Origin: a virus | UHGV virus genome: UHGV-1394528 | Strand: one strand, 5' to 3' | DNA length: 32,702 nucleotides | Part shown: positions 1 through 32,702 of the stretch, piece by piece | How the letters are laid out: the number at the start of each line of letters is the position of its first letter | Position numbering within the stretch: the first letter of the stretch is position 1 | Position numbers and translations under genes: made by a program | The notes under the pieces: generated by a model | Told to the model about the DNA's origin: nothing | Seen by the model: only the letters and a program-made list of their open reading frames with translations | Databases searched by the model: none

Positions 1-815
1 AGTCCACGACACATCGCCCCGTCAGCTTGCGCTGGGAGCTGTGCAGGTAGGTCCTGCTCCTGGTCTACACGAGACTGGTTGGATACCCCAGCATAAGTAT
101 CGCCAGCGTCGGAGGATACCACACAGTTGCTCAACCCATAGAAGAACAAGTATGCGCCGCGTACGCTAACGTTCCCAGCTGGCAATCCATTCGCTACAAG
201 AGAGTCTCGCAGCTGCTGAGCAACGTAGGCACCTGATACCTCCTCAGCGTTACCACTGGTACTGCCAGCAGCTGGGGCGGTGTAGTCCCCGGAGTAATCT
301 ACCCCGGCAGATGTAACAGTGATGTTCCAGCGTTTCTGGAATGCTGCAGATTTAACGTAGAAGAACCCAGTGGTGCCTGGGTCAATACGCCCCGTATTGT
401 CCACGGTTGTGTTCGGGGCCATCTCCGTATTCAGGATATAAGTCAGTCCAGCAATACTCGCGGTCTGCAAAGAGGTCTGACCCACGGTGGTAATAAAGTA
501 CGGGTCGTTTCCGGAGTTAAGGATGGTCTTTCCATTCTTAGCCAGTAACCACCAGTTACCGTTGCTGGTGTTAATCAGCAGGTGCCTGCCGTCAGTTCCA
601 CGCTCTACGTATTCAGTGAACAGGGAATCAAGCCCTGGACTATCAATCGTGCTTTCCCAGACAATCTCACCAGGAGGTCTGCGGCGGATACCGGAAACCG
701 GGTCGCTGAGCATGTTCAGCTGCGCCCCCAGTTGTCCTGGTTGGCGCTCTCTCGGAACCTGTTGGGAAACCCCCTGCAGCAAGCTCTGAATAGTACCTTC
801 TAATGATTGCGCCAT
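1..815 (-). CDS. tail tubular protein B (T7 gp12-like), 5' part; continues beyond window start
   Basis: Minus frame open from ATG 813-815 (SD GGAGAGG upstream) to position 1. N-terminus MAQSLEGTIQSLLQGVSQQVP resembles T7 gp12 N-terminus. Directly follows gp11 homolog. Absent from ORF track because it is not closed inside the window. Confidence 0.75.
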   Translation of the reverse strand, partial: MAQSLEGTIQSLLQGVSQQVPRERQPGQLGAQLNMLSDPVSGIRRRPPGEIVWESTIDSPGLDSLFTEYVERGTDGRHLLINTSNGNWWLLAKNGKTILNSGNDPYFITTVGQTSLQTASIAGLTYILNTEMAPNTTVDNTGRIDPGTTGFFYVKSAAFQKRWNITVTSAGVDYSGDYTAPAAGSTSGNAEEVSGAYVAQQLRDSLVANGLPAGNVSVRGAYLFFYGLSNCVVSSDAGDTYAGVSNQSRVDQEQDLPAQLPAQADGAMCRG

Positions 816-824
816 AACCTCTCC

Positions 825-1385
825 TTAAACCATAAAACGAGCGCGGCGGATTCTGCGTGCAAAGCGTGTCTTGCTGGTGCTGAACCTTTGGTTGCGCAGA
901 TGCTCACGCAGCACCATGCTCTTGTAGCGCTCAGCTTCCTGTGCGTAATTAGCGTAGTTGCTATCGCCGCCCAGGTCGTTGAGGTACACCTGTGCAGTGG
1001 TATAGTTAGCCACCCACATAGCTGCATGCTCCGGCAGGTCCTCAAAGTCCAAGTCAAGGACTATTTTGAGCTTAACGGAGCTGTCGAAGTATTGGTTCTG
1101 CTCCATCAGGTCGTACAGGTTCCCATCACGCACCCCGTACTTGGAGTCAGAGCCAGCATCGTACACAGCCAACTGGTTCCACGGCACTTTGATAAAACCG
1201 TCAGCAGTGGGAGCAACTTCACGCTCTACCACGTTAAACCAGAATCCTGTGCTGAGTAACCCGCGACGATTGCGCGCAAGCGCAGAGCGAGCTAACCCCG
1301 CACTGGGGTTACTGGTGTTGATGTCCATAACGCGAGACTCCCCCAGGGCTTCAAGCGTCAGGTTCACAGCATCTAATTCTCTCAT
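825..1385 (-). CDS. tail tubular protein A (T7 gp11-like)
   Basis: Track ORF 825..1460 trimmed to Met26 (ATG 1383-1385, SD GAGGA 7 nt upstream); the first 25 codons translate the terminator hairpin and T-tract. Pattern AVN..L..LGE..N..AR..L resembles the T7 gp11 N-terminus; position after capsid. Confidence 0.75.
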   Translation of the reverse strand: MRELDAVNLTLEALGESRVMDINTSNPSAGLARSALARNRRGLLSTGFWFNVVEREVAPTADGFIKVPWNQLAVYDAGSDSKYGVRDGNLYDLMEQNQYFDSSVKLKIVLDLDFEDLPEHAAMWVANYTTAQVYLNDLGGDSNYANYAQEAERYKSMVLREHLRNQRFSTSKTRFARRIRRARFMV

Positions 1386-1431
1386 ATTTGTTCCTCTATT
1401 AAAGACCCCTTGGACCCTTAAGACAGGGACA

Positions 1432-1468
1432 AAAAAAAAGCCCCTGGCACCCGAAGGCACCAGGGGCG
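1432..1468 (-). terminator. intrinsic (rho-independent) terminator after the capsid region
   Basis: Minus-strand RNA: 12-bp stem GCCCCUGGUGCC / GGUGCCAGGGGC (two G-U pairs), UUCG tetraloop, then U9. On the plus strand the run is A9 upstream of the stem, so it works only for minus-strand transcription. Confidence 0.8.
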
Positions 1469-1472
1469 CGTA

Positions 1473-1655
1473 CTACTCTTCCGTAGTATCAGCGGCTACG
1501 TCAGCCGCCTTACGGGTTTTCTTGGTAGCCTTGCGGCCAGACTCGACCGAAGCCACCTGGATGTTCTTCGCTACATCGGTGGCGGCCTTAACCGCCTCCC
1601 GCTGAGCTGCATTGGCCTGGAGAGTCTCCAGACCGAACGTAGCAATTACTGCCAT
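1473..1655 (-). CDS. hypothetical 60-aa protein downstream of capsid gene
   Basis: Track ORF; strong SD (TTGGAGG, 5-nt spacer); lies in the -1 frame relative to the capsid gene and directly before the terminator. Confidence 0.5.
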   Translation of the reverse strand: MAVIATFGLETLQANAAQREAVKAATDVAKNIQVASVESGRKATKKTRKAADVAADTTEE

Positions 1656-1666
1656 TGAACCTCCAA

Positions 1667-2686
1667 TTAGGGCTTGGTGGTGAAGGTGAACTTGGTCACT
1701 GCAGCGGTGTCCGGACGGCGCAGGCCGATGTTGTACATCGCGTAGCAGTCCAGCACGTTGCTGAACTCGCGCTCATCATCCCAGATACGGGAGGTGAACG
1801 GCTTAGCTTCAACAGTCACCAGGGTCTTGGACTTGCTGAAAGTCACCATACGGCACAGCGCGTCGTCAGAGGTGACGGTGTAAGCAGAGCCCAACGGGTG
1901 CGTACCGGCAGCGGTCGGGAACTCGGTGCACTCTACCACAGGCACGCCGTTCATCTTCACTACACGGCGGTCTTTGTAACCGTCGTTGTTGGATGCACCG
2001 AAGTCCAGGTTCAGGAGCTTCGGATGCTCCAGCAGACGCGAATAGGTATCGACATCCACCAGGGTAATCATGTCCGCCAGCGGGGTCTTGCGCTTGATGA
2101 GTTCATCGATACCAGCCTTGTGGGCCAGGTTGATGTTCATAGCGTTCGCCTCCATCTCAGCCTGGGTCAGCTGCGTGGCGGTGGTGGTACCCGGAACCAG
2201 GACGGCTGCGCCCACCTCGATACCGTCATTGAATGCTGGTTTCAGGTGCGCCGGAGCAACCCAGGAGCGGCCCTTGATGAGCTGAATCAGGTGCGCCTGG
2301 TCGAAGGTCTCCGCGAACTCAGAGCCGTTGTTCTGACCCATCTCGGTCAGGAAGTCCGGACCGGTCCAGTCATCCTGGTAGTCAATCGGGTTACGGATAT
2401 ACAGCACCGTATCCACCACGATAATCATCTTATCGTTACGGACCGGGGTGCTATCCAGCGCCTCACCGGAGCGACGACCTTTCACCGAGGAGGTGTTCAG
2501 GCGGTCAATACGGTAGGTGTTGGAACCACTGATAGAGCGCTGGCTGGAGAGGCCCAGGAACAGAGCCTGGTACTGGAAGCGGGTGTCGACTTCATTCTGG
2601 TACACTTCCAGGTGAATATCGACGTCAGACGCCGCGCCTGCCCAGTGGGCTCTTGTCAAGTTAGCTTTATAGATGGTATCGGCCAT
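1667..2686 (-). CDS. major capsid protein (T7 gp10-like)
   Basis: 339 aa, size and position (after scaffold, before terminator) typical of T7-like major capsid; SD AAGGAAAG upstream. Confidence 0.8.
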   Translation of the reverse strand: MADTIYKANLTRAHWAGAASDVDIHLEVYQNEVDTRFQYQALFLGLSSQRSISGSNTYRIDRLNTSSVKGRRSGEALDSTPVRNDKMIIVVDTVLYIRNPIDYQDDWTGPDFLTEMGQNNGSEFAETFDQAHLIQLIKGRSWVAPAHLKPAFNDGIEVGAAVLVPGTTTATQLTQAEMEANAMNINLAHKAGIDELIKRKTPLADMITLVDVDTYSRLLEHPKLLNLDFGASNNDGYKDRRVVKMNGVPVVECTEFPTAAGTHPLGSAYTVTSDDALCRMVTFSKSKTLVTVEAKPFTSRIWDDEREFSNVLDCYAMYNIGLRRPDTAAVTKFTFTTKP

Positions 2687-2698
2687 ATTCTACTTTCC

Positions 2699-3175
2699 TT
2701 ATTTAAGTACATTAACAGATGCATAAGCATGCATCTTTGCTTTAGCTTTCAGGTAGGCATCTCGCGCTGCGTGTTCGCAGTCAAAGTGCCCGAGGTGTGT
2801 TGTCTTACCATTTAGCTGTATGTAGGCCCGCCACTTGTTAGCTCGGGAATCCCAACAATAGCCTTTCCACACAGAGTTCTGAGCGTTACCTGATTTGTCA
2901 ACTAGGCGCAGGTTCTCAATTCTATTGTCTGCTTTATCCAGATTAATGTGGTCCACCATCAACCCTTGGGGTATATCCCCGTGATGCATGAACCAAACAA
3001 GCCGGTGTGCATACTCTCTCACCCGTCCCGCTGCCCCGCGGTCCCAGGTCACGCGGCGGTATCCCCAGTTATTCTGGTAGGTATCACCGAAACGACCTGT
3101 GGCCTTGTTAATCAAGCGCCCGTCTTCTGTGTAGGTGTAGCGATTAGCTAGTTCTTGCAAGAGATTAATCTCCAT
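2699..3175 (-). CDS. HNH homing endonuclease with AP2-like DNA-binding domain
   Basis: Motif AHRLVW...VDHINLDKADNRIENLRLV (HNH_3 type) followed by an AP2-like WRAYIQLNGKTTHLGHF segment; inserted between scaffold and capsid genes. Confidence 0.8.
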   Translation of the reverse strand: MEINLLQELANRYTYTEDGRLINKATGRFGDTYQNNWGYRRVTWDRGAAGRVREYAHRLVWFMHHGDIPQGLMVDHINLDKADNRIENLRLVDKSGNAQNSVWKGYCWDSRANKWRAYIQLNGKTTHLGHFDCEHAARDAYLKAKAKMHAYASVNVLK

Positions 3176-3187
3176 GATTGGTAAGTA

Positions 3188-4030
3188 TTAGAGACCTACG
3201 CGCTTACCGGCTTCACGGCGTGCGAGCAAATCGTTATAACGTTGACTGAACTGTGGGGATGCCAAGCTACGGTTGCCCGCTTCCTGACGGAGTTTGGTAT
3301 ACTCTGCACGGAAGTCCGCAGCAGATAGTGCATTGTTGCTAGCTACGCCTCGTACCATTGGGTTCTGTGTCTTGATAAGACCCATATCCCGGCAGAAGCC
3401 CGCCACCAACTCGGCGGCCTGCTTAAGCTCGCCTGCGTTAGCGAGTACACGAGCTGCGTTACGCAGAGGTTCCGGAGCCTTGGAATTAAACAGCTGCGCT
3501 GCTACCTCCCAGTTCTCCTTCCCGCCTACAATATCGTAAGCTTCCTGTACTGCTTTGGTGGCTTGGCCAACCTGGTCTTCCAGGTACGCCTTGGCCAGCA
3601 GCTCTGCATAAGCAGCGTGCTCGCCGAAACGTTCCTTAATGAAGGCCGTATCGATTAGGTTAGGGTCCTGGTACTCCAGGGCCTTACCAAGTGCCCGCAC
3701 CATATCAGAGTCAGTTAACCCAGAGACTTTCTGCAACATAGCTACACCGGCGTCAATCGTCGGGTTGCCAGTCTTAGCCAGCTCCTGGGGCTGCTCTTTA
3801 GCGCTATCGCCACCCTTATCCAGGGCCGCTTTTAGGGCTTCGATATCCAGAGGAATCTTAGCAGGGTCAGGGGAATCTTTGCCCTGTTGCTGCTGGGTAG
3901 GTGTCTGTGCATCCTGCACGCCTTGATTGTTCGGGGCGCTAAGGGGAGCACCTAGGCCCGGAATCTTAGGACCACCTTGGTTCTCTACCTGTGTAGTTTC
4001 TACGTTTTGACCGTTTTCTACGTTATCCAT
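3188..4030 (-). CDS. scaffolding protein (T7 gp9-like)
   Basis: 280 aa, acidic and Q/A-rich, low complexity, located between portal and capsid genes. Confidence 0.65.
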   Translation of the reverse strand: MDNVENGQNVETTQVENQGGPKIPGLGAPLSAPNNQGVQDAQTPTQQQQGKDSPDPAKIPLDIEALKAALDKGGDSAKEQPQELAKTGNPTIDAGVAMLQKVSGLTDSDMVRALGKALEYQDPNLIDTAFIKERFGEHAAYAELLAKAYLEDQVGQATKAVQEAYDIVGGKENWEVAAQLFNSKAPEPLRNAARVLANAGELKQAAELVAGFCRDMGLIKTQNPMVRGVASNNALSAADFRAEYTKLRQEAGNRSLASPQFSQRYNDLLARREAGKRVGL

Positions 4031-4044
4031 CTATGCCTCTGTTG

Positions 4045-5640
4045 TTAACTTGGTAATAAGCCCAGCTGCTTACCTGCTACTGTCGGGTCCGCTGCTGTCA
4101 AGCCCTGGAGTTGGTCCTGTGCTGCACCTGCGGATACATCGGCAGACGCATCTTGAACCTGTTGCTTCTGCTGCAGCTGCTCTTCGGTGTACATGAACGG
4201 CTCGCTGACGATACCATAGGCGTCGAAGTACCAGTCTACACACGCATCCTTGTTGAAGCGCGGAGTAATCTGCTCAAGCACCGGGATAGCCAGCTGCATG
4301 GACTGTGCCGCCTCTAACAGCTTGTCCGCTGCCGCGGCTTTAGCCAGCGCAGAGGTACCTACTGTAACGTTGATGCTCACCACGCCTTCGCTGAGGTACA
4401 ACTTAAAGCGAGGGTACACCAGTGCAGTGTACAGGTACGCCAGCTTACGCAGCCAGGTGTCGCTCAGGATACTGAACCCACCACCCATAGCGGCTTCCGC
4501 CTCTTTGGCGTTCTGGCGAATCTCATAAGCCGTGACACGCTCACCCTGCCGGGAGTTGCCGGTGTACATAAACGCACGAGACAGTTTCTGTTCGAGCATC
4601 TGGATGTTGCTGGCAATCCACTGAATCTTCTGGGCAGAGCCGCCCTCGTAAGCAGTGACAGGAGACTTAGTGTTTCCGTTGGAACCACCGCCGCCCACCT
4701 GCACGGCCTCCCCGGTCTCCGCCGTAGAGAACTCGTCCACATCCAGGCCAGAACTAGAATCTACTAGTGGAATCAGCCGAGAGGCTTCGACCTCGTAGTT
4801 AGTCAGTGCTTCCGACAGTACCGATAATCGGGCAAAGTCCCCAGCGTAGTCCTCTACCAAGCCGCGCCCGTAGTGCTCGCCACTAACAAGGTTCCACACC
4901 AGCACGTTGTAGGGGAGCTCCAGCTCCGGATAGGTGCTGCTGTCCCCGATACGGTGTCCATCGGCTTCTTGATACACCTCGTAGCTTACTACCTCTACGC
5001 CTTCCTCTGTCAGCTTAACTTTGCGACAAGCGGCAGTGTAGATATCAACGTCGCCGTATGGGTCTTTGTCACGGTAGAAGGTGTTCTGGAAATCCTCTGG
5101 CAGGTCCTGGACGCTTGTGCGCTCTCTGATAATGAGTCGCAGGACGTTCCCGCTGCCATCCCTTCGAACGGTAAAGTTACGAACTGAGTAGACGATGGAT
5201 TTACCTGTCCGCTCATCAATATACTCCAACGCGTTACCTGTAACCAGCAGCAGCTTCACAGCTTGCAACTTCGCAGCATAACCGTCTTTCTCAAATACTT
5301 TCTGTGACGCTGTGTTCTCAACCTCAGCCAGCTTAGATTCTGCCGTAGCTGCACTGCCCAGCGAACTAATGAACTCGTCCAGGTCCGAACTCTTGGAGAA
5401 CCGGAAGAAGCTAGTGCCCTGAGGGAACAGTGCCCCTACAATCTTAGTGGCTGCAGTGTTGACCAGCTGCGCGCCGGTGCTCTGGTAGTCACGCTCTAGC
5501 GGTCTGCGTCTACCGTCCAGGGAATCGTCCCGGGTAAAGATAGTGCTGAGCGTCCACTGCGCGAACTTCTCGGAGGCATCCAATACACCTGCGTCCTGGT
5601 CCTTCTTAAAGAGTTCTGCTAATGTTGCTTTTTGTTCCAA
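4045..5640 (-). CDS. portal / head-tail connector protein (T7 gp8-like)
   Basis: 531 aa; segments KLQAVKLLLVTGNALEYI and GERVTAYEIRQNAKEAEAAMGGGFSILSDTW match conserved T7 gp8 blocks; apparent TTG start 9 nt after upstream stop. Confidence 0.85.
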   Translation of the reverse strand: MEQKATLAELFKKDQDAGVLDASEKFAQWTLSTIFTRDDSLDGRRRPLERDYQSTGAQLVNTAATKIVGALFPQGTSFFRFSKSSDLDEFISSLGSAATAESKLAEVENTASQKVFEKDGYAAKLQAVKLLLVTGNALEYIDERTGKSIVYSVRNFTVRRDGSGNVLRLIIRERTSVQDLPEDFQNTFYRDKDPYGDVDIYTAACRKVKLTEEGVEVVSYEVYQEADGHRIGDSSTYPELELPYNVLVWNLVSGEHYGRGLVEDYAGDFARLSVLSEALTNYEVEASRLIPLVDSSSGLDVDEFSTAETGEAVQVGGGGSNGNTKSPVTAYEGGSAQKIQWIASNIQMLEQKLSRAFMYTGNSRQGERVTAYEIRQNAKEAEAAMGGGFSILSDTWLRKLAYLYTALVYPRFKLYLSEGVVSINVTVGTSALAKAAAADKLLEAAQSMQLAIPVLEQITPRFNKDACVDWYFDAYGIVSEPFMYTEEQLQQKQQVQDASADVSAGAAQDQLQGLTAADPTVAGKQLGLLPS

Positions 5641-5649
5641 GCTACCCCC

Positions 5650-5916
5650 TTACAGGCCCAGAGGATTGCTCTGCCCTGCTTGTCGCCGTTTCTTCTGCTC
5701 AGACGTAATTGCATCTGCAGATTCAGAGGCAGCCCCTGCGGGGTCAATCTCAGCAATGTTATCTGCGGCGCTATTAGCCTCTAAGGCAGCCTGTTGTTTA
5801 GCTGCGCTGGCCTGCTGCTCTGCCAAGCGCTGCTGCGCCTCTAATCCTGCGTTGTCAGTAAGGCCGAGCATGTCCGTGGCCTTACCTAACAGCTTACCTA
5901 AATTACCACCACTCAT
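5650..5916 (-). CDS. hypothetical protein (possible virion protein), 88 aa
   Basis: Track ORF, A/Q-rich low complexity, overlaps upstream gene by 4 nt (ATGA), sits between RNAP and portal. Confidence 0.5.
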   Translation of the reverse strand: MSGGNLGKLLGKATDMLGLTDNAGLEAQQRLAEQQASAAKQQAALEANSAADNIAEIDPAGAASESADAITSEQKKRRQAGQSNPLGL

Positions 5917-6353
5917 TCTGACCTCACTAAATGATAAGTTGTCTTGTACGTGTTATCCGATGTACTCCGGCTAATGGCTATACGCCCAGCGCGCATGCAT
6001 TTGGCTATTGCGCGCAGGCCTTGCATAATCACAGACACTGCCGCGCCGTTGTCCGGTTTCAATACGAAGAAGTCTGTATACAGCACAGGCTCTACGTAAT
6101 GACAGTCCTCTACAGCCTCTGGGTAGTAGCTGACAGCACCGACTAAGTCGCCTTGGGAGTCATAGACTCCTAGTATATACTGTTTACCCAGTATACTTCC
6201 CAGCACCCTCCAGTAGTGCTGCTCTGGAGCCAGGCCCCGACTAATGCCGTGGCCCAGTTCATGCAGTTGCTTCACTGCGTCCGTAATGTCGTCAGACTTA
6301 TACAGAACTCTGAGAGTGTAGTCGGAAGTTTTACTAGTGTGTTTTAACTTCAT
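5913..6353 (-). CDS. hypothetical protein, 146 aa, first gene after RNAP
   Basis: Track ORF; start preceded by the 17-bp repeat ATGTTACAGGAGTAGGA that contains an AGGAG SD. Confidence 0.55.
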   Translation of the reverse strand: MKLKHTSKTSDYTLRVLYKSDDITDAVKQLHELGHGISRGLAPEQHYWRVLGSILGKQYILGVYDSQGDLVGAVSYYPEAVEDCHYVEPVLYTDFFVLKPDNGAAVSVIMQGLRAIAKCMRAGRIAISRSTSDNTYKTTYHLVRSE

Positions 6354-6378
6354 TCCTACTCCTGTAACATTAAATTTT

Positions 6379-8847
6379 TTAGCAGAAGAAGAACGGGGAT
6401 TCTAGCACTTGCCGGATGTCCAAAGTGCCCACTTCCGGCATGTCCAGGTCCGTCAAGTCTGCCCCGGCTGCTGCTGCCGCGCGAGTAATGTAGCCAAGCA
6501 GGTCATTCTCTTCATACAGGCGCACAAACTGCTCACGGATGTGCCTATGCATAGCGTCAACGTCAGCTGCGTGAGTAGCCAGCGAGTCGTGAATAGGCAC
6601 AATGTCCAACCCCTCCGCAGCACAGAGCACCATCATCAAGTGCGTACTGTCCAGGCTATGCACAAAGTTCGGGGCAATCCCGGAGGCTGCCTTGCGCTTG
6701 TTGCAAGTTTTGAAGTCCCGGTTGTGTACCAGTACCGCTGACAGGTTCATGCAGTCAATACGTACGCGCACTTCTTCACGCTGCGTGTAGCGGTTCATTA
6801 CGAGCCCACCCAGCGGCGTATACCACTGCAGATGCTGGCTTGCCGGTACACGCCTAGCGAGGTTCTGCAAGTACCCCATAACTGCGGCTGCGGCTGGGTT
6901 TGCCTCCTCGATAGCAGTGCGCATACGCGGAGCCAGGTAGCATGACAAGTTCCACAGACTGTTAGTCTCAGTACCCTCGTACCCCTCAGCGCAAGCGCCT
7001 TCGAAGATGTAGTCGCTGCAGCTGCGCACAGTGGCGCTGTAGAAGTAGGTCATACTAGGGCGCTTGGTCATGCTGCGGGTGATTTCGTTCTCTCTCCAGT
7101 ACGTGCTCTGGATAACGAAATCCTCCTTGTCCAGGTCCAGTATCACCTTCTCGTCCGTACGGCGCTTCACGTCCATGTACAGGTCCGCTTTCTTATCATT
7201 ACCCTCCCAGTACAGGTTCGTCAAGCGTCCGCCCACAGGGTCTCTCAGGAGCGCTGAGAGATGCTGTCCACCTGAGTTTGTAGCGTCCATAGCAACTGGG
7301 ATTCGGCTAATATGCTCTTCTGGGCATCCAGAACGAACCGCATTAACCAAGTCGATAGCGGCGGCCAGCAGGCACCAGGGGCTATCCGCAGAGGAAAAAG
7401 CAGGGGCATCAAGAGGAGAATCCGCGAGCCTCTCAATCTCTGCATAGTTCGCATCAACCCAAGCTGCACGGTCTTCGAATAGGGTTTTGTCATAACCAAA
7501 GCAAGTGGCGACGTGCACTTTAAGCCAGAAAAGTCCGCGCTCTCCCAGAGGCTTGCCACGTCCGAATTCAAGAAGGGCTTTCTGCAAATCAGAACCTTGG
7601 GGATGCAGCGAGGACTTGAAGTACAGGCGGTAGCGCCAGTCCACACAAGTCGGGAAGTACAGGGCTTTCTCATCTTTGAATTCCTCCGCCATTTCCAGCG
7701 TGGTCAACAGGCTGCGTAGTTGTGACACACGCTTACGGTCTGCGCTGTACCATAGGGACATGCGCGTCTTCCACTCACCGAAGCGGCCCAGTTCTTCTTC
7801 GGTGTAGTTCTCTTTTGGTACTCCATCCAAGTACCACTCCGGTTTAGGCTCTGGTACTGAGCGGGGCATGCCCACCCCAATACCCAGGGCCCGTGCTTCT
7901 TGCACCAGTTCCAGTATGCGCTTATTAATACGGTATGGGGTTTCCTGTGCCTTATTAAGCGCCTTCTTGATGCCGTCCGCGGACTTAAATGCTTCCGCTA
8001 CTTCACGGAGTCGCGCGCGGTCGATGTGCGAGTTGTGATAGGTCCCGCGATTGTCGATGGGGGTAAGGTACCCGCCATCCCACATAGTGGTGTGCTGTAC
8101 CGGTGGCACCAGCATAGGCGGCTTCATGGTTACGGTATCAGCGGACTCTACCAGTTTCTGGAAGGCCTCCATAACATCGTCAGCCGGGTAGAGCATGCTC
8201 AGGTTCCCACTACAGTTCTTCCATTGGAACAGGCCAGTCTCAAACACCGCGGCACATAGCAGCCGACCTACTGAGATATTCTGGGAGTTGGTCCATGGCT
8301 CGTGCCCATAGTGCACGTTCTCAGCACTGGCCCGCAGCGTACGCAGGATGTGCGTGGGAGACTTGGTCTTACGCTCCGTAAGGTACTCGTACACACGGTC
8401 CATGTACGCCGGAGCCACGTTGCGTAACTGCAGGGCCAGCAGTTCCGATTGTACGTTCCGGCCCAGCGCGGACATTACCGCCTGTGCAGTCTGGCGGCGG
8501 CTAGCGGACTCGCCAGGAGCTACGCTAAATGCCTCAAACATTGTGCATAGGCTCAGGGTGGTCAGGACATCCAAGGGGACTAAGCGCAGGAACCGGCGGT
8601 ACTTACCGCCAATGCCCGGGGCTTTTACATTTCGCATCTCATCGATAGCGGCGGCGGCCACCTCATATGCCGAGGTGAGCATACGCTGCGTCATCGGCAG
8701 GTTCATAATCCCACCGTTCTGCAATGCGTCCGTAATCAGCTTACGTGCCCGCTCGATTCCGCGAATCTTATAGGTCTCTTCAAGCTCCAGCTGGCGTTTC
8801 ACCAGTGCTTCCTCTGGTACTACAACCGTATTCAGGGCGCTAATCAT
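6379..8847 (-). CDS. single-subunit DNA-directed RNA polymerase (T7 RNAP family)
   Basis: 822 aa; motif A-like DATNSGGQHLSALLRD (T7: DGSCSGIQHFSAMLRD) and motif C-like IHDSLATH (T7: HDSFGT). Confidence 0.9.
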   Translation of the reverse strand: MISALNTVVVPEEALVKRQLELEETYKIRGIERARKLITDALQNGGIMNLPMTQRMLTSAYEVAAAAIDEMRNVKAPGIGGKYRRFLRLVPLDVLTTLSLCTMFEAFSVAPGESASRRQTAQAVMSALGRNVQSELLALQLRNVAPAYMDRVYEYLTERKTKSPTHILRTLRASAENVHYGHEPWTNSQNISVGRLLCAAVFETGLFQWKNCSGNLSMLYPADDVMEAFQKLVESADTVTMKPPMLVPPVQHTTMWDGGYLTPIDNRGTYHNSHIDRARLREVAEAFKSADGIKKALNKAQETPYRINKRILELVQEARALGIGVGMPRSVPEPKPEWYLDGVPKENYTEEELGRFGEWKTRMSLWYSADRKRVSQLRSLLTTLEMAEEFKDEKALYFPTCVDWRYRLYFKSSLHPQGSDLQKALLEFGRGKPLGERGLFWLKVHVATCFGYDKTLFEDRAAWVDANYAEIERLADSPLDAPAFSSADSPWCLLAAAIDLVNAVRSGCPEEHISRIPVAMDATNSGGQHLSALLRDPVGGRLTNLYWEGNDKKADLYMDVKRRTDEKVILDLDKEDFVIQSTYWRENEITRSMTKRPSMTYFYSATVRSCSDYIFEGACAEGYEGTETNSLWNLSCYLAPRMRTAIEEANPAAAAVMGYLQNLARRVPASQHLQWYTPLGGLVMNRYTQREEVRVRIDCMNLSAVLVHNRDFKTCNKRKAASGIAPNFVHSLDSTHLMMVLCAAEGLDIVPIHDSLATHAADVDAMHRHIREQFVRLYEENDLLGYITRAAAAAGADLTDLDMPEVGTLDIRQVLESPFFFC

Positions 8848-8988
8848 AGGCGCTTAGTCTCCTTGGTTATGTCCGGTACTTCTAACTACTGATTGCGACT
8901 TACCCAGAGATTGTACATCTCCAGGTAGTCTTTAGCGGCGCGTTCGTCTCCCCGCTCTACTGCTTTCTGCCACATCCCGTGGCACCAC

Positions 8989-9444
8989 TCACTTGGCGTC
9001 AATGCACTTACCTCTGTGTTGCTCGTATAGTTCTGAGTACTTGTCGGACTTGGCAATGTCTTGTTCCAGCTTATCCTTGTTCCCGGCGCGCAGTCTGTAC
9101 TTGAGCCGGTTCCCCAGGCAGTATCCGTAGAACTGCTCTTTCGTCATACTGCGTGCAATCACCTCAATTGCCTCCAGGTCCGGGAAGAACTGGTAGTGCT
9201 TGGGTGAGTTCACTGCGTCGGGCGCTTGTGTGCTGGTTATGGGGACTTCCCCCGCTACATGGAAGTAGTCCGCGCGCCAACCGCCAGCTAGGTCTCCGCT
9301 TAGTGTAATTGTGGTGCCACTAACCTCAAGCACCTCCCTGGAGGCGTATGGGGAGATATGAAGAGACTCGCAGATTCGAGACCAGTCACCCGACACGTGC
9401 GTAGCTTTACGAACTACCACATCACCAACTTTAATATTACTCAT
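8989..9444 (-). CDS. DUF3310-like protein
   Basis: 151 aa; NSPKHYQ...LEAIEVI...LGNRLKYRLRAGNK resembles the conserved DUF3310 pattern as recalled from memory; overlaps endo VII stop by 4 nt. Confidence 0.55.
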   Translation of the reverse strand: MSNIKVGDVVVRKATHVSGDWSRICESLHISPYASREVLEVSGTTITLSGDLAGGWRADYFHVAGEVPITSTQAPDAVNSPKHYQFFPDLEAIEVIARSMTKEQFYGYCLGNRLKYRLRAGNKDKLEQDIAKSDKYSELYEQHRGKCIDAK

Positions 9445-9863
9445 TTAATAGTCTCCCGTGCTTTACGTCGTGCCCGGGCCTTGCGGGCCTTGAGCTTCTG
9501 TGCCTGCGCCAATTCTTCCGGCGTCTTGTGCGTATAGTATAGCATATCCGTAGGTTCGCGGTCTAAGTAATCGGCGACCCTACGTAGAGATTCAGCAATA
9601 GCCCCAGAAGATTGCATGCTACCAACAATCCAGCGCCCAGCGGCAGATGCCACTTTGCCTTCCCCTCCATTGCACGAGCGATGAAGAGCACCCCGAATAC
9701 GCCCAGTAATATGATCGTGGTCAACGACAACAGAATCACCAGTTACCCCCTTGATTGTGAAGTCCAAAGGTTTGCCACAAAGGGGGCAGATACCTCCCTG
9801 GTCTTTGGCAAGCTTAATTGCCACGGAGCGAATCTGTGCCCGTGTAATCTTCCGCAGACTCAT
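9441..9863 (-). CDS. endonuclease VII-like Holliday junction resolvase
   Basis: GICPLCGKPL...VVDHDHITGRIRGALHRSCNGGEGK matches the T4 endo VII zinc/HNH-like core. Start placed at Met8 of the track ORF (ATGA overlap with upstream small ORF); alternative start at 9884. Confidence 0.75.
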   Translation of the reverse strand: MSLRKITRAQIRSVAIKLAKDQGGICPLCGKPLDFTIKGVTGDSVVVDHDHITGRIRGALHRSCNGGEGKVASAAGRWIVGSMQSSGAIAESLRRVADYLDREPTDMLYYTHKTPEELAQAQKLKARKARARRKARETIK

Positions 9864-10039
9864 ACGTATATGAACCCCCACCATAAATGCGCGGAGCGTA
9901 TGTGAGCTACGGTCAGTGCCGGAGACATCACCTCTCCGGTGTTAGTGCACCTAACCTGAACCCCTTGCTGTGGGGCGGGTTCCAATATATACACGTCTTG
10001 TGTATCCTCAAAAGTATATTCTCTACCCATTTCTAACAT
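9860..10039 (-). CDS. hypothetical small protein, 59 aa (not in ORF track)
   Basis: Read by eye: MLEMGREYTFEDTQDVYILEPAPQQGVQVRCTNTGEVMSPALTVAHIRSAHLWWGFIYV; fills an otherwise ~150-bp gap; overlaps both neighbours at start and stop. Confidence 0.35.
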   Translation of the reverse strand: MLEMGREYTFEDTQDVYILEPAPQQGVQVRCTNTGEVMSPALTVAHIRSAHLWWGFIYV

Positions 10040-10233
10040 AGTTCAATCTCCCCCACTACATCCAGCATAGCATTGTCGTGAATGAGAGAATCCAAATGCT
10101 CAACCGTTCTTCGATGTGTTTTGGGTGCTCGTTCACGCAGCGCAACCAGAATAGTTTCAAGTTCATCATGTTTCCCCTCGTAGTATAACTCAATCGCCCG
10201 CAGGCTCATTTCCTTCGCAGACATCTTCGCCAT
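10033..10233 (-). CDS. hypothetical small protein
   Basis: Track ORF 10033..10302 trimmed to an internal Met because the 5' end overlaps the exonuclease gene; start uncertain. Confidence 0.4.
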   Translation of the reverse strand: MAKMSAKEMSLRAIELYYEGKHDELETILVALRERAPKTHRRTVEHLDSLIHDNAMLDVVGEIELC

Positions 10234-11158
10234 TGTCTGGGTGCTCCTGTATCCACTGTATATGCTGTTTATGGTACTCGTGCAGCGAATGCACCCAGTC
10301 ACGCAGACTGGGAGTAGTCAACAGTGACATCAGATACAGGTACGCTGAATCTGACGGGGAGCGCCGCAGGAACAGGCATTCTGCCTCTGCGAGTACATCT
10401 TGGTTGTTTCGAGCGTAAGCCGCTACAACGAATTCTGCGGCGTCCTGCTCTGAGGTAATAGGGTAGATAGCATCAAAGGCCGTTCGCTTCCCACAGAGCT
10501 TCCCATCAAGCAATGTGATGCCTTTGACGTTATCTGCGTCATCTCCTGCTAGCATCTGCCACCAGAAGAACTTAGTGCCATGCGCTCGTACCGGCATAGC
10601 CTGGGTATCATCCCACTTAATCCATCCGAAGGGGTTATCCAAGGCAGGCCATACGGTTCCGGTTGGGATATCGAACCGGGCCATAGGGCTGAGCCAGGAG
10701 TCCTTGTCCTGAGACATCAGGATTCCACGGTCCCCGAAGCTGTACGAATCCATTATGAACAGGTCATCCGCCTCGAAGTAGTCACTGCTTACTACCTGAA
10801 TACCCTGCTCAGAATACTGGTCTGGATTTTCAATCAGGTGCCGCTTCAATGGCGCCTTGAGCGGTAGCTCCTGTCGATTAGCGCGCTGCCCCTGATAGGG
10901 CTTAGCCGTAGGCAGGTGCCAGCGCAAACACTTGGCGCATCCCGTAGGCGTCAGATACGCAACTGCTTCTGAGCAGCCGACCAGGAACATGTCCTCAAGC
11001 ACCAGCTGATAGAAGCGGCGTATTGCGGTGTCCAAACGTTTCACTGTAGCGGCAGATTTATAAACTGTGAAATCCGCATCGTACAGCAGAATCTTCCCAG
11101 AGTTCTGCGGAGCTAACTGCTCCCCGAGCTGGGACAAGTCAACCCCGTTGATAATCAT
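10190..11158 (-). CDS. 5'-3' exonuclease (FEN / T7 gp6-like)
   Basis: 322 aa with acidic clusters typical of FEN-family nucleases (LLYDADF, FEADDLF, SQDKD, GDDADNVKGI). Confidence 0.75.
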   Translation of the reverse strand: MIINGVDLSQLGEQLAPQNSGKILLYDADFTVYKSAATVKRLDTAIRRFYQLVLEDMFLVGCSEAVAYLTPTGCAKCLRWHLPTAKPYQGQRANRQELPLKAPLKRHLIENPDQYSEQGIQVVSSDYFEADDLFIMDSYSFGDRGILMSQDKDSWLSPMARFDIPTGTVWPALDNPFGWIKWDDTQAMPVRAHGTKFFWWQMLAGDDADNVKGITLLDGKLCGKRTAFDAIYPITSEQDAAEFVVAAYARNNQDVLAEAECLFLRRSPSDSAYLYLMSLLTTPSLRDWVHSLHEYHKQHIQWIQEHPDNGEDVCEGNEPAGD

Positions 11159-11319
11159 CAGACCCCCGTAACCTTCTTGGTCAACTTACGCGCCCAGGAT
11201 TCCCAGGCGGTCAGCGCCTTGCTGTTCTCTACCTTCTCAAACACCCAGCACAAGATGGCTACCGGTACTAGAGGGGCCACTAGCATAAAATAAAATACTC
11301 TGGCAAGGGTATTTCGCAT
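11158..11319 (-). CDS. hypothetical small membrane protein, 53 aa (not in ORF track)
   Basis: Read by eye: MRNTLARVFYFMLVAPLVPVAILCWVFEKVENSKALTAWESWARKLTKKVTGV; hydrophobic core; stop overlaps exonuclease ATG (TGATG); SD GGAG upstream. Confidence 0.4.
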   Translation of the reverse strand: MRNTLARVFYFMLVAPLVPVAILCWVFEKVENSKALTAWESWARKLTKKVTGV

Positions 11320-11321
11320 TA

Positions 11322-11525
11322 TTAAATCTCCAGTCTAGCTACTGATTTAGTAGCTGATTTCACCTGCTTACGGGTAGGTTTAGCGGCCCAGCGCACCACG
11401 TACATGGTGCAAGGGTCGTCCTCCCGGATAAAGGTTACGTACCAGCGGTTGCAGGCATGCTCAGCATAAGGTGCCATAAAGCTGTGCCTAGGTGCGTGCA
11501 CCTCTACACGTACGCCCATGCTCAA
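11322..11525 (-). CDS. hypothetical protein, 67 aa
   Basis: Track ORF in a tightly packed same-strand series. Confidence 0.4.
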   Translation of the reverse strand: MSMGVRVEVHAPRHSFMAPYAEHACNRWYVTFIREDDPCTMYVVRWAAKPTRKQVKSATKSVARLEI

Positions 11526-11893
11526 GCCTCCAGCTCAGATAGCACCAGCACGGTGCCGAGCATGTCCCCGATTACTTCCGGAGTACGCAGGCTCTGGTCT
11601 ACGTCGTAGATGCAGGAACCAATCTCCGCCAGCCCGATGCTTAGCGTACCCACTACACGGATAAGCACGAGGTCGTCGCCACGTAGCTTATCGGCATGTG
11701 CCGCCAGGTCGTTGTGCTCTTTGAAGGCGGTAGCGGCCAACTCCAGGTCCATGCCGTACAGGGCCGCCAGCTTGTCCAGAGCATCGTACACAGCGCCGAG
11801 CTGGTCACCATTGTCGAAACCTTGAACGGCGCTACAGTTCACGTAACCTACAGCCAGAACCAGTTTCTTGTATGCGTCTAGTACTTTGTCCAT
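11522..11893 (-). CDS. hypothetical protein, 123 aa
   Basis: Track ORF, 4-nt overlap with neighbours. Confidence 0.5.
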   Translation of the reverse strand: MDKVLDAYKKLVLAVGYVNCSAVQGFDNGDQLGAVYDALDKLAALYGMDLELAATAFKEHNDLAAHADKLRGDDLVLIRVVGTLSIGLAEIGSCIYDVDQSLRTPEVIGDMLGTVLVLSELEA

Positions 11894-12171
11894 TAGTCAA
11901 ATCCTTTCAATTTGTGTTTTGAAATGAAATTGTGGGCTTTGGTCTCAGTGGCCGTAGCCTCTGCACCCAGGGCGTATGCACGGCGTCGGGACTTGGCGCA
12001 CTGGCGAGTCAAGTGATAGCGGTGTGCGCTAATCTCGGCACCCAGAAGGCTTGCCCTGTGTGCGTGAGAATTAGCTGCCCAGTGCCAGTCGTTTGCTCGC
12101 TTCTGCAAACGCTGTGCACGCAGAAGCAGAAACACAGCGTACTGTTCTTTGGCCCATGTGATTATGCGCAT
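11893..12171 (-). CDS. hypothetical protein, 92 aa
   Basis: Track ORF, basic, overlaps neighbours by 1 nt. Confidence 0.45.
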   Translation of the reverse strand: MRIITWAKEQYAVFLLLRAQRLQKRANDWHWAANSHAHRASLLGAEISAHRYHLTRQCAKSRRRAYALGAEATATETKAHNFISKHKLKGFD

Positions 12172-12426
12172 TTATACCCCCAGGAAGTTAGCTACTTCAT
12201 CACGCTTAGCGCGCAGGTTATCAGCAGGGCAAGCGCACGCCTCGGCTAACTCTTTGCTATGCTTGGATGCCTCTACGCGCGCCTCGGATTGAGCGGCCAG
12301 ACGCACTGCGTCGTCTGCGAATTTAACTGACAACTGCTCGTTAAACTGCGCTTTGGCATCGGCGCGTTTAGCTTCTGCTGTGTAGGCTGCGCTCAGGAGT
12401 TTGATGAGAATCTTGATGATGTTCAT
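12172..12426 (-). CDS. hypothetical protein, 84 aa
   Basis: Track ORF; SD GAGGAAG upstream; preceded by hairpin 12440-12456. Confidence 0.5.
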   Translation of the reverse strand: MNIIKILIKLLSAAYTAEAKRADAKAQFNEQLSVKFADDAVRLAAQSEARVEASKHSKELAEACACPADNLRAKRDEVANFLGV

Positions 12427-12479
12427 AGGCTTCCTCTAAGGCCCCTAGGAGGGGCCGTATTAGTTTAGGTTAGGGTTGA

Positions 12480-13268
12480 TTAGGCTTGATGTGCGGCGGG
12501 TGCTGCTGGCGCCACAGGGGCTGCAGGGGCCACTGGTGCAGCCGGGGCTGCGGGTGCCTGCATAGCCGCCGGACTAGGAACCGAGCCAGCGTTCAGCAGA
12601 ATATCCAGAGCACTGCCAGGGAAGTCTACAGCCTTGTACATATCCTCCTGAATCCAGTTCTTGCTCTTACCATCGTCGAAGGTGCCTTCGATGTGCAGGC
12701 TATCCCAGGTCTCTTTGGTTGGGTTGTTCCACAGGAACAGCTTAATCTCAGAGGCATCCAGGGCAGGCATCTTGATAGGCTCGCCAGTGTTCGGGTCGAA
12801 TTTCGGAATCGGGCGGATACCGGACAGGTCCGCGATGTTGGACTTCTTGCCCGCGGCGCTGGTGTGCTCATCAATCGGGAAGGTGAAGGCCTGGCCCAGA
12901 CGCTGTGCTGCATGCTTAATGCTATTGTCGTAGTTGAGCTTGTCGAAGAACTTCTTGAAGCCTGCGCGCTCAAAGTTACTGATAGCCATCGGGAACGGGC
13001 GGATACGCTTCACTTCGCCGTTAGGACCGAACACTACAATGCCGATGCGTACGTTAGCTACTGCGGGCTTACCGGTCGGCTTGCCACCCTTAGTCGGCAG
13101 GCGCTTACCGATTTCTACGTACTCGGTGAAGTAGCCGTAGTATTCACCCTTCGGCAGCAGCACGTCCTCATACGCACCGCCCTGTGCGGTTTCAGTCATA
13201 TCAACATCCTGCGTTTCAATAGCAGCCGCTACCAGGGAGTTCAGGGTGTCCAGTGCATTCATCGTCAT
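12480..13268 (-). CDS. hypothetical protein with Pro/Ala-rich C-terminal tail (possible DNA-binding/replication accessory protein by position only)
   Basis: 262 aa; C-terminus PSPAAMQAPAAPAAPVAPAAPVAPAAPAAHQA; no recognisable catalytic motif. Confidence 0.6.
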   Translation of the reverse strand: MTMNALDTLNSLVAAAIETQDVDMTETAQGGAYEDVLLPKGEYYGYFTEYVEIGKRLPTKGGKPTGKPAVANVRIGIVVFGPNGEVKRIRPFPMAISNFERAGFKKFFDKLNYDNSIKHAAQRLGQAFTFPIDEHTSAAGKKSNIADLSGIRPIPKFDPNTGEPIKMPALDASEIKLFLWNNPTKETWDSLHIEGTFDDGKSKNWIQEDMYKAVDFPGSALDILLNAGSVPSPAAMQAPAAPAAPVAPAAPVAPAAPAAHQA

Positions 13269-13319
13269 ATAATTACTTCCTCGTTTAGTTTGAATGATAT
13301 TTACGTGCAGATGCAGGGC

Positions 13320-13538
13320 TTAGCGGGAGGCAGCTTTGAGGGCCACCGCCAAGAACACTAGGATTACGCCGAGTGCCATAGGCCCCCAGAACGGGAGCAG
13401 CACCCACAACCAGGACCAGGCGATAACGCCAGTCAGTTTCAAGGTTACAAAGATAAGGCCCAGTACAGAACAGATTCCCATTTTCATCATCACCTCTGTG
13501 TTATTTAGTACGACCAACCCAACGACCATCGTCGTCAA
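13320..13538 (-). CDS. hypothetical small membrane protein, 72 aa
   Basis: Two hydrophobic segments (GICSVLGLIFVTLKLTGVIAW, MALGVILVFLAVALKAA); start may be an internal Met because the 5' end overlaps the phosphoesterase gene. Confidence 0.4.
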   Translation of the reverse strand: MTTMVVGLVVLNNTEVMMKMGICSVLGLIFVTLKLTGVIAWSWLWVLLPFWGPMALGVILVFLAVALKAASR

Positions 13539-14481
13539 GCAGCATCGGAATTAACTGCGGGCAACCCTCGGTGATTACCATCACACCCAGGATTGGTTTC
13601 TTGCGGGTGAGTCTGCCGTAAGCAAAGGCCATGCTCTTACGGTCAATCAGACACCCAGCATACGCACCAAAGTACAAAGCTGTTGAGCTAGCTGCATATT
13701 GCACCTCAAAGCGACCATGTTCGTGACCAAGGACAAGGCTGGTTCTTTCGTGGCTAGCGTTGAGCATGAAGTCACCCGACACTTGATGCTGGAATCTAAC
13801 CGGGCCAAGTGGGGTATTGAGTACCCACGCGTCAGCCCAAGACCACGCCGGGGCACCATGTTCAGGGAAAAGTATATCTCGGTACTTCTTGATGAATTGC
13901 ACTGGTAGCCCGTGAGCTTTCGCCCTGCGGTAAACCAGACTGCCGTGATTGGAATCGCAAACCAATAGGTTCGGGAACAGTTCATGTAGCTCCTCCAGTA
14001 CGAGCTTAGCTTTCTCCAGCTCCACCCCGGCGCTATCCAGGTTCGGGTTACTTTCGTGGAATGATATAGCGTGGCCGTCCGTCTCGTCGCCTACCTGTAC
14101 AACCATGTCCGGACAGTAGGCGTCTCGCACAGATTCTAAGAAGGCCATAGCATCTACGTGCGTATAGGGGGCATGCAAATCCCCAACTACGAGAATACGG
14201 TGGCACACTTCCGGCACGAAGGTTTTGCCGATGTCATCAGTGGGACTGGGCTGTATGAGCTTTAGTGCCTCCTTCATGTGGGATATTGCCTTACCCTTGC
14301 TCCCAGCGTGGTCTAGGAATATGCTGCGCCAGTACTTCACCATCTGTCGATACACCACTGGCTCGTCCAGTCCCGCCAGCTTATTATAGGCGGCAGCAGC
14401 ATCCACGTTAGAGCTGTGCTTGCTCAAGATATCTATGTGTTGCTCTTTGGTGAATAGCTTTATTGTGTTTAACTTAGGCAT
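13501..14481 (-). CDS. calcineurin-like metallophosphoesterase
   Basis: Motifs in canonical order: GDLHAPY (DxH), VGDETDGH (GDxxD), CDSNHG (GNH-like), LGHEH. Confidence 0.7.
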   Translation of the reverse strand: MPKLNTIKLFTKEQHIDILSKHSSNVDAAAAYNKLAGLDEPVVYRQMVKYWRSIFLDHAGSKGKAISHMKEALKLIQPSPTDDIGKTFVPEVCHRILVVGDLHAPYTHVDAMAFLESVRDAYCPDMVVQVGDETDGHAISFHESNPNLDSAGVELEKAKLVLEELHELFPNLLVCDSNHGSLVYRRAKAHGLPVQFIKKYRDILFPEHGAPAWSWADAWVLNTPLGPVRFQHQVSGDFMLNASHERTSLVLGHEHGRFEVQYAASSTALYFGAYAGCLIDRKSMAFAYGRLTRKKPILGVMVITEGCPQLIPMLLDDDGRWVGRTK

Positions 14482-14908
14482 TCCAGCTCCTGTTACTTAT
14501 TACGTCACTAATTACATGTACACCTACACCGTACTTATTAGCAAAGTGTTGCCGCATACCTTTCTTGTATGGGATATAGTTATCCCTGATATCCTGCACA
14601 GCATCCCAAGTTAACTGCGCTTTTGGGTTCCTATCCCCACGCACATCTGGGTTCCTTCCGCGCTCTGCACGGTCCCGCATATTATCCATATGCGTTCCCA
14701 ATACTAAGTGCTTAGGGTTAATGCACCTGGGGTTATCGCAGGTATGTCTAACAGACAGGCCAGCCAGCGCCCTTATATCCAGCCCGTTATGCTCAGCATA
14801 CACCACCCGATGCAGCAGCTCCAATCGCCTGGTCGGCTTATACCATGCCCGGCGGTATCCGTTCTTGTTAAGGCATTTGTTATACCCGTGGTCAATACAC
14901 ATCGACAT
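14474..14908 (-). CDS. HNH homing endonuclease
   Basis: VRHTCDNPRCINPKHLVLGTHMDNMRDRAERGR motif; paralog of the HNH at 19520-19957; SD AAGAGGG upstream. Confidence 0.8.
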   Translation of the reverse strand: MSMCIDHGYNKCLNKNGYRRAWYKPTRRLELLHRVVYAEHNGLDIRALAGLSVRHTCDNPRCINPKHLVLGTHMDNMRDRAERGRNPDVRGDRNPKAQLTWDAVQDIRDNYIPYKKGMRQHFANKYGVGVHVISDVISNRSWNA

Positions 14909-15069
14909 TCGGTACCCTCTTGTGTTGTTCCTACTCGTATCACATTAATTCTCTGTGAATCACAGAATCAAGCTAGAGTCAACAAATAATTTTATTTAAT
15001 TATTTAGTTGACCCCAGTGTATTTCCATGCTACCCTAACCCCCTACACCACCCAAGGGTCCACCTATCA

Positions 15070-15291
15070 CTATTCCACGATAAGCTTGTACTCCCCCGGG
15101 AAGAAGGTAACACCATCCCCCGGTCTACTTACTACTAGTCCAGGATAACTTAGTTCTATCTCCCCAGTAACCGGGTCGAAGAACATAACCGTGTGCCTCG
15201 TACCCGGGGTGAAGTATGCTGCATACCGCGGGTCTATCGGCTCAGGCCCCAGGTCCATCAACTCCACAACACTGCCAGACTTTATACTCAT
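15070..15291 (-). CDS. hypothetical protein, 73 aa
   Basis: Track ORF, 4-nt overlap with DNA polymerase stop. Confidence 0.45.
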   Translation of the reverse strand: MSIKSGSVVELMDLGPEPIDPRYAAYFTPGTRHTVMFFDPVTGEIELSYPGLVVSRPGDGVTFFPGEYKLIVE

Positions 15292-17678
15292 TCTACCTTC
15301 TCCTTACTGTACATACTCGTACCCATCTCAGCCTCTGCTGGGAACGGGACCTCACCAATGATGCCGTAGTTAGGCCAGAGCTGGTGAATACGCTTAGGTG
15401 CATCCTCCATGCACTGCTTAACCAGCAGGCTCGCCTCACGTCCAACCTCCGGGTTGGCGCTGTCCAGATACAACGCATCGTGCACGTTCGTAATCAGGCA
15501 CACCTGATTGTCGAACCAGTCACGGGCCAGGAGTGCACGCAGAACCATACCGGCGGCTACCGCCATCAGGAAGAATGCTTCCCCCTGGCACCAGTAGTTA
15601 GCCATCTCTGTTTCCTTGTAGTCCATTACCTTCTGCTTACGCTGCCCAGGCACAACCTCTTTCCACTGCTCCTTCTGGCGGAAGCTATAGCGGGCACCTG
15701 CTGGGCTAGTCCACGTCCCGATGCGGTAGACTCGGTAGCTGCCATCGTCAGCCTGCTCGCGGTACATGCGCCCGGCTGCCCCGGTGCGCTCTACTTCTTC
15801 CTTGATAACAGCGCGGAAGCCAATTGTTTGCGGGAACAGCGCAGCCTCGTTGTCCAAGAAAGCCTGTGCGAATTCCACCGTACATCCAGTAGCAAACGCA
15901 ATCCCCTTAGCCGTAGCGCCATACTGGGCTGCGAAGCTAGGAGCCTTAATACCTGTACGCATTGCCTTCCAAAGCGGATGCAGCTCGTGCTTCTTGTTGT
16001 GGCAGCGCTCATACACTTCTTCATACGGCAGTTCCTCGCGGAAAGCTAGGCGGTAACAGTGCATATCCGTGCCGCCCTGCAGCAGCCCCAGTAGTTTGGT
16101 GTCCCCCGTATGCACGCAGGACATAACCACTTCCAGCGCCGAGTAGTCAACCTCAGTGATGCGTCCGTTATCCCCGAATCGGCTGGTGAATACCTGCTTC
16201 ACCTTGGATTTAGCTACCCCATCCCCGTCTTCATCCGGTCGGGGTAGGTTCTGCAGGTTCGGGTTAGAGCTACTCAGGCGCCCGGTTACGGTGGCGCATG
16301 TATTCAGTCGGTGGTGTATGATGCCAGAACCATCAGGACGCTCAGGGATTACGTACTGTAACATACCCTTCCGCTCTTTGACTTTACCCTCTGCGTCCAG
16401 AACTTCACGCAAGTAGTAAGTTCCAGTGTCCTTCTCCAGCGCCGCCAGCTCGTTCACCAACTTACAGAACTCGAAACCTTGGCGGGCTAGTGCCTCCATT
16501 GCGTCTGTGCTGGTGCTGTACACAGGGGTATCATCCTGCAGGTTCCGCGCCTGCCGGAACTCGCCGCGCTCTGCATACTTCTCCCGGATAACTTCCGGCA
16601 GCTCCTGGATGTTCACCAGGCCCGGGCAGAAGTAAAGGTCGTCTTCCCATTTAAGTTTCTCCTCCTCGGTATCAAGGCGGAATACTTTGGGCAGCCCCTT
16701 GTTCTTGCCGGACTTGTACAACGTCCGTGGGTACGTCCACTCTGACTGCCAGTCAGACACATCAATATACTGCAACGTTCCATTGACGTCTGCTAAGTAA
16801 GCGTCGTACTTGACGTACTGCGGAGGGTCATAGGGAACCTTCTTGCGGTACTTGATAGGTCCACCGTATACCAGCGCAGACATATGAAAGTCCGAACCGA
16901 AGTTAAAGTCCAGCGTCTCCGGCAAGTCCTTCGGGATGTACTGCTGCAGCTCCTGCTTAATCTCGCGGATGCGCTGCTCCTGCTCCTCCTGGTTCTTGCG
17001 AGCAATTGGCATGTTCACGAACAGGCCGAACCACTCGCAATACGCCCAGGCTAGCAGAGCATCCATGCGCTCCCACACGTACTGCATCTGATTGCGCTGG
17101 GCGAACGTAGCGCACTGGCCGTAGAAGCACAGGGCCGTGTTCGGGATGTCCCCGTTAACCAGGTAGTCATGCAGCAGCATCGGGTCAATCTGGGAGGTTA
17201 GCACACCCTGCTCCCAGAGAATCTTAACCCCGTCTACTTTGTGCGTACCGCCGTACTTAGGAGCCGTCTCGTCCAGCGACGGATACATGCTCTGAAAGTC
17301 CGAGGCGATGTATTCTCCGTGCATTGTGCAGAACACCCTGCCGCCGCGCTTGAGGAAGGCCTCAAACTGCTGCCGCTGGTACGTGAGAAACCAAGAAATC
17401 TCATAGGCTGCGTTGTGCGCAACAATAAGCCAGCAATCCTCGGGGATATGAAACCACCGGCAGCCTTCTGCTGCACTGTTTCCCTCCAAGAAATCAGCTC
17501 TTGAATTGAAGCGCACCGATTGAGTCGCGCCAACAGTGGTAGTACCGTCAGCCTGTGTCGTGTCGATACGCCATGCTGACTCAACAACATAGTTGTCAGG
17601 GCAGTATGGGCTTGCTTTAGAGCCGTAATATTCATTGTTCTCTGTCTCCAGGTCAATGTGCATTATGCTGGTTGTCAT
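15288..17678 (-). CDS. DNA polymerase, family A (T7 gp5-like) with 3'-5' exonuclease domain
   Basis: N-terminal MHIDLETEN (Exo I), EVDYSALEVV (motif A), TGRLSSSNPNLQNLPR, KAPSFAAQYG (motif B), NVHDALYLD (motif C). Start set at Met8 of track ORF (ATG 17676-17678 overlaps upstream stop as ATGA). Confidence 0.9.
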   Translation of the reverse strand: MTTSIMHIDLETENNEYYGSKASPYCPDNYVVESAWRIDTTQADGTTTVGATQSVRFNSRADFLEGNSAAEGCRWFHIPEDCWLIVAHNAAYEISWFLTYQRQQFEAFLKRGGRVFCTMHGEYIASDFQSMYPSLDETAPKYGGTHKVDGVKILWEQGVLTSQIDPMLLHDYLVNGDIPNTALCFYGQCATFAQRNQMQYVWERMDALLAWAYCEWFGLFVNMPIARKNQEEQEQRIREIKQELQQYIPKDLPETLDFNFGSDFHMSALVYGGPIKYRKKVPYDPPQYVKYDAYLADVNGTLQYIDVSDWQSEWTYPRTLYKSGKNKGLPKVFRLDTEEEKLKWEDDLYFCPGLVNIQELPEVIREKYAERGEFRQARNLQDDTPVYSTSTDAMEALARQGFEFCKLVNELAALEKDTGTYYLREVLDAEGKVKERKGMLQYVIPERPDGSGIIHHRLNTCATVTGRLSSSNPNLQNLPRPDEDGDGVAKSKVKQVFTSRFGDNGRITEVDYSALEVVMSCVHTGDTKLLGLLQGGTDMHCYRLAFREELPYEEVYERCHNKKHELHPLWKAMRTGIKAPSFAAQYGATAKGIAFATGCTVEFAQAFLDNEAALFPQTIGFRAVIKEEVERTGAAGRMYREQADDGSYRVYRIGTWTSPAGARYSFRQKEQWKEVVPGQRKQKVMDYKETEMANYWCQGEAFFLMAVAAGMVLRALLARDWFDNQVCLITNVHDALYLDSANPEVGREASLLVKQCMEDAPKRIHQLWPNYGIIGEVPFPAEAEMGTSMYSKEKVE

Positions 17679-17863
17679 TGTACTACGACCCCCCCCCATA
17701 CTCGGAAATTACTTGTTACATGCGGGTCGTCAGTGCCCTCGGCTATTACGGCTTGACCATGTGCCACTGCATCTTCCCTTTTATACCATAGAGTTATATG
17801 CTCACCAAAGTAGTCATACCCATCTGTTTCCCAAGTCTCACAAACCCACACTTTCATTTCCAT
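17675..17863 (-). CDS. hypothetical protein, 62 aa, translationally coupled to DNA polymerase
   Basis: Track ORF; 3' end reads through the G9 homopolymer (encodes WGG); stop overlaps the polymerase ATG. Confidence 0.45.
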   Translation of the reverse strand: MEMKVWVCETWETDGYDYFGEHITLWYKREDAVAHGQAVIAEGTDDPHVTSNFRVWGGVVVQ

Positions 17864-18093
17864 TTAGCCCTCCGAGCCTTGTTGATAGCCAGATGCACAA
17901 TCAGCTGGCTGCTGTCCAGTGCGAATCGTTTACGGAAAGTACCTGCAGATGCAGCGTACGCCTTGATTACCTCGTCGTCTTGGTAGTTGATGTCTGACGG
18001 TTTAAGCATACTAGTAAATCTCCCAGCAGTGATATAGGCCCTACAATATCCCACTCTCTCTGATTGTAGCGTGCCCCGAGTTCCACGGTACAA
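17854..18093 (-). CDS. hypothetical protein (start uncertain)
   Basis: Track ORF; overlaps 17967..18188 in another frame, so at most one start choice is right. Confidence 0.3.
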   Translation of the reverse strand: MYRGTRGTLQSERVGYCRAYITAGRFTSMLKPSDINYQDDEVIKAYAASAGTFRKRFALDSSQLIVHLAINKARRAKWK

Positions 18094-18188
18094 AATTCCC
18101 CGGTAACGCGGTGTCGCACCACGTAACTACCGCGTATAAGTCCTGTGTAATCCACTTTTTGGATAACCCCTGTATAGTCTACTTGCAT
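17967..18188 (-). CDS. hypothetical protein, about 73 aa
   Basis: Track ORF 17967..18242 trimmed to Met19 (ATG 18186-18188) with strong SD AGGAGGG; palindromic motif C lies just upstream. Confidence 0.4.
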   Translation of the reverse strand: MQVDYTGVIQKVDYTGLIRGSYVVRHRVTGEFCTVELGARYNQREWDIVGPISLLGDLLVCLNRQTSTTKTTR

Positions 18189-18238
18189 AAACCCTCCTGT
18201 GTACCTACATAGCGCCCTCGTAGAAGGCGCTAGGGAAG

Positions 18239-19519
18239 TCACTGGTTAATCTGGCCTTCGTCAAATCTACAACGTCCAGGCTCGAATCCCACCTCGAATT
18301 GCAGGAGCGACTCTTTACCAGACAGCGCCATCTTGTTCTTAGGAGTACTGATACCTCGGACGTTTTGCATATGCGGCTGCTCGTTTCTGTCCAAGCACCC
18401 CATCATAATCGCCAAGTCCAAGGCACCCTGTACACCAATCTTGCTCTGCTTCATAGCAGTGAGCGGCGGGAACAGCATGTTGTAACCTTCGAGTGAAAGC
18501 TGCATAGTCCCTACGATAGCGCAGTCGTTCTCGCACCCAAGGATGCGCAGCTCCTGCCATTTCGCCTCGAGATTCTGGTGCTCACTCTCCATAGTGCCGC
18601 CACGGATATTCGCCACCATGTCGATGATGATTACCGCGGGGCGCATCTCCTCCATGAGTGTGGATATCTGCGCCATCGTCAAGGAGTGCGCAGCCTTTAC
18701 ACGAATCCGGTCAGCCCTGCCTACTTTCTTGAGGTAGGCTGGCACGAACTCTTGCTTACTGTGCCTGTCCTTAATCTCCGCCAGAGTCCAATGCAGCGCC
18801 GCTTGATATACCCTCGGCACTGTACGCGTCGCCGGACCCTCGTTAACCAGCCAGAGAATCGGGCGGTCCCCGTATACTTCCGGCTGCTGCTGCATCTGCT
18901 CAGCAAAGTCCACAGCAATAGCAGCAAGCAGGCTAGTTTTACCAGAGTCCACAGGAGCAGCCACTGCGATGCAGTCCCCGCCGCGTAGACCTCGGATGCT
19001 GCTAGCGAGTTGCTCGAACACGCCCAGTTTAAGACCACCGCTCTCGTCAGTCGCGGCAAGTATTTCGTCAACACTTCCGCTCTCCCATTCAAGCAGCGAC
19101 TCGTGCACTGCAGCACCGTCTCCGTACTTGCGCTGCAGGTGCTTCATTTCCAGTAGGTAATCAATCTCCTCGCCGTCTTGGTAGCGCTGCGTCAGCGCCG
19201 CCACCTCTCCGCTGTAGGCCAGCTCATTCAGGGTCTGGACAATCCCCACCACAGAATCCTGCGGTACGGCTTGTACTCCCCGCATAAGCTCGTCCATGAT
19301 TACCCGCTCTTCCCGGGATAGGTGTCCCGCCCGGAGATTGAGCATGCTCTGCATTGCATCCCACTGAACCTCCTGGTGCTCCGGGTACGTGTTCCAGTAC
19401 AACCCCACCCAGTCTAGTAGGTTCGACGTATCCGGCGCGAGCATGCTCTTAGGTATCTGCTCTCGCAAGCGAGTCCACACTTTCTGCGTGCACATAGCAC
19501 GAACAACTATTAGGTCCAA
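18239..19519 (-). CDS. DnaB-like replicative DNA helicase (T7 gp4 helicase-domain-like)
   Basis: 426 aa; Walker A GDCIAVAAPVDSGKTSLLA, Walker B-like AVIIIDMV; no primase domain. Confidence 0.8.
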   Translation of the reverse strand: MDLIVVRAMCTQKVWTRLREQIPKSMLAPDTSNLLDWVGLYWNTYPEHQEVQWDAMQSMLNLRAGHLSREERVIMDELMRGVQAVPQDSVVGIVQTLNELAYSGEVAALTQRYQDGEEIDYLLEMKHLQRKYGDGAAVHESLLEWESGSVDEILAATDESGGLKLGVFEQLASSIRGLRGGDCIAVAAPVDSGKTSLLAAIAVDFAEQMQQQPEVYGDRPILWLVNEGPATRTVPRVYQAALHWTLAEIKDRHSKQEFVPAYLKKVGRADRIRVKAAHSLTMAQISTLMEEMRPAVIIIDMVANIRGGTMESEHQNLEAKWQELRILGCENDCAIVGTMQLSLEGYNMLFPPLTAMKQSKIGVQGALDLAIMMGCLDRNEQPHMQNVRGISTPKNKMALSGKESLLQFEVGFEPGRCRFDEGQINQ

Positions 19520-19957
19520 TTATAGCCTCCAAGTTTTAGCTTTCAACACACCGTGCACTGCTGACACACTCACGCCAAGGCTGGCAGCTATAGCCGGTAT
19601 ACCGTGCTCCCTGCCGTACCGTCTGTAGTTCTCCCTGATATAGCCCACCTGTTGCTCCGTTAGCTTGGAGTACCCATTATGCTCTCCTTTAGAAACCCCG
19701 CGTTTAGCCCTACCCCTGGCAATACAGTCATGGACGTTATCCTTGACCGTACCTAATTCTAAATGCTCGGGATTAATGCATCTCGGGTTGTCACACTTAT
19801 GGCGCACAACTAGCCCCACTATGCTCTCCGGAGATATATCGTTCGCCGAGCAATACACCTTTCTATGCAGGGGTATCTTCCGCCCTTTGAACGTGGTATT
19901 TCCGTAACCCTTTGGTCCGCCTTTCTGTTTGTGCTCTTTACACGCGCCTAATACCAT
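19520..19957 (-). CDS. HNH homing endonuclease
   Basis: VVRHKCDNPRCINPEHLELGTVKDNVHDCIARGR motif plus C-terminal HTH-like segment; sits between primase and helicase genes, overlapping primase 3' end by 20 nt. Confidence 0.8.
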   Translation of the reverse strand: MVLGACKEHKQKGGPKGYGNTTFKGRKIPLHRKVYCSANDISPESIVGLVVRHKCDNPRCINPEHLELGTVKDNVHDCIARGRAKRGVSKGEHNGYSKLTEQQVGYIRENYRRYGREHGIPAIAASLGVSVSAVHGVLKAKTWRL

Positions 19958-20729
19958 CTAATAACTCCTGTATTGTTGCCTCTTTTGGGTCCCCGTCGTA
20001 GTAGATTTCGTGGCACGACATAAAGGGACGTAGCGCGCGCCGTATCATGGCCGCGCCGGAGTGTCCCGCTTGGTCATTATCCAGGGACAGTATCACTGTC
20101 GGTTTGTTCTGTATCAGCCACGCCCTTAACTGCACGGGCAAGCGAGTACCCAGCATAGCTATAGCCTGCACGTTCATTGCAGAGTAGTTCGTAATCGCGT
20201 GCTGATATTTGATCGCTGATAGATAGTCCTCGGTGAGCACGACCTTTAGAGGTGCGGCCGCAGCTACATCCGGCGCTACGGCAGGTGCCGCGGCAGCGAA
20301 CGGCATTGGCTGGCCGTACATTACCCACTTCGGTTGCTGTCGGGCATGCACTGCACGGCCCAGAGCAGCGCTTCCGACACGGAATATTATCCGCTGTTTC
20401 TCTTTGCTCCATTCTGCATCCTCCACCATTTCAGGCATGATTCCCTTTGTGGTCAGGAATCCGTAAAGAAAACTCTGCGTTTCCGCAGGCGCTTGGCTAA
20501 TGCAAATTGCATCTGCAGGTGCAGAGGGCTGCACCCTCGGCTCTTCCTGTAACTGTATGCGCTGGTACTGCTTGTGCTCCTTGCCCACCTGTTTGCAGCG
20601 GTGGCAATAATATTCCCAGGCATCCGGGTTATTGTAGAGCACCCCGGCGGCGTCCCTGCCGCAGCACCGAAAGCGCGCCCTCTGCCCAACGGCCAGGCGC
20701 TTGCACGCTCTAAGCCAGGGCTGGTCCAT
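19938..20729 (-). CDS. DNA primase (zinc-ribbon + TOPRIM)
   Basis: Cys4 zinc ribbon (FRCCGRD...YCHRCK) followed by TOPRIM-like VVLTEDYLSA ... SLDNDQAG. Confidence 0.7.
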   Translation of the reverse strand: MDQPWLRACKRLAVGQRARFRCCGRDAAGVLYNNPDAWEYYCHRCKQVGKEHKQYQRIQLQEEPRVQPSAPADAICISQAPAETQSFLYGFLTTKGIMPEMVEDAEWSKEKQRIIFRVGSAALGRAVHARQQPKWVMYGQPMPFAAAAPAVAPDVAAAAPLKVVLTEDYLSAIKYQHAITNYSAMNVQAIAMLGTRLPVQLRAWLIQNKPTVILSLDNDQAGHSGAAMIRRALRPFMSCHEIYYDGDPKEATIQELLDGIRRV

Positions 20730-21181
20730 TACTGAATCTCTCGCTTAACTTTCATAGCCATTCGACGAATGTCATGTGCCAACTGCAGGGCTGAATCGGG
20801 GCTCATATTAATACCAATCTCTCGCTCTGCCCGGGTGCTGCCTTTTCTAGGCACTATTCCGATGTATAGTAGTCCTTCGTTAGTCTCGCTGTCCTTTTCT
20901 AATACCAGCCGCTGGTCGTTTCCTGGGTCTCGTTTAGTGTTTAAATATGCTACACTAGACGGAACCGGTGGCAGCTCGTCCGCCTCCTCGATTAGCTGCC
21001 AGAAGTCGGCAGAGCCGCCATAGATATCCCCGGCATAATGAATCCCTGCGCCTTCGGTTAGCTTGGTGTCTATATAGAGGCCAGGCCCCTTAGTGACTAT
21101 CTCGCCGCGCACGGTCTTACCTTCAATCTTATTGATGCGCTGAACCTTATCACCTACTTTAAAAAGTTTAGACATAATCAA
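20729..21181 (-). CDS. hypothetical protein, 150 aa
   Basis: Track ORF; N-terminal KVGDKVQRI...GKTVRGEIV (SH3/KOW-like pattern); overlaps both neighbours. Confidence 0.5.
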   Translation of the reverse strand: MIMSKLFKVGDKVQRINKIEGKTVRGEIVTKGPGLYIDTKLTEGAGIHYAGDIYGGSADFWQLIEEADELPPVPSSVAYLNTKRDPGNDQRLVLEKDSETNEGLLYIGIVPRKGSTRAEREIGINMSPDSALQLAHDIRRMAMKVKREIQ

Positions 21182-22230
21182 CCCTCCACAATATTATCGT
21201 ATCCGCCCCAGTCTTCTACGACTCGGGTGCCTAGTTCAATCAGTTCTTCTTTAAAGCCGTAATCGGAGAACACCATTATGTACTCCGCCGCCTTCTCTGG
21301 ATTCTCCTGTACCCAGCTAACCAGTTGTTGTTTAGAAAGCTGCGATACTTCCCGGAACGCGGCCAGTAACTGCGGGTCCTCGTCCGGCGGCATATCCCAC
21401 GGCTGCCGTAAACTGAGCGTCGATGCAGCGGGCCACTGGCATAGGTCTGGCTCTGCTACTGCCGGGTCCCGCTCAATAGGGAGGTGCGAGAACGTGCCGT
21501 CTTGTAGTACCCGCTCAAGCACCTGGCCCAGTATGTTCAGGTCCAGCACCTCATCCGGGGTGTGCTCGTGCATGTACCCTACACCGACGTTGGTGCACTC
21601 AGGGATGATGCCGACGAACTCGGCTGAGTCAGTATACACACCCTTTTGTAAGTGCTGCTCCGTGCGTCCTAGGCGCTCTGCCAGAGTCTTGGCAAAGGTA
21701 TCAGAGCAGCAGCGCATGTACCGCTGGTGCGTAATGATACCATCTCCGCGGCGGTCAAAGCTAATCATCGCCTTGACACCAGTCCAAAATCCAGTGTCAT
21801 CCTTGACCGATGCAGCGCTGCCTTCGCAGCCCACCTCTTCATCCACGAAGAAGCAGTAGCGTCCGCGCACACCTCGCCGCAGCATCTCCAGCATCAGGTA
21901 GATACCGGCGCCGCAGTCTGCGCCCAAGCAGTCAGCTTGCTGCGGATTCTTTACGAACAGTACACCCTTGTTAGTGCAACCAACGTCCGGCGCGGCGCTG
22001 GTTGGTCGGGCCACCGTATCGAGGTGCGAAGTAAACGCAACGTCGCTTTGCTCTGAGCCCCCCGCCAGCACGAAGTAGTTCCCGTGCTTGTCCTTTACGT
22101 AGTGCATATCACTACCCAGCGCCCACTCAAGCAGCGGCTCAAACCACTTAGTGCTACCCCAGCTAGGCCGGTGCGTTTGTAGTATCTGCAAGAGCAGCTG
22201 CATATCAATCCCGTGCGGATTCAAGAACAT
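21178..22230 (-). CDS. M28/M20-like (clan MH) zinc metallohydrolase-like protein
   Basis: Metal-ligand pattern in canonical order and spacing: H69-x-D71 (HLDTV), D105 (GADCGAG), E131-E132 (DEEVG), D158/D162, H220/H222 (GYMHEH); about 120-aa C-terminal extension. Confidence 0.55.
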   Translation of the reverse strand: MFLNPHGIDMQLLLQILQTHRPSWGSTKWFEPLLEWALGSDMHYVKDKHGNYFVLAGGSEQSDVAFTSHLDTVARPTSAAPDVGCTNKGVLFVKNPQQADCLGADCGAGIYLMLEMLRRGVRGRYCFFVDEEVGCEGSAASVKDDTGFWTGVKAMISFDRRGDGIITHQRYMRCCSDTFAKTLAERLGRTEQHLQKGVYTDSAEFVGIIPECTNVGVGYMHEHTPDEVLDLNILGQVLERVLQDGTFSHLPIERDPAVAEPDLCQWPAASTLSLRQPWDMPPDEDPQLLAAFREVSQLSKQQLVSWVQENPEKAAEYIMVFSDYGFKEELIELGTRVVEDWGGYDNIVEG

Positions 22231-23912
22231 TAAGCTGCCTCCTCTGCTTCTTCTTCATCTTCATCGTTGCCCAGGTACTTCTCTCCCAAGCAATCAGCTG
22301 CATGCTCAGTGAGAATTAACCCGTGCACTGGGTGTTCTTCTGCGTGCTCAATAAGCACTTGCCGGTCCTGTGCAAACACCAGTTCCTCTTGGTCGTGCAC
22401 TACACCCTCTACTGCGCAGCGCTCTATGTCCTCGTCGTATACATAGGCGTCGTGGTAATCAGACCAGGTGCAGCTCCAGCGATTATGCAGACCATCACGC
22501 CCAACTACGTACACAAAATCCCCTTCTTCTACGCAGCCGTCGCAGACCATATCACCATCTGCGGTCTCCTGCATGTCATCTACAGAGTAGCGACATTCAC
22601 AGCAGCAGCACCGAGCAGACTCAGTGCCTACGTAGATGTATCCTTCTGAGTCTTGTGCCTCGTACCCATAAGCATCACGGATTACAAAGGCATCATCCCC
22701 ATACTCATCTACGCCGCACTGGCTGCTATCTAGGTATGGCATCAGCACTGCGCCGTTGTATGTTGGGTGCGGTATTCGCGCCAGCATTACCCCTTCGAGA
22801 CATTCAATGTTTTTGGTGTACCTATGCCCCCGCAGGATTGCATCCGCAGCGTTGCCGTAAGCGCGGACGTACTCGTTAGTTTCTGTGTTAACGATTGCCC
22901 GTGCCTGCACTTCGAAATCGTCGCCGAACAGCTCCCCGGTGTACTGGATGAACAGGCGCAGCCCATTATCCGGCAACCCGTGGCTGGTGGTAGCGTACGT
23001 CCGCACAGAGCTATGCTCAAATGAGTACCCGCTCATGCAGCTACCCGGGCCATTCTCGTAGGCGTCGTACCATTCCTGCTCGGTCTTGCACAGGTACGTT
23101 GTAGGGTCTACGTTCATAGCCTTGAGGTCTTCGATAGCATCGCGGAAGTCCACACCATTTCCGTAGTAGTTAGCGAGCCACTTACCTACGCGCATCTCTA
23201 CGCAGCGGTACTCAGTAACTGCTGCGAAGTCCTTGTGCATCCGCGGCTGCCCCAGCATCACGATAGGTTCGCCGTTGCGGAAACCAAAGCCCAAAGGCAC
23301 GGCGAATCTAGACACTACGAAGCCGTGCAACTTCATGAGCAGCGCAGCTAAGTTGCCATCGCGGGTGTGGCGGCCGTAATCGTAGCCAGTGTATAAGCGG
23401 CGCTGCTGCTCTTCTGGTGCAAGCATGATGCGCTCAAATAACTGCACGGCCTGCTTGTGCACCTTGTAACCTGTGAATTCTTCGACGCAAGCAACTACGC
23501 GCTCAACCACTACATCCTCGCCCTCATAGAAGTCGCGGCGGCGTTCCCAGAACTTGCTGTCTATGGTGATTCGCACCGGTTCAAAGAGTTCGCAGAAAGT
23601 TCCGGACCGGTACAGGTCCACCTTTTGCAACGGGCCGAGCGTCATCGTTGATTCGCGATACTCTGGGTGCAGTGCCCCGCCTATAGTCACCTCTAAGCCT
23701 GGAGTGTGCGCACTGACAGTGCGGAGACCCATAAGCACCTGCAGCGGACCCTCAGTGTGGGGATGGTCCTCCCCTTGCATTTGCAAGTCCTGGAACGGGG
23801 TCCAGTAATCACCGCTGGAATACATTGATTCTTTAATCGGCAGTGCGTTTGCACCTTCCGGTAACACTACTTTCCATTCGATAGGTGCTGTGTTAGTTTC
23901 TTGCATTTTCAT
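22230..23912 (-). CDS. large hypothetical protein with Cys cluster and acidic C-terminal tail
   Basis: Track ORF 22230..24200 (656 aa) trimmed to Met97 (ATG 23910-23912, SD GGGAG); the first 96 codons are Ser/Leu/Pro-rich and overlap the more protein-like 114-aa ORF. Contains CCCCECRY...CDGC and C-terminal NDEDEEEAEEAA; stop overlaps next ATG (TAATG). Confidence 0.6.
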   Translation of the reverse strand: MKMQETNTAPIEWKVVLPEGANALPIKESMYSSGDYWTPFQDLQMQGEDHPHTEGPLQVLMGLRTVSAHTPGLEVTIGGALHPEYRESTMTLGPLQKVDLYRSGTFCELFEPVRITIDSKFWERRRDFYEGEDVVVERVVACVEEFTGYKVHKQAVQLFERIMLAPEEQQRRLYTGYDYGRHTRDGNLAALLMKLHGFVVSRFAVPLGFGFRNGEPIVMLGQPRMHKDFAAVTEYRCVEMRVGKWLANYYGNGVDFRDAIEDLKAMNVDPTTYLCKTEQEWYDAYENGPGSCMSGYSFEHSSVRTYATTSHGLPDNGLRLFIQYTGELFGDDFEVQARAIVNTETNEYVRAYGNAADAILRGHRYTKNIECLEGVMLARIPHPTYNGAVLMPYLDSSQCGVDEYGDDAFVIRDAYGYEAQDSEGYIYVGTESARCCCCECRYSVDDMQETADGDMVCDGCVEEGDFVYVVGRDGLHNRWSCTWSDYHDAYVYDEDIERCAVEGVVHDQEELVFAQDRQVLIEHAEEHPVHGLILTEHAADCLGEKYLGNDEDEEEAEEAA

Positions 23913-23952
23913 TTGCTCCCGAGTTAATAGAACTTCGTCATGCACTAAGAGT

Positions 23953-24297
23953 TCAGCGTGCGTACCACGCGGAGAGTTGTTGCTGCTTATAATAGGCGCG
24001 GACTGCGGCTCTAAATTGCTTAAAAGCTCCGCGGTATCCATTCCGCCGTAGTGCTGCAACCACATCGAATGCAATGTGCTCTTGCAGCTTCCGCGCGGCA
24101 GACTCAGTGTACTCTCGATAGGTTGTGAGAACAGTGCCAATATCCTCTTTTCTAACTCGGAGTAATCGACGCTCAACTGGCACGATTTGCTTGAGTTCAT
24201 TAGGAACCTCTTTGAATGTTTCCCAAGTGCAACCGCACTTGCCCTGCGTTTCCAGCAGACGCCAGCACAGCAGCGCTGTTTCGTCTACTGTGAGCAT
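23953..24297 (-). CDS. hypothetical protein, 114 aa
   Basis: Track ORF, charged K/E/R-rich composition. Confidence 0.45.
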   Translation of the reverse strand: MLTVDETALLCWRLLETQGKCGCTWETFKEVPNELKQIVPVERRLLRVRKEDIGTVLTTYREYTESAARKLQEHIAFDVVAALRRNGYRGAFKQFRAAVRAYYKQQQLSAWYAR

Positions 24298-24503
24298 GCG
24301 CTATCCTTGAATACCACGTTGCGGGCCACAAGGGTGCTACAACTTAGCATTACCACCCCGCCAACTGTGTGACTGGACGGCAACCACAGTCTAGTCTCCT
24401 CTGCATAGAATTCTGCGAGGGCGTGCAGTGGACTAAATAGAGGTACCCGGTAAAGAAACCCATTAGGGCGCTTATATACGTCATAAATGTCCTGCTTGCT
24501 CAT
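24285..24503 (-). CDS. hypothetical protein, 72 aa
   Basis: Track ORF; ATG overlaps upstream stop (ATGA). Confidence 0.45.
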   Translation of the reverse strand: MSKQDIYDVYKRPNGFLYRVPLFSPLHALAEFYAEETRLWLPSSHTVGGVVMLSCSTLVARNVVFKDSACSQ

Positions 24504-24679
24504 ACTACACCCCGCACATTAAACCGGAAGCAGTAGCCGCGCAGGGTCATACCCAGGCGCTTTGCTTGTTTCTCATAGTGCTGGCGCAGCGCTGCCTTCG
24601 CGTTGTACTCCCGCGCCAGCCCGTCGATTGTTGGTTGCTGCTTACGCATCAGCAGCGTTTCAGGATTCTTTCCGTGCAT
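24500..24679 (-). CDS. hypothetical small basic protein, 59 aa (not in ORF track)
   Basis: Read by eye: MHGKNPETLLMRKQQPTIDGLAREYNAKAALRQHYEKQAKRLGMTLRGYCFRFNVRGVV; SD GAGGTG with 5-nt spacer; stop overlaps next ATG. Confidence 0.4.
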   Translation of the reverse strand: MHGKNPETLLMRKQQPTIDGLAREYNAKAALRQHYEKQAKRLGMTLRGYCFRFNVRGVV

Positions 24680-24688
24680 GCCCCCACC

Positions 24689-24982
24689 TCAAATTTCGTT
24701 ATTGCTCTTACCATCCACCGTGAGCGTTACCGCAGCGTCCTGGTACTGCTCCTGCACCGCCGCAAGGATACGTGCGCCCAGCTCTTTGCAACCACCCTCG
24801 GGGTCTTCAAATAGGTCGTACTCAGGGCGCGGCTGCGGCTCCTGCGTTGCCGGTTGCTGCAACTGCACAGTGCAGTATGGGATTGGGTTGTTTATGTCGT
24901 TGCCCAGCACCAGCATAGCGCTGGTCACAATGATGTTGAATACATTAACCATAAAGTTGTCTCCAGTCGTTGATAATGCCAA
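24689..24982 (-). CDS. hypothetical protein, 97 aa (N-terminal hydrophobic segment)
   Basis: Track ORF; may start at Met11. Confidence 0.45.
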   Translation of the reverse strand: MALSTTGDNFMVNVFNIIVTSAMLVLGNDINNPIPYCTVQLQQPATQEPQPRPEYDLFEDPEGGCKELGARILAAVQEQYQDAAVTLTVDGKSNNEI

Positions 24983-25178
24983 GATTCACGGCGTCCAGCA
25001 CAGTGCGGGCAGCCATTTCGGTGTAGGTATCCACAAATTCTAAAGGGGATTCCTGATTAGTGTCTTTGTCAGAAAATATGACCACAGTGTAGTTGTATTC
25101 TGCGTATACCCGATTGCACCACACGGGCCAGAGTTCATGGCCCGGATAGACCAGTATTGCTTTCATATGAAACCTCAT
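24945..25178 (-). CDS. hypothetical early protein, about 73-77 aa
   Basis: Track ORF; likely start at Met5 (SD GAGG); palindromic motif B 13-25 nt upstream. Confidence 0.5.
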   Translation of the reverse strand: MRFHMKAILVYPGHELWPVWCNRVYAEYNYTVVIFSDKDTNQESPLEFVDTYTEMAARTVLDAVNLGIINDWRQLYG

Positions 25179-25227
25179 ACGCCAGTTGCATTCACATAGC
25201 GCCCCGCAGGACGCTATAGGCTTGCTA

Positions 25228-25299
25228 CTAGAGATATTCGCCCACCACTACAAATAACAGCACCACCGCCGTTATGATAACCATGAATTCTACGCTCAT
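25228..25299 (-). CDS. hydrophobic micro-ORF, 23 aa (not in ORF track)
   Basis: Read by eye: MSVEFMVIITAVVLLFVVVGEYL; ATG overlaps stop of the 191-aa gene (ATGA). Confidence 0.25.
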   Translation of the reverse strand: MSVEFMVIITAVVLLFVVVGEYL

Positions 25300-25871
25300 G
25301 CCGCCGCCTTCAAAGTTGCGTCCAGTACAGCGCGTACATCCACGCCCTGCGATACCAGCATAGACACGAGGTCAGCGTCGCTTACACCAGTCTCTTTTGC
25401 CTTCTTGATAGCGTTTTTAACGCGCCCCAGCGCTTGCAAGCGCACTGCATCGGCATCCAGCGCGTCATTCTTTACCTGCTCCGCTTCGGCAGCGTACAGG
25501 GCCATACAGGAGCTATAGAAGCTGGCTACAATTACTTCGCGCTCCTGCTTGTCAGCTTGTTTATAGTCCAGACGCATAGTGTCCAGTTCGATGCCCAGCT
25601 TCTCAGCAGACGCATAGCACTTCTTCGCGTTGAATTCGTATTTGCCGGACTCCTTGTTGAACTTGATAGGCAGCAGCGTACGCAGCACCATATCGAAGTC
25701 CGCGGCATCGCTGCGCTGCATATCCATAGCCCAGGAAACGTTGCTGCTAATCAGGCCGTGGAAGAGCGCGCTAATAGTGATGTTGCGCTTTGCTTCCACT
25801 ACGTCGCCCAGCGCTTTACGAATGCTGCCCGCAGCGGTGAGCTTGAATACTTTACCAGTTGAATGGGTCAT
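25296..25871 (-). CDS. hypothetical early protein, 191 aa (first sizeable gene after the leader)
   Basis: Track ORF; SD AGAGGTG with 5-nt spacer; palindromic motif A about 37 nt upstream. Confidence 0.6.
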   Translation of the reverse strand: MTHSTGKVFKLTAAGSIRKALGDVVEAKRNITISALFHGLISSNVSWAMDMQRSDAADFDMVLRTLLPIKFNKESGKYEFNAKKCYASAEKLGIELDTMRLDYKQADKQEREVIVASFYSSCMALYAAEAEQVKNDALDADAVRLQALGRVKNAIKKAKETGVSDADLVSMLVSQGVDVRAVLDATLKAAA

Positions 25872-25942
25872 AATGCACCTCTTTGATTGGTTGTTTAGGT
25901 AATTACTTCACATAGCACCCCGTAGGATGCTATAGGCTGTAA

Positions 25943-26140
25943 TTATCGACCAAATTGGGAGTTAACAGTAGGCCATCCAGATGGCTGCCTGCTACTGCCC
26001 TTTTGTTTTTGCTTTCCCCTCACCCTGTGCTCACTGCTCAACCCTTGTTTGCTAGGCTTCACAGTAAGCGGCACGTCGTCGGTGGGATTCAGTGATAATT
26101 GCATATTCCGCCGTAATGCTAAACGCTTTGATTTGCGCAT
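25943..26140 (-). CDS. possible small basic protein, 65 aa
   Basis: Track ORF with good SD (GAGAGG, 8-nt spacer) but low-complexity R/K/S-rich sequence; may be non-coding leader. Confidence 0.25.
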   Translation of the reverse strand: MRKSKRLALRRNMQLSLNPTDDVPLTVKPSKQGLSSEHRVRGKQKQKGSSRQPSGWPTVNSQFGR

Positions 26141-26490
26141 ACTCTTACCTCTCAGAGAACATAATCTAGCGCAACCTTGTTACTGCTGCGCTATGTTATA
26201 TGCTCTTTGCGGGATACACTCCGCGCCTTGTTCCCTCGATTCAGAGGAGCGAGCTGCTCTCGCCTCGACAGTGTGGTTTGTCTCAGAACCCCGGTGATAA
26301 CGTCCGGCACGTTTACTCTTTAACTGATTGTCTAGGGGTGGGTCGTCAACGTACCAGTCAAGGTACTGGGCCTCCCCGCAAACCAGCTTACTACTAAACC
26401 TTTAAGAGGTCATTTTTAACGTCTAGCCTAATCCGACGGGACACACATCCTTGCGCCCTAGAGTGGTTATCCTTGCCTTGTTCGCTATCT

Positions 26491-26519
26491 AAGTTACTCA
26501 GTGAATCAGAACTTGTCAA
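26491..26519 (-). promoter_or_regulatory. candidate sigma70 early promoter (downstream of tandem pair)
   Basis: Minus strand: -35 TTGACA (26519-26514), 17-bp spacer, -10 TAACTT (26496-26491). Confidence 0.35.
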
Positions 26520-26559
26520 GCGTTTATTTCTTACTGCCTTACTGCTTACTTCGGGATTC

Positions 26560-26588
26560 AATCTAGCTTATGTTCTTCGCGGTGTCAA
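26560..26588 (-). promoter_or_regulatory. candidate sigma70 early promoter (upstream of tandem pair)
   Basis: Minus strand: -35 TTGACA (26588-26583), 17-bp spacer, -10 TAGATT (26565-26560). Confidence 0.4.
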
Positions 26589-26740
26589 CTCTTTTTATTG
26601 AGTGTCTAACCCTTCACACTATCTAGCTTTAATCCGGCTGAATCTCCCGACTCTGCCCCGGTTAGCGCCTCAGTGCCTCCCGGTGATTGAACTATAGCCC
26701 TATTGAACCAAAAGAAGCAAGTACTTTTTTAAACTTTTTA

Positions 26741-27157
26741 TCACCGGGAGCAAAAAGAGTAAGCAGACCCCCAAAGGTCTGCGTGCAGTAAACTATTGTA
26801 GTCCCCATAAGTCACGTCGAACTCTCGCCAGTTAGTATCGTACTCAGGACTAGCCAATAACTCATCCTTTGTGAAGCATCTCCCTTCCTGAATCTGTGCT
26901 AAGTGTATGGCCCGGTGAGTGTCAGCGCTAACCAGTATCAGGTTATTGAAGTCACAGTTAAGGCGGTTACTGTCACAGTGATGTACGTGATAGCCAGAAC
27001 CGTAGCTAGTGATTCCCAGAGCATCCATAACCACGGCCCTATGCAGCGCCACAGTCTTATAGTCTCTCTTACCTCGCTTATTCACATACTCAGGCCCAGC
27101 ACCATTAATCACTGGATAACCTTCCTTATCAACCACAATCTTAAATGTTCTAGCCAC
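26741..27157 (-). CDS. HNH endonuclease
   Basis: HVHHCDSNRLNCDFNNLILVSADTHRAIH (H-N-H core); GTG start with SD AAGGAG. Confidence 0.7.
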   Translation of the reverse strand: MARTFKIVVDKEGYPVINGAGPEYVNKRGKRDYKTVALHRAVVMDALGITSYGSGYHVHHCDSNRLNCDFNNLILVSADTHRAIHLAQIQEGRCFTKDELLASPEYDTNWREFDVTYGDYNSLLHADLWGSAYSFCSR

Positions 27158-27399
27158 AACAATATCTCCTTACATAGTGATTAGTAGCGTAACCATAGCG
27201 ACGATATCCCGGAGGGATAGGAGCGGAGGTTACAAGATTCTAGGTAATGCTTCCCTCCCTACGGTCAGTCATACAGGGCATTACTAGGGGATACTAGTGA
27301 CTACTAGTGAGTAGTAGTAAGTAGTGTGTATATAGTGCCCTAAAACCCTCCTACTCCTGTAACATCATTTCATGACAGCTTTCGAATGAAAGTAAGAGC

Positions 27400-27830
27400 A
27401 AAGGGATAGCAAAGAGATAGCGCCGGGATAGTGTTGGGTGAGGATGTGCGCCCTAGTGGGGAGCGCGCAGCGTAGCATATAATCGGCACAATGTAAAGCA
27501 CTAGGGATAGCCAGTGGATAGCCTAGTGCATACTAGGGATAGCACCGTGACGCACTACAGCGCACTAGGCAGGCCCACTATGGCCCCACAATGCAGGCAC
27601 TAGGCGGGCCCACTATGGACGCGCAAAATAAGCAAGGCAGAGCGCACCCCTACGGCCCACAGGGAGCGCACAGGGATAGCCCCTAGTGCCCCGTAGAGCG
27701 CACAGGAGCCACTCAGTGCCACGCACAGGCCAAGCCGTGGGGCAGCACTAGCGATAGCCCCAGCGCAGCGCAGGGAGCCACTGAGGCCCTCTGAGGCTTC
27801 CGCTATAGCCACGGTCTTAGCTGCCGTGGC
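27400..27830. repeat. repeat-dense CTAG-rich non-coding region (iteron-like GGGATAGC copies, 24-bp tandem repeat, short palindromes)
   Basis: At least 7 copies of (G)GGATAGC-like octamers (27403, 27414, 27425, 27504, 27516, 27536, 27673, 27751); direct repeat gcactaggcRggcccactatggMc at 27562-27585 and 27597-27620; GAGCGCAC x3. Confidence 0.6.
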
Positions 27831-27979
27831 GCTCCACACCTCAGAGAGCGCCCTAGGGCCGTCTAGACGTCTAGGCACCCACCCCACCCCTCCTTTTATG
27901 CGCTAGGCACCCCCTATGGGGGCAATTGGCGTCGTTGAGGGTGAGGGAGGCTCAAGGGCGAGTATAATAATTTTTGGTT

Positions 27980-28441
27980 TCAGATATACACCTGCCCCGG
28001 GGTGAAGGCCTTGTGTTGCTCTTGACGTTTCTCTAGTACCCACTTGCAGATAACTTCGTAGGAGCTGTGCTTCTTCATGTAACGCTTACCGTCCTTCCAG
28101 AACTCCCCGCGCCAGCAGGTGCCAGTGTAGTATACACCCCTAGGATGTTCCCGCTTAGACCTGCGTGCGTTACAGTTGTTTTCGCTAACCGTAGCTAAGC
28201 GCAGGTTCTCTAATCTGTTGTCACCGGGGTTTTGGTTGATGTGGTCCACCACATATCCGTCTGGAATAGGCCCGTTGTGTAGTTCCCAGATGAGGCGGTG
28301 TGCCTGTATCTTTCTACCAGATACCTGTACCACCCAGTAGCCACGAGTGTTGCGGGTACCCGCTGGAGCACCGGCGCGCCTACCCTTGAGCCACACCAAG
28401 CAGCTAGGGGATGTTGTGTCATATTTGATGTTCATAGACAT
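27980..28441 (-). CDS. HNH homing endonuclease (HNH_3/AP2-like)
   Basis: AHRLIWELHNGPIPDGYVVDHINQNPGDNRLENLRLA; paralog of the HNH at 2699-3175. Confidence 0.8.
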   Translation of the reverse strand: MSMNIKYDTTSPSCLVWLKGRRAGAPAGTRNTRGYWVVQVSGRKIQAHRLIWELHNGPIPDGYVVDHINQNPGDNRLENLRLATVSENNCNARRSKREHPRGVYYTGTCWRGEFWKDGKRYMKKHSSYEVICKWVLEKRQEQHKAFTPGQVYI

Positions 28442-28536
28442 ATCCTCATTTTAAAGTCTAATAAATTTCAGGTCCAGGTATAGACGTGCACCCCAGCAGT
28501 GCCCCGGGATACCGTAGAGATACCCCAGGGAGCTAC

Positions 28537-30492
28537 TTAGAGATACACCTCCCATGCTACCTGGGATACGTCCGCTGCGTTACTGCTCCTAATCACGAAG
28601 CTGTTTAGGTCCGGATTAGGTGTAGGCACATCCTGGTTCTGAGCTACGCCAGTAACCGTCAAGGCCCCAGCACTAGAAGGAAAGGTCAACCGCGTCAACT
28701 TAACCTCAGACACCCACTTGAAGGAGTTAGCTACGCTGCCAAAGTTTCCGCGTACACGGGCGTTGACTGTAGCCTCACCAGCCACCAGCGTTGCCACTCC
28801 ACGGATACCTGTGTCATCCAGTAAGTTCCTGGACATGCGCGGAGGCGTAGGTTGAACGGTGTAGCCGCTCAGCAATGCCCAGAACAAGCCGTGACCGGTC
28901 ATGTCGTTATTGGACATAGATACCAGGGTAGGGTCAATGCCCATAGTCCCGTGGAAGTACACAGCTCTCCCGGTACCGTCGTAGCGCATGCTCACGCCAT
29001 CAATCTCCAGGGATGTCTGCGCTGTCTCAGCTACGTCCTTAGTGACGAAGATGTGAGAGCTGGAGTTGCGGGTGTACCGACCACCCTTAACACGGCCCCC
29101 GTTGATTCGCACACCATTCTGGCTACCGTGAGCCTCGCAGTCATAAACGTAGCCACCGCCGTACGAGCAGTTAAAGCCAGAGCGTACGTTGTCATAAGCT
29201 AGGCACTCCCTATAGATAGGGAAGGCTACACCGGTGTTGGAGGCGAACCCGTCCATAGCTGCACGGTAAGCTCGACAGTTCAAGTACTCCACCCCGTTAG
29301 TGCGCGCTTGGAACCCATCGTCAGCACTGTCGTACGAAACGCAGCGAACGAACTTCACACGCTTACCAATGTCATGAGTATCAAACCCAGCTTGGGTTGT
29401 GCTGTAGGCTTCGCAGTTAACGCCTAAGAACTCGATAGGCTCCCCCCATTTGTCCCCGTCTGCAGTGCTCTGCCAGTTCAGAGAGATTGCGTGGCGTACG
29501 TCCATGGCGTGGATATCGTGTACTTCCGTGTCCTCTGAGCAGCCGAGCACCTCTACCCCGTACCATCCGATGTTGTAGAAGCACGTACCCTTAACGGTAC
29601 TATCTACGCAGTTATTGAACTTGATAGCACTACGCCCTTCTATATCAGAAGCCCCGGGGCGTTTGTTGCCAATAATAACCCCGTCCTGGATGTGCAAGTC
29701 CGCGGCAAAGTTGGCAGAGATACCGATAGTAAAGAACCGGTTCAAATCGTCGTAGCCGAACTCGTTGATGTACGGGGATACTAAGGTTACGTTCTCCACC
29801 ATTGTCGGGATACCTACTTCCGCGGCATCAGACAGGTAGTAGTTATAGTGCAGCGCTTTATCCAGCCGAATACTGGTGACGCCACCGGAGGTGCTAACCC
29901 CCACCACTTTCCTAATCTGGGAAATCTTTACACCGTAGGTGTTAGGACCACCATCACACAGCTTGTTAGAGCGAAGATACAAGTACGTACCTTTTACCGC
30001 AGACAAAGCCCCGGCAGCCACCGTAATGACTTTGCTGCCCGCTGTGGCATCCGCCGCTAACGGGACGAATGCCGAGGGTGCCGAGCCGATAATGTTAAGC
30101 ACTTGACGTGCAACCGAGGCATCCGGCAGGATTCTTCCGGTATCAGTAAACTCCAGCGTAGAGTTGCTTTTGATGTTGAGCACACTCGTGGCCTGCAGGA
30201 CTGTGTCCACAACCAGGTGCCTATTAGGTGCGCTCATGAACGTTACTATGCCCGCCCAATTGCTGAACCAGGAGCTGTATGCCGGACCCACGAATTTACG
30301 GAGTAGATACCCACCAGGTACAGCAAACACAGTTCCGTTATCCACTACCGACGCGGCAGTAGTAAAGGTGAAGTCCCCACCGGCGCTGCCCAGCAGGATA
30401 ATCTTGTCCTGTACCTGAAAGTTTGGATATGCTACCATGCTCGCCAAGTCGGAGAATACCCGCTCTGGAGCTACTAATCTAATTAACGCCAT
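28537..30492 (-). CDS. tailspike protein, probable polysaccharide depolymerase with beta-helix
   Basis: 651 aa; Gly/Asn/Ser/Thr-rich with periodic hydrophobic residues and scattered Cys/aromatics typical of parallel beta-helix depolymerases; ATG follows endolysin stop directly. Confidence 0.7.
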   Translation of the reverse strand: MALIRLVAPERVFSDLASMVAYPNFQVQDKIILLGSAGGDFTFTTAASVVDNGTVFAVPGGYLLRKFVGPAYSSWFSNWAGIVTFMSAPNRHLVVDTVLQATSVLNIKSNSTLEFTDTGRILPDASVARQVLNIIGSAPSAFVPLAADATAGSKVITVAAGALSAVKGTYLYLRSNKLCDGGPNTYGVKISQIRKVVGVSTSGGVTSIRLDKALHYNYYLSDAAEVGIPTMVENVTLVSPYINEFGYDDLNRFFTIGISANFAADLHIQDGVIIGNKRPGASDIEGRSAIKFNNCVDSTVKGTCFYNIGWYGVEVLGCSEDTEVHDIHAMDVRHAISLNWQSTADGDKWGEPIEFLGVNCEAYSTTQAGFDTHDIGKRVKFVRCVSYDSADDGFQARTNGVEYLNCRAYRAAMDGFASNTGVAFPIYRECLAYDNVRSGFNCSYGGGYVYDCEAHGSQNGVRINGGRVKGGRYTRNSSSHIFVTKDVAETAQTSLEIDGVSMRYDGTGRAVYFHGTMGIDPTLVSMSNNDMTGHGLFWALLSGYTVQPTPPRMSRNLLDDTGIRGVATLVAGEATVNARVRGNFGSVANSFKWVSEVKLTRLTFPSSAGALTVTGVAQNQDVPTPNPDLNSFVIRSSNAADVSQVAWEVYL

Positions 30493-31101
30493 TTATCCTC
30501 CGGTCTTAGTAAGAGCTGCCACTGCAGCATTTACATTCTTATACTGATTCCCAATGGCCTTGCTCTGCCACTGTCTGCGCTCCCATAGGCCCCAGCACAC
30601 TTTATTGCGCTGCCCGTTAATATACTGAGAGCAGTCGAAGGTCCAGCGGTTGCTGCCCTTGTACACCCAACCGATGCCCGGGGATTTCTGCTGATACTTG
30701 CTAATATAGCGCCAGTCCAGTACGGCCTTTCCAGCTTCTGCGTAATTCAGGCTTTTGAGGTGCCGCTTCACAGCACTGCCGTTGAAGCCAGCTACGCCTA
30801 CGTTATAAATGAAGTCTACAGACCCAACCAGAGCTACGTCAGAGAGCTGCATAGGAAGCCCGTCAAGAGCCTTTGCATGTGCCCCTGCTGATTCTATCAG
30901 TTGCTTCTGACAATCGCTCAGCGTGGCTCTCTGGCCCATCTTGACGCCCTTTGTCTCCCCGTAGCAGATTGTAGGGACACCGGCACTATCCTTATAGGCG
31001 GTAAGGCTCAATCCCTCGTTGTGCTGAACCACCCCGGTAATAGCACCACCCAGCATAGTGGCCCCCGTGAGGGCCGCAATAACCTTAGTCCTTAAACTCA
31101 T
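30493..31101 (-). CDS. SAR endolysin (lysozyme-like muramidase with N-terminal signal-arrest-release domain)
   Basis: N-terminal Gly/Ala-rich weakly hydrophobic segment KVIAALTGATMLGGAITGVV, then E...D...T pattern HNEGLSLTAYKDSAGVPTICYGETKG as in phage P21 lysozyme. Confidence 0.8.
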   Translation of the reverse strand: MSLRTKVIAALTGATMLGGAITGVVQHNEGLSLTAYKDSAGVPTICYGETKGVKMGQRATLSDCQKQLIESAGAHAKALDGLPMQLSDVALVGSVDFIYNVGVAGFNGSAVKRHLKSLNYAEAGKAVLDWRYISKYQQKSPGIGWVYKGSNRWTFDCSQYINGQRNKVCWGLWERRQWQSKAIGNQYKNVNAAVAALTKTGG

Positions 31102-31336
31102 ATTTAATAGTCCCCTTACGCGCCTGCTCTTCTAGGAGCTTGAATGTACGTCGCTTGTAATACGCATTCCACGCCAGGGTTAGCACTGCGCACACAGTCG
31201 CAGTGATGAAGCTGATAGTGCTCCAGTTCCAGCTCATTAACTCTGCCAACCAACCTCCTGATACCGTAGCGCCGGTAACTGCTGCACCTGCCCGGGTAGC
31301 GAGGTCTGCTCCAACCATGTCTCCCACCTTAATCAT
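31085..31336 (-). CDS. holin (pinholin-like)
   Basis: 83 aa; weakly hydrophobic Gly/Ala-rich TMD1 (AGAAVTGATVSGGWLAELM), hydrophobic TMD2 (TISFITATVCAVLTLAW), charged C-terminus; two in-frame Mets (M1, M7). Confidence 0.6.
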   Translation of the reverse strand: MIKVGDMVGADLATRAGAAVTGATVSGGWLAELMSWNWSTISFITATVCAVLTLAWNAYYKRRTFKLLEEQARKGTIKYEFKD

Positions 31337-31733
31337 CCTGCTGCCCCTTCTTCCTGAACAGCTTACGAATCACCAGAATGACCACTAGGAAGACCAGAGG
31401 AATACTGGCCCCAGCTAATCCGGCGAGGATAAGACTGTAACTATCATTGTTAACCACCTGCAGGCGTTCTGCCTGGATTGTCCCGGTGCTAATAGTTTGC
31501 ACCTGCTTCTTACTGGACGTGTCCAAAGTGCCTACGTTAGAATCCTGTACATCAGTTTTGTTGGTGGTGCTGGAGTCCACCTTGTTATTCAAGCCAACGG
31601 TTTGTTTGGTGTTCTCGGCACCAACCTGAGCAGATACATCCGGCTTAGAACCAACTAATCCGGTGAGTGCAGAGGTCGCCGAGCAACCAGTCAGAGTAAC
31701 CGCGAGCAGCAACCCAGCGACCAGTTTACGCAT
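31329..31733 (-). CDS. lipoprotein with C-terminal transmembrane anchor (unimolecular-spanin-like)
   Basis: Signal peptide plus lipobox MRKLVAGLLLAVTLTGC; polar S/T/Q/N-rich middle; C-terminal TMD LILAGLAGASIPLVFLVVILVI followed by RKLFRKKGQQDD. Confidence 0.55.
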   Translation of the reverse strand: MRKLVAGLLLAVTLTGCSATSALTGLVGSKPDVSAQVGAENTKQTVGLNNKVDSSTTNKTDVQDSNVGTLDTSSKKQVQTISTGTIQAERLQVVNNDSYSLILAGLAGASIPLVFLVVILVIRKLFRKKGQQDD

Positions 31734-31915
31734 TAGCTAGCAGCCTTCACTGCGGCCACCGCGGCTTCAAGCGCAGCAATCTTGGTATCGAAGGCAGCAC
31801 CAGTCTGGGCCACGTTCTGCGGCTGCGTAAGGATAGCATACAGGTCCTTACCGAGAATGTTCAGCTGACGCAACAGCTCCTGCTGTTGCGCTGAGGTTGC
31901 TTTTGCAATTGCCAT
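31733..31915 (-). CDS. hypothetical protein, 60 aa
   Basis: Track ORF, Ala/Gln-rich, overlaps downstream start by 1 nt. Confidence 0.4.
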   Translation of the reverse strand: MAIAKATSAQQQELLRQLNILGKDLYAILTQPQNVAQTGAAFDTKIAALEAAVAAVKAAS

Positions 31916-31926
31916 GTGTACTCTCC

Positions 31927-32301
31927 TTATTCTGCCGCATCAGTGGCGGCTACGAATGCACTCTGCAGTGCAGTGAACGAATCATCAAACGCTGTACCGG
32001 AGCCCTCACCGAGCGGCATACCTGTACCTGTAAGGGCAACGTAGCCGGTCTTAGAGAGCTGTGACAGCATGCTGAACAGGCGCGCCTGCAGCGTACCGTC
32101 ATCCTTAAAGGCTGTACCGGCACGGGTAGCCGTATAGCCCTGGGACTGCATGTACGTGAAGAACGCGTTCAGCTTAGTCAGGGCAGTCGTACCTACGAAG
32201 CCTACGTTGTAGTCCGGCTGCACCTGCTTCTCCAGGTTCTGGCACGTGCCTACAATGGCGTACTGGACGTCCGCAGTTTTAGCTGCGATGATTGATGCCA
32301 T
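31927..32301 (-). CDS. hypothetical protein, 124 aa
   Basis: Track ORF immediately after terminase large subunit stop. Confidence 0.5.
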   Translation of the reverse strand: MASIIAAKTADVQYAIVGTCQNLEKQVQPDYNVGFVGTTALTKLNAFFTYMQSQGYTATRAGTAFKDDGTLQARLFSMLSQLSKTGYVALTGTGMPLGEGSGTAFDDSFTALQSAFVAATDAAE

Positions 32302-32702
32302 TATCTTCTTCCTCTATGTTGTTTACCTCTGCCCCGGTTATGTAGCCGAGCAGCTACACCACGAAGGCCCTTAGACACTTTGCTCTGTGCCCAATCCAGT
32401 GGGTTCTCAATGAAGGCCCGAGCCATCTTCTCAGACTCACGTTCAGCCACCACTTTCTCATCTTCCACCAGATGCCCATTCAGCGTAGCCACCATCATGG
32501 CGATTGCGTCTGCCCGGTCATCCTTCGCAAGGCTACCGCGGTCGTACGTGATACCGGACAACTGCGCGAACGCAGAGTACAGCCAACGCCTATCGCGGGA
32601 ATATGCCATACAGGTACTGATATCGTCGTGAATAGCACGCTCATGCACTACCAGGCGATGGCGACGAGTAACTGGGCTGATTGTGTCGATGATACGACGC
32701 TC
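32301..32702 (-). CDS. terminase large subunit (T7 gp19-like), 3' part; continues beyond window end
   Basis: Frame open to window end; RIIDTISPVTRRHRLVV and YDRGSLAKDDRADAIAMMVA match T7 gp19 C-terminal nuclease-domain blocks (RIIDTLEPVMGRHKLII; ERGSLKHDDRLDALA). Confidence 0.85.
   Translation of the reverse strand, partial: ERRIIDTISPVTRRHRLVVHERAIHDDISTCMAYSRDRRWLYSAFAQLSGITYDRGSLAKDDRADAIAMMVATLNGHLVEDEKVVAERESEKMARAFIENPLDWAQSKVSKGLRGVAARLHNRGRGKQHRGRR

Follow-up and report, generated by a model that had tools for sequence, protein, structure and literature searches.

The systems closest to the genes discussed here include both intron-encoded and free-standing endonucleases. The archetype of the HNH_3 group is I-HmuI of the Bacillus phage SPO1, a nicking enzyme encoded within a group I intron, whose residues H75 and N96 are said, from work of Shen and colleagues in 2004, to act as general base and metal ligand. 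I-PpoI represents the His-Cys box enzymes. The Seg and Mob proteins of T4-like phages are mostly GIY-YIG enzymes or belong to a different HNH type. Together with the ICP1 IPA-HNH and T5orf172 proteins, they are products of homing endonuclease genes (HEGs), which have essential genes as neighbours and are located where exchanged segments end (Barth et al., 2023, PMC10448857). Closer to the present phage, variable HEGs have been reported in Drulisvirus (PMC7013548), and five HNH HEGs have been published for the KP34-related Pectobacterium phage CB5 (PMC6115819).

We analysed a stretch of 32,702 nucleotides (the window) that derives from a KP34-like Klebsiella podophage (Drulisvirus) and whose assembly is permuted. 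It carries five HNH genes, HNH-A to HNH-E (Table 1). The catalytic His and Asn positions of I-HmuI are also found in HNH-A and HNH-B, and the profile of HNH-C and HNH-D is collinear with I-HmuI over both the nuclease domain and the HTH region at the C-terminus (E=0.019); unlike I-HmuI, the window genes are free-standing and intron-free. With I-PpoI, HNH-C and HNH-D have in common the loop H-x-C-x-N-x2-C-x-N-P-x-H-L, a match of only about 35 residues, and we take their Cys6, Cys55, Cys60 and His65 to correspond to its first zinc site (C41, C100, C105 and H110), whereas I-PpoI, a eukaryotic enzyme encoded in an intron, is dimeric and has no HTH tail. The T4-like and ICP1 HEGs resemble the window genes in their intergenic placement beside essential genes, sporadic occurrence, apparent flank co-conversion and position at the edges of exchanged segments (PMC10448857), but belong to another phage lineage, the window phage being a 44-kb T7-like podophage. 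HNH-A and HNH-B may also recall the HNH+AP2 architecture of IPA-HNH (PMC10448857), with an AP2 part that is here sub-threshold.

We consider it probable (roughly 0.85) that each of the five ORFs is a free-standing HEG belonging to the His-Me finger / HNH_3 superfamily and an optional selfish element in Drulisvirus. The observation is real, ordinary and already known: these look like ordinary selfish mobile genes.

Table 1. Position of the five HNH genes, their neighbours and linked features in the window
Feature	Coordinates	Strand	Remarks
Major capsid protein gene	1667..2686	-	Downstream flank of HNH-A; 97% identity to XP4 capsid protein
HNH-A	2699..3175	-	HNH_3 endonuclease, weak AP2-like C-terminus; Pfam HNH_3, phrog_99
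Scaffolding protein gene	3188..4030	-	Upstream flank of HNH-A; 98% identity to XP4 scaffold protein
Carrier-specific tract, phosphoesterase 5' end	14070..14473	-	Linked to HNH-C; ~400 nt downstream
HNH-C	14474..14908	-	His-Me finger endonuclease, I-PpoI-like Cys/His zinc loop, HTH-like C-terminus
DNA helicase gene	18239..19519	-	Downstream flank of HNH-D; 98.6% identity to XP4 helicase
HNH-D	19520..19957	-	HNH-C family; within last codons of primase gene
DNA primase gene	19938..20729	-	Upstream flank of HNH-D; 88% identity to XP4 primase
Carrier-specific tract, primase 3' end	19958..20250	-	Linked to HNH-D; ~300 nt
Sigma-70-type early promoter TTGACA-17-TAGATT	26560..26588	-	Downstream of HNH-E; 10/12 matches (promoter scan)
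HNH-E	26741..27157	-	Canonical H-N-H variant (HVHHCD...N...H); HNH_3, phrog_7545
Direct terminal repeat, collapsed in the assembly; marks the physical end of the genome	27640..27946, limits approximate	.	Between HNH-B and HNH-E region
HNH-B	27980..28441	-	HNH_3 endonuclease; last gene before right terminal repeat, downstream of tailspike
Tailspike gene	28537..30492	-	Upstream flank of HNH-B; 96.6% identity to XP4 tailspike

Family assignment and catalytic residues

The five ORFs lie exactly where a first-pass annotation had placed them, all on the minus strand, and a phmmer search through all ORFs of the window, taken stop to stop with a 70-aa minimum, recovered these five and no sixth HNH gene. 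Each exceeds the Pfam HNH_3 (PF13392) gathering score of 24.8 bits (HNH-A 69.3, HNH-B 78.1, HNH-C 37.3, HNH-D 33.2, HNH-E 31.1). The three families originally proposed survive as PHROG subfamilies annotated HNH endonuclease, namely phrog_99 for HNH-A and HNH-B (E ~1e-46, full length), phrog_6254/59 for HNH-C and HNH-D, and phrog_7545 for HNH-E, but collapse into a single family in Pfam. A/B and C/D are pairs from the same families without being recent duplicates: HNH-A and HNH-B are 57% identical only within a 46-aa HNH core, and HNH-C and HNH-D 42% over 117 aa.

Alignment showed the catalytic residues to be intact in all five proteins, ending the possibility that they had been lost. The His equivalent to I-HmuI H75 is invariant, and the distal metal-ligand position (N96 equivalent) is Asn in HNH-A to HNH-D and His in HNH-E, whose HVHHCD...N...H pattern is a canonical H-N-H variant. 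HNH-A matches the I-HmuI structure (PDB 1U3E) directly (E=2e-4). Its suggested AP2-like region reaches 21.8 bits, under the cutoff of 33.3, and HNH-B, for which the same was suggested, gives no AP2 match. The zf-His_Me_endon family (PF05551, cutoff 27) is matched by HNH-C at 28.5 bits, while HNH-D stays below the cutoff at 20.1 bits. Across 13 diverse members of the C/D family, C6, H31, H53, C55, N57, C60, N62, H65 and N74 are invariant, and in a PDB profile search the family matches I-PpoI (E=0.018), I-HmuI and 2LVS. The C-terminal HTH attributed to HNH-C and HNH-D is marginal, being based on the 2LVS match (E=2.4e-4) and on the collinearity with I-HmuI mentioned above.

The genes are free-standing as described, intergenic or overlapping their neighbours by a few nucleotides, and no intron, intein or Rfam family match was found in the window. 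A Shine-Dalgarno sequence precedes every one of the genes except HNH-A, which has instead an alternative TTG start after GGAG; this codon, at 3160 and six codons in, may be its true start, as in the XP4 annotation. Purifying selection acts on the HNH ORFs tested, with dN/dS values of 0.03-0.10 for HNH-A, 0.11 for HNH-B, 0.05 for HNH-C and 0.10-0.18 for HNH-D, a total range of 0.03-0.18.

Insertion sites

Comparison of the insertion sites with those of HNH-free relatives had been proposed, and in KpV475 all five are empty. Against this genome the elements appear as discrete insertions of ~450-490 nt (HNH-A, HNH-B, HNH-D) or as replacements of variable spacer DNA (HNH-C, HNH-E), and the genes flanking HNH insertions are as long as in HNH-free relatives. 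The claim that all five separate conserved core genes applies to HNH-A, HNH-C and HNH-D, but not to HNH-B and HNH-E, which flank the terminal repeat.

HNH-A is inserted into the 25 nt that separate the stop codon of the scaffold gene from the RBS of the capsid gene (486 nt in the window vs 10 nt in KpV475). HNH-D (445 nt vs 16 nt) overlaps the primase gene with its start by 20 nt, and its 3' end preserves the native helicase RBS (GGAGG) and TTG start. At both sites the junctions are the same in all carriers compared. HNH-C (558 nt vs 408 nt) has hyp73, which is downstream of DNAP, on one side and the phosphoesterase gene on the other, with an 8-nt overlap at the start of the latter; KpV475 has here a small ORF after an annotated promoter.

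HNH-B is a clean insertion (456 nt vs 0 nt). The repeat next to it aligns to the KpV475 repeat_region at 1-243 and 41959-42201, and terminal-repeat features are annotated under the window matches in KP34, KP-Rio/2015 and KpV71. HNH-E (524 nt vs 197 nt) is situated in non-coding DNA of the left end, ~500 nt in from the terminus and upstream of early promoters, the one in Table 1 being the aligned counterpart of the promoters annotated at 969-1066 in KpV475. It has a GTG start with an AAGGAG Shine-Dalgarno, and the promoter scan found no sigma-70-like promoter upstream of it. Most relatives end HNH-E at codon 128, which reads TGG in the window, so that this stop-to-Trp change makes the ORF 10 codons longer.

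Distribution among relatives

Each element is found in ~5-11% of ~250 related GenBank genomes (12-27 records each). HNH-A is carried by 20 of 303 matching GenBank records and 14 of 64 IMG/VR contigs, HNH-D by 12/248 and 7/55, respectively; at least 80% of the HNH-B ORF is present in 27 GenBank records, and HNH-C and HNH-E have 17 and 16 GenBank carriers, the latter annotated HNH endonuclease. HNH content varies between close relatives and is not identical at these sites in all of them. Furthermore, the elements assort independently, other contigs carrying A, AD, AE, BD, DE or BCE; no sampled relative has all five, and the maximum is three of the five per other contig. Decayed copies also occur: HNH-A is frameshifted in the relatives L111 and L114, and HNH-D of L030 has an internal deletion of ~236 nt.

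The load itself, initially considered high for the genome size, is not exceptional. For genomes of this phage group it is normal to have several HNH genes, and such genes are annotated there already. Homologs recur at 15 or more intergenic sites across the group, and the 39 related contigs of which 28 kb or more were sampled have 0-6 HNH genes (median ~3). One related contig of 27.7 kb has seven, XP4 has seven Pfam-validated HNH_3 genes, and CB5 has five (PMC6115819). The window genes are 83-96% identical in nucleotide sequence to records annotated HNH endonuclease or endonuclease at the same sites, and up to 100% identical to unannotated RCIP records. HNH endonucleases that correspond to these genes in identity and site are annotated in XP4, KpV71, NTUH-K2044-K1-1, VKV295, phage 6995 and CB5, with counterparts of HNH-B under this name in KpV71, NTUH-K2044-K1-1 and VLCpiA1o. 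Only the combination of all five distinguishes the window from the sampled relatives.

Flanking tracts and mosaicism

Two of the elements are linked to carrier-specific DNA. The tract at the primase 3' end is 0.97-0.99 identical to the window in HNH-D carriers and 0.41-0.87 in non-carriers; in the helicase flank, and beyond the upstream end of the tract, carriers equal non-carriers, making the tract one-sided. The linked primase allele differs at ~30% of its last 90 residues, including those around the DNDxAG motif. The tract at the phosphoesterase 5' end, also one-sided, is 0.91-0.94 identical in HNH-C carriers (n=2, IMG/VR) and 0.30-0.79 in non-carriers. This flank is unmatched by megablast in most GenBank relatives, and the phosphoesterase is 72% identical to that of XP4, compared with ~90% or higher for most other conserved genes. 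The HNH-D tract may be the footprint of co-conversion or of an immunity allele, and the HNH-C tract likewise appears co-conversion-like. Site A shows no carrier-specific flanking tract at population level. In the locus sample HNH-B, HNH-C and HNH-E had 2-4 carriers each.

The nearest backbone, contig 3300045988_001730, carries HNH-B, HNH-C and HNH-E and matches the greater part of the window at ~100% identity. Two divergent patches, ~1250-3600 and 15500-20250, contain HNH-A and HNH-D, respectively, each near one edge (n=2 for this association). Two others, 10750-11500 and 13000-13500, are HNH-free, showing that mosaicism does not require HEGs.

Proposed homing and alternative explanations

Repeated homing, as the first-pass annotation suggested, fits the sporadic distribution, independent assortment, tracts at HNH-D and HNH-C, decayed copies and low dN/dS. 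Each HNH gene would have been acquired independently, as a selfish element that the phage can do without. When a HEG-less relative infects the same cell, the enzyme would nick or cut the empty allele near the insertion site, and recombinational repair off the HEG-bearing genome would copy in the HEG and adjacent DNA. DNA binding would involve the AP2-like module in HNH-A and HNH-B, and the HTH-like C-terminus with the I-PpoI-type zinc loop in HNH-C and HNH-D. Cleavage activity, target sites and any inheritance advantage through marker exclusion are predicted for the five proteins.

Purifying selection on every ORF tested would also be expected of nucleases domesticated for inter-phage or phage–host conflict (degradation of competitor or host DNA, or anti-defence), and HEG-derived nucleases have been co-opted in phage–satellite and defence conflicts (PMC10448857, PMC13096335). 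This explanation is improbable, since sporadic presence (only 5-11% of relatives for each element), fixed sites with identical junctions, linked flanking tracts and decayed copies bear the mark of selfish turnover and not of a beneficial function that is being kept. There is common ground between the two readings, marker exclusion being a form of competition.

It is more doubtful still that the five-HNH set arose in assembly, as a chimeric contig of co-occurring Drulisvirus strains with fewer HNHs each. The assembly is permuted and the window alternates between ~100% identity to 3300045988_001730 and to 3300045988_005987, from one dataset, but none of the sampled contigs offers a near-identical donor for the HNH-A and HNH-D regions (best matches 96-97%), mosaicism is normal in this phage group, and natural genomes with 5-7 HNH genes are known (XP4, IMG/VR contig 3300045988_008898 and CB5; PMC6115819).

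Least credible is a role as packaging or terminus-generation accessories like the HNH–terminase partnership of HK97-like cos phages, for which HNH-B and HNH-E are candidates because both flank the terminal repeat (HNH-B directly before its right copy, HNH-E near the left end): both are missing from most relatives, including KpV475 with the same terminal repeats and terminase, none of the five adjoins the terminase genes (terL starts at ~32301, past the lysis cassette and tailspike), and all five are I-HmuI-like HNH_3 proteins. The gp74 protein of HK97 is a member of another HNH family, and T7-like phages whose genomes end in direct terminal repeats are not known to need an HNH protein for packaging. 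A gp74-like partner would be expected next to the terminase genes and in all relatives, whereas the five genes are not terminase-adjacent and are lacking in KpV475 and most relatives.

Implications

If the selfish HEG reading is extended so that HNH genes are agents of exchange and more than passengers, they might carry segments of essential genes, on the kb scale, from one Klebsiella therapy phage to another, a phage with five HEGs might out-inherit HEG-poor relatives in mixed infections or cocktails, and the HNH-D-linked primase tract might be a cleavage-immune allele. We hold this extension to be tentative and rather unlikely. Were it true, the essential genes moved would be those for primase, helicase and DNAP, scaffold and capsid, and phosphoesterase.

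Identity of the HNH proteins

The best-supported reading of the five HNH genes, as judged from sequence comparison, is that they would be independently acquired, dispensable, free-standing homing endonuclease genes (HEGs). ORFs were found exactly where the first-pass annotation had placed them, and all five products exceed the Pfam HNH_3 gathering score of 24.8 (69, 78, 37, 33 and 31 bits for HNH-A to HNH-E). A phmmer sweep of every stop-to-stop ORF in the window returned these five and no further ones. In PHROG, where all matches are annotated as HNH endonuclease, HNH-A and HNH-B correspond over their full length to phrog_99, HNH-C and HNH-D to phrog_6254/59, and HNH-E to phrog_7545; the three families proposed earlier are thus families by PHROG, but a single one by Pfam. 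Likewise, the pairs A/B and C/D, described as paralogs, share their families without being recent duplicates (57% identity across 46 aa for A/B, 42% across 117 aa for C/D), and the AP2-like label given to A and B finds a sub-threshold Pfam match in A and none in B.

Joint alignment shows an invariant catalytic His, with the distal metal-ligand position occupied by Asn in A-D and by His in E, and HNH-A is directly alignable to I-HmuI (PDB 1U3E). The C/D family, aligned from 13 members at related loci, has Cys6, His31, His53, Cys55, Asn57, Cys60, Asn62, His65 and Asn74 invariant. Searched against the PDB, its profile matches the zinc loop of I-PpoI (E=0.018), I-HmuI collinearly through the C-terminal HTH region (E=0.019), and 2LVS by the C-terminal module alone (E=2.4e-4); because of the last two matches, the C-terminal HTH assigned earlier to C and D is reasonable, if modestly supported.

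Gene order and insertion sites

Megablast against GenBank phages gave 328 matching records, 235 of them Klebsiella phages, headed by RCIP0106 (94.9% identity across 93% of the first 25 kb of the window), and the annotated relatives belong to Autographiviridae, Slopekvirinae, Drulisvirus (KP34-like). All substantial ORFs lie on the minus strand, and their order was read along that strand after mapping onto the annotated relative vB_Kp_XP4. From this gene order the physical genome end falls within the window, which is a permuted assembly crossing that end, with the direct terminal repeat collapsed. Beside the repeat, a GC-rich stretch (~27400-27650) holds many short 'CTATCCCTAGTG'/'TAGTGGGCC'-like repeats, and such stretches are typical of T7-like genome ends. 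A 95-aa ORF in the terminal-repeat region (27600-27887) is probably spurious.

Gene order along the minus strand, with lengths of the HNH intervals in the window and at the same sites in KpV475
Block	Feature	Position	Window (nt)	KpV475 (nt)	Change
1	terL (partial)				
1	lysis cassette				
1	tailspike	28537-30492			
1	HNH-B	27980-28441	456	0	clean insertion
2	terminal repeat (collapsed)	~27640-27946			
2	HNH-E	26741-27157	524	197	replacement
2	early genes				
2	656-aa protein				
2	peptidase				
3	primase	19938-20729			
3	HNH-D	19520-19957	445	16	clean insertion
3	helicase	18239-19519			
4	DNAP	15288-17699			
4	hyp73				
4	HNH-C	14474-14908	558	408	replacement
4	phosphoesterase	13501-14481			
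5	exonuclease				
5	endonuclease VII				
5	kinase				
5	RNAP	6379-8847			
5	portal				
6	scaffold	3188-4030			
6	HNH-A	2699-3175	486	10	clean insertion
6	capsid	1667-2686			
6	tail tube A				

Comparison with an HNH-free relative, as had been proposed, was made by end-to-end alignment with KpV475 (42.2 kb; zero HNHs by the same detector), and the window differs from the empty form at all five sites. HNH-A occupies the 25-nt spacer from the scaffold stop to the capsid RBS, which is kept. HNH-D enters within the final primase codons, changing the primase C-terminus from ...EILEALIGPNSC to ...ELLDGIRRV, and its 3' end retains the RBS and TTG start native to the helicase. At the third site KpV475 has a small ORF downstream of an annotated promoter; HNH-C takes the place of this ORF and shares 8 nt with the start of the phosphoesterase gene. 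HNH-B, which follows the last late gene, has the tailspike stop on one side and the right terminal repeat on the other, and HNH-E is placed in non-coding DNA of the left end, upstream of a sigma-70-type early promoter (26588-26560). The statement that all five adjoin core-gene boundaries therefore holds for A, C and D, which lie between core genes, but not for B and E, which flank the genome termini. A scan limited to sigma-70-type sites found no such promoter upstream of HNH-E, the only good site being the downstream one.

HNH-E ends in ...LLHADL* in most relatives, and the window and one related locus (L038) have TGG at the stop (window 26774-26776). This stop-to-Trp change adds 10 codons, and the longer ORF runs through a terminator-like hairpin (26763-26782) with a T-run after it; a tblastn re-check identified the shorter ORF as the usual form.

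Distribution and load among relatives

When each gene was queried against GenBank with 400-nt flanks, the same element was present at the same site in 20/303 records for A, 17/247 for C, 12/248 for D and 16/245 for E, and searches with the ORF alone gave 27 (B), 17 (C) and 16 (E) records. For many such homologs the annotation already reads 'HNH endonuclease'. Across ~80 related IMG/VR contigs the five elements assort independently, the combinations present being A alone, AD, AE, BD, DE and BCE, with at most three of the window's five together. At least 15 intergenic sites recurrently hold HNH-like ORFs in this phage group, and one site is often occupied by differing HNH families across relatives.

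The load had been considered high for a genome of this size. Among 39 sampled contigs of at least 28 kb, those with zero to six HNHs numbered 6, 5, 7, 8, 9, 3 and 1, respectively; one 27.7-kb contig has seven, as does XP4 in 44.3 kb (five annotated and two unannotated that pass Pfam), and five HNH HEGs have been published for the KP34 relative Pectobacterium phage CB5 (PMC6115819). Given these counts, five is upper-range for the lineage and not exceptional. The window covers only 32.7 kb of a ~44-kb genome, so five is also a minimum. The two unannotated HNH_3 endonucleases of XP4 (PP663283.1; 1554-2003 and 7952-8458) carry the label 'hypothetical protein' and score 39.9 and 55.8 bits.

Putative footprints of homing, and decayed copies

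Flanks were compared ungapped and then gapped. At site D, identity to the window over the final ~300 nt of primase is 97-99% in the seven other carriers and 41-87% in 48 non-carriers, while further upstream and over the whole helicase flank the two groups resemble the window equally; the primase allele common to the carriers differs at ~30% of the last 90 residues. Site C has a comparable linked tract of ~400 nt on the phosphoesterase side, a flank without megablast match in most GenBank relatives. The metallophosphoesterase itself is 72% identical to that of XP4 at the protein level, most other conserved genes being ~90% or higher, and its divergence peaks in the first ~400 nt adjoining HNH-C. 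No linked flanking tract was found in carriers at site A; the carrier backbones are further from the window than the non-carrier ones, a point in favour of horizontal spread.

The nearest backbone, contig 3300045988_001730, is ~100% identical over most of the window and holds B, C and E. Two divergent patches (~1250-3600 and 15500-20250) contain A and D, each near one edge, a placement that would fit with reports of HEGs at boundaries of exchange (PMC10448857), albeit with n=2. Two further, smaller patches (10750-11500 and 13000-13500; 89-96% identity) are HNH-free, and mosaicism is therefore not always HEG-associated.

Decayed copies are also present. One contig (IMGVR_UViG_3300045988_001223, 6558-7149) carries HNH-D with a ~236-nt internal deletion and retains the D-linked primase allele, and at the scaffold-capsid site of two others (L111 and L114) HNH-A is frameshifted near codon 53-64. 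Further disrupted copies were over-called by gapped blastn in divergent sequences, and tblastn left only these three. All HNH-E copies are intact. For A to D, dN/dS measured against the copies in the window runs from 0.03 to 0.18, a sign of constraint.

Introns, inteins and further HNH genes

An Rfam search of the window matched no family, and no intron or intein context was found for the HNHs. The DNAP gene is intact here; in several relatives an insert of 230-640 nt precisely after codon 590 splits it and changes the frame (11703-11911 in L044, 11724-12343 in L042, also in L041 and L049). Rfam identifies the L044 insert as a group I intron (RF00028, 70.6 bits) and scores that of L042 below the gathering score (40.4 bits); no HNH ORF was detected inside these inserts.

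A sixth HNH gene or remnant was rejected, as five segments (18015-18184, 17680-17853, 9852-10036 and the spacers 27158-27979 and 24285-24510) showed no resemblance to any HNH by blastx or blastn. The first three are 170-185 nt of extra sequence relative to KpV475, with small ORFs of 91, 62 and 59 aa that have no Pfam match; they occupy helicase-DNAP and exonuclease-endoVII sites, where other relatives have HNH genes.

Proposed homing and its alternatives

For homing, a putative HNH enzyme would cleave or nick the HEG-less allele, and repair from the HEG+ genome would follow. Together these steps would account for the fixed junctions, sporadic distribution, linked tracts and decayed copies. The D target would most likely lie in the last ~300 nt of primase, and that of C in the first ~400 nt of phosphoesterase. 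A role as domesticated conflict nucleases, a reading that overlaps with the proposed marker exclusion, is unlikely. That the set is an assembly chimera is unlikely, since sets of 5-7 HNHs occur in natural genomes and no sampled contig offers a near-identical source for the A and D regions. For B and E, a function in packaging or at the termini was rejected: both genes are missing from most of the relatives that share these ends, hence dispensable, and the terminase genes are not near either.

Relevance

Drulisvirus phages are leading therapy candidates against Klebsiella pneumoniae. The genes, sites and variability described here are already contained in public annotated Drulisvirus genomes, and the phenomenon is in the literature, a homing endonuclease having been reported as a difference between the Drulisvirus phages piVLC1 and piVLC2 (PMC7013548); the only novelty is the particular A+B+C+D+E combination. 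Conceptually the findings agree with what is established for free-standing phage HEGs, and practical relevance is modest. The D and C tracts offer concrete guesses for two putative cut regions (primase 3' and phosphoesterase 5'). HEG content explains much of the variation in size and gene content among near-identical isolates and, if the HEGs are active, recombination and marker inheritance would be biased in cocktails or during joint propagation of such phages.

Follow-up and report, generated by a model that had tools for sequence, protein, structure and literature searches.

The promoters of phage T7 are about 17-23 bp long, end at position -1 and initiate with G, and the specificity loop of the T7 RNA polymerase (RNAP) contacts approximately positions -7 to -11 (PDB 1CEZ). 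The closest described system to the one analysed here is that of the Klebsiella phage KP34, for which a 'strong promoter', 5'-T(A/G)ATGTTACAGGAGTA-3', has been defined (PMC6834552). It is present as two 16-mers, S1 (TAATGTTACAGGAGTA) at 22197-22212 and 33721-33736, and S2 (TGATGTTACAGGAGTA) at 475-490 (PMC6834552). Purified KP34 RNAP initiated transcription downstream of the RNAP gene at nt 22213, as located by 5'-RACE (Lu et al. 2019, PMC6834552), and this nucleotide is the G that follows AGTA. Activity in vitro was seen with each 16-mer, and was much weaker with the shared 14-mer alone; the evidence on the KP34 promoters is mostly in vitro, and S2 was assayed on an oligonucleotide template only (PMC6834552). 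A weak promoter, W (ACTTTGGACATCCGTCAAGT), was placed inside the 3' end of the RNAP gene (PMC6834552). PhageProm has since catalogued 467 predicted KP34-like promoters in 135 genomes, about 3.5 per genome, its protein-DNA co-variation analysis being restricted to T7-like pairs (NAR 2025, PMC11880802). In LUZ19 and phiKMV, the phage-specific promoters read GgtTATGTCACacACAnnGG (Putzeys et al. 2024, PMC10914365).

The DNA analysed here (referred to as the window; the whole stretch of 32,702 nt) belongs to a Drulisvirus (KP34-like, Autographiviridae), with about 250 Klebsiella phages matched by megablast at 80-95% identity and a nucleotide identity of 92-95% to many Klebsiella KP34-like phages. 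Its RNAP is 100% identical to that of the IMG/VR contig 3300045988_001730 (43,741 bp), evidently the contig from which the window comes, and 97% identical to the RNAP of KP34 (locus L009); compared with T7 RNAP structures, it gave E = 2.6e-67. The contig is circularly permuted and the window is a permuted piece of it. The approximately 11 kb of the contig outside the window extend from the tail tube to the tail fibre by way of the internal virion proteins, and the third strong promoter is located there. At about position 27947, the window corresponds to the physical left end of the KP34 and AttikonH4 genomes, and one collapsed terminal repeat lies at about 27640-27947. The left-end non-coding region and the terminal repeat (27280-27760) are full of short degenerate direct repeats, such as (A/G)GGGATAGC, CACTAG(G/T)G and GCACTAGGC(A/G)GGCCC, an array that recalls the short-repeat arrays near the T7 genome ends. 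The features that matter for the following are listed in Table 1.

Table 1. Features of the window, all on the minus strand; promoter assignments are predictions.
Feature	Position	Strand	Details
Terminator, intrinsic, after the capsid gene block	1440..1467	-	GCCCCTGGTGCCTTCGGGTGCCAGGGGC followed by T9
Capsid gene	1667..2686	-	
Scaffold gene	3188..4030	-	
Portal gene	4045..5640	-	
First gene past S1, KP34 gp38 homologue	5913..6353	-	146 aa, without Pfam family
Predicted strong promoter S1, TAATGTTACAGGAGTA, with the initially transcribed GGA	6354..6372	-	-16..-1 = 6372..6357; predicted +1 = 6356
Homologue of KP34 weak promoter W, ACTTTGGACATCCGGCAAGT	6407..6426	-	19/20 bases, one T-to-G change
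Single-subunit (T7-type) RNAP gene	6379..8847	-	822 aa; PF00940 and PF14700
RNAP specificity loop, EEVRVRIDCMNL-SAVL-VHNRDFKTC	6703..6777	-	residues 691-715; SAVL = residues 703-706, 6730-6741
Promoter-like element, site D, TAATGTGATACGAGTAGGAAC	14927..14947	-	upstream of HNH ORF 14474..14908
Host sigma-70-type early promoter, TTGACA-17-TAGATT	26560..26588	-	about 780 nt downstream of S2
HNH endonuclease ORF	26741..27157	-	next after copy 2
Predicted strong promoter S2, TGATGTTACAGGAGTA	27349..27367	-	-16..-1 = 27367..27352; predicted +1 = 27351

A first-pass annotation of the window, made from the sequence, had pointed to a 17-mer repeated exactly at two places, the first between the RNAP stop and the next ORF and the second with no ORF directly after it. 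Our exact search recovered both copies of the 17-mer (TCCTACTCCTGTAACAT) on the + strand, at 6354-6370 (copy 1) and 27349-27365 (copy 2), and their settings are as described, with copy 1 abutted by the ATG of the gp38 homologue and copy 2 separated by about 190 nt from the next ORF. The 17-mer is the longest exact direct repeat within the window. Since all long ORFs are encoded on the minus strand, and the GC skew is negative throughout, the repeat is to be read as its reverse complement. With two bases added, the minus-strand copies are TAATGTTACAGGAGTA and TGATGTTACAGGAGTA. On this strand the repeat reaches one conserved base further than the 17-mer, as T[A/G]ATGTTACAGGAGTAGGA, 19 nt with one mismatch. 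In its surroundings, copy 1 reads ...aaaaattTAATGTTACAGGAGTAGGAatgaag... and copy 2 reads ...catgaaaTGATGTTACAGGAGTAGGAgggttttag..., the latter within non-coding DNA, where the bases directly after the copy (GGGTTTTAG) contain no start codon. The conserved block spans about 19 nt, and the flanks of the two copies are unrelated.

The same annotation judged the repeat very unlikely by chance. Taking significance from direct repeats only (the inverted-repeat count was dropped, as short perfect palindromes inflated it), we simulated 500 first-order Markov sequences and, to include the look-elsewhere effect, counted any exact direct repeat of 17 nt or longer; 12 of the 500 contained one. At about 2%, chance is indeed unlikely, and the repeat by itself is suggestive, neither overwhelming nor decisive. 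The second-longest exact repeat, a 16-mer (GCAGCGCTGCCTTCGC) at 21812 and 24586, lies within coding regions and is at chance level, some direct repeat of at least 16 nt being present in 52 of the 500 simulations. A third match to the 17-mer, with three mismatches, is located at 14929-14945, and shuffled sequences yielded 0.11 matches at three mismatches or fewer.

What identifies the element is its comparison with KP34. The published coordinates of S1 and S2 were confirmed against the KP34 genome, and copy 1 equals S1 and copy 2 equals S2, each at 16 of 16 positions. The surroundings of S1 are identical in the two phages from -16 to +20. S1 comes 5 nt past the RNAP stop and is followed after 3 nt by the gp38 ATG, as in KP34, and S2 is in unique non-coding DNA of the left end, about 580 nt from the genome end and upstream of the host-type early promoter, whose sequence is the same as that of the annotated KP34 promoter at 931-959. 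A third strong copy is found inside the gp48 internal-virion-protein gene, in the source contig (loci L089/L007/L130) and outside the window. This phage and KP34 therefore share the 16-mers, the initially transcribed GGA at +1 to +3, the three genome positions and the RNAP recognition loop (MRNVKAPGIGGKY) and specificity loop (..SAVL..), with no sequence difference in the promoters; the difference is that the phage studied here is an uncultivated relative, known from its sequence. We consider it highly probable (roughly 0.93) that both copies are promoters for the phage's own single-subunit RNAP, of the KP34 strong type. This reading is supported by the identity to active KP34 promoters, by the synteny of the sites together with a cognate RNAP whose loop matches, and by the co-variation with the polymerase loop described below. 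The element itself is thus already known, being the KP34 strong promoter in a close KP34 relative. The homologue of the weak promoter W is also present, and its conservation says little because it sits in coding sequence, at the 3' end of the RNAP gene.

The first-pass annotation had made its proposal depend on the presence of the motif in related genomes. Three regions were scanned in Drulisvirus contigs of IMG/VR, namely the surroundings of the RNAP gene, of gp47/gp48 and of gp2, which is close to the left end, and this gave a set of 61 contigs. The element followed the RNAP gene in 61 of 61; it was also present at the left end and in gp48 wherever sequence was available, the left-end site being conserved in 36 related contigs. 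These contigs fall into two classes according to the base at position -7. In 29 of them, the window and KP34 being of this kind, the specificity loop reads IDCMNL-SAVL-VHNRD and position -7 is A at all three sites (left-end, post-RNAP and gp48), while in the remaining 32 the loop has TIMR (TILR or TIVR in rare cases) and each of these sites carries C at -7. This pairing holds without exception in the 61 contigs, and the cultured phages agree with it, KP34 and 6993 being SAVL/A and AttikonH4 being TIMR/C. The RNAP alignment has 169 variable columns, of which those of residues 703, 704 and 706 are the only ones split perfectly by class. In the 300-600 nt flanking each site, position -7 is the only common polymorphism with a concordance of 1.00, the median of the others being 0.56-0.64 in a test that used strict per-site contexts. 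These low values argue that the association is not clonal linkage: the genomes are thoroughly recombined, and the association across sites located 12 and 21 kb from the loop is kept by selection. Neither the C-class sequence (TTACCGGAGTA) nor the link between A or C at -7 and SAVL or TIMR was found in the literature searched.

Such an association is the expected outcome if the specificity loop reads position -7. In the T7 complex, residues of the specificity loop read positions -7 to -11 in the major groove. HMMER aligned R694, R696 and S703 of the window RNAP with T7 R746, N748 and Q758, in a register that is uncertain owing to a 3-residue gap; the loop was delimited following PMC4411677 (Table 5). 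On the strength of the co-variation, residues 703-706 are the likely readers of position -7, and it is conceivable that Leu706 would lie against the thymine methyl of an A:T pair and Arg706 against the guanine of a C:G pair. The comparative data also dispose of the idea that the repeat is a functionless coincidence. Although exact direct repeats of this length arise in a small percentage of random sequences of this size and composition, as given above, both sites occupy homologous positions in dozens of relatives, are equal to an active promoter and co-vary with the RNAP; we rejected chance on these grounds and regard its probability as negligible.

Assuming that both copies are promoters, the following course of events can be proposed. 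The RNAP would bind promoter positions -16 to -1 as a 16-bp duplex, with the central bases, -7 among them, read by the specificity loop, and would open the AGTA/GG region, so that the RNA would begin at the first G after AGTA, at 6356 for copy 1 and at 27351 for copy 2. From S1, late transcription would proceed through the gp38 homologue and the portal, scaffold and capsid genes to the terminator at 1467-1440. This terminator, identical to the one at 26623-26660 in KP34, is likely to be the end or an attenuation point of the S1 transcription unit. From S2, which is upstream of the host-type early promoter, the phage RNAP would transcribe into the early region later in infection; this early-region transcription could be the role of S2, or else S2 might serve in replication or concatemer processing. 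Firing of this phage's RNAP at S1 and S2 in vivo is what the comparison with KP34 leads us to infer.

The arrangement at S1 has a consequence for the first gene. The predicted start is 3 nt before the gp38 AUG (GGA-AUG), as it is in KP34, where the start is at 22213 and the CDS begins at 22216, and an RNA started at S1 would therefore be near-leaderless for gp38. An AGGAG at promoter positions -7 to -3 lies 5 nt before the gp38 AUG, and this arrangement (6351-6363 in the window) is kept in the 61 relatives and in KP34. The AGGAG would act as a ribosome-binding site only on transcripts reading through from the RNAP gene, which suggests that gp38 may be co-expressed with the RNAP and not with the late genes. 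Approximately one-fifth of the related contigs (loci L019, L020, L028, L029, L032, L033, L035, L036, L039, L045, L054, L062 and L063) have an extra 350-480 bp between the RNAP stop and the promoter, which still adjoins gp38; in AttikonH4 (locus L005), the insert (22694-23170) is annotated as an HNH endonuclease gene.

Given this overlap, part of the conservation at copy 1 could be translational, and the 17-mer as a whole might be seen as a duplicated translation-initiation element, carrying the Shine-Dalgarno-like AGGAG, rather than as a promoter. The position of AGGAG before the ATG at copy 1, where it may serve read-through transcripts, fits such a role. Copy 2, however, is followed by no start codon and its nearest ORF is remote, and the third copy of the relatives lies within a gene, gp48, again with no start codon after it. 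Moreover, a ribosome-binding site would not be expected to co-vary at -7 with residues of the RNAP loop, and KP34 RNAP initiates from the same sequence in vitro (PMC6834552). A purely translational element is thus highly improbable.

The proposal of the first-pass annotation was for a phage RNAP promoter or a processing site, and only its first part was upheld, by the identity to KP34 S1 and S2, the homologous positions and the co-variation with the loop. T7-like phages do process their polycistronic mRNAs, and the element could in principle be an RNA processing site, for instance an RNase III target like those in T7 mRNAs. Nevertheless, the 111-nt contexts of the two copies fold no better than shuffled sequences (z = -1.28 and -1.06), neither copy has the stable extended hairpin of an RNase III-type site, and the conserved block is too short, at about 19 nt between unrelated flanks, to fit it well. 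Strong hairpins resembling processing sites lie elsewhere, at 25191-25222 and 25907-25938. Altogether, we hold a processing site to be highly improbable as well.

These hairpins are formed by two minus-strand copies of a 32-nt motif (AGCCTATAGCGTCCTACGGGGCGCTATGTGAA), with z = -4.3 and -4.9; their inner stem shows a compensatory change from G-C to A-U, and their outer stems are built from unrelated flanks. They look like RNase III-type processing sites in early mRNA. The same motif was formerly predicted as a KP34-like 'phage promoter' (PMC4411677); it is a different element from the one studied here and was inactive with KP34 RNAP in vitro (PMC6834552), and we did not retain it as a promoter.

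Another possibility is that the element acts at the DNA level, as a signal for a localized single-strand nick, for replication or for packaging, instead of or besides being a promoter. In T7, phiOL and phiOR have been linked to replication and concatemer processing, and copy 2 is likewise near a genome end. In addition, there is a resemblance between the core read on the + strand, CCTACTCC(T/G)G, and a motif associated with nicks in the phiKMV-like phages of Pseudomonas, CCTACTCCGG (PMC3604761). Against the phiKMV-type nick site (CGACNNNNNCCTACTCCGG), both copies read CCTACTCCTG (6354-6363 and 27349-27358), matching CCTACTCCGG at 9 of 10 positions, and both lack the CGAC that the nick consensus has 5 nt upstream; in LUZ19 (locus L170), the nick motif is at 3139, 6762, 14422 and 24774 and carries the upstream CGAC. 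The orientation of the nick motif relative to the genes is, furthermore, opposite in LUZ19, and in fHe-Kpn01, the one Drulisvirus examined for nicks, a single nick was located by PhageTerm and S1 nuclease at nt 7873, in the primase gene, and none at the promoters. The co-variation with the loop also points to the RNAP as the reader of the element. For these reasons, a DNA-level signal is very unlikely, and we retain the reading of both copies as promoters.

The likeness to the nick motif is nonetheless closer in the other class of Drulisvirus promoters: the C-class promoter matches CCTACTCCGG at 10 of 10 positions, its sequence from -8 to +2 (CCGGAGTAGG) being the exact reverse complement of that motif. 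It might be supposed that the promoter core and the phiKMV-like nick motif are the same element, perhaps with a common origin or reader, an idea suggested by this match that we consider unlikely. If true, the nick sites could be relic or alternative recognition sites of a single-subunit RNAP or of a partner nuclease, or, alternatively, the Drulisvirus promoters could double as sites of strand interruption in virion DNA. The notion that the phiKMV nick motif is a LUZ19 promoter was dropped, as ONT-cappable-seq gives a different promoter motif for LUZ19 (PMC10914365). In the primase gene of the window, at about 20500-20557 on the minus strand, the sequence TACAGTTACAGGAAGAGCCGAGGGTGCAGCCCTCTGCACCTGCAG is homologous to the surroundings of the fHe-Kpn01 nick, which corresponds to position 20520 approximately. 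A small palindrome, GTGCAG...CTGCAC, contains this nick, and a 9-nt promoter match (GTTACAGGA) precedes it by 22 nt.

A related sequence upstream of an HNH gene, at about 14920, had also been noticed in the first-pass annotation. This sequence, GAGTAGGAA, is indeed present on the minus strand at 14936-14928, as part of the element that we call site D. Compared with S1, site D agrees at 13 of the 16 promoter positions; it differs at -10, -8 and -6 and is identical at -16 to -11 and -5 to +4. Across 55 contigs, which include both RNAP classes, its sequence shows next to no variation, and there is no co-variation at -7, the A being kept at this position even in the TIMR genomes. The strong-promoter stretch of site D (14947-14932) thus departs from the strong class both in the 16-nt consensus and in the behaviour of -7, and site D is not among the promoters reported by Lu et al. 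(PMC6834552). A sigma-70 scan around it returned a single weak match that does not overlap it. The genes downstream of site D vary by genome, being Gp5.5-like, HNH or phosphoesterase genes, and the site is at the boundary before this variable gene slot. Site D is possibly a weak, middle or differently regulated promoter, or something else.

With T7, the system described here has in common short promoters, a G start and a single-subunit RNAP with a specificity loop. The first-pass annotation had compared the layout, with one copy at the start of the late region and one near a genome end, to that of T7, and the analogy of copy 2 with phiOL is a reasonable one, both being near the left genome end and upstream of host promoters. 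The T7 promoter (TAATACGACTCACTATA), on the other hand, is unrelated to the element except for the TAAT start, and T7 has 17 promoters compared with the three strong copies per genome here. Unlike in T7, the RNAP gene is placed mid-genome, so that the late region begins with the promoter behind this gene. The specificity switch between T7 and T3 pairs the RNAP change N748D with promoter positions -10/-11. The two Drulisvirus classes resemble this switch in that closely related polymerases differ at residues of the specificity loop that co-vary with a promoter base; they differ from it in the base concerned, -7, and in the residues, 703-706, which align near T7 Q758 and not N748 (in an uncertain register), and the Drulisvirus case is known here from comparing sequences.

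The layout in LUZ19 is also alike, with few promoters, two of them immediately behind the RNAP gene and a further one within the structural region (PMC10914365); it differs in the promoter sequence and in having an antisense copy in the early region, in contrast to the sense left-end copy of Drulisvirus. In a distant relative (locus L060), whose RNAP is 58% identical, the KP34 promoter is not present. Its genome has instead the motif GAGACACGTT(G/A)TAGAG(G/A)GACA, with two copies immediately behind the RNAP gene and a third upstream (12450-12560 and 4423), which amounts to the same layout with a different specificity.

Considering that the promoter has been characterised biochemically in KP34, the type phage, and catalogued in more than 100 genomes, its rediscovery from raw sequence matters little in itself. 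It does allow an uncultivated genome to be annotated with confidence, with two promoters, their predicted starts at 6356 and 27351, and a late transcription unit. What is added here is the link between position -7 and the specificity loop, and with it the existence of two natural polymerase/promoter classes within one genus, in which the pairing is preserved at three scattered sites although the genomes are otherwise heavily recombined. SAVL with A and TIMR (TILR, TIVR) with C are a natural minimal candidate for an orthogonal RNAP-promoter pair.

Follow-up and report, generated by a model that had tools for sequence, protein, structure and literature searches.

The 32,702-nt stretch analysed here (the window) was recovered from a human gut metagenome and belongs to a Drulisvirus (KP34-like Klebsiella podovirus). 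It carries on its minus strand a run of nine G (G9) at the junction of a 62-aa reading frame, ORF62, with the DNA polymerase gene, and the question raised by this locus is whether the run is a ribosome-binding element, a slippage site joining the two proteins, or an error in homopolymer length. The junction reads ...CGAGTATGGGGGGGGGTCGTAGTACAATGACAACC... on the minus strand and, in agreement with the initial annotation, the nine G occupy positions 17689-17697 within the last codons of ORF62 (W-G-G-(V)), whose 3' end is ...TGG GGG GGG GTC GTA GTA CAA TGA. The tract had been placed 12-20 nt ahead of the polymerase ATG; by our recount it spans -19 to -11, counted from the A of that ATG, and leaves a spacer of 10 nt. 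The polymerase ATG (17678-17676) and the ORF62 TGA (17677-17675) form an ATGA stop/start overlap at 17675-17678 of the same strand.

ORF62 (17675-17863, minus strand) is a small conserved accessory gene matching PHROG 36213 (E=6e-30), with dN/dS values of 0.04-0.27 and with homologues in 12 protein clusters, all of 45-61 aa, that contain 151 member sequences. Its true start may be M3 (17857-17855), judging from relatives in which M3 is invariant and M1 variable. The AlphaFold model of the protein (pLDDT 91.5) has a beta-beta-alpha-beta fold, for which Foldseek returned no significant match in the PDB and otherwise just small phage proteins that are uncharacterised, with no link between this predicted structure and polymerase accessory domains. 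The downstream gene (15288-17678, minus strand) encodes a 796-aa family A DNA polymerase (PF00476, PHROG 9556) with the start MTTSIMHIDLE. The alignments from a PDB sequence search with this protein were confined to the polymerase domain (residues ~440-755) and did not place the N-terminus, for which we used in its stead the start of the PHROG 9556 profile, at residue 4 of the 796-aa polymerase. Upstream of ORF62 lies ORF51 (17854-18009, minus strand; PHROG 4548), the 3' end of which carries GGAGGG 10 nt ahead of an ATGA junction with ORF62, so the architecture of the junction is repeated one gene upstream. A promoter and terminator scan across 17300-18400 turned up no signal beyond what shuffles would give.

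Among relatives, the site corresponding to G9 was spelled in several ways. Six G (G6; TGGGGGG) were found in RCIP0106, K51PH129C1, P7285, a metagenome contig (L012) and three further loci (L024-L026), TGGGGAG with the synonymous codon GGA in four loci (L020-L023), and TGGGAGG in SKP1, AltoGao, KpV41, VLC5, TK-2018 and RCIP0041, such that the sequence in place of a G heptamer was TGGGGGGTC (G6), TGGGGAGTC or TGGGAGGC. Most Drulisviruses are without ORF62, which turned up in only 29 of at least 240 related records. In NTUH-K2044-K1-1, which has no ORF62, the end of ORF51 adjoins the polymerase ATG and supplies the motif GGAGGG, and in vB_KpnP_B1, phi1_146024 and KP-Rio/2015 another small ORF precedes the polymerase, with GAGGGG or GAGGAG equally far from the ATG. 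The ORF62 homologues of phi1_146024 and KP-Rio/2015 do not adjoin the polymerase, and their TGGGAGG-N10-ATGA end acts instead for the small ORF that follows, from which it follows that the ORF62 3' end is a portable junction made up of a Shine-Dalgarno (SD) element plus overlap; in loci L018 and L019 the ATGA junction of the ORF62 homologue is with the next small ORF. The ATGA overlap at the polymerase start was found in 22 of 22 distinct relatives, behind three different upstream genes. As judged from these alignments, the conserved feature of the junction is the SD element together with the stop/start overlap, not the homopolymer.

The G9 tract is exactly 3 nt longer than G6, an in-frame change that gives one extra glycine, and it was encountered in a single biological source, in five assemblies (an ENA scaffold, Logan, two ENA MEGAHIT-style contigs and JGI) that represent effectively one sample. 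Exact-pattern scans of IMG/VR allowing variable tract length (CCGAGTATGG-N0-14-TCGTAGTACAATGAC; TGGGGG-N0-8-TCGTAGTACAATGACAAC) found no match, and a metagenome pattern scan matched one contig, with G6. Homopolymers are error-prone, and the restriction of G9 to contigs apparently from one human-gut sample, with G6 in the closest genomes, is what one would expect if the true tract were shorter (e.g. G6) and G9 arose by sequencing or assembly error. Against this, an exact addition of 3 nt preserves both reading frames and the ATGA overlap, whereas typical homopolymer errors are of +/-1, and the five assemblies agree on G9. Illumina sequencing, which produced the underlying data, seldom leaves consensus indel errors at 9-mers. 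The length error suggested in the initial annotation is accordingly unlikely, given an in-frame +3 nt shared by five assemblies from effectively one sample, and we assign it only a small probability.

The predicted duplex of the G9 context with the anti-SD target at the 3' end of 16S rRNA (ACCUCCUUA) has an energy of -11.1 kcal/mol, and its paired stretch ends 11 nt before the ATG; background 25-mers of the same strand averaged -3.9 kcal/mol, with 2.2% at -10 or lower. Across the window and 14 loci of relatives (L001-L012, L018 and L019), predicted pairing ranged from -8.2 to -11.1 kcal/mol and ended 8-11 nt before the polymerase ATG, with G9 giving the strongest pairing of the set save for a synthetic G7 (-11.3). 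The spacer between motif and ATG in relatives is likewise 10-11 nt. Functional SD-start spacing is about 5-13 nt, which puts a 10-nt spacer at the long end. Similar junctions occur elsewhere in the window, with GGAGGG in front of ORF62, AAGGAGAAGG following the polymerase and, at 9863, GGTGGGGG. The tract thus combines complementarity to 16S rRNA, suitable spacing, a position conserved whatever lies upstream, and a stop/start overlap, and its column-for-column alignment with GGAGG-type motifs in relatives bears out the earlier suggestion of a G-rich ribosome-binding element. Based on these data, we consider it likely that G9 is the SD element of the DNA polymerase gene, in a lineage-specific spelling within an ATGA-coupled junction, and that fusion of the two proteins is not its selected function. 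Predicted pairing levels off at G7-G8; nine G exceed what an SD needs, and the extra length brings no evident benefit.

Overlapping genes coupled through ATGA or TGATG and led by an SD are well known from the E. coli trp operon and from many phage early operons, and the junction here would be of this kind. It shares with them a purine-rich element complementary to the anti-SD that sits where the upstream gene ends, a 4-nt overlap, and a position independent of the upstream coding sequence, and differs from them in having G9 rather than GGAGG, what would be a G-U as the middle anti-SD pair, and a somewhat long spacer of 10 nt. We propose that pairing of the G run with CCUCC, through G-C and G-U pairs, would hold ribosomes finishing ORF62 as well as free 30S subunits, and that initiation would then occur at ATG 17678, 10 nt past the tract, to give the 796-aa polymerase. 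Conservation and gene calls suggest that the two genes would be coupled by termination and reinitiation. The element occurs in three spellings, TGG-GAG-G (W-E), TGG-GGA/GGG-G (W-G) and TGG-GGG-GGG-G (W-G-G), the last in this genome only, and an order of change from W-E to W-G to W-G-G is plausible from the sequences compared. The final step would be an in-frame addition of GGG, most likely by replication slippage, which would add one glycine to ORF62 and leave both frames, the overlap and the distance to the ATG as before. The last codons of ORF62, W-E/G-(G-initial codon), would be under a dual coding constraint, held by the SD need of the next gene, and such G-rich SD elements can seed homopolymers.

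Gene calls on the G9 contigs give the 796-aa polymerase with its start at MTTS, and annotated relatives, where not visibly wrong in annotation, begin there as well with two exceptions, namely K2044, called from GTG-GAA-ATG (MEMTTS), and AltoGao, called from an internal Met. The longer MGGGRST N-terminus was correctly recognised in the initial annotation as the tract read in the polymerase frame (ATG GGG GGG GGT CGT AGT ACA ATG). The in-frame ATG behind this extension (17697-17699, minus strand) is incidental and non-conserved; its A, in the triplet 17699-17697, falls at the wobble position of a Val codon, which relatives spell GTA, GTC, GTG or GTT. Initiation at ATG 17699 was considered and rejected, as no SD-like sequence precedes it and its A is that freely varying wobble base. 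From conservation and gene calls, we infer that the polymerase starts at ATG 17678, for which the predicted N-terminal peptide is (M)TTSIMHIDLETENNEYYGSK. The gene should be annotated as starting at MTTS, with the MGGGRST extension regarded as a product of the longest-ORF rule, and ORF62 and the polymerase should be annotated as two separate genes.

That a single-nucleotide slip could fuse ORF62 to the polymerase, as was pointed out at the outset, is correct in its geometry, for a -1 slip or for one added G. When tract length was varied in silico, G10 and G7 gave ORF62-polymerase fusions of 858 and 857 aa, respectively, G8, G5 and G11 stopped ORF62 early at a TAG, and G6 and G9 kept the two genes separate, with the polymerase's own SD and ATG intact in all variants. 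A -1 ribosomal slip on G_GGG_GGG would yield the same 858-aa product as G10, and the predicted fusion has the junction peptides VWGGGR / STMTTSIMHIDLETENNEYYGSK. T7-like phages do make frameshift products, such as that of gene 10A/10B. A selected -1 frameshift on G_GGG_GGG, or RNA-polymerase slippage inserting one G, could in principle make a functional ORF62-polymerase fusion beside the separate proteins. The heptamer does stand in X_XXY_YYZ phase of the ORF62 frame, and no stop codon interrupts the polymerase frame between tract and ATG, so that the -1 frame reads GRST-MTTS... and the 858-aa fusion is predicted; in addition, nine identical bases match the length of the RNA-DNA hybrid (roughly 9-10 bp), at which slippage on A/T runs is efficient (PMC5009743).

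Beyond phase, open frame and run length, the evidence went the other way. The heptamer G_GGG_GGG was absent or interrupted in every other sampled lineage, with a synonymous GGA sufficing to break the run, and the 29 of at least 240 records with ORF62 include some in which another gene sits between ORF62 and the polymerase. None of the ORF62 homologues (12 clusters, 151 members) was longer than 61 aa or fused to a polymerase, and the ORF62 model gave no structural link to polymerase accessory domains. Folding of the 111 nt downstream of the tract, which did not specifically model pseudoknots, yielded a minimum free energy of -25.8 kcal/mol, where shuffles averaged -22.6 (z = -1.1), and a nearly unstructured centroid, and Rfam at a permissive threshold gave no match in 17300-18300. 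In E. coli, -1 frameshifting on GGGGGGG was 0.030% without a stimulator, where background was 0.037-0.055% (PMC4066793 Table S3), and 0.088% with the IS911 stimulators or 1.07% with the IS3 pseudoknot (PMC4066793), so that the heptamer alone is at background, a value that comes from E. coli rather than Klebsiella. Efficient transcriptional slippage, for its part, is documented on A/T runs (PMC5009743), and the tract here is of G. For -1 frameshifting, then, the locus has the phase and the open frame and lacks a conserved heptamer, a predicted stimulator, a recorded trans-frame product and a heptamer shown to shift readily in E. coli, while for transcriptional slippage it has a run of at least nine and lacks conservation of the tract, which occurs in one source only. 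Judged by title, none of the papers from one search of the Drulisvirus frameshift literature appears to treat this site, the topics being host resistance or depolymerases. The slippage reading of the initial annotation therefore stands as geometry and fails as a selected function, for want of conservation, fusion, structure or an efficient heptamer, and we regard selected recoding as extremely improbable. Occasional slippage on G9 to give a fusion may occur as noise. A G-quadruplex was also rejected, on general grounds, as one G run cannot fold an intramolecular quadruplex.

As in E. coli dnaX (A_AAA_AAG) and IS3/IS911 orfA-orfB, an X_XXY_YYZ heptamer lies close to where the upstream ORF stops, the -1 frame is that of the downstream ORF, a replication-polymerase gene is involved and an SD-like sequence is present. 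Unlike these systems, the G9 site has no conserved heptamer, downstream stimulator or conserved trans-frame product, and a G heptamer is at background in E. coli; moreover, in dnaX the SD lies upstream of the slippery site and a hairpin downstream, whereas at G9 the candidate slippery site and the SD-like sequence are one and the same. With the transcriptional slippage sites of Thermus thermophilus dnaX (9 T in the template) and Shigella spa13 (PMC5009743) the locus shares a homopolymer of nine, as long as the RNA-DNA hybrid, at which a transcript with +1 nt would join two ORFs; the efficient cases documented in that review are A/T runs, and the tract here is a G/C run that is not conserved. 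The G7/G8 string of herpes simplex virus thymidine kinase is a viral coding G run that is prone to indels and to compensatory low-level frameshifting (PMC5009743); in contrast to that eukaryotic virus with its drug-selected indels, no out-of-frame indel allele was seen here. A long homopolymer that falls in frameshift phase at a gene junction can mimic a recoding signal, and caution is warranted, since relatives may reveal an ordinary SD.

Another candidate reading is a hypermutable contingency tract, whose length would change often while the phage DNA replicates and switch the population among G9 and G6 with the genes separate, G10 and G7 with a fusion, and G8 with an ORF62 truncated at its C-terminus. 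Long G/C homopolymers are slipped-strand mutation hot spots in Neisseria, Haemophilus, Campylobacter and Campylobacter phages; the existence of G6 and G9 alleles indicates that the tract has changed in length at least once, and the polymerase SD and ATG survive every length variant. The out-of-frame polymorphism that such a tract should leave was not seen among the genomes and protein clusters compared, where only the in-frame lengths 6 and 9 occurred and no G7, G8 or G10, and truncated or fused ORF62 products were absent from the protein collection. Five assemblies made with different pipelines all had G9, the tract was confined to one source, and a title-level look at the Drulisvirus frameshift literature revealed no contingency mechanism known in Klebsiella phages. 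This explanation is therefore very unlikely. The 59-aa members of the ORF62 cluster were considered as possible G8 alleles (…WGGS*) and rejected, being start-site variants (MKVW…) that end in WGVVVQ. We give only a very slight chance to a newly expanded G9, in this one phage strain, on which RNA polymerase or the phage DNA polymerase slips measurably, so that infected cells make a minority fusion with phenotypic effect, that is, to a young, unconserved recoding or contingency site born from an SD; if this were so, the fusion might alter replication or evade host defence.

Returning to G9 as an SD element, its occurrence is unremarkable given composition alone: first-order Markov simulations of the window produced a G/C run of at least nine in 22% of cases, and the window holds 2 matches to G8 against 1.34 expected from dinucleotide shuffles. 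G/C runs of at least six are depleted in the window (3 observed vs 13.8 expected), and G9 is the sole G/C run longer than six. Since such runs are otherwise avoided in the genome, G9 may not be strictly neutral but mildly harmful or transient.

The window derives from a Drulisvirus, a KP34-like Klebsiella podovirus of the Autographiviridae. On its minus strand the junction between ORF62, a 62-codon gene (17863..17675), and the family A DNA polymerase gene (796 aa; PF00476; PHROG 9556) reads ...TTCCGAGTATGGGGGGGGGTCGTAGTACAATGACAACCAGC..., with nine consecutive G at 17689-17697 lying, as the initial annotation had it, in the last codons of ORF62 (TGG GGG GGG GTC GTA GTA CAA TGA). The ORF62 TGA overlaps the polymerase ATG (17678-17676), and the tract, which had been placed 12-20 nt before that ATG, is indeed upstream of it, but at -19 to -11 with a 10-nt spacer. 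We consider it very likely that G9 is the Shine-Dalgarno (SD) element of the polymerase, situated within the 3' end of ORF62 at a translationally coupled junction, from which the polymerase would initiate at ATG 17678 and be coupled to ORF62 through termination-reinitiation.

Duplexes predicted with the anti-SD sequence of the 16S 3' end (ACCUCCUUA) ranged from -8.2 to -11.1 kcal/mol in the window and all 14 loci tested and ended 8-11 nt before the ATG; random 25-mers from the minus strand averaged -3.9 kcal/mol, with 2.2% reaching -10. The G9 context gave -11.1 kcal/mol, pairing having reached a plateau from G7. This predicted pairing, together with an element position kept among relatives, supports the earlier suggestion of a G-rich ribosome-binding element. 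Further ATGA junctions in the window are built alike. A second G-run SD-like element (GGTGGGGG; 9863-9890, minus strand; -9.1 kcal/mol) lies 9-10 nt 5' of an ATGA stop/start junction, so that G-rich SD spellings recur in this genome.

At least 240 phage records matched the junction region, the closest among the matches listed being Klebsiella phage RCIP0106 (98.6%). RCIP0106, vB_Kpn_K51PH129C1, P7285, and metagenome contigs L012 and L024-L026 carry TGGGGGGTC (G6), with ORF62 ending in ...VWGVVVQ*, and the same protein end is found in loci L020-L023, where the run is broken by a synonymous GGA (TGGGGAGTC). SKP1, AltoGao, KpV41, VLC5, TK-2018, and RCIP0041 have TGGGAGG and an ORF62 ending in ...VWE.... 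NTUH-K2044-K1-1 lacks ORF62 entirely; there the ORF51-family gene (...RRAKWK*) forms an ATGA overlap with the polymerase start, and GGAGGG stands 10 nt before it, while vB_KpnP_B1 has an unrelated small ORF with GAGGGG 5' of the polymerase. In phi1_146024 and KP-Rio/2015 an ORF62 homologue stands in tandem with a vB_KpnP_B1-type small ORF and does not adjoin the polymerase, its TGGGAGG-N10-ATGA end serving the next small gene. What is conserved, then, is an SD-like element with a stop/start overlap, and not the homopolymer or its length; the homopolymer spelling is lineage-specific. A plausible order, drawn from sequence comparison rather than from a tree, is GGGAGG to GGGGAG or GGGGGG and then a single in-frame GGG expansion, which may have arisen by replication slippage.

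Between the DnaB-like helicase and the polymerase (approximately 17675-18230), the cassette of small genes is mosaic among Drulisviruses (loci L005, L006, L018, and L019), with ORF62 present, absent, replaced by an unrelated ORF of about 60 aa (MEMKVYLLTYGF.../MKIYLLMYSYRWGYE...), or in tandem with that ORF. Every cassette module ends as an SD-N10-ATGA junction, and these junctions may be its recombination joint.

The MGGGRST extension is, as proposed, the same tract read in the polymerase frame from ATG 17699, 5' of the methionine of MTTSIMHIDLE, and probably owes its existence to the longest-ORF rule. In ATG 17699 the A is a Val-codon wobble base, at which relatives show all four nucleotides, no SD sequence lies 5' of it, and the PHROG 9556 profile begins at polymerase residue 4. 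In gene calls and annotations the polymerase begins with MTTS, except for K2044 (from GTG-GAA-ATG) and AltoGao (NC_047849.1, 717-1395), for which RefSeq starts it at an internal Met (locus 1071) and lays a 'hypothetical protein', gp18 (760-969), over the N-terminal region. The AltoGao ORF is intact from MTTSIMHIDLE at locus 717, and the RefSeq layout is an annotation error rather than a split gene. The G9 finding is an ordinary one, of practical use in annotation for the polymerase start and the calling of two separate genes.

The geometry of the proposed one-nucleotide slip is correct: in an in-silico tract-length series G7 and G10 fused ORF62 to the polymerase (857 and 858 aa), G5, G8, and G11 led to an early TAG, and G6 or G9 kept the two genes separate. 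G_GGG_GGG is also in X_XXY_YYZ phase, and a -1 ribosomal slip there would yield the G10 product. Programmed recoding into a fusion is nevertheless very unlikely, as the tract is not conserved among relatives, none of the 12 homologous ORF62 clusters (151 members, all 45-61 aa) holds a polymerase-fused form, the fold of the 111 nt starting at the tract is no more stable than that of shuffled sequences (z = -1.1; centroid almost unstructured), and no Rfam family matches at the junction. Among all X_XXZ_ZZN heptamers measured in E. coli by Sharma et al. 2014 (PMC4066793), GGGGGGG without a stimulator gave 0.030%, against a background of 0.037-0.055%, rising to 0.088% when IS911 stimulators were present and to 1.07% with the pseudoknot of IS3, and G_GG.G-type sequences acted as SD sequences in those reporters. 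In the review by Atkins et al. 2016 (PMC5009743), efficient RNA-polymerase slippage in bacteria is documented on tracts of 9 A or T, with nothing comparable described there for bacterial G runs. Incidental low-level slippage on G9 may occur. A hypermutable tract is highly improbable; the genomes and protein clusters compared held neither out-of-frame tract variants nor fused products.

A tract-length error in sequencing is also unlikely, if slightly less so, because the tract differs in length from that of the nearest relatives by exactly +3 nt, preserving both frames and the ATGA overlap, and because five assemblies agree on G9. These encode an identical 62-aa protein, four as exact substrings of the window and one differing at a terminal base. 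At least three come from a human gut metagenome (run SRR341613), so G9 is reproducible across assemblers yet effectively from one biological source. The tract is the sole G/C run longer than six in the window, where runs of at least six are depleted (3 observed vs 13.8 expected); G8 matches number 2 vs 1.34 expected, and a G/C run of at least nine arose in 22% of Markov simulations, so its length is not improbable from composition alone.

ORF62 is a real gene, given its match to PHROG 36213 (E = 6e-30), pairwise dN/dS of 0.04-0.27 (dS up to about 1.7), and a confident beta-beta-alpha-beta structure model (pLDDT 91.5), the structural neighbours of the model being small, uncharacterised phage proteins. 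It is accessory, being found in 29 phage records vs at least 240 sharing the flanking region. Its start is ambiguous (17854-17863, minus strand): M1 (ATG 17863) is ATG, GTG, or missing in relatives, while M3 (ATG 17857) does not vary among them; it forms an ATGA overlap with the stop of ORF51 and is preceded by GGAGGG at a distance of 10 nt, a geometry shared with the polymerase junction. The true protein may have 60 aa. The 59-aa forms, considered as G8 alleles, were rejected as start-site variants. Among the family members seen, P0011 (45 aa; a single Logan contig) alone is frameshifted: it loses frame after ...ITLWYKK (...KGRCNSTWSRGNSRGR), probably by an indel within the A-rich TATAAAAGG stretch.

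Just 3' of the polymerase, a 73-aa ORF is joined to its stop via ATGA (15291), and an HNH endonuclease (PHROG 6254) likewise lies just downstream (region 14474-14908 and 15070-15291, minus strand). The window has just one further homopolymer of nine bases, A9 on the plus and T9 on the coding minus strand. It forms the U-tract of a GC-rich hairpin (1431-1470), CCCCTGGTGCC-TTCG-GGTGCCAGGGG-T9, directly 3' of a 60-aa ORF (1473..1655), a predicted intrinsic terminator of textbook form.

Follow-up and report, generated by a model that had tools for sequence, protein, structure and literature searches.

A recurring gene-boundary hairpin in a KP34-like Klebsiella phage as a candidate RNase III processing site

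The palindrome that follows the helicase gene of virus genome UHGV-1394528 is a diverged copy of an intergenic element that, on the RNA level, resembles the processing sites of phage T7. On balance, we favor by some way short of certainty the interpretation that this copy (hereafter, copy C), like two canonical copies of the element among the early genes (A and B), is a site at which the host RNase III processes and stabilizes a polycistronic early/middle mRNA. The analyzed stretch of 32,702 nucleotides (the window) belongs to Drulisvirus, i.e., it comes from a KP34-like Klebsiella phage.

The palindrome, its position and its distribution

The plus strand at positions 18207-18235 reads ACATAGCGCC-CTCGTAGAA-GGCGCTAGGG and contains a perfect 7-bp inverted repeat, TAGCGCC/GGCGCTA, with a 9-nt spacer; in the transcribed minus strand, which carries all genes around copy C, positions 18232..18210 read UAGCGCC-N9-GGCGCUA. 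Both the palindrome and its placement, just past the helicase stop and about 20 nt ahead of a Shine-Dalgarno sequence and ATG, had been correctly recognized in an earlier, sequence-only reading of this DNA. Indeed, the stop codon TGA occupies positions 18241-18239, the inverted repeat ends at 18210, and the next gene starts with an AGGAGG Shine-Dalgarno sequence at 18198-18193, which adjoins the hairpin, and an ATG at 18188-18186, 21 nt past the repeat. The palindrome is, however, only a part of the element, which extends over 18242..18199 and includes an outer helix that covers the helicase stop. The features of this region are as follows:

18239..19519, minus strand: upstream gene, encoding a DnaB-like replicative helicase (open reading frame; annotated as DNA helicase in relatives)
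18199..18242, minus strand: complete predicted hairpin of copy C, GUGACUU-C-C-C-UAGCGCCUUC-UAC-GAGGGCGCUA-U-G-U-AGGU(A)CAC (RNAfold)
18236..18242, minus strand: GUGACUU, which includes the helicase stop UGA (18241-18239) and is predicted to form the 5′ arm of the lower (outer) helix
18223..18232, minus strand: UAGCGCCUUC, predicted as the 5′ arm of the 10-bp upper (inner) helix and beginning with the 7 nt of the reported inverted repeat
18220..18222, minus strand: predicted apical loop UAC; the loop and the surrounding bases are the only hypervariable columns
18210..18219, minus strand: predicted 3′ arm of the inner helix, GAGGGCGCUA
18199..18209, minus strand: 3′ side of the predicted internal loop, U-G-U, followed by the 3′ arm of the outer helix, AGGU(A)CAC
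17967..18198, minus strand: downstream gene (phrog_22804, 73 aa, function unknown), with its ATG at 18188

The core CATAGCGCC, which the sequence-only reading considered to be common to three copies, is identical in copy C and in the copy at 25191, and matches the copy at 25908, where it reads CATAGCACC, in 8 of 9 bases. The degenerate pattern TAGCRYC-N2-12-GRYGCTA occurs 3 times in the window (0.01 expected; none of 100 shuffles reaches 3). The sequence-only reading was right to see in copy C a third, diverged member of an element that recurs at gene boundaries. The complete genome of KP34 likewise contains 3 matches and no more, where 0.03 would be expected; each is in the sense strand and in an intergenic gap. 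Nor is the element confined to the replication block: two of the copies lie among the early genes, and the canonical motif represented by copies A and B is found in at least seven other phage genera.

Copies A and B correspond exactly to a motif that was previously described in the Kp34likevirus group as a "putative phage promoter", with the consensus AGCCTATAGCGTCCTACGGGGCGCTATGTGAA and only two reported locations (Eriksson et al. 2015; PMC4411677). Both copies match this consensus in full, whereas copy C is missed by a search with the consensus allowing 3 mismatches and is undetected at E ≤ 10 by the covariance model R1 of the canonical motif (default filters). As R1 misses copy C, what ties it to A and B is the degenerate pattern together with GCGCUAUGU, which they share, and the common architecture. 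On its 3′ side, copy C agrees with the published motif in GCGCUAUGU, and on its 5′ side in CCUA..GCG; the hairpin plan is also the same, but its 5′ arm is 2 nt (UA) shorter, its apical stem is longer (UUC/GAG), and it is located past the helicase gene and only in Drulisvirus.

Copy C is present once per record in 244 phage records; among 33 distinct variants, column entropy shows invariant arms and a hypervariable loop (columns 28-31). In the canonical motif, a core of 26-32 nt is identical across genera, two U.G wobble pairs and a C.U mismatch are invariant, and the internal loop AG-C-C/U-G-AA is conserved. No match to the motif was found in 5,426 E. coli genomes, and a host-derived element was rejected accordingly. 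Rfam contains no match to any part of the window at the gathering thresholds, and, for the three copy regions at E ≤ 10, yields only chance-level matches to microRNAs and snoRNAs (E 0.3-5.6).

As a side effect, the repeated copies also act as recombination points at which early-gene cassettes are deleted or duplicated, the traces being a hybrid A/B copy, a half copy and a tandem copy. PeSL stem-loops (Arbiol et al. 2010) reportedly bracket optional early-gene cassettes in T4-type phages and are said to include an early promoter. The likeness is that repeated stem-loops flank small, variably present early genes, with recombination between copies removing or adding cassettes; unlike PeSLs, the KP34-type copies have no associated promoter. 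Some viable phages carry A/B hybrids with an unmatched outer helix or lack both A and B; therefore, the canonical copies are dispensable, a point that weighs against the favored interpretation.

Two-helix hairpins in the sense transcript

RNA folding places each copy at the top of a hairpin with two helices, and the hairpins follow a common plan from the outside in: 7-9 bp of outer helix come first, then a C.U mismatch within a small internal loop, an inner helix of 10 bp, and a variable apical loop. In copy C, a 7-bp outer helix is followed by C.U, C-G and C.U and then by the 10-bp inner helix; in A and B, the outer helix of 7-9 bp and the 10-bp inner helix are separated by a 4x4 loop with a central C-G pair. 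A candidate fourth hairpin with the same two-helix plan is located upstream of the early genes:

25182..25231, minus strand: canonical copy B (72.4 bits with covariance model R1), with CUAGUAGCA/UGCAACUGG as outer and UAUAGCGUCC/GGGCGCUAUG as inner helix, AG-C-C/U-G-AA as internal loop and UGCG as apical loop
25900..25945, minus strand: canonical copy A (74 bits with R1), with UAAUUAC/GUAAUUA as outer helix, overlapping the TAA at which the first gene (65 aa) ends, UAUAGCAUCC/GGGUGCUAUG as inner helix and UACG as apical loop
26155..26206, minus strand: candidate for a fourth hairpin, within the 5′ UTR that precedes the first early gene; inner core UAGCGCA/UGCGCUA

The predicted minimum-free-energy structure of copy C has −26.2 kcal/mol (z = −2.05) and is preserved among relatives, with 97.7% pairing over 19 distinct sequences. 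Taken by itself, copy C shows almost no covariation: 12 of its 18 pairs never vary, and a single pair changes on both sides. Across 56 distinct canonical copies, 90.6% of the cells are paired, compared with 75.3% in shuffles, and changes on both sides are seen in 11 of 20 pairs (slid controls give 25-43%). The paralogous copies each have their own complementary outer helix, so that the sequence of this helix differs among copies and its complementarity is kept. Compensatory swaps include, in outgroup phages, the outer helix of LIMEzero (UAAUGCG/CGCAUUG), an apical C-G to A-U change in BF25/12, and a U-A to C-G change in copy C of K25PH129C1 and KMI3, and, in addition, a G-C to A-U change between copies A and B of the same genome.

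All copies are oriented with the sense strand, and the asymmetry of wobble pairs points to folding of that strand: the inner helix has its G.U pairs on that strand, with 132 G.U against 26 A.C cells in the canonical copies and, in copy C, 42 against 3. Folds of the sense strand are more stable than the antisense ones by 2.5-10.7 kcal/mol (for copy C, −23.9 vs −18.1 kcal/mol). The C.U mismatch directly under the 10-bp upper stem is found in all copies and all outgroups. In LIMEzero, CB5 and PP2, the internal loop has shrunk to a size of 1x1 or 0.

Resemblance to T7 sites and a proposed route of mRNA processing

The T7 RNase III sites follow the same plan, and the model substrate among them, R1.1, is described (PMC6121014) as a 10-bp upper stem with a tetraloop on a 9-bp lower stem, the two being separated by an internal loop of 4/5 nt. 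RNase III substrates span about two helical turns, ~20-22 bp (PMC1540722, PMC3867540), and copies A, B and C all form a quasi-continuous helix of this length, interrupted by an internal loop or mismatch that separates the upper and lower stems, the feature associated with cleavage of one strand. The C.U mismatch lies directly under the upper stem in T7 R0.3, R0.5, R1.1 and R18.5, as it does in all copies, and in R0.5 and R18.5 the UGA of the upstream gene is within the 5′ arm of the lower stem, as in copy C. Furthermore, like the T7 sites (R0.3, R0.5, R1, R1.1, R1.3, R4.7, R6.5, R18.5), the KP34-type copies occur as several related copies per genome, in the sense strand, in intergenic positions inside a polycistronic early/middle transcript.

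The recognition boxes of RNase III prescribe GC at pb1, AU/UA at pb2, AU at pb3, AU/UA at pb4 (U.C in wild-type R1.1), UA at db1 and UG at db2 (PMC1540722). With the register assigned by analogy, copy C matches R1.1 at 6 of 7 positions, namely, pb4 (C.U), pb2 (A-U), pb1 (G-C), db2 (U.G), db1 (U-A) and the closing C-G; the sole mismatch is pb3, which is flipped to U-A. Copies A and B fit the R1.1 boxes at pb2, pb4 and db2 and depart from them at pb1, pb3 and db1. The AGGUAC located 3′ of the predicted cut of copy C is the same as at the corresponding place in T7 R1. The two types of sites differ in the conserved sequence (CCUAUAGCGUCC...GGGCGCUAUGUGAA in the KP34 type vs ACUCAAGGUC...GGCCUUUAUGAUU in T7) and in the internal loop (symmetric 4x4 with a central C-G pair vs 4/5), and, furthermore, cleavage is proven for the T7 sites and predicted for the KP34-type copies.

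Covariance models connect the two types through related phages, in which T7-type sites fill the same intergenic slots. A T7-only model, which recovers the held-out T7 R6.5, detects hairpins in early intergenic gaps of Lidtsur, LIMEzero and J8-65; the site of J8-65 is identical to T7 R1 in 25 of 26 nt. A broadened model matches KP34 2262-2320 (E 3e-4) and CB5 2388-2444, the slot of copy B in Drulisvirus, and the LIMEzero hairpin at 3557-3613 is matched by T7-type and KP34-type models alike. With default filters, the T7-site model R2 finds nothing in the window or in KP34; the sub-threshold matches to the copies come only from filter-off scans and the broadened model R3. In filter-off scans of the whole window with R2 and R3, the first two places go to copies B and A and the fifth to copy C, with scores of 9.7-13.1 bits (E 0.8-7) that are individually not significant and part of which may be accounted for by a generic stable hairpin.

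We propose the following scenario for the early and middle genes, which would be transcribed into a long polycistronic RNA from a host promoter and a phage promoter at the left end:

26560..26588, minus strand: TTGACA-N17-TAGATT, a sigma-70 promoter for the host polymerase that precedes the early operon (scan; host promoter in PMC4411677)
27352..27367, minus strand: verified strong promoter of the KP34 RNA polymerase, TGATGTTACAGGAGTA (PMC6834552)

Transcription from the latter promoter would run from the left end through all copies, which, in the sense transcript, would fold into hairpins comparable in kind to T7 R0.3 to R18.5 and roughly two helical turns long. RNase III, the double-strand-specific endonuclease of the host, would bind the quasi-continuous helix made up of the 10-bp upper stem, the C.U mismatch with a small internal loop, and the 7-9-bp lower stem, and would cleave it once, in the 3′ strand of the internal loop. 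For copy C, cleavage is expected at ...GCUAUGU^AGGUACAC, between 18207 and 18206; this register is a prediction by analogy with T7 R1.1, placing the cut 2 nt 3′ of the pb4 nucleotide. The T7 cleavage coordinates behind it are those attributed to Dunn and Studier 1983. After the cut, the upper hairpin would stay on the helicase mRNA as a stable, protective 3′ cap, and the downstream message would be freed with its Shine-Dalgarno sequence unstructured. Whereas the structure and strand of the element, its conservation and position and its match to T7 sites are shown here, the cut, its exact place and the consequences for mRNA stability and translation are inferred. In the literature on KP34-, phiKMV- and LIMEzero-like phages we found no transcript maps or RNase III sites, and in that on Drulisvirus no cleavage or transcript-end data.

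Alternative explanations and implications

The sequence-only reading allowed for either regulated transcription or RNA processing, and the evidence favors the latter, the former being unsupported. The original published interpretation of A and B as promoters for the single-subunit phage RNA polymerase was prompted by the conservation of an intergenic motif ahead of genes (PMC4411677), but a PCR fragment with the A/B motifs yielded no transcript with the KP34 RNA polymerase in vitro, and the actual KP34 promoters, mapped by 5′-RACE, are unrelated to the motif in sequence (PMC6834552). With 2 mismatches allowed, a search for the verified promoter T(A/G)ATGTTACAGGAGTA or the weak promoter gives matches in the window only at 6357-6372 and 27352-27367, and copies A, B and C contain none; we therefore consider this interpretation most improbable. 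Scans likewise rule out a sigma-70 promoter, no such site being found at any copy. A terminator or attenuator for the host or phage RNA polymerase is suggested by a GC-rich hairpin immediately past a stop codon, and the equivalent of copy C is labeled 'terminator' in the GenBank record of phage Kp_Pokalde_001. However, none of the copies is followed by a U-tract (flanks: UAUGUAGGUAC and UAUGUGAA) and the terminator scan omits them all, which rejects an intrinsic terminator; in the genuine terminator of KP34, 9-10 T occur in a row (PMC4411677). Moreover, essential genes lie downstream (DNA polymerase, RNA polymerase), with no known promoter between copy C and the RNA polymerase gene, so that termination there has, in our judgment, little probability.

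An RNA hairpin that acts independently of RNase III, either as a barrier to 3′ exonucleases and mRNA stabilizer or as a binding site for a phage or host protein (a translational operator or an antitermination-type element), would draw on the same structural and strand evidence, and the 26-32-nt identity across genera, the invariant U.G pairs and the conserved AG-C-C/U-G-AA could reflect a sequence-specific partner. Yet, the T7 RNase III sites are equally conserved across genera, as illustrated by J8-65 and R1; the shrinkage of the internal loop in LIMEzero, CB5 and PP2 speaks against such a partner; and no single cognate gene fits because the flanking genes differ among phages (phrog_5277, phrog_1448, primase, phrog_5136, helicase). 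We regard this explanation as unlikely, if still worth serious attention. An operator for the neighboring phrog_5277 protein in particular is rejected, given that the motif also lies beside phrog_1448, phrog_5136, primase and helicase genes and is found in phages that lack the phrog_5277 protein. At the DNA level, the palindromic character of the element, the proposal of nick sites by Eriksson et al. as an alternative, and recombination at the hybrid A/B, half and extra tandem copies could suggest a palindrome bound by a protein, a cruciform, a signal for replication or nicking, or simply a hotspot of recombination where cassettes meet. But outer helices that differ and remain complementary, together with the G-C to A-U swap between A and B, make no sense for a protein that reads the sequence; the excess of G.U over A.C indicates folding of one strand; the motif is absent from E. 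coli genomes; and recombination accounts for the spread of the copies, not for their conservation. Such a role appears quite improbable to us.

A more speculative possibility, to which we assign a low but not negligible likelihood, is that the KP34-type hairpin is the site of a new sequence-specific RNA-binding factor or ribonuclease of Enterobacterales podophages, acting instead of or in addition to RNase III. Such a factor would account for the 26-32-nt identity in at least seven genera, the two invariant U.G pairs and the invariant C.U; if it exists, the hairpins would form a novel class of cis-regulatory phage RNAs by which the fate of early messages is set.

Phages of Drulisvirus are in wide use as therapy candidates against Klebsiella, and in their genome records the element is called a promoter in some cases and a terminator in others, and elsewhere carries no label. 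Processing by RNase III would explain a conserved motif whose sole published function was experimentally refuted, and it predicts exact mRNA ends. It further suggests that T7-style mRNA processing operates in phiKMV/KP34-like phages of enterobacteria, and would mark natural insulators and cassette borders relevant to genome engineering.

Copy C and the motif family

The window covers some three quarters of the genome of a Drulisvirus, a KP34-like podophage of Klebsiella (Autographiviridae, Slopekvirinae), and shares 85-95% identity with more than 200 records of Klebsiella phages. All its genes are encoded on the minus strand. Relative to KP34, it is circularly permuted, with the genome left end near 27.8 kb; judging by position relative to KP34, the ORFs at 28537-32648, past that end, should correspond to the right-end genes for tail proteins and lysis. 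The relevant features are as follows.

27367..27352, minus strand: strong KP34 RNA polymerase promoter, experimentally defined (PMC6834552), unchanged in the window
26588..26560, minus strand: host sigma-70 promoter of the early operon (PMC4411677 and promoter scan)
26155-26206, minus strand: candidate fourth two-helix hairpin, in the 5' UTR directly ahead of the Shine-Dalgarno sequence of the first early gene
25945..25900, minus strand: copy A of the motif
25228-25299, minus strand: 23-codon ORF for a hydrophobic peptide (MSVEFMVIITAVVLLFVVVGEYL)
25231..25182, minus strand: copy B of the motif
18242..18199, minus strand: copy C of the motif
14909-15069 (KP34 12861-13020), minus strand: intergenic gap of 161 nt following the DNA polymerase block, with a long perfect AT-rich hairpin (GGGGUCAACUAAAUAAUUAAAUAAAAUUAUUUGUUGACUCU)
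6372..6357, minus strand: second strong KP34 RNA polymerase promoter, experimentally defined (PMC6834552), unchanged in the window

Copy C reads ACATAGCGCC-N9-GGCGCTAGGG on the plus strand (18207-18235) and CCCUAGCGCC-UUCUACGAG-GGCGCUAUGU on the transcribed strand. This stretch starts 4 nt past the helicase stop UGA (18241-18239) and ends 21 nt ahead of the next ATG (18188), in front of which stands AGGAGG. The sequence-only reading took this element for the third copy of a motif recurring at gene boundaries, and it is indeed one: a degenerate pattern that copy C has in common with the copies near 25191 and 25908 occurs 3 times in the window versus 0.01 expected. The enrichment at intergenic sites is likewise borne out in the complete KP34 genome, where exactly 3 matches are found versus 0.03 expected, all three on the sense strand and in intergenic gaps.

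Copies A and B are the motif (consensus AGCCTATAGCGTCCTACGGGGCGCTATGTGAA) that Eriksson et al. 2015 named a "putative phage promoter" and placed at two sites in each genome (PMC4411677). In the literature searched, we found no mention of a third copy or of any other function for the motif; one GenBank record labels the copy C equivalent a terminator. Copy C adds to the known motif family a third position, conserved and not described in the literature searched. The canonical 32-mer of A and B is present in 298 phage records, with hosts including, besides Klebsiella, Pectobacterium, Escherichia, Cronobacter, Pantoea, Dickeya and others, and genera including Bonnellvirus, Waewaevirus, Phimunavirus, Stompvirus and Wanjuvirus. 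Every occurrence is in sense orientation and falls in a gap between genes of the early/middle region. The motif was not found in E. coli genomes and had no match in Rfam.

A two-helix hairpin in the sense strand

Folded with their flanks, all three copies adopt one plan: an outer helix of 7-9 bp, whose 5' arm in each case overlaps the upstream ORF's stop codon; a small internal loop that holds a C.U mismatch and a central C-G pair (5' AG-C-C / 3' U-G-AA in A and B); an inner helix of 10 bp, UAUAGCRUCC/GGGYGCUAUG; and an apical loop of four bases, in the window UGCG or UACG. Copy C (GUGACUU / C.U, C-G, C.U / UAGCGCCUUC-UAC-GAGGGCGCUA / AGGU(A)CAC) has two bases fewer in the 5' arm and three extra apical pairs compared with the canonical copies.

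From 60 related IMG/VR loci, we extracted 57 distinct canonical and 33 distinct C-type variants. In the canonical alignment (56 variants, one with a 5-nt loop insertion being omitted), 90.6% of cells are paired, whereas shuffles reach 75.3% and slid controls 25-43%, and 11 of 20 pairs show both-sided changes. Most of this covariation comes from paralogues and is, despite this origin, telling: the outer helices of A (TAATTAC/GTAATTA), B (TAGTAGCA/TGCAACTA) and an extra tandem copy in loci L010 and L013 (GGTTAAT/ATTAACC) are complementary though unrelated in sequence, and in the inner helix a G-C pair is swapped for A-U between A and B. The outgroup phages contribute independent swaps: each has its own outer helix, LIMEzero shows two flipped pairs, and in BF25/12 an apical C-G becomes A-U. 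Copy C alone is nearly invariant, with 97.7% paired cells, 12 of 18 pairs never varying and a single both-sided change (U-A to C-G, in K25PH129C1 and KMI3). Its own support comes, instead of from covariation, from invariant arms enclosing a hypervariable loop and from its single occurrence in each of 244 records. In the two Drulisvirus phages K25PH129C1 and KMI3 (~125-235), the annotation places ahead of copy C a gene for a short protein of unknown function, not a helicase; this gene closes with the same ...CCAGUAA context; their copy C has a restored 12-bp inner helix (UACAGCGCC.../...GGCGCUGUG).

G.U cells outnumber A.C cells by 132 to 26 in the canonical copies and by 42 to 3 in the C type, each type has two invariant U.G pairs, and folding gains in sense over antisense are 5.8 (C), 10.7 (B) and 2.5 kcal/mol (A). 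These figures point to the mRNA, or formally the same DNA strand, as the folding molecule.

The candidate fourth hairpin has the inner core UAGCGCA-N13-UGCGCUA, and its plus-strand reading, CUAGCGCA...UGCGCUAUGU, resembles an inverted copy C; at the same position, locus L009 has a different sequence with the same plan. The ATG of the 23-codon ORF overlaps the phrog_5277 stop (ATGA), and its TAG falls inside copy B's outer helix; ORF3 of LIMEzero, in an analogous position, shows no similarity to the peptide. The 161-nt gap (fold z-score -4.1; one weak sigma-70-like match) may serve as a replication origin or as a middle promoter region.

Likeness to T7 RNase III sites

Ten T7 RNase III sites were folded at coordinates that we take to be those of Dunn and Studier 1983. 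Most fold in the same way, with 10 bp of upper stem closed by a small loop, an internal loop of 4/5 nt and 9 bp of lower stem, as described for the model substrate R1.1 (PMC6121014), and several, like the copies here, carry a C.U mismatch right below the upper stem and the upstream gene's UGA within the 5' arm of the lower stem. The fourth hairpin is positioned analogously to T7 R0.3. When the proximal (pb) and distal (db) boxes are defined as in Pertzev and Nicholson 2006 and the register is assigned by analogy, copy C agrees with R1.1 at pb4 (C.U), pb2 (A-U), pb1 (G-C), db2 (U.G), db1 (U-A) and the closing C-G, pb3 being the only box position flipped; A and B equal R1.1 at pb2, pb4 and db2. 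The transferred R1.1 register predicts a cut between 18207 and 18206, ...GCUAUGU^AGGUACAC; T7 R1 reads ...CCUGAAU^AGGUACGA at its cut.

In J8-65 (2533-4004), early intergenic gaps contain hairpins nearly identical to T7 R1 (site GACAGGCCAUCUGCGGGUGGCCUGAA, 25 of 26 nt), and a KP34-type motif occupies one further gap of the same operon. A covariance model of seven T7 sites recovered the held-out R6.5 at 45 bits and found hairpins in early gaps of Lidtsur, LIMEzero and J8-65. A broadened model, including no KP34-type copy, found KP34 2262-2320 (E 3e-4) and CB5 2388-2444, directly 3' of the phrog_5277 gene, the slot of copy B in Drulisvirus. LIMEzero 3557-3613 is matched by T7-type and KP34-type models alike, and the Peggy hairpin at 2351 combines a T7-like outer helix with copy C's inner core, UAGCGCC/GGCGCUA. 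The T7-type RNase III-like hairpins between early genes of KP34, J8-65 and CB5 (phiKMV/KP34-like enterobacterial phages) seem to be absent from the annotation of these records. When the whole window is scanned with the T7-type model and filters off, B comes first, A second and C fifth, yet with scores of just 13.1, 11.1 and 9.7 bits (E 0.8-7), homology to the T7 sites is suggestive rather than demonstrated.

Possible function and evolution

The sequence-only reading proposed regulated transcription or RNA processing. The transcriptional part finds no support: a fragment with copies A and B gave no RNA with KP34 RNA polymerase, and the real KP34 promoters, mapped in the same study, are unrelated in sequence to the motif (Lu et al. 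2019; PMC6834552). In vitro, this refutes the phage-promoter reading of A and B; the promoter sequence also has no match at the copies. The missing U-tract speaks against an intrinsic terminator. An operator of the adjacent phrog_5277 protein fits poorly with the varied gene neighbours, and a protein site in duplex DNA leaves unexplained both the complementary flanks peculiar to each copy and the G.U asymmetry.

Where the phrog_5277 gene is absent (e.g., L009, L040, L059), loci lack A and B and keep C. In three others that lost this gene, a single hybrid joins A's left flank to B's right flank (L024 4285-4339, L035 1242-1296, L058 1253-1307); L009 4915-5140 retains just the 5' half of copy A, and the tandem copy of L010 (1537/1625) and L013 (3671/3763), with its own complementary outer helix, lies ~90 nt past A. 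These lost, hybrid, half and tandem copies mark the repeats as recombination points, and the loci without A and B show that the canonical copies are dispensable. T7 itself can grow on hosts deficient in RNase III, so that processing sites a phage can do without would not be unusual.

The RNA part of the proposal fares better: the element quite probably has some role in sense-RNA processing or stability. By analogy with T7, the best-supported mechanism, towards which we lean with some reserve, is processing of the polycistronic early/middle mRNA by host RNase III. Such processing would provide the helicase mRNA with a protective hairpin at its 3' end.

What the first reader, a model, noticed from the sequence alone, without database searches (positions are those of the whole stretch)
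21178..23912. Coupled pair: M28/M20-like metallohydrolase and a large Cys-cluster, acidic-tail protein
The 350-aa protein carries the clan MH ligand pattern (H-x-D, D, EE, D, H) in canonical order, which I do not recognise as part of the standard T7/phiKMV core gene set. Its start overlaps the stop of a ~560-656 aa protein with no recognisable motif apart from CCCCECRY...CDGC and a C-terminal DEDEEEAEEAA tail. The pair lies between the early ORFs and the primase, a position where such phages usually carry host-takeover or anti-defence functions. This is the best candidate in the window for an undescribed functional module.
Basis: partly seen in the sequence, partly recalled or inferred. Interest (0 to 1): 0.7.

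Follow-up and report, generated by a model that had tools for sequence, protein, structure and literature searches.

The report
Conserved phage peptidase and unknown-protein pair
Two neighbouring genes of a KP34-like Klebsiella phage, an intact zinc peptidase and a large acidic zinc-finger protein of unknown function, form a gene pair kept together across very distant phages, so they almost certainly work together, although what they do is still unknown.

Summary
The window is a Drulisvirus (KP34-like Klebsiella podophage) with its genes on the minus strand.

ORF 21178-22230 (350 aa) is a single-domain M28-type di-zinc hydrolase. H69, D105, E131/E132, D159 and H223 are invariant in 56 homologues.

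The upstream gene is 560 aa (start 23912), not 656 aa. The longer reading overlaps a better-conserved 114-aa gene in another frame.

The large protein has no Pfam, NCBIfam or PADLOC match. It has:
- a four-Cys zinc finger;
- acidic beta-hairpin repeats;
- a tail ending in Ala-Ala.

The peptidase lies directly downstream of the large gene in 12 of 16 lineages sampled, some only 25-35% identical. In one more it lies 1.3 kb downstream.

Neither gene is new. KP34 gp10/gp11 have been listed as hypothetical protein and "putative peptidase" since 2011, and both were detected by mass spectrometry in phage fHe-Kpn01.

Function is unknown. My best reading is a two-enzyme module acting on a protein or peptide substrate. 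Interest is moderate.

The parts
22230..23912 (-). Large acidic protein, 560 aa (KP34 gp10 / fHe-Kpn01 gp12 homologue; phrog_6980). In 560-aa numbering: variable N-terminal region (1-200); three long strands plus helices (205-270); conserved core (~262-430) with S291-C292-M293, Y306, R338, Y348-x-R350-x-Y352-G353 and P392-Y393-x-D395; zinc finger C435-x2-C438...C457-x2-C460; about five acidic beta-hairpin repeats (463-537); tail DEDEEEAEEAA.
21178..22230 (-). M28-type di-zinc hydrolase, 350 aa (KP34 gp11 / fHe-Kpn01 gp13; phrog_4191). Catalytic domain 1-255 with H69, D71, D105, E131, E132, D159 and H223; low-confidence linker 260-285; phage-specific helical C-terminal domain 286-350.
22228..22250 (-). 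Coupling junction GAGGAGGCAGCTTAATG. The Shine-Dalgarno sequence of the peptidase gene lies in the Glu-Glu codons of the upstream tail, and TAA and ATG share one base.
   Evidence: the same junction occurs throughout Drulisvirus
23953..24297 (-). Separate 114-aa gene (KP34 gp09 / fHe-Kpn01 gp11), basic (pI 9.6). It is a conserved upstream neighbour of the large gene, also in Vibrio phage AL-1 and contig L006. Its presence shows that the 656-aa reading of the large ORF is over-extended.
20729..21175 (-). Downstream 148-150-aa gene (phrog_4317; fHe-Kpn01 gp14). The likely start is ATG 21175 after GGAGGG. It is conserved only among closer relatives, so it is probably not part of the deep two-gene module.

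Best explanation
The two genes form a phage-restricted two-protein module. It is expressed from the pre-replication (early-middle) operon and is made in coupled amounts.

Protein B is an active, single-domain M28-type di-zinc exopeptidase or amidohydrolase. It carries an extra phage-specific helical C-terminal domain.

Protein A is probably an enzyme too. Its ~200-aa core has a near-invariant Ser-Cys-Met, an Arg, Y-x-R-x-Y-G and P-Y-x-D. These are conserved more strictly than its own zinc-finger cysteines. The core shows a weak GNAT-like (acyl- or aminoacyl-transferase-like) fold. It is followed by a zinc finger and a very acidic beta-hairpin and tail region that could engage a basic partner.

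Proposed mechanism: A and B act on the same substrate, or as a complex. A would bind or modify a host or phage protein or peptide target through its Cys-containing core. B would hydrolyse a terminal peptide or amide bond of that substrate or product.

Shown: intact hydrolase site, domain anatomy, conserved adjacency, expression.
Inferred: that A is catalytic, that A and B share a substrate, and that the substrate is a protein or peptide.
For: Hydrolase:
- Pfam M28 hit above threshold.
- Foldseek matches to PepT, TET and DapE at E = 4e-11 to 1e-8.
- All ligands invariant.
- Ligand spacings of 36/27/27/64 residues leave no room for an M20 lid or an M42 PDZ-like insert.

Large protein:
- 255 cluster representatives in an exhaustive HMMER search, sharing the region 330-570 in 656-aa numbering.
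- R338 and Y352 are invariant; S291, C292, M293, Y306 and D395 are at least 90% conserved over 136 sequences.
- AF2 pLDDT is 84, and 90-98 in the core.
- Foldseek gives a weak hit to a phage N-acetyltransferase domain.

Coupling:
- TAATG overlap.
- The peptidase is directly downstream in 12 of 16 lineages sampled, counting the window itself, at 25-35% identity. These include a non-T7-like contig with Prim-Pol and SNF2 genes. It is 1.3 kb downstream in one more.

Expression: fHe-Kpn01 gp12, gp13 and gp14 were detected by LC-MS/MS (PMC7291057).
Against: - No activity, complex or substrate has been shown.
- The GNAT signal is weak (Z no higher than 6.3). No Pfam or PDB sequence profile supports it. 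The model has no helix where GNAT alpha4 would be.
- Adjacency could reflect co-regulation rather than a shared substrate.
- Two contexts carry only one partner: L006 and L072.
- No A-B fusion was found among 279 and 120 homologues.
- Tight coupling in this window also extends to the next gene and to the primase, so it is not specific to the pair.
Confidence: 0.3

Rival explanations
1. Protease-substrate or timer pair. The peptidase trims the exposed acidic C-terminal tail of the large protein (...EEAEEAA-COOH). The terminal Ala-Ala would act as a ClpX-type degron or as a docking element, and trimming would control the large protein's stability or activity.
For: - 48 of 136 divergent homologues end in -AA and 74 of 136 end in -A, although the preceding tail is not alignable.
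- Tails are acidic: 4.9 D/E against 1.2 K/R in the last 20 residues.
- AA is kept in L069 and L070, where no downstream gene overlaps the stop, and the Ala codons differ between lineages (GCA GCT, GCT GCA, GCA GCA).
- Terminal Ala-Ala is the critical element of ssrA-like ClpXP degrons (PMC10862746).
Against: - Homologues ending in -VSP, -EPQ, -APL and -EDEE still have the peptidase directly downstream.
- Acidic residues upstream of Ala-Ala do not fit the tags that PMC10862746 found most effective, which were neutral or positively charged and moderately hydrophobic.
- M28 enzymes are mostly aminopeptidases (general knowledge).
- Within Drulisvirus the tail codons double as the ribosome-binding site and spacer of the next gene, which could by itself hold GAG GAG GCA GCT constant.
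Confidence: 0.12
2. The large protein is a non-enzymatic acidic decoy or nucleic-acid mimic. It would sequester a basic host protein, for example a restriction or defence nuclease or a nucleoid protein. The peptidase would have a separate role such as peptide turnover for amino-acid supply.
For: - pI is 4.6, and the last 160 residues carry a net charge of -37.
- The family median pI is 4.8.
- The gene lies in the early-middle region, before replication genes.
- One GenBank record (KPPK108.1) calls the homologue a 'putative DNA mimic protein'.
Against: - The most conserved part is the near-neutral core with S-C-M, R, Y and D, not the acidic region.
- This reading does not explain why the peptidase stays adjacent over deep divergence.
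Confidence: 0.12
3. Replisome accessory. The large protein would work with the primase, helicase and polymerase encoded just downstream. Its acidic C-terminal tail would contact the polymerase, as the tails of T7 gp2.5 and gp4 do.
For: - The module sits directly upstream of a primase, primase-helicase or Prim-Pol gene in many contexts.
- The protein has a zinc finger and an acidic tail.
Against: - No OB fold, primase, helicase or other DNA-binding fold was detected.
- The protein is strongly acidic overall.
- A peptidase partner has no obvious role at a replisome.
- T7 and phiKMV replicate without this pair.
Confidence: 0.08
4. The two proteins are packaged in the virion and delivered on infection.
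For: The GenBank notes for fHe-Kpn01 gp12, gp13 and gp14 say 'verified experimentally in LC-MS/MS analysis of phage particles to be virion-associated'.
Against: - That study counted 29 of 56 gene products as virion-associated, using a threshold of two unique peptides and 5% coverage. That is far more than the nine structural proteins predicted from the KP34 genome (PMC3082699), so carry-over of abundant non-structural proteins is likely.
- The genes lie in the early-middle operon, far from the structural module.
Confidence: 0.06

Closest known systems
Peptidase family M28 (clan MH), e.g. Aeromonas/Vibrio proteolyticus aminopeptidase and Streptomyces griseus aminopeptidase
   Same: - Same alpha/beta fold.
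- H, bridging D, catalytic E plus ligand E, D and H in the canonical order.
- Single catalytic domain without a lid or PDZ-like insert.
- Pfam PF04389 hit above threshold.
   Different: - Cytoplasmic phage protein; I saw no obvious signal peptide or pro-region, but did not run a predictor.
- Only about 12-17% identity to solved structures.
- Adds a phage-specific ~65-residue helical C-terminal domain.
- Substrate unknown.
M20 and M42 relatives (PepT, DapE, ArgE, LysK; TET aminopeptidases)
   Same: - They are the best structural matches (3gb0 PepT E = 4e-11; TET1 E = 1e-10).
- Same metal-site logic.
- These families include deacylases that undo N-acylation, a role that would pair naturally with a GNAT-like partner.
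   Different: The protein lacks the M20 dimerisation/lid domain between the fourth and fifth ligands (only 64 residues there). It also lacks the M42 PDZ-like domain between the first and second ligands (only 36 residues there).
GNAT-fold acyl- and aminoacyl-transferases, including FemA and ATE1-type enzymes
   Same: - The order of secondary-structure elements (strand, two helices, three strands, helix) fits the N-terminal half of the GNAT fold.
- R350-x-x-G353 sits at the junction of a strand and a helix, where GNAT motif A lies.
   Different: - No sequence-profile support.
- The sixth motif position is not conserved.
- No helix at the alpha4 position.
- The near-invariant S-C-M has no GNAT counterpart that I know of.
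KP34 gp10/gp11, PhiM1_09/PhiM1_10, VP93-type and fHe-Kpn01 gp12/gp13 gene pairs
   Same: These are orthologues or homologues of the window's pair, in the same order and at the same position before the primase. They are listed among the proteins conserved within the KP34-like and PhiM1-like phage groups.
   Different: None of them has an assigned function. Many database entries give the large protein as 654-656 aa, which is probably about 96 codons too long.
ssrA-like C-terminal degrons (ClpX recognition)
   Same: Terminal Ala-Ala with a free carboxylate, recurrent across the family.
   Different: The upstream residues here are acidic, not hydrophobic or neutral. Degradation was not tested.

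Membership tests
Peptidase M28 (clan MH) | Zn-exopeptidase alpha/beta fold | tested here: met
   The AF2 model (pLDDT 83) matches PepT, TET, DapE, SGAP and LapA structures with probability 1.0 at E = 4e-11 to 1e-7.
Peptidase M28 (clan MH) | Profile match above the curated threshold | tested here: met
   PF04389 scores 22.4 bits against a cut-off of 21.3, E = 1.1e-4, and covers only residues 56-164. This is marginal.
Peptidase M28 (clan MH) | Co-catalytic metal ligands H, D (bridging), E, D, H plus a catalytic Glu, in canonical order | tested here: met
   H69, D105, E131/E132, D159 and H223 are invariant in 56-57 homologues. The PepT alignment places H69-x-D71, GAD105 and H223 on the corresponding PepT motifs.
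Peptidase M28 (clan MH) | Single catalytic domain with no inserted lid or PDZ-like domain | tested here: met
   Ligand spacings are 36, 27, 27 and 64 residues, and the fold is continuous over 1-255 in the model.
Peptidase M28 (clan MH) | Metal-dependent exopeptidase activity | not testable with these tools
   Needs purified protein and substrates.
Peptidase M20 (PepT/DapE/ArgE/LysK) | Dimerisation/lid domain inserted between the fourth and fifth metal ligands | tested here: not met
   Only 64 residues lie between D159 and H223. NCBIfam PepT-like scores 17 bits against a cut-off of 274, and LysK 11.9 against 363.
GNAT acyltransferase superfamily (core of the large protein) | GNAT fold | tested here: inconclusive
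   [not shown]
GNAT acyltransferase superfamily (core of the large protein) | Motif A, R/Q-x-x-G-x-G/A, between beta4 and alpha3 | tested here: inconclusive
   R350 and G353 are at least 90% conserved and lie at the junction of strand 347-353 and helix 356-362. The sixth position varies (A, T or N).
GNAT acyltransferase superfamily (core of the large protein) | Sequence-profile match to any acetyltransferase family | tested here: not met
   No Pfam hit for the query, for 10 distant homologues, or for 35 isolated cores at E up to 10. A profile search of PDB sequences gave only zinc-finger noise.
Zinc ribbon / LIM-like four-Cys finger | CxxC-x(16-25)-CxxC conserved across the family | tested here: met
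   C435, C438 and C457 are at least 90% conserved over 20 divergent homologues. All four, including C460, are invariant in the 13 closest. In the 35 isolated cores the fourth Cys is invariant and the other three are at least 90% conserved. There are weak LIM and RING hits.
ssrA-like ClpX degron | Terminal Ala-Ala-COOH | tested here: met
   The window protein ends ...AEEAA, and 48 of 136 homologues end in AA.
ssrA-like ClpX degron | Favourable (hydrophobic or neutral) residues upstream of Ala-Ala, and ClpXP-dependent turnover | tested here: not met
   The upstream residues are E-E-A-E-E. PMC10862746 reports that the most effective tags were neutral or positively charged and moderately hydrophobic, and that Ala-Ala alone is not sufficient. 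Turnover cannot be tested here.
DNA-mimic anti-restriction proteins (Ocr/ArdA type) | Structural similarity to a known mimic and a DNA-like array of surface charge | tested here: not met
   [not shown]
PHROG 4191 / PHROG 6980 | Full-length profile match | tested here: met
   phrog_4191 E = 1e-153 over 6-349; phrog_6980 at 1363 bits over 1-655.

The most novel reading that the evidence does not exclude
The large protein defines a new, phage-restricted enzyme family: a Cys-dependent transferase or ligase on a divergent GNAT-like scaffold. Together with its obligate M28 hydrolase partner it would carry out a so-far undescribed covalent modification cycle on a host protein, peptide or aminoacyl substrate at the onset of phage replication. 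That would be a new host-takeover or counter-defence chemistry shared by many podophage lineages.
Probability: 0.15. Interest if true: 0.8.

Novelty: new variant of a known kind. Interest (0 to 1): 0.42.

Why it matters
Drulisviruses are among the phages most often isolated and used against Klebsiella pneumoniae. These two genes are listed among their conserved proteins, yet nothing is known about their function.

The pair is a deeply conserved module found well beyond this genus: in Vibrio, Shigella and Escherichia phages, and in many uncultured phages including non-T7-like ones. Pectobacterium, Pseudomonas and Caulobacter phages carry structural relatives of the large protein, and PhiM1-type Pectobacterium phages are reported to carry the peptidase. 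That makes it a well-defined, tractable target.

There is an intact hydrolase to assay, a short list of near-invariant residues to mutate, and a clear genetic prediction: the deletion phenotypes of the two genes should be linked.

The work also corrects a widespread start-codon error. Most database entries give the large protein as 654-656 aa, and it should be about 560 aa.

Tried and rejected
Searches on the large protein that found nothing:
- Pfam, NCBIfam and PADLOC: no hits.
- phmmer and a profile search against PDB sequences: only zinc-finger noise.
- Pfam on 10 distant homologues and on 35 isolated cores at E up to 10: nothing consistent.
- A profile search of the 5.8-billion-protein index with the core alignment: only 22 unnamed hits, with no informative domain fusions.
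- Foldseek against BFVD: only uncharacterised phage proteins.
- A pattern scan of one genome for each of 185,579 species: no cellular relative.

Searches that failed technically:
- The afdb50 library was not available.
With a closer alignment it returned almost only Drulisvirus loci.

Ideas rejected:
- The 656-aa reading of the large ORF.
- The toxic Gp10 of fHe-Kpn01 as the homologue. It is a 69-aa protein; the homologue is gp12, which was excluded from that toxicity screen.
- A fusion of the two proteins anywhere in the sampled families.
- A link between an -AA tail and presence of the peptidase.

Literature searches for a Drulisvirus transcriptome or for functional work on the peptidase found nothing relevant.
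Full report
**What the window is.** The segment 21178-24200 matches 241 phage records at 80-95% nucleotide identity. Nearly all are Klebsiella phages of the genus Drulisvirus (Autographiviridae, Slopekvirinae), the KP34 group. Genes run on the minus strand. The order is: small early ORFs, a 114-aa gene, the large gene, the peptidase, a 150-aa gene, primase, an HNH endonuclease, helicase, DNA polymerase. No convincing promoter or terminator separates these genes, and the counts do not exceed those in shuffled sequence.

**Checking the observation.** Both ORFs exist as described.
- The junction is GAG GAG GCA GCT TAA TG. Stop and start share one base, and the peptidase's ribosome-binding site lies in the Glu-Glu codons of the upstream tail.
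- The stated end of 23912 is the correct start of the large gene, and the 656-aa alternative is wrong. ATG 23912 follows a GGGAG site.
- The 5' extension to 24200 overlaps, in another frame, a 114-aa ORF (23953-24297) that is much better conserved in phages JKT1 and Hope.
- Among five aligned phages, the variable sites in the overlap fall on codon position 3 of the 114-aa frame (63 sites, against 29 and 24). That position is codon position 2 of the 656-aa frame.
- KP34 (gp09, 114 aa) and fHe-Kpn01 (gp11 of 114 aa, gp12 of 556 aa) are annotated in this way.
- Most database entries nevertheless carry the version of about 655 aa.

**The 350-aa protein.**
- It matches PHROG 4191 ('peptidase', E = 1e-153) and narrowly passes Pfam Peptidase_M28.
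- In an alignment of 56-57 homologues down to about 33% identity, H69, D71, D105, E131, E132, D159, D201 and H223 are invariant.
- A PepT alignment places the HxD, GAD and final His motifs on their PepT counterparts.
- The AF2 model (pLDDT 83; above 90 over most of 1-255) matches PepT, TET aminopeptidases, DapE catalytic domains and Streptomyces and Aspergillus aminopeptidases with probability 1.0.
- The spacings between ligands (36, 27, 27 and 64 residues) leave no room for the M20 lid or the M42 PDZ-like domain. The protein is therefore M28-like in architecture.
- Residues 286-350 form a helical domain that is conserved among the phage homologues only.

**The large protein (560-aa numbering).**
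- It matches PHROG 6980 (unknown function) and nothing in Pfam, NCBIfam, PADLOC or PDB sequences.
- An exhaustive HMMER search found 255 cluster representatives. They share the segment that corresponds to about 235-475 in this numbering.
- Over 136 of them, R338 and Y352 are invariant. Y285, G288, S291, C292, M293, Y306, L360, P392, Y393, D395, G424 and C435 are at least 90% conserved.
- The zinc-finger cysteines (C435-x2-C438...C457-x2-C460) are conserved. The CCCC run is specific to this lineage.
- AF2 gives pLDDT 84, and 90-98 across the core and the C-terminal region.
- For the lead: the order of secondary-structure elements fits the N-terminal half of a GNAT, and the nearly invariant R350-x-x-G353 lies where motif A would be.
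- Against it: there is no helix at the alpha4 position and no profile support.
- After the finger come about five 15-residue beta-hairpin repeats. The last 160 residues carry a net charge of -37, and the protein's pI is 4.6.
- 48 of 136 homologues end in Ala-Ala and 74 end in Ala, although the tails do not align.

**Is the pair a unit?** Beyond Drulisvirus, I looked at the genomic context of distant homologues of either protein (25-35% identity).

| Context | Loci |
|---|---|
| Peptidase directly downstream of the large gene, usually with overlapping stop and start | Vibrio phage AL-1 (L005), L007, L057/L061, L065, L066, L067, L069, L071, L075, L076, L077 |
| Peptidase 1.3 kb downstream | L070 |
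| Order reversed, with only a weak match to the large protein | L073 |
| Only one partner present | L006 (large gene only), L072 (peptidase only) |

With the window's own Drulisvirus lineage, that makes 12 of 16 lineages sampled with the peptidase directly downstream.

- L077 carries Prim-Pol, PD-(D/E)xK and SNF2 genes, so the module is not confined to T7-like genomes.
- No fusion of the two proteins was found.
- A pattern scan of 185,579 species genomes found no cellular relative.
- The 114-aa gene is a further conserved upstream neighbour in AL-1 and L006. The 150-aa downstream gene is conserved only among closer relatives.

**What is already known.**
- KP34 gp11 was called a putative peptidase in 2011 (PMC3082699).
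- KP34p10 and KP34p11 are listed among the proteins conserved in 'Kp34likevirus' (PMC4411677).
- PhiM1-like phages carry a conserved early-region peptidase next to conserved hypothetical proteins (PMC6115819).
- In fHe-Kpn01, gp12, gp13 and gp14 were detected by LC-MS/MS in particle preparations and were therefore excluded from a toxicity screen (PMC7291057). Twenty-nine of 56 products passed that lenient threshold. I take this as proof of expression rather than proof of packaging.
- GenBank calls the large protein 'hypothetical' almost everywhere. One record says 'putative DNA mimic protein' and one says 'peptidase'.

**Interpretation.** Three things are solid. There is an intact M28-type hydrolase. 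There is an uncharacterised partner family with enzyme-like conservation. Their adjacency is very persistent.

The most economical reading is a two-enzyme module, or complex, acting on one substrate. That substrate is most likely a protein or peptide, given the nature of the hydrolase, the zinc finger and the acidic region (confidence about 0.3).

The rival readings are these.
- **Tail trimming or degron control.** The Ala-Ala recurrence supports it. It is weakened because homologues without the Ala-Ala tail keep the peptidase, and because acidic residues upstream of Ala-Ala do not fit the tags found most effective for ClpXP (PMC10862746).
- **Acidic decoy or mimic.**
- **Replisome accessory.**
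- **Packaged proteins.**

None of these can be excluded with the tools available here.

**Verdict.** The metallohydrolase call is right. The pair is a genuine conserved module of unknown function, but it is a long-catalogued 'known unknown' rather than a new discovery. Interest is moderate.

Noticed in passing
window 23953-24200 (minus strand): The frame that extends the large ORF to 656 aa stays open for about 96 codons across phages only 60-75% identical (JKT1, Hope), although codon-position statistics show it is not the selected frame. Most public gene calls (654-656 aa) use the over-long start.
   Followed up: yes
window 19520-19957 (minus strand): An HNH homing endonuclease (Pfam HNH_3; phrog_6254) sits between the primase and helicase genes. 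Relatives lack it there or carry HNH genes at other positions: NTUH-K2044-K1-1 has none annotated in the stretch examined, JKT1 has one before the primase, and Hope has one after it. It looks like a mobile insertion.
   Followed up: partly
window 22233-22250 (minus strand): The codons for the terminal E-E-A-A of the large protein (GAG GAG GCA GCT) are identical at the nucleotide level in most of the Drulisvirus loci examined. They also form the ribosome-binding site and spacer of the peptidase gene, so protein-level and RNA-level constraints are confounded here.
   Followed up: partly
window 21173-21181 (minus strand): The 150-aa ORF is listed with a TTG start that overlaps the peptidase stop. 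An ATG at 21175, six bases after GGAGGG, is the more likely start (148 aa), which would leave a 2-nt gap instead of an overlap.
   Followed up: no
L072 5059-5457: In a 57-kb metagenomic phage contig where the peptidase homologue has no large-protein partner, a RimB-like (PF05618) gene lies about 0.5 kb upstream. As I recall it, RimB acts on the poly-glutamate tail that RimK adds to ribosomal protein S6. Given the acidic tails seen here, this may be worth a look.
   Followed up: no
window 21178-22230, residues 333-342 of the peptidase: The peptidase's own C-terminus contains VEDWGGYD, which resembles the EDWGE tail of the amino-group carrier protein LysW (recalled from memory). NCBIfam gave a very weak hit to LysW-lysine hydrolase (E = 0.1). 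This is probably coincidence.
   Followed up: no
window 23953-24297 (minus strand): The 114-aa basic protein (pI 9.6) is a conserved upstream neighbour of the large gene in Vibrio phage AL-1 (29% identity) and in contig L006. It may belong to the same functional unit.
   Followed up: partly
GenBank OK583892 (KPPK108.1) and PV231795 (henu-LMZ): These records annotate the large-protein homologue as 'putative DNA mimic protein' and as 'peptidase' respectively. The second is probably a label that slipped over from the neighbouring gene.
   Followed up: no

Follow-up and report, generated by a model that had tools for sequence, protein, structure and literature searches.

A covarying sense-strand RNA hairpin of probable RNase III-site type lies between the early genes of a KP34-like Klebsiella phage

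The window, by which we mean the whole 32,702-nucleotide stretch of virus genome UHGV-1394528, belongs to a Drulisvirus, a KP34-like Klebsiella phage (podovirus). Its early transcription unit holds two copies of an RNA hairpin that folds on the sense strand and covaries across phage lineages, and we consider both copies likely to be processing signals for host RNase III. The motif itself has already been published; new is its assignment, on our best reading, to a family of sense-strand hairpins of the RNase III-site type. The motif is annotated as a phage promoter in publications, prediction tools and some GenBank records, and the sole experiment on it gave a negative result. The hairpin assignment would settle a function that has stood open since 2019 and put right the annotation in several hundred genomes of Klebsiella phages.

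The minus strand carries the conserved 32-nt core, AGCCTATAGCRTCCTRCGGGGYGCTATGTGAA, twice (25191-25222 and 25907-25938), and the two cores agree at 29 of 32 positions. Shuffled sequence is expected to give 0 matches to the core against the two in the window, and a third copy is absent from the window when up to three mismatches are allowed. A CM search of the window returned exactly two matches, of 69.3 bits (25900-25945) and 67.5 bits (25183-25230); with the lower helix included, the full two-helix elements span these coordinates on the minus strand. An earlier note on this DNA had described two elements of about 32 bp and about 90% identity, which these searches bear out; its start for the first element (25191) is exact and that for the second is off by one (25907). 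The inverted hexamers that it described are exact in both copies (ATAGCG-N10-CGCTAT in one, ATAGCA-N10-TGCTAT in the other), and the G/A difference in one arm is indeed offset by C/T in the opposite arm. However, in place of 6-bp arms spaced 10 nt apart, the actual stem has 10 bp with two G.U pairs, a 4-nt loop and, past a CxU mismatch, an extra C-G pair.

Both elements share one architecture, which runs from 5' to 3' through a variable lower helix, AG, a C-G pair plus a 10-bp stem, the loop UACG or UGCG, GUGAA and then the lower helix again (its 3' arm). Each irregular helix has about 21-23 stacked positions, and the lower helix has 7-8 bp. The upper stem carries two conserved U.G wobbles, the internal loop sets AG opposite AA, and both loops are of the UNCG class with a C-G closing pair. 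The promoter-proximal hairpin (25900-25945, minus strand, from fold and CM) reads UAAUUAC-AG-C.CUAUAGCAUCC-UACG-GGGUGCUAUG.U.G-AA-GUAAUUA. Its lower-helix 5' arm, TAATTAC (25939-25945), was placed by folding, has columns that covary across the family and includes the TAA stop (25943-25945) of the upstream 65-aa gene. The upper stem follows with its 5' arm CCTATAGCATCC (25925-25936; C-G pair, CxU mismatch and 10 bp), the UACG tetraloop (25921-25924) and the 3' arm GGGTGCTATGTG (25909-25920). The internal-loop AA (25907-25908), where the 3' strand is predicted to be cut between 25908 and 25907, and the lower-helix 3' arm GTAATTA (25900-25906, from fold and covariation) complete the element, all on the minus strand.

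The promoter-distal hairpin (25183-25230, minus strand, from fold and CM) reads UAGUAGCA-AG-C.CUAUAGCGUCC-UGCG-GGGCGCUAUG.U.G-AA-UGCAACUG. Its lower-helix 5' arm, TAGTAGCA (25223-25230, from the fold), includes the TAG (25228-25230) that ends a 23-aa ORF, and its tetraloop UGCG (25205-25208) is the same as the T7 R1 loop. The internal-loop AA lies at 25191-25192, with a predicted cut between 25192 and 25191, and seven of the eight positions of the 3' arm TGCAACTG (25183-25190) are paired; these features are likewise on the minus strand. The lower-helix sequences of the two copies are unrelated (TAATTAC/GTAATTA vs TAGTAGCA/TGCAACTG).

The fold is strong on the sense strand only. The proximal RNA folds at -20.0 kcal/mol (z -4.9) and the distal RNA at -23.0 kcal/mol (z -3.9), and none of 200 shuffles equalled either value. 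The antisense RNAs fold more weakly (-13.4 and -15.6 kcal/mol), as do the DNA hairpins (-8 to -9.5 kcal/mol), and the CM scores the sense strand at 67-69 bits versus 12 bits for the antisense. We aligned 63 distinct copies, drawn from several lineages of phage, on 50-nt frames with some stem positions fixed by the search pattern; 93.1% of cells are paired compared with 26-45% in slid registers, and the covariation score is 0.508 versus 0.138 after shuffling (0 of 500 shuffles reached the observed value). Double-sided changes occur at 12 of 19 pairs in these 63 copies, lower-helix columns included, and RNAalifold, unaided, returned the identical structure. The pattern-fixed stem positions, too, change in ways that preserve the structure in copies found by the CM: U-A to C-G (L097 and L100), C-G to U-A (SP6), U.G to U-A (L045) and C-G to U.G (L054). 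Across the family, the upper-stem pairs include 159 G.U but 3 A.C. The RNA hairpin that the earlier note had listed among its options is thus supported by the sense-only strong fold, the extensive covariation and this wobble asymmetry, and the alignment of related genomes for covariation that it suggested gave a positive answer.

Both elements are intergenic and lie within an early operon transcribed by host RNA polymerase. A sigma-70 early promoter, TTGACA-N17-TAGATT (26560-26588, minus strand), stands upstream of both hairpins and is identical to the host promoter tabulated for KP34 and relatives (PMC4411677, Table 3); a second, sigma-70-like early promoter, TTGACAAGTTCTGATTCACTGAGTAACTT (26491-26519, minus strand), is given as a host promoter of NTUH-K2044-K1-1 (PMC4411677). 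An early gene of 191 aa lies between the hairpins (25296-25871, minus strand; PHROG 5277, unknown function) and one of 73 aa lies 3' of the distal hairpin (24945-25166, minus strand; PHROG 7657, unknown function). The AUG downstream of the proximal hairpin is at 25871 and that downstream of the distal hairpin at 25166, with the Shine-Dalgarno sequence GAGG. The start codon that follows lies 36 nt (proximal) or 25 nt (distal) from GUGAA, where the earlier estimate was 15-40 nt. The two repeats recombine, since the natural variants L017, L086 and L103 carry a hybrid element and have lost the intervening gene; the sites are thus demonstrated points of recombination. Because the RNAP gene of Drulisvirus lies about 20 kb into the genome, the long early and middle region depends on host RNAP.

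Comparison with the published rules for E. coli RNase III substrates, worked out on uR1.1, suggests how the element may be read by the enzyme. We infer in this way that RNase III is the acting factor, where and on how many strands it would cut, and what the cut would do to stability and translation. These substrates need at least 11 bp from the tetraloop to the scissile bond (PMC1540722), and the family offers 10 bp plus CxU, that is, 11 positions from the loop to the predicted cut, as in natural R1.1; we placed the cut 2 nt 3' of bp 11 from the uR1.1 geometry (PMC1540722). Position 2 of the distal box, described as a 'stringent requirement' (PMC1540722), is U.G in 58 of 63 copies, and position 1 is C-G, not U-A, in 50 of 63, a position at which natural T7 sites vary too. 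Proximal-box position 2 is A-U in all 63 copies and therefore presents no G/C binding antideterminant. Position 4 of the same box is CxU in 58 copies, as in natural R1.1, and C-G in just 4 outlying ones; CxU there means that no G/C catalytic antideterminant is present. The middle box consists of C-G, G-C, of which G-C, where it stands, is a variant with an enhancing effect (PMC1540722).

The fit is imperfect at proximal-box positions 1 and 3, which are U-A (optimum G-C) and U.G (optimum A-U) in 63 of 63 copies. Substitutions at distal-box position 1 and at proximal-box positions 1 and 3 reduce reactivity in the minimal substrate, and the proximal-box optima are preferences of that substrate, not absolute requirements (PMC1540722). 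Mismatches at the target site confine cutting to one strand, and the 3' hairpin that results stabilises the RNA (PMC3867540). The internal loop of the family is small and near-symmetric (2x2, or 1x1 in the SP6-like phages), so both strands might be cut, with loss of the protective hairpin. A literature search for RNase III sites and 5'-end maps in SP6/K1-5, Drulisvirus and phiEco32 found only Eriksson 2015, Lu 2019 and a 2025 promoter survey to be relevant, and found neither 5'-end nor transcriptome data for Drulisvirus; one further literature match to the motif is only a PCR primer.

Host RNA polymerase makes the early polycistronic transcript, starting at the sigma-70 promoters (about 26590-26490), and we propose that host RNase III would bind the hairpin helix and then cut it. 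By analogy with T7 R1.1, a single cut may fall on the 3' strand, two nt beyond CxU, between GCUAUGUGA and A. The upstream message would be left with a very stable 3'-terminal hairpin, barring 3' exonucleases, and the downstream message would be freed with a short unstructured leader of 36 nt (proximal) or 25 nt (distal) before its ribosome-binding site. Such cuts would split the early operon into mRNAs that are stable and translated separately. In Drulisvirus phages used for therapy, these sites likely mark the limits of independently stable early mRNAs.

The same element is found in KP34-like and SP6-like phages, PP16, J8-65 and phiEco32, the last of which has no single-subunit RNAP yet carries it. 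The SP6-like phages, PP16 and J8-65 each have a single copy, between early genes, and a hairpin of such build precedes every early gene in SP6, K1-5 and J8-65. The J8-65 array has T7-type sequences in five of its six slots and the element studied here in the remaining one, and one of these T7-type sites matches T7 R1 at 24 of 25 positions. Predicted leaders across the family are 24-51 nt long (median 31). Across lineages, sequence is conserved at the stem base CCUAUAGC/GCUAUGUG and in the AG and GUGA that flank it. UNCG loops occur in 31 of the 63 copies, the remaining loops being UAUG, CUGA, CAUG and GCUG. The element lies at module boundaries in several lineages. A possible match of the copy in the lambdoid contig L014 to the RNase III site of the lambda N leader was set aside, as a terminator comes after its hairpin and the context is not clear.

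Covariation and sense-strand structure also fit a structural RNA that RNase III does not cleave, which we consider the less probable explanation. As an extra-stable hairpin with a C(UNCG)G cap, the element might serve between cistrons as an insulator or as a barrier to exonucleases or to scanning by RNase E, or it might be the site of a sequence-specific RNA-binding protein; the binders we considered are a phage or host protein, such as a translational regulator, and RNase III itself in a non-cleaving role. Indeed, RNase III can regulate by binding without cutting (PMC3867540). Both window copies have C-G-closed UNCG loops, and hairpins of this kind are described as frequent between phage genes, with a stabilising role (Tuerk 1988 and T4 gene 32, as relayed by PMC8948821). 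The conserved stem base, AG and GUGA are also as expected of specific contact with a protein. However, UNCG loops are confined to about half of the family, so loop identity is not the conserved feature. A plain barrier would need no lower helix, no fixed 11-position geometry and no CxU, features in which the element agrees with RNase III substrates, and a non-exhaustive check found no candidate binding protein common to Drulisvirus, the SP6-like phages, PP16, J8-65 and phiEco32. In addition, T7-type sites stand in the same array as the element in J8-65.

Conservation of the stem base exceeds what RNase III obviously needs, and another sequence-specific factor could be involved. Taken further, the element would be a mobile regulatory RNA module, exchanged horizontally, whose strongly conserved stem and flanking sequence, AG-CCUAUAGC...GCUAUG-UGA, might owe nothing to RNase III and be recognised by some sequence-specific RNA-binding factor or RNA-guided process; we think this rather doubtful. 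Such exchange might span five or more lineages of phages that infect enterobacteria (Slopekvirinae, Molineuxvirinae, Corkvirinae, Bonnellvirus and Kuravirus). Scanning 23500-28500 against Rfam, with a permissive threshold, returned nothing.

A role at the level of DNA is improbable, be it as the operator of a dimeric regulator, as a site-specific nick (Eriksson's alternative), as a replication or priming signal, or as a recombination linker for early-gene cassettes. The dyad symmetry is real, the repeats recombine (L017, L086, L103) and the element stands at module boundaries, but any sequence that is repeated recombines as a side effect. The invariant T.G positions become A.C on the opposite strand, and the dyad symmetry is therefore broken at the DNA level. 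The flanks are asymmetric (AG vs TGAA), and the inner stem and lower helix vary but stay paired, which a protein half-site would not tolerate; this strand asymmetry and free variation of a paired stem disfavour the dimeric operator put forward in the earlier note. The DNA hairpin is weak (-8 to -9.5 kcal/mol). The phiKMV-type nick consensus, which we take to be CGACNNNNNCCTACTCCGG, is missing at the elements, and its sole match in the window lies elsewhere with 3 mismatches, at chance level.

That the element is a promoter for the phage single-subunit RNAP, as proposed by Eriksson 2015, where the motif was labelled "putative phage promoter" (PMC4411677), is very unlikely, as is a variant in which an N4-like hairpin is extruded on supercoiled DNA. 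The motif is the longest repeat within the genome and lies upstream of genes (PMC4411677), and it contains CTATAG, which recalls the T7 and SP6 promoters. However, purified KP34 RNAP gave no transcript from a PCR fragment with the motifs (Lu 2019, PMC6834552); the fragment was linear, which leaves room for a hairpin promoter that depends on supercoiling. The promoter on which KP34 RNAP is active, T(A/G)ATGTTACAGGAGTA (PMC6834552), is located elsewhere in the window (27352-27367 and 6357-6372), and according to a later survey the old 'standard' promoter of KP34 conflicts with experiment (PMC11880802). The early region that holds the element is expressed ahead of phage RNAP production; both window copies are early and none precedes late genes. 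Phages of unrelated RNAP specificity (SP6-like, KP34-like) and phiEco32, with no such polymerase, share the element. The phage promoter that the earlier note had also entertained is thus contradicted by the published test, by the validated promoters located elsewhere and by the presence of the element in phages of other RNAP specificity and in phiEco32.

An antitermination signal of the lambda nut or HK022 put type, which would allow read-through by host RNAP over some 20 kb of early and middle genes, has as little probability. Two near-identical hairpins shortly after the early promoters recall nutL/nutR, and Drulisvirus needs host RNAP across a long early and middle region; however, one copy alone is present in the SP6-like phages, PP16 and J8-65, between early genes and not right after the promoter, no boxA-like element and no N-like protein were found, the architecture is unlike put or boxB as generally described, and the J8-65 array interleaves the element with RNase III sites of the T7 type. 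An intrinsic terminator was rejected, as GUGAAGUAAUU or GUGAAUGCAAC follows the hairpin with no U-tract and a terminator scan called neither copy, and so was a sigma-70 promoter overlapping the element, whose hexamers and spacings misfit by eye and which a promoter scan did not call.

Among known systems, the lambda nutL/nutR boxB sites are likewise two near-identical small hairpins of the early transcript downstream of early promoters. A boxB is 5 bp with a pentaloop and an HK022 put site is two stem-loops, and both are unlike the element studied here. The extra-stable C(UUCG)G/UNCG hairpins of the Tuerk class, with the T4 gene 32 leader, are like the present copies intergenic and on the sense strand, the copies being capped by C(UACG)G and C(UGCG)G in the window and by C(UUCG)G in SP6 and phiEco32; that class, however, leaves undefined the stem base, the mismatch geometry and the lower helix, all of which are conserved in the present family. 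The Kp34likevirus 'putative phage promoter' is the same element, with consensus AGCCTATAGCGTCCTACGGGGCGCTATGTGAA and two copies per genome at the same two positions (Eriksson et al. 2015, Viruses 7:1804; PMC4411677, Table 3). It was described as a motif of 32 nt in five phages, and its hairpin, lower helix and occurrence outside the genus are unmentioned in Eriksson 2015.

Processing by RNase III, the reading we prefer, places the element beside the T7 early sites R0.3, R0.5, R1, R1.1 and R1.3, which are also sense-strand hairpins between early genes transcribed by host RNAP, in several near-identical copies per genome. Folded here, the T7 sites have an upper stem of 9-10 bp with G.U and a tetraloop (UGCG in R1), followed by mismatches or an internal loop and a lower helix of variable sequence, and T7 R1.1 shares the CxU adjoining the cut and the U.G at distal-box position 2. 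Leaders in T7 measure 26-34 nt, calculated from cut coordinates that we take to be 890, 1468 and 3138, compared with the 25-36 nt predicted in the window. These coordinates agree with the uR1.1 geometry (PMC1540722); RNase III sites are not among the features of the T7 RefSeq record. The T7 sites differ in their larger and less symmetric internal loop and, in R1.1, at distal-box position 1 and proximal-box positions 1 and 3. The stem sequences differ too (AAGGUC...GGCCUUUAUGA in T7, CCUAUAGC...GCUAUGUGA in the element), sequence homology to the T7 consensus AAGGUC...GGCCUU-UAUGAU was not found, and a partial likeness is confined to the top of the stem (CAUCC-UNCG-GGGUG vs CAUC-UGCG-GGUG). The family CM had no match in T7 nt 1-8000 or phiKMV 1-7000; as it misses the T7 sites, the likeness is one of architecture and not of sequence homology. 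This comparison suggests that T7-style punctuation by RNase III spans several subfamilies of Autographiviridae and beyond, with at least two interchangeable classes of sequence.

The window comes from a Drulisvirus, a KP34-like podovirus of Klebsiella that carries its genes on the minus strand, and on database comparison its region 24000-27000 shares 80–95% identity with 251 deposited phage genomes. The two repeated intergenic elements claimed by the earlier note are both present as described. Their minus-strand 32-nt cores, AGCCTATAGCGTCCTGCGGGGCGCTATGTGAA in the promoter-distal copy (25222-25191) and AGCCTATAGCATCCTACGGGGTGCTATGTGAA in the promoter-proximal copy (25938-25907), are identical at 29 of 32 positions, where chance predicts no match. 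No third copy was found in the window at up to 3 mismatches or by covariance model.

The element extends past the two inverted hexamers and is strand-specific. Its minus-strand RNA is predicted to form a stem of 10 bp, two of them G.U, capped by a 4-nt loop (UACG and UGCG in the window copies, both of the UNCG class), with one further C-G pair past a CxU mismatch at the stem base. The lower helix is unrelated in sequence between the copies, TAATTAC/GTAATTA in one and TAGTAGCA/TGCAACTG in the other. Sense RNA of the proximal copy (25900-25945) folds at -20.0 kcal/mol (z -4.9) against -13.4 kcal/mol for antisense, and that of the distal copy (25183-25230) at -23.0 kcal/mol (z -3.9) against -15.6 kcal/mol; the DNA values are -8.1 (sense) and -6.4 kcal/mol (antisense) for the former, and -9.5 and -8.3 kcal/mol for the latter. 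The covariance model scores the sense strand at 67–69 bits versus ~12 bits for the antisense. Across the family, the upper stem holds 159 G.U pairs versus 3 A.C, so this pairing is a property of the transcribed sense strand alone.

We scanned IMG/VR with the pattern CCTATAGC-N12-GCTATG and obtained 142 occurrences, 86 of which pair at all four inner positions, far above chance; genuine family members align in a single ungapped register. Scored on the proposed structure, an alignment of 63 distinct 50-mers has 93.1% paired cells, versus 26–45% with the 3' partners slid, and a covariation score of 0.508, versus 0.138 in shuffles (0/500 reach 0.508). Changes are double-sided in 12 of the 19 pairs, each lower-helix column holds 3–6 different pair types, and RNAalifold, given no structure, returns the identical fold. 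Six pairs were fixed by the search pattern, and variation there was judged from copies later found by the covariance model. These pairs also vary with pairing kept, from U-A to C-G (contigs L097 and L100), C-G to U-A (SP6), U.G to U-A (contig L045) and C-G to U.G (contig L054). Thus, the palindrome is conserved and covaries in related genomes, the comparison that the earlier note had called for, and its RNA-hairpin option is supported by the sense-strand fold, the covariation and the excess of G.U over A.C. That the elements are conserved sense-strand RNA hairpins of the early operon is well supported and, in our view, very probable.

Both copies belong to the early transcription unit and follow its sigma-70 promoters (26588-26560 and 26519-26491), an arrangement identical in KP34. 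In each copy the gene upstream ends within the lower helix, its stop codon falling in the 5' arm, and the next Shine-Dalgarno and AUG follow 25–36 nt past GUGAA. A 23-aa hydrophobic ORF (MSVEFMVIITAVVLLFVVVGEYL, 25228-25299, minus strand) has an ATGA overlap with the end of the 191-aa gene and its stop codon inside the distal hairpin's lower helix. A stretch with an HNH endonuclease ORF (26741-27157, minus strand) and a terminator-like hairpin (26763-26782, minus strand), which separates the sigma-70 promoters from the phage-RNAP promoter at 27352-27367, is missing from many relatives, as judged by alignment coverage gaps. Position 27000 aligns to ~nt 800 of the reference records, and 27400-32702 holds further minus-strand ORFs. 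Since the window continues ~5.7 kb beyond the left end of those records, it appears that the source is circularly permuted with respect to KP34 or includes a concatemer junction.

Drulisvirus genomes carry two copies, occasionally three. One copy is found in Vectrevirus (K1-5, K1E, ACG-C91), Zindervirus and SP6-like Klebsiella/Salmonella phages (in SP6 between gp6 and gp7), Kotilavirus PP16, Bonnellvirus J8-65, and Kuravirus phiEco32 with ~100 relatives (between gp91 and gp90). A 50-nt query matched 245 deposited genomes, and a covariance-model search found the element absent from phiKMV nt 1-7000 and T7 nt 1-8000. Three copies occur in contigs L055 (6799-6848, 6887-6936, 7843-7892) and L102 (4597-4646, 4505-4554, 3725-3774); in such Drulisvirus contigs two copies are only 88 nt apart, with a tiny ORF between. 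Contigs L017 (9132-9181), L086 (207-256) and L103 (~9960-10008) hold a hybrid element, combining the proximal copy's 5' flank with the distal copy's core and 3' flank, in which lower-helix pairing is lost. Because these loci also lack the ~190-aa gene between the copies, they indicate a natural deletion in which the repeats recombined with each other. In a phi80-like lambdoid contig (L014, 2013-2062), a hairpin resembling the family (46 bits) directly follows sequence with homology to the phi80 O-L region, and precedes an intrinsic terminator and an acidic ORF of 106 aa.

Of the mechanisms considered, T7-like processing of the hairpins by host RNase III has the best support and we consider it fairly likely, on the basis of architecture, geometry, partial fit to the substrate rules and context. 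A non-cleaved stabilizer or protein-binding RNA is a less likely, rival reading of the same hairpin, and the strongly conserved sequence at the stem base could reflect a role of another factor. A DNA-level site would share the conserved palindrome but sits poorly with pairing confined to the sense strand, and an antiterminator is a further, unlikely rival for a hairpin within the early transcription unit. Eriksson et al. 2015 (PMC4411677, Table 3) listed the exact same 32-mer, two per genome, in KP34, SU503, SU552A, NTUH-K2044-K1-1 and F19, and read it as a "putative phage promoter" or, alternatively, a site-specific nick; our literature search found no paper proposing another function. GenBank records KP708986 (SU552A, 2227-2273) and KX856662 (KP-Rio/2015, 2974-3021) repeat this 'promoter' label, a prediction unsupported by the 2019 experiment, in which purified KP34 RNA polymerase made no RNA from a PCR fragment with the motifs (Lu et al., PMC6834552). 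The actual KP34 promoters are T(A/G)ATGTTACAGGAGTA and a weak ACTTTGGACATCCGTCAAGT (PMC6834552), and a 2025 survey (PMC11880802) points out that the old "standard" KP34 promoter is at odds with experiment. Of these experimentally validated promoters, the window has exact minus-strand matches to strong S1 at 6357-6372, directly following the 822-aa RNAP gene (6379-8847), and to strong S2 at 27352-27367, and the weak promoter with 1 mismatch at 6407-6426 (minus strand). The phage-promoter option of the earlier note is thus rejected on the negative KP34 transcription and the active promoters elsewhere, and independently because the carriers' RNA polymerases differ in promoter specificity and phiEco32 has no single-subunit polymerase.

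For RNase III processing, the closest comparison is T7, whose early intergenic gaps fold, like the element, into a lower helix, internal loop, 9-10-bp upper stem with G.U and tetraloop (GCAA in the RNase III sites R0.3 and R1.1, UGCG in R1). Pertzev and Nicholson 2006 (PMC1540722) give the E. coli RNase III rules as three elements on the 11-bp helix between loop and cut, counted from the loop as distal box (bp 2-3), middle box (bp 5-6) and proximal box (bp 8-11), with the 3' strand cut 2 nt past bp 11. The family agrees at bp 1, the closing pair (C-G in R1.1 and in 48/63 copies), bp 3 (distal box 2, "stringent" U.G in R1.1; U.G in 58/63), bp 5-6 (C-G and U.G in R1.1, where G-C at bp 6 enhances; C-G and G-C in the family), bp 9 (proximal box 2, A-U or U-A, where G/C blocks binding; A-U in 63/63) and bp 11 (proximal box 4, CxU in natural R1.1, where G/C blocks catalysis; CxU in 58/63). 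It disagrees at bp 2 (distal box 1, U-A in R1.1, mostly C-G in the family), bp 8 (proximal box 1, G-C against U-A) and bp 10 (proximal box 3, A-U against U.G). In T7, a cut in a single strand leaves a stabilizing 3' hairpin (PMC3867540); with the small, nearly symmetric internal loop of the element, one strand or both might be cut.

Applied to the element, the R1.1 geometry predicts a cut between GCUAUGUGA and A, i.e. between 25908/25907 and 25192/25191. The predicted leaders would be 36 nt (proximal) and 25 nt (distal), within a family range of 24–51 nt (median 31). For comparison, T7 leaders measure 26–34 nt. In SP6 and K1-5, every early gene, ocr and the RNA polymerase gene among them, is preceded at ~25–35 nt by a hairpin of the same build, several of these hairpins with UNCG loops. 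In J8-65, ~70-nt gaps form a regular array across the early region. The first gap carries a CCUAUAGC-type element and the other five of the six carry T7-type, RNase III-like hairpins (consecutively 2533-2610, 2923-2988, 3259-3328, 3605-3680 and 3933-4004), one with 24/25 identity to T7 R1, although J8-65 is not T7-like (Studiervirinae). A second hairpin in PP16 (2377-2416), CCUGUAACCCAUUC-UUU-GAGUGGGUUAUGUGG, joins a family-like base to a T7 R1.1-like top, a hint of relatedness or recombination between the two classes. The J8-65 array and this PP16 hairpin thus place the two sequence classes in equivalent slots.

Follow-up and report, generated by a model that had tools for sequence, protein, structure and literature searches.

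The region around positions 27160-27980 of the window (the whole 32,702-nucleotide stretch of virus genome UHGV-1394528 analyzed here) is very probably the concatemer junction of a Drulisvirus genome, carried in a circular-type or permuted assembly in which the right unique arm, one copy of the direct terminal repeat (DTR), and the left unique arm follow one another. The predicted DTR is a 307-bp segment present in a single copy on the minus strand at 27640-27946, with boundary motifs identical to those of phage fHe-Kpn01 and 10 other annotated DTRs. The initial annotation had placed the packaged genome termini and a DTR within 27160-27980, which agrees with the match of the motifs at 27946 and 27640 to these 11 repeats; its reading of the window as a permuted or concatemer-junction assembly is likewise supported, by the single DTR copy between right-arm and left-arm sequence. 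DTR ends of this architecture are standard and documented for the genus, and are in that respect already known.

The window is assigned to Drulisvirus, the KP34-like Klebsiella podophages (Autographiviridae, Slopekvirinae; T7 supergroup). About 250 GenBank phage records were matched by BLAST, nearly all of them Klebsiella phages of the genus Drulisvirus, and the closest overall relative has about 95% identity and the same gene order. All long ORFs lie on the minus strand, as do all features described below, and gene identities were obtained from PHROG and Pfam family searches. Along this strand, the C-terminus of the terminase large subunit (32648-32301; the C-terminal 115 aa lie inside the window and match terminase PHROGs) is followed by genes for a spanin (31733-31329), an endolysin (31101-30493), a 651-aa tail fibre/spike (30492-28537), and a 153-aa HNH endonuclease (28441-27980; PHROG phrog_99, E = 2e-46; Pfam PF13392, E = 3.9e-22). 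An 822-nt non-coding gap (27979-27158) then separates the late module from the early region. The first ORF past it encodes a second HNH endonuclease of 138 aa (27157-26741), a gene found in AttikonH4, VKV295, phi1_066009, and MC07C and missing from fHe-Kpn01. Downstream of this gene comes the first host promoter published for the KP34 group, TTGACACCGCGAAGAACATAAGCTAGATT (PMC4411677), which has an exact match at 26588->26560, so that the succession of HNH gene, promoters, and early genes proposed earlier for the far side of the non-coding DNA was recovered. The early genes come after the second HNH gene in minus-strand order; two sites, 25937->25907 and 25221->25191, carry the KP34-group “phage promoter” motif, a family-A DNA polymerase is encoded at 17699-15288, and a single-subunit RNA polymerase at 8847-6379. 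Terminal repeats are not mentioned in the genus-defining paper (PMC4411677).

The late genes had been described as running directly into about 0.8 kb of repeat-rich non-coding DNA. The gap at 27979-27158 is indeed non-coding and rich in repeats, but the 153-aa HNH gene at 27980-28441 intervenes after the tailspike. The only sizeable ORF in the gap (27887-27600; 95 aa, GTG start) matched neither a PHROG nor a Pfam family, and most relatives show the similarity to it broken over two or three frames; without a family match or a conserved frame, it was rejected as a gene. An Rfam scan of 26000-28600 at E <= 1 returned no match. Hexamers seen at least five times occupy 57 positions in the gap, compared with 1.4 +/- 2.6 (maximum 12) in dinucleotide shuffles and a maximum of 11 in the window’s 36 equal-sized coding tiles, and statistics for 7-mers and 8-mers are consistent with this result. 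The recurrent motifs are strand-specific, occurring on the minus strand only: GCTATC[CT] six times, CC[AG]TAG[GT]G five times, and CTGTGCG three times. In a unidirectionally transcribed genome with its own RNA polymerase, the last late gene is here separated from the early region by a non-coding segment without a frame-conserved ORF. A simple scan for sigma-70 promoters and terminators found nothing inside the region that exceeded shuffle background; its sole promoter-like matches were the published host promoter at 26588 and a site at 28476 that falls within the upstream copy of a sequence block described below.

The limits of the predicted repeat were drawn from 11 Drulisvirus relatives with annotated DTRs (fHe-Kpn01, KpV71, KpV475, KpV48, AttikonH1, AttikonH4, Dlv622, Kp_Pokalde_001, JKT6, VKV295, and KPPK108.1), for most of which both ends were fetched. 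Their records have an exact repeat of 181-311 bp at each end, and in five of those with both ends fetched the left copy matches the right one without a difference across the annotated length. The best characterized is fHe-Kpn01 (MN380459), which has a 222-bp DTR and blunt ends according to PhageTerm, restriction analysis, Sanger sequencing, and ligation-PCR (PMC7291057). Both fHe-Kpn01 boundaries align exactly to window positions 27946 and 27640, although its ends were measured and those of the window are deduced by homology. In 8 of the 11 relatives the left DTR boundary falls exactly at CCTCACCC (CCTCACCCT); it is 1 nt off in two more, and VKV295 is an outlier. The right boundary lies exactly after GCGCTC in 6 of the 11, followed by TGCCTTGCTTATTTTG or a near variant, and is 1-3 nt longer in four. 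Furthermore, when the gap, or the repeat alone, was used as the query, base 1 or 2 of at least 13 distinct GenBank Drulisvirus records aligned to window position 27946, while in other records, e.g., NTUH-K2044-K1-1 and Dlv622, the last base aligned to 27640 or no more than 2 nt from it. Of the remaining GenBank records of the group, most are arbitrarily permuted.

Both boundary motifs are complete in the window. At the left boundary the minus strand reads TATACTCGCCCTTGAGCCTC and then CCTCACCCTCAACGACGCCAATTGCCCCCATAGGGGGTGCC, with the break between 27947 and 27946; at the right boundary it reads GGGCCGTAGGGGTGCGCTC and then TGCCTTGCTTATTTTG, with the break between 27640 and 27639. The left genome end, or first packaged base, is accordingly predicted to be 27946 (...GCCTC followed by CCTCACCCTCAACG...), and the last DTR base, which would be the right end of the virion DNA, is predicted to be 27640 (...GTGCGCTC followed by TGCCTTGCTTATTTTG...). 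Together these boundaries give a DTR of 307 bp at 27640-27946. Conservation, scored in a 15-sequence alignment of junctions, reaches 0.82-0.90 at 27901-27940, where it forms the left boundary peak, and 0.89-0.91 in a 40-mer at 27621-27660 (CTGTGGGCCGTAGGGGTGCGCTC followed by TGCCTTGCTTATTTTG) that spans the inner DTR end and coincides in part with a weak stem plus T-run resembling a terminator (27653->27637). The DTR interior is hypervariable, with conservation of 0.14-0.36 at 27800-27900 and, at about 27875-27897, an interrupted G-tract that in relatives is a plain run of 8-13 G. This hypervariability accounts for the spread of DTR lengths in the genus (181-311 bp). The window’s own interior is substantially unlike that of any relative, and the 307-bp length therefore rests wholly on the two boundary motifs.

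The possibility that the junction lies here and the DTR limits differ from 27640-27946, the true repeat being shorter, has to be considered in this light. The annotated 181-bp DTR of VKV295 starts at CCTAGCGCAT, equivalent to window position 27908 and 38 nt further in, the annotated 244-bp DTR of KPPK108.1 ends 86 nt before the common boundary, and PhageTerm-type annotations of the right boundary scatter by 1-3 nt in several relatives. However, VKV295 looks atypical: its record does not contain the otherwise universal sequence block that precedes the left terminus, and a truncated tail-fibre ORF of 202 aa extends into its right repeat. The majority of repeats, including the experimentally mapped one, share the exact left start, the commonest right end is the GCGCTC boundary, and conservation in the window peaks at both motifs. 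A shorter repeat with other limits is therefore considered unlikely, and the limits 27640-27946 are retained.

Beyond its boundaries, the predicted DTR resembles those of the genus in lying between the tailspike, which an HNH gene may or may not follow, and the early region. The shared features are a left boundary of …CCTC followed by CCTCACCCT, a right boundary of …GCGCTC followed by YGYCTTRC.TATTTTG, a conserved block 45 nt upstream, and the palindrome CCCCCATAGGGGG. It differs in its length of 307 bp, compared with 181-311 bp and a hypervariable interior across the genus, and in the HNH genes flanking the region at either side, neither of which is present in fHe-Kpn01.

A second copy of the 307-bp segment was not found in the window, and the window’s two ends do not overlap. 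The one copy present has right-arm genes on one flank and left-arm sequence on the other. A single copy is expected both for a concatemer junction and for a collapsed circular-type assembly, which sequence alone cannot separate, and the choice between a genuine junction and assembler collapse of two terminal copies is irrelevant to the conclusion. Another sort of assembly artefact, a chimeric join of contigs or of related phages that brings together arms adjacent in no real molecule, might be suspected from the mosaic flanks, as no single GenBank record spans at least 80% of 26000-29000 at high identity. Yet the order of right arm, block, repeat, and left arm is identical in many independently assembled permuted or circular relatives, and mosaicism at the tailspike and HNH genes is expected in the genus, which makes such a join exceedingly improbable. 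Cos-type cohesive ends were also considered and were rejected, given the exact 181-311 bp repeats at both ends of relatives and the blunt ends of fHe-Kpn01.

Immediately ahead of the predicted left end lies a pre-terminus element (27947-27998), composed of a core at 27991->27961 and a 14-nt spacer (...CGCCCTTGAGCCTC) and ending at the left cut site. Its conservation is 0.65-0.70, compared with 0.31-0.36 directly upstream, and the block, GT.TATA.CTG.A...AAA.TT.TTA.ACT, starts exactly 45 nt ahead of the left-end motif in all 11 genomes (11/11). The window contains only two copies of the block, 28485->28455 and 27991->27961, which bracket the HNH gene at 27980-28441. The upstream copy (variant A, 28455-28485; GTCTATACCTGGACCTGAAATTTATTAGACT) lies just 5′ of the HNH gene start and is identical to the junction-proximal copy (variant B) at 27 of 38 aligned positions. 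Because the HNH gene is bracketed by two block copies, an intact copy is kept at a fixed distance from the cut site. The gene, which probably encodes a homing endonuclease, is an insertion, found in some relatives only, that separates the tailspike gene from the terminal repeat; at this site it is absent from AttikonH4, fHe-Kpn01, AttikonH1, and KPPK108.1 and present in JKT6, whose record ends 33 nt past the HNH stop codon, exactly at the predicted junction. The pre-terminus element is a candidate cis signal for terminase or for end formation.

Inside the predicted left end, a 13-nt palindrome, CCCCCATAGGGGG (C5-ATA-G5), is located at 27910-27922, its first base being nt 25 of the predicted genome. 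No other copy occurs in the window, where 0.03 chance matches are expected, and the palindrome is invariant or nearly so among Drulisvirus relatives; a full-text literature search for the palindrome sequence returned no papers. T7 belongs to the Studiervirinae and Drulisvirus to the Slopekvirinae. The T7 genome (NC_001604) starts with TCTCAC, with CCCCCATAGGGGGTACCTA from nt 26; the corresponding sequences of the window’s predicted genome are CCTCAC at the start and CCCCCATAGGGGGTGCCTA from nt 25. The two genomes also have a common layout, in which the last late gene, the repeat, short-repeat arrays, host promoters, and early genes succeed one another. In T7 the 160-bp terminal repeat is flanked by arrays of the short repeat CCTAAAG, whereas the units in the window are GCTATCC and CTAGTG/CCATAG, and there is no sequence homology between T7 and the window beyond the first ~40 nt. 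In the 45 nt upstream of the T7 junction no evident likeness to the Drulisvirus block was seen (by eye, over 30 nt). The T7 polymerase pause signal ATCTGTT, which directly follows the T7 repeat, is absent from the window region; it is speculation that the conserved TGCCTTGCTTATTTTG, at the equivalent position, plays a similar part. Degenerate versions of the palindrome occur at the same offset as in the window in SP6 (NC_004831; TCCCCATAGGGTGCC) and phiKMV (NC_005045; CCCCCGTAGG), which like the window are Autographiviridae with DTR-type ends (414 bp in phiKMV). These two phages are much less similar to the window, have repeats of other lengths, and lack the Drulisvirus boundary motifs.

Downstream of the repeat on the minus strand, toward the early genes, several short elements alternate. 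Two units of about 30 nt (CCATAGTGGGCC.GCCTAGTGC...; 27562-27626) are spaced by 35 nt and 87% identical, and in relatives their copy number differs through whole-unit insertions or deletions. These are followed by about 3.6 copies of GCTATCC(C)TAG with an 11-bp period (27505-27543), also variable in copy number among relatives. A candidate host sigma-70 promoter (27469-27497), TTTACA-17 nt-TGcTACGCT, has the region’s highest conservation (0.93-0.96); its hexamers are nearly invariant in 15 sequences and fall below the threshold of the simple scan, and its promoter function is put forward as an inference only. A second 11-bp GCTATC array (27397-27432) behaves as a variable-number tandem repeat, with about 10 units of CAGCGCTATCC in RCIP0037. 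Further along, a conserved block holds both a CTTTC-ATTC-GAAAG inverted repeat and TTTAGGGCACTATATAC (27328-27344), a sequence conserved in relatives that we take to resemble the SP6 promoter core. As a recurrent phage promoter TTTAGGGCACTATATAC was rejected for now, since it occurs once in 32.7 kb even with three mismatches allowed. Ten-bp tandem repeats of ACTAC/CACTAGTA (27292-27325) again vary in copy number among relatives, and a conserved hairpin (27240-27287), with the outer stem GTAATGC/GCATTAC, shows compensatory changes: GGATAGC/GCTATCC in MC07C, GTATGTC/GACATAC in JKT6, and GTATGGC/GCCATA in fHe-Kpn01.

Variable arrays of this type have been described near other T7-like termini. In Yersinia T7-like phages, 10- and 12-bp repeats and homopolymer tracts are found inside the terminal repeat (TR), and 11-34 repeats lie between the TR and the first promoter (PMC5923468). 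The variable copy numbers in Drulisvirus, in these Yersinia phages, and in the T7 CCTAAAG arrays reflect an analogous organization, not sequence homology. The short-repeat arrays downstream of the DTR, together with the conserved promoter-like sequences there, are assigned to the early control region.

Conserved promoter-like sequences and iteron-like 11-bp repeats would also be found if the whole region were an intergenic control region only, with early promoters and origin-like repeats, in a phage that packages by headful or has its ends elsewhere, the late-early junction then arising from circular permutation. Headful packaging is difficult to reconcile with the first and last bases shared by independent records (at least 13 records; 8 of 11 repeats with the same start nucleotide), with the blunt, fixed ends shown experimentally for a close relative, and with the T7 terminal signature at the left end. 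A control region devoid of genome ends is therefore regarded as highly improbable, and the concatemer junction remains the preferred explanation.

Under that explanation, the virion DNA would be linear, reading on the minus strand from 27946 (CCTCACCCTCAACG...) to 27640 (...GGGGTGCGCTC), with the segment 27640-27946 (307 bp) at both ends. During infection, genomes would be joined head to tail via one shared repeat copy. Terminase-dependent maturation would then cut at the two conserved boundaries and the repeat would be duplicated, so that each packaged genome would have two copies. Concatemers of the T7 group are formed via shared terminal repeats, and duplication of the TR is needed on packaging, as half of the concatemer DNA would otherwise be unpackageable (PMC5923468). 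For the chemistry of cutting and duplication this model relies on published work; what the present analysis contributes is the homology, the conservation of the boundaries, and the finding of a single copy. The cis signals for end formation are likely to be the 45-nt pre-terminus block, YCTCAC with the CCCCCATAGGGGG palindrome, and the right-boundary 40-mer, roles suggested by fixed spacing and conservation. More tentatively, YCTCAC, the palindrome, and the rigid 45-nt block might constitute a family-wide cis signal for end formation or repeat duplication, of a kind undefined outside T7/T3, and in that case the adjoining HNH gene could be a homing element directed at the region of the packaging signal.

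For the genome itself, these results indicate that the sequence should be re-opened at 27946 on the minus strand with a 307-bp repeat at each end, which would add 307 bp to the true genome length and correct the gene numbering. More generally, with the two conserved boundary motifs Drulisvirus termini can be called to the nucleotide from sequence alone. This is useful in a therapeutically relevant genus for which many deposited genomes are arbitrarily permuted. Finally, the terminal signature is deeply conserved with T7, and offers a modest lead on how terminal repeats are duplicated in podoviruses.

The interior of the terminal repeat in the relatives carries a G-run of variable length (8–13 G) that follows AATTTA or ATAAAA, and its counterpart in the window (27875–27897) is interrupted, reading GGAGGGGTGGGGTGGGTG. 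Homopolymer length likewise varies in the terminal repeats of Yersinia T7-like phages (PMC5923468). The repeats of two relatives deviate as deposited. The VKV295 genome (OR287807) has neither the pre-terminus block, the conserved element 45 nt before the left cut site, nor the 38 nt with which the repeat usually opens, and its right terminal repeat overlaps a truncated tail-fibre ORF of 202 aa; VKV295 is either a deletion variant still able to package or a case of faulty deposited ends. In KPPK108.1 (OK583892), the annotated 244-bp repeat stops 86 nt short of the boundary in the other relatives, although the conserved boundary motif does occur in the left arm, beyond the annotated repeat end.

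Short repeats and promoter-like motifs also occur in and near the non-coding region. The 11-bp unit CAGCGCTATCC (27397–27432) behaves like a variable-number tandem repeat, with two to three copies in the window versus approximately 10 in RCIP0037. Its 11-bp period sets the sites along one face of the DNA helix, a spacing that resembles iterons and other binding-site arrays. The sequence TTTAGGGCACTATATAC at 27328–27344 is conserved among relatives and is similar to the SP6 promoter core, TTTAGGTGACACTATAG. No further copies were found in the window with 3 mismatches tolerated, and as the sole copy TTTAGGGCACTATATAC may therefore be a lone phiOL-like promoter, or a coincidence. The 31-nt KP34-group motif GCCTATAGC.TCCT.CGGGG.GCTATGTGAA is present in two copies on the minus strand (25907–25937 and 25191–25221); it was published as a "putative phage promoter," and the authors further proposed that it might mark single-strand nicks (PMC4411677).

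A conserved minus-strand hairpin (27240–27287) has a 7-bp outer stem whose sequence differs among relatives while complementarity is kept (GTAATGC/GCATTAC, GGATAGC/GCTATCC, and GTATGTC/GACATAC). Possible readings are a DNA structure or an element of the early leader that serves in RNA processing or attenuation. The first ORF past the non-coding region is a second HNH_3 endonuclease gene (26741–27157, minus strand), which AttikonH4, VKV295, phi1_066009, and MC07C also carry and fHe-Kpn01 lacks. Because this gene lies upstream of the first host promoter in the published set (26588->26560), its transcription requires some unannotated promoter, possibly the candidate TTTACA-17-TACGCT (27497->27469).

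The left cut site comes 33 nt downstream of the other HNH_3 endonuclease gene (27980–28441, minus strand), which is flanked by two minus-strand copies of the pre-terminus block (28455–28485 and 27961–27991). The copies have diverged from each other, with 27 of 38 positions identical, and the downstream one is overlapped by the final codons of the gene. Only some relatives, such as JKT6 and RCIP0037, have an HNH_3 gene at this site, and this patchy distribution suggests that the gene is a mobile insertion that would have left an intact pre-terminus block beside the terminus.

What the first reader, a model, noticed from the sequence alone, without database searches (positions are those of the whole stretch)
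27403..27758. Iteron-like array of (G)GGATAGC octamers
At least seven copies of GGGATAGC or one-mismatch variants in both local contexts within about 360 bp. Arrays like this are typical of replication origins, packaging (pac/terminase small subunit) sites, or regulator binding sites.
Basis: seen in the sequence. Interest (0 to 1): 0.55.

Follow-up and report, generated by a model that had tools for sequence, protein, structure and literature searches.

The report
Phased short repeats at phage genome end
The GGGATAGC copies are a real, conserved and helically phased repeat array in the non-coding left end of a KP34-like Klebsiella phage, the counterpart of the short-repeat arrays long known next to the terminal repeat of phage T7, whose function has never been settled.

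Summary
There are eight copies of GGGATAGC (four exact, four with one mismatch) in 27403-27758, all on the + strand. None of 2000 local dinucleotide shuffles reached eight. A ninth copy lies at 27214.

The window is a circularly permuted assembly of a Drulisvirus (KP34-like Autographiviridae) with its genes on the - strand. The physical left end maps to 27946. The direct terminal repeat (DTR) maps by homology to 27946-27640. The experimentally defined KP34 strong phage-RNA-polymerase promoter lies at 27367-27352.

The array therefore has two copies inside the DTR and two clusters between the DTR and that promoter. Spacing is mostly 11 or 21 bp. In 37 related left ends the motif (G-CTATCC-C-T on the gene strand) keeps one orientation, with a median of six copies. 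The last copy sits 46 bp before the promoter core.

T7 (CCTAAAG), SP6 (CTTAGT), phiKMV and phiKDA1 have equivalent arrays. phiKDA1 uses the same heptamer, inverted.

My best reading is a phased protein-binding array at the concatemer junction that serves DNA maturation or packaging. This is inferred, not shown. A classical iteron origin is not supported. It is a new member of a known kind, of modest interest.

The parts
27640..27946 (-). Direct terminal repeat (DTR), 307 bp, present once in this circularly permuted assembly. The physical left end is at 27946 (+/-1), read on the - strand as CCTCACCCTCAACG...
   Evidence: The reverse complement from 27946 matches the first bases of KP34, KpV41, KpV48, KpV71, SAA231, JKT5 and AttikonH4. 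The annotated DTR ends of all seven map to the same alignment column (...GGGGTGCGCTC|TGCCTTGCTTATTTTG), which corresponds to window 27640 (27638-27640). This is inferred by homology; the window itself holds only one copy.
27910..27922 (.). Terminal palindrome CCCCCATAGGGGG, 25-37 nt from the left end.
   Evidence: It is invariant in the 8-phage alignment. The same element is at nt 26-38 of T7 and nt 25-37 of phiKDA1. SP6 has CCCCATAGGG at about nt 29-38.
27751..27758 (+). Repeat copy GCGATAGC (1 mismatch), inside the DTR.
   Evidence: The homologous GGGCTATCGCTAGTG is conserved in 7 of the 8 aligned phages; KpV71 reads GGGCTGTCGCTAGTG.
27673..27680 (+). Repeat copy GGGATAGC (exact), inside the DTR, 33 bp from its inner boundary.
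   Evidence: It is present in some relatives only and lies in an indel-rich part of the DTR.
27504..27543 (+). Cluster A, three copies: 27504 GGGATAGC, 27515 TGGATAGC, 27536 GGGATAGC. Start-to-start spacing is 11 and 21 bp. The copies are interleaved with the CCTAGT-NNNN-ACTAGG near-palindrome.
   Evidence: About 90% pairwise identity among 37 related left ends.
27442..27498 (-). Nearly invariant 57-bp block between the clusters (CTTTACATTGTGCCGATT.TATGCTACGCTGCGCGCTCCCCACTAGGGCGCACATCC). Function unknown.
   Evidence: Most columns are at least 90% conserved in 37 sequences. It does not pass the sigma-70 consensus scan on either strand, and there is no Rfam match.
27403..27432 (+). Cluster B, three copies at exact 11-bp spacing: 27403 GGGATAGC, 27414 GAGATAGC, 27425 GGGATAGT. 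It ends 46 bp upstream of the phage promoter core.
   Evidence: Copy number varies from 1 to 5 between relatives, about 11 bp per copy. The last copy is at -46 in 32 of 37 sequences.
27352..27367 (-). Strong phage-RNA-polymerase promoter TGATGTTACAGGAGTA, identical to KP34 promoter S2. The predicted start is the G at 27351. By position it is the counterpart of T7 phiOL.
   Evidence: Exact match. KP34 S2 (nt 475-490) was defined by 5'-RACE and in vitro transcription (PMC6834552). T7 phiOL is annotated at nt 405.
27214..27221 (+). Ninth copy, GGGATAGG (1 mismatch), downstream of the promoter. Relatives carry one or two copies at +110 to +270.
27562..27626 (+). Two copies of a 30-bp direct repeat (GCACTAGGCrGGCCCACTATGG..), 35 bp apart, just inside the unique side of the DTR boundary.
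   Evidence: family D2, 87% identity.

Best explanation
Shown: the octamers are copies of a roughly 9-bp non-palindromic site (G-CTATCC-C-T on the gene strand). They form a conserved, single-orientation array phased at 11 or 21 bp in the non-coding left end of a KP34-like (Drulisvirus) genome. Two copies lie inside the direct terminal repeat. Two clusters lie between the repeat's inner boundary and the leftmost strong phage-RNA-polymerase promoter. This is the same layout as the CCTAAAG array of T7 (terminal repeat, then array, then phiOL) and the CTTAGT array of SP6.

Inferred mechanism: the copies are binding sites for a phage-encoded DNA-binding protein, most plausibly the small terminase subunit or another DNA-maturation factor. 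Bound on one face of the helix, it would coat or bend the DNA that flanks the inner DTR boundary in replicative concatemers. Genomes of this group are generally ejected left end first and hence packaged left end last. A translocating terminase would therefore meet cluster B, then cluster A, and then the DTR. The array would act like lambda cosB/cosQ or the P1 pac hexamers, marking where the sequence-specific terminal cuts and the duplication of the repeat must occur.
For: The array is real and not explained by composition. The window is a Drulisvirus with T7-type genes. The left end and DTR boundary are mapped through seven independently annotated relatives.

The copies flank the DTR inner boundary at -118, -40, +97, +118, +129, +208, +219 and +230 bp. 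In 37 distinct related left ends the median is 6 forward copies upstream of the promoter (range 3-8), and only 1 reverse copy occurs in total.

The core is invariant and the 3-4 nt spacers vary. Successive copies are spaced 11 bp (56 cases), 21 bp (24), 10 or 12 bp (18) and 33 bp (5). Cluster copy number changes between relatives by about 11 bp per copy. The clusters sit in a block that is about 90% identical, against the 75-79% genome-wide identity reported for this genus (PMC4411677).

There is no array upstream of the right DTR copy and none at the second copy of the phage promoter. The array therefore goes with the terminus, not with promoters in general.

phiKDA1, from a different genus and host, has the same heptamer flanking its DTR boundary, with no KP34-type promoter nearby and in inverted orientation. 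That fits recognition of duplex DNA better than a strand-specific RNA or transcription signal.

T7, SP6 and phiKMV have arrays of different, lineage-specific units at the same place. That fits a co-evolving phage protein better than a shared host factor. Lambda terminase recognises repeated R sites in cosB and needs cosQ for termination (PMC2366019).
Against: No binding or genetic data exist for this array. To my knowledge none establishes a function for the T7 arrays either. Small terminases of T7-like phages are not known to bind specific repeats (own knowledge).

The fixed 46-bp distance of the last copy to the promoter, and the highly conserved sequence between them, could mean the array serves the promoter or an origin instead. 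The inverted orientation in phiKDA1 shows that polarity relative to the cut site is not conserved, which is awkward for a directional packaging signal. Copy number is flexible (3-8), so no single copy is essential. The packaging direction is inferred from the general last-in-first-out rule, not measured for this phage.
Confidence: 0.45

Rival explanations
1. The array is a transcription-control element. It would hold binding sites for a phage or host regulator that modulates the adjacent strong phage promoter or early host-polymerase transcription. Alternatively it would act as a roadblock, pause or termination array that stops late transcription reading across the concatemer junction into the early region, analogous to the T7 concatemer-junction pause site.
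For: The last copy is fixed 46 bp upstream of the promoter core in 32 of 37 phages, and the intervening sequence is nearly invariant. The clusters flank a conserved TTTACA-N17-TACGCT element preceded by TG. DTR copies read GCTATCCCTGTG, loosely like the CTATCTGTT found at or near the end of the T7 and SP6 repeats. A weak hairpin plus T-run sits exactly at the DTR boundary.
Against: T7-type promoters need no activators (own knowledge). The second copy of the same promoter (6357-6370) has no array. The sigma-70 scan finds no promoter on either strand. There is no contiguous ATCTGTT. phiKDA1 has the motif on the opposite strand and no KP34-type promoter next to it, which argues against a strand-specific pause signal.
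Confidence: 0.2
2. The array is part of a replication origin. The leftmost phage promoter plus the AT-richer DNA downstream would form a T7-type transcription-activated origin, like the secondary origin at T7 phiOL. The repeats would serve as accessory or iteron-like sites that load or position replication proteins.
For: Direct repeats in helical phase are typical of origins. GC falls from 60-70% in the DTR and array to 38-40% at 27280-27400, around and just downstream of the promoter. The position matches T7 phiOL, which by my own knowledge can act as a secondary origin.
Against: No Rep/O-type initiator or recognisable DNA-binding protein was found among the 20 early, middle or other proteins scanned. 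T7-type origins need no iterons (own knowledge). The unit is about 9 bp, not 17-22 bp. Two copies lie inside the DTR, and in phiKDA1 most do. The extended consensus does not fit a DnaA box: C and T stand where DnaA needs A and C.
Confidence: 0.15
3. The array has no function. The repeats would be a by-product of replication slippage or unequal recombination in a non-coding terminal region, or of local composition.
For: Copy number varies between relatives in 11-bp steps and the DTR region is rich in indels. Several other short repeat families share the region.
Against: 0 of 2000 local shuffles reach the observed count. The core is invariant while the spacers vary. Orientation is kept in 36 of 37 phages. 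The block is more conserved than the reported genome-wide identity (PMC4411677). The same heptamer is kept in another genus on another host.
Confidence: 0.04

Closest known systems
Short-repeat arrays at the left end of phage T7 (CCTAAAG heptamers, 'SRL'; Dunn & Studier 1983, own knowledge; checked here in NC_001604)
   Same: Both are Autographiviridae genomes with a DTR. In both, one short unit is repeated in one orientation: 11 copies in T7, of which 3 are inside the repeat and 8 lie between its end (nt 160) and the leftmost phage promoter phiOL (nt 405). Here there are 2 copies inside the DTR and 6 between it and the KP34 S2 promoter. Both share the terminal CCCCCATAGGGGG palindrome. The function is unproven in both.
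   Different: The unit sequences are unrelated (CCTAAAG versus GCTATCC). The T7 period is 13 bp, whereas here it is 11 or 21 bp (helical). Here the copies form two tight clusters separated by an invariant 57-bp block.
SP6 (CTTAGT), phiKMV (CTCCCTG) and phiKDA1 (GGATAGC) left-end arrays
   Same: All are arrays of a lineage-specific 6-8-mer just inside or after the left DTR. SP6 has an 11-12-bp period. phiKDA1 (Koutsourovirus, host Enterobacter) uses the same heptamer as this window.
   Different: In phiKDA1 the heptamer is inverted relative to the genome end, most copies lie inside the DTR, and no KP34-type promoter follows. The SP6 DTR length is taken from my own knowledge.
Terminase recognition arrays: lambda cosB R1-R3 and cosQ, and the P1 pac hexamers
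   Same: These are short repeated elements flanking the site where terminase cuts concatemers. They are bound by the small terminase subunit, and cosQ is needed for the terminal cut (PMC2366019; P1 from own knowledge).
   Different: No binding protein is known here. T7-like terminases generate DTRs rather than cohesive or headful ends. There is no sequence similarity.
Iterons of plasmid and phage replication origins
   Same: They are direct repeats in helical phase next to an AT-richer stretch.
   Different: Iterons are usually 17-22 bp and lie next to or inside the gene of their initiator. Here the unit is about 9 bp, no initiator gene was found, and the replication module is of the T7 type.

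Membership tests
T7-type terminal short-repeat array | The genome is an Autographiviridae genome with direct terminal repeats and a single-subunit RNA polymerase. | tested here: met
   Megablast hits to Drulisvirus genomes. RNA polymerase, DNA polymerase, helicase and portal families were found. The left end and DTR boundary were mapped through seven annotated relatives.
T7-type terminal short-repeat array | There are many copies of one 6-9-bp unit, all in one orientation, in non-coding DNA. | tested here: met
   9 copies, all on the + strand. It is the top over-represented k-mer. Indels are not multiples of three and there is no conserved ORF.
T7-type terminal short-repeat array | Copies lie within the terminal repeat and between it and the leftmost phage-polymerase promoter. 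| tested here: met
   2 copies lie in the DTR (27640-27946) and 6 lie between 27403 and 27543. The promoter is at 27352-27367. The T7 layout was verified.
T7-type terminal short-repeat array | The array is conserved in relatives. | tested here: met
   37 distinct Drulisvirus left ends carry a median of 6 copies in the same orientation.
Replication-origin iterons | There are direct repeats in helical phase. | tested here: met
   Spacings of 11 bp (56 cases), 21 bp (24) and 33 bp (5).
Replication-origin iterons | A cognate initiator (Rep / lambda-O type) is encoded nearby. | tested here: not met
   PHROGs and Pfam scans of 20 proteins found HNH endonucleases, primase, helicase, DNA polymerase, RNA polymerase, a peptidase and unknowns, but no initiator. 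Small proteins of unknown function cannot be excluded.
Replication-origin iterons | There is an adjacent AT-rich unwinding element. | tested here: inconclusive
   GC is 38-40% at 27280-27400, against about 54% for the genome. This stretch also holds the promoter and the start of its transcript.
DnaA-box array | Copies match TTATNCACA. | tested here: not met
   Only one copy (CTATCCACT) matches 7 of 9 positions. In the consensus, the two positions after CTATCC are C (78%) and T (71%), where the DnaA box has A and C.
Terminase recognition site (cosB/cosQ, pac) | Repeated elements flank the terminase cut sites. | tested here: met
   Copies lie from -118 to +230 bp around the DTR inner boundary. 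phiKDA1 shows the same arrangement.
Terminase recognition site (cosB/cosQ, pac) | The elements are specifically bound by the small terminase subunit and are required for cutting or packaging. | not testable with these tools
   This needs EMSA or footprinting and genetics.
Class II pause/termination signal of T7-type RNA polymerases | A contiguous ATCTGTT lies on the non-template strand at the end of the repeat. | tested here: not met
   The window has GCTATCCCTGTG, not ATCTGTT. The motif is on the opposite strand in phiKDA1.

The most novel reading that the evidence does not exclude
The lineage-specific heptamer arrays at the left ends of T7-like phages (CCTAAAG in T7, CTTAGT in SP6, GCTATCC in KP34-like phages) may be loading platforms for a dedicated, co-evolving phage protein. 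That protein would define where the terminal repeat ends, acting as a cosQ/cosB-like signal for the terminal cut and for duplication of the repeat. This would explain a feature of T7 genomes that, to my knowledge, has had no assigned function since 1983. The helical phasing and the flipped orientation in phiKDA1 give a way to identify the binder by co-variation.
Probability: 0.25. Interest if true: 0.6.

Novelty: new member of a known kind. Interest (0 to 1): 0.35.

Why it matters
KP34-like phages are widely used as therapeutic candidates against Klebsiella, and their RNA polymerase is used for RNA synthesis. Their genomes are increasingly rebuilt synthetically. Anyone who trims, re-circularises or refactors the left end needs to know which non-coding elements are conserved and probably cis-essential: the repeat boundary, two repeat clusters, an invariant block and the phiOL-like promoter. 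The comparison also shows that short-repeat arrays next to the terminal repeat are a general feature of Autographiviridae, each with a lineage-specific unit. That turns an old unexplained feature of T7 into a question that co-variation analysis and binding assays can address.

Tried and rejected
1. Chance or composition was rejected by local and whole-window shuffles.

2. Coding sequence was rejected. Indels of 11 bp and larger, and variable DTR lengths, occur in the relatives, and the small ORFs annotated in some records are not conserved.

3. A known RNA family was excluded: there is no Rfam match at E<=1.

4. A sigma-70 promoter or terminator was tested with the consensus scan. No promoter was found on either strand, and only weak hairpins were found, one of them at the DTR boundary.

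5. DnaA boxes were rejected from the extended consensus.

6. A class II (ATCTGTT) pause signal was rejected: the similarity is only loose and the orientation flips in phiKDA1.

7. Two IMG/VR scans for paired or tripled GGATAGC (inspected) returned mostly unrelated material. This included coding 12-nt tandem repeats, the EBV oriP family of repeats, and marine-phage CCGTGGGATAGCC iterons.

8. Literature searches for the motif, for Drulisvirus terminal regions and for the T7 arrays found no description of this array and no open-access account of T7 SRL function. One paper was not held.

9. I looked for an array upstream of the right DTR copy and at the second phage promoter. Neither has one.

10. 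I looked for an initiator or a DNA-binding protein among the early genes. None was recognisable.

Full report
**1. The observation.**
The + strand of 27403-27758 carries GGGATAGC exactly at 27403, 27504, 27536 and 27673. One-mismatch copies lie at 27414, 27425, 27515 and 27751. There are none on the - strand. In 2000 dinucleotide-preserving shuffles of those 356 bp the mean was 0.63 and the maximum 4, so none reached 8.

The exact heptamer GGATAGC occurs 5 times here and only 7 times in the remaining ~32 kb on both strands. In an unbiased k-mer count of the whole 787-bp non-coding stretch, CTATCC, CTATCCC and CTATCCCT are the most over-represented words. CTATCCCT occurs 5 times there and nowhere else in the window. 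A ninth copy lies at 27214-27221.

The region also holds other repeat families: CTAGTGC/GCACTAG in both orientations, GTGCGCTC, GTGGGCC and a 30-bp direct repeat.

**2. What the window is.**
All long ORFs are on the - strand. They include a single-subunit RNA polymerase, DNA polymerase, DnaB-like helicase, primase, portal, tail fibre/spike, endolysin and three HNH endonucleases. Megablast finds 248 phage records, 232 of them Klebsiella phages of the KP34 group (Drulisvirus, Autographiviridae). Several records break exactly inside the finding's neighbourhood. Query position 1947 (window 27946) aligns to nucleotide 1 of AttikonH4, and the next base aligns to the last base of Henu2_3.

**3. Mapping the genome end.**
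The reverse complement read from 27946 (CCTCACCCTCAACGACGCCAATTGCCCCCATAGGGGG...) matches the first bases of KP34, KpV41, KpV48, KpV71, SAA231, JKT5 and AttikonH4. All seven records carry an annotated direct terminal repeat, of 192 to 297 bp. Despite the different lengths, all seven annotated repeat ends fall on the same alignment column...GGGGTGCGCTC|TGCCTTGCTTATTTTG. That column is window 27640 (27638-27640).

The window is therefore a circularly permuted assembly with the repeat collapsed to one copy, spanning 27946-27640 (307 bp). This is an inference from homology, because the window holds only one copy.

**4. The promoter.**
Lu et al. defined the KP34 strong promoters by 5'-RACE and in vitro transcription as T(A/G)ATGTTACAGGAGTA. 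S2 lies at KP34 nt 475-490 (PMC6834552). The exact S2 sequence is at window 27367-27352 on the - strand. A second exact copy of the 14-nt core follows the RNA polymerase gene at 6370-6357.

**5. Anatomy on the gene strand (position 1 = window 27946).**
- DTR at 1-307, with copies at 189 (GCTATCG) and 267.
- A 2 x 30-bp repeat.
- Cluster A at 404, 425 and 436.
- An almost invariant 57-bp block.
- Cluster B at 515, 526 and 537, with exact 11-bp spacing.
- A conserved CTTTCATTCGAAAG palindrome.
- The promoter at 580-595.
- An AT-richer stretch (38-40% GC, against 60-70% in the repeat and array), with one more copy at 727.

**6. Conservation.**
A pattern scan of IMG/VR with the conserved terminal 17-mer gave 53 loci. 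Together with the GenBank records, these gave 37 distinct left ends that contain the promoter. Every one carries forward GCTATC[CG] copies upstream of the promoter. The median is 6 and the range 3-8, and only one reverse copy occurs in total.

The last copy sits 46 nt before GTTAC... in 32 of 37, and the next at -57 in 27 of 37. Across 107 distinct instances the consensus is G-CTATCC-C-T, while the 3-4 nt between copies vary. Spacings between successive copies are 11 bp (56 cases), 21 bp (24), 10 or 12 bp (18) and 33 bp (5), which amounts to helical phasing.

Cluster B ranges from 1 to 5 copies, about 11 bp per copy. Cluster A ranges from 1 to 4. The blocks that carry the clusters are about 90% identical on average. 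The genus-wide nucleotide identity is reported as 75-79% (PMC4411677). These are the marks of a selected, redundant, protein-binding array.

**7. What the array goes with.**
No copies lie upstream of the right-hand DTR copy, either in this window or in KP34. None accompany the second promoter copy.

Enterobacter phage phiKDA1 (Koutsourovirus, same subfamily) has the same left terminus and a 267-bp DTR. It carries GGATAGC at 143, 155 and 166, with GATAGC variants at 178 and 224, all inside the repeat. Further GGATAGC copies lie at 326, 349 and 381, with an AATAGC variant near 393, beyond the repeat. So the same heptamer again flanks the boundary, but in the opposite orientation and with no KP34-type promoter nearby. 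The array is thus tied to the terminal repeat rather than to the promoter. It probably acts as duplex DNA rather than as a strand-specific signal.

**8. Comparison with known systems.**
In the T7 sequence, CCTAAAG occurs 11 times in one orientation. Three copies are inside the 160-bp repeat and eight lie between it and phiOL at nt 405, mostly 13 bp apart. SP6 has CTTAGT 12 times, with five consecutive copies at exactly 12-bp spacing (nt 260-308) and 11-bp steps further on, starting about 85 bp beyond its repeat. phiKMV has CTCCCT(G) eight times between its 414-bp repeat and its host promoters. T7, SP6, phiKDA1 and this window also share the CCCC(C)ATAGGG(GG) palindrome about 25-38 nt from the left end.

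The finding is therefore the Drulisvirus member of a feature general to Autographiviridae and first noted in T7 (Dunn & Studier 1983, own knowledge). I found no description of the GCTATCC array, and no open-access account of a function for the T7 arrays.

**9. Mechanism.**
What is shown is a conserved, phased, single-orientation array that straddles the inner DTR boundary and ends at a fixed distance from the phiOL-like promoter.

What is inferred is that it binds a phage-encoded protein. The argument is that the unit differs between phage lineages infecting related hosts but is shared by two genera of one subfamily. I further infer that it serves DNA maturation or packaging at the concatemer junction, like lambda cosB/cosQ (PMC2366019) or the P1 pac hexamers (own knowledge). 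Phages generally package first the end that is ejected last, and T7-like phages eject the left end first (own knowledge). A translocating terminase would therefore cross the array just before reaching the repeat where it must cut. I give this about 0.45.

The rivals are as follows:
- A transcription-control or roadblock function tied to the promoter or to read-through across the junction (0.2). The fixed 46-bp spacing supports it. Against it are the orientation flip, the absence of an array at the other promoter, and the negative sigma-70 scan.
- A phiOL-like transcription-activated origin with accessory repeats (0.15). Phasing and the GC drop support it. Against it are the lack of any initiator gene, the 9-bp unit, and the copies inside the repeat.
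- No function (0.04).
- DnaA boxes and the class II ATCTGTT signal were tested and not met.

**10. Verdict.**
A cis-acting binding array is well supported. The packaging or terminus option fits best by position. A strict iteron is not supported.

This is a new member of a known kind of feature, ordinary for a T7-type genome end. It is apparently undescribed for KP34-like phages. It also bears on an old, still open question about T7 genome ends.

Noticed in passing
window 27946/27947: The window is a circularly permuted assembly. The physical genome ends meet here, with the right-end HNH gene (27980-28441) on one side and the left end on the other. The direct terminal repeat is collapsed to a single copy.
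   Followed up: yes
window 6357-6370 (- strand): A second exact copy of the KP34 strong-promoter core ATGTTACAGGAGTA lies 9 bp after the stop of the RNA polymerase gene (6379-8847), presumably driving the structural genes. No GGATAGC copies accompany it.
   Followed up: partly
window 27910-27922; L062 nt 26-38; L063 nt 25-37; L285 nt ~29-38: The palindrome CCCCCATAGGGGG, about 25-38 nt from the left end, is shared by this phage, T7 and phiKDA1. SP6 has it in shortened form. phiKMV has CCCCCGTAGG. It is likely a conserved end-processing element of Autographiviridae.
   Followed up: partly
window 27523-27538 and relatives (alignment): Between copies 1 and 2 of cluster A lies a 16-bp near-palindrome, CCTAGT-NNNN-ACTAGG. 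Its arms are invariant and its central 4 nt vary. In addition, GCACTAG...CTAGTGC encloses copies 2 and 3. CTAGTGC/GCACTAG forms a second motif family that occurs in both orientations.
   Followed up: partly
window 27442-27498 and 27379-27392: There is an almost invariant 57-bp block containing TTTACA-N17-TACGCT preceded by TG, and a GC-rich hairpin-like GCGC..GCGC. There is also an invariant CTTTCATTCGAAAG palindrome between cluster B and the promoter. No function is assigned. Neither passes the sigma-70 scan and neither has an Rfam match.
   Followed up: partly
window 27637-27653 (- strand): A weak hairpin followed by CTTGCTTATTTTG sits exactly at the inferred inner boundary of the terminal repeat. 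The boundary sequence GTGCGCTC also occurs twice more inside the repeat.
   Followed up: no
L063 (phiKDA1) nt 143-394: The same heptamer GGATAGC is arrayed around the DTR boundary of a phage from another genus and host, but inverted relative to the genome end. Three copies there read CACAGG(G/T/A)ATAG, loosely resembling the 3' half of the KP34 promoter (ACAGGAGTAG).
   Followed up: partly
alignment of 37 left ends: The left-end phage promoter occurs in variants (GATGTTACAGGAGTAGG, GAAGTAACCGGAGTAGG, GAAGTTACCGGAGTAGG). These may track the two RNA polymerase specificity-loop subgroups reported for the genus (PMC4411677).
   Followed up: no
window 26741-27157, 27980-28441, 19520-19957 (- strand): There are three HNH endonuclease genes. 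One is the first gene after the left-end non-coding region, where it is present in AttikonH4 but absent in KP34. One is the last gene before the right end. They are probably mobile homing-type insertions.
   Followed up: no
window 27348-27357 (+ strand): The reverse complement of the KP34 promoter reads CCTACTCCTG, which resembles the nick-site consensus CCTACTCCGG reported for phiKMV-like phages (own memory of Kulakov et al. 2009). A nick was reported in the Drulisvirus fHe-Kpn01 at nt 7873 (PMC7291057).
   Followed up: no
L070 nt 330-610 and L208 nt 2350-2560 (IMG/VR marine contigs): Unrelated phage contigs carry classical-looking iteron arrays of CCGTGGGATAGCC in 11-bp tandem pairs. The shared core with this finding is probably coincidental.
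   Followed up: no
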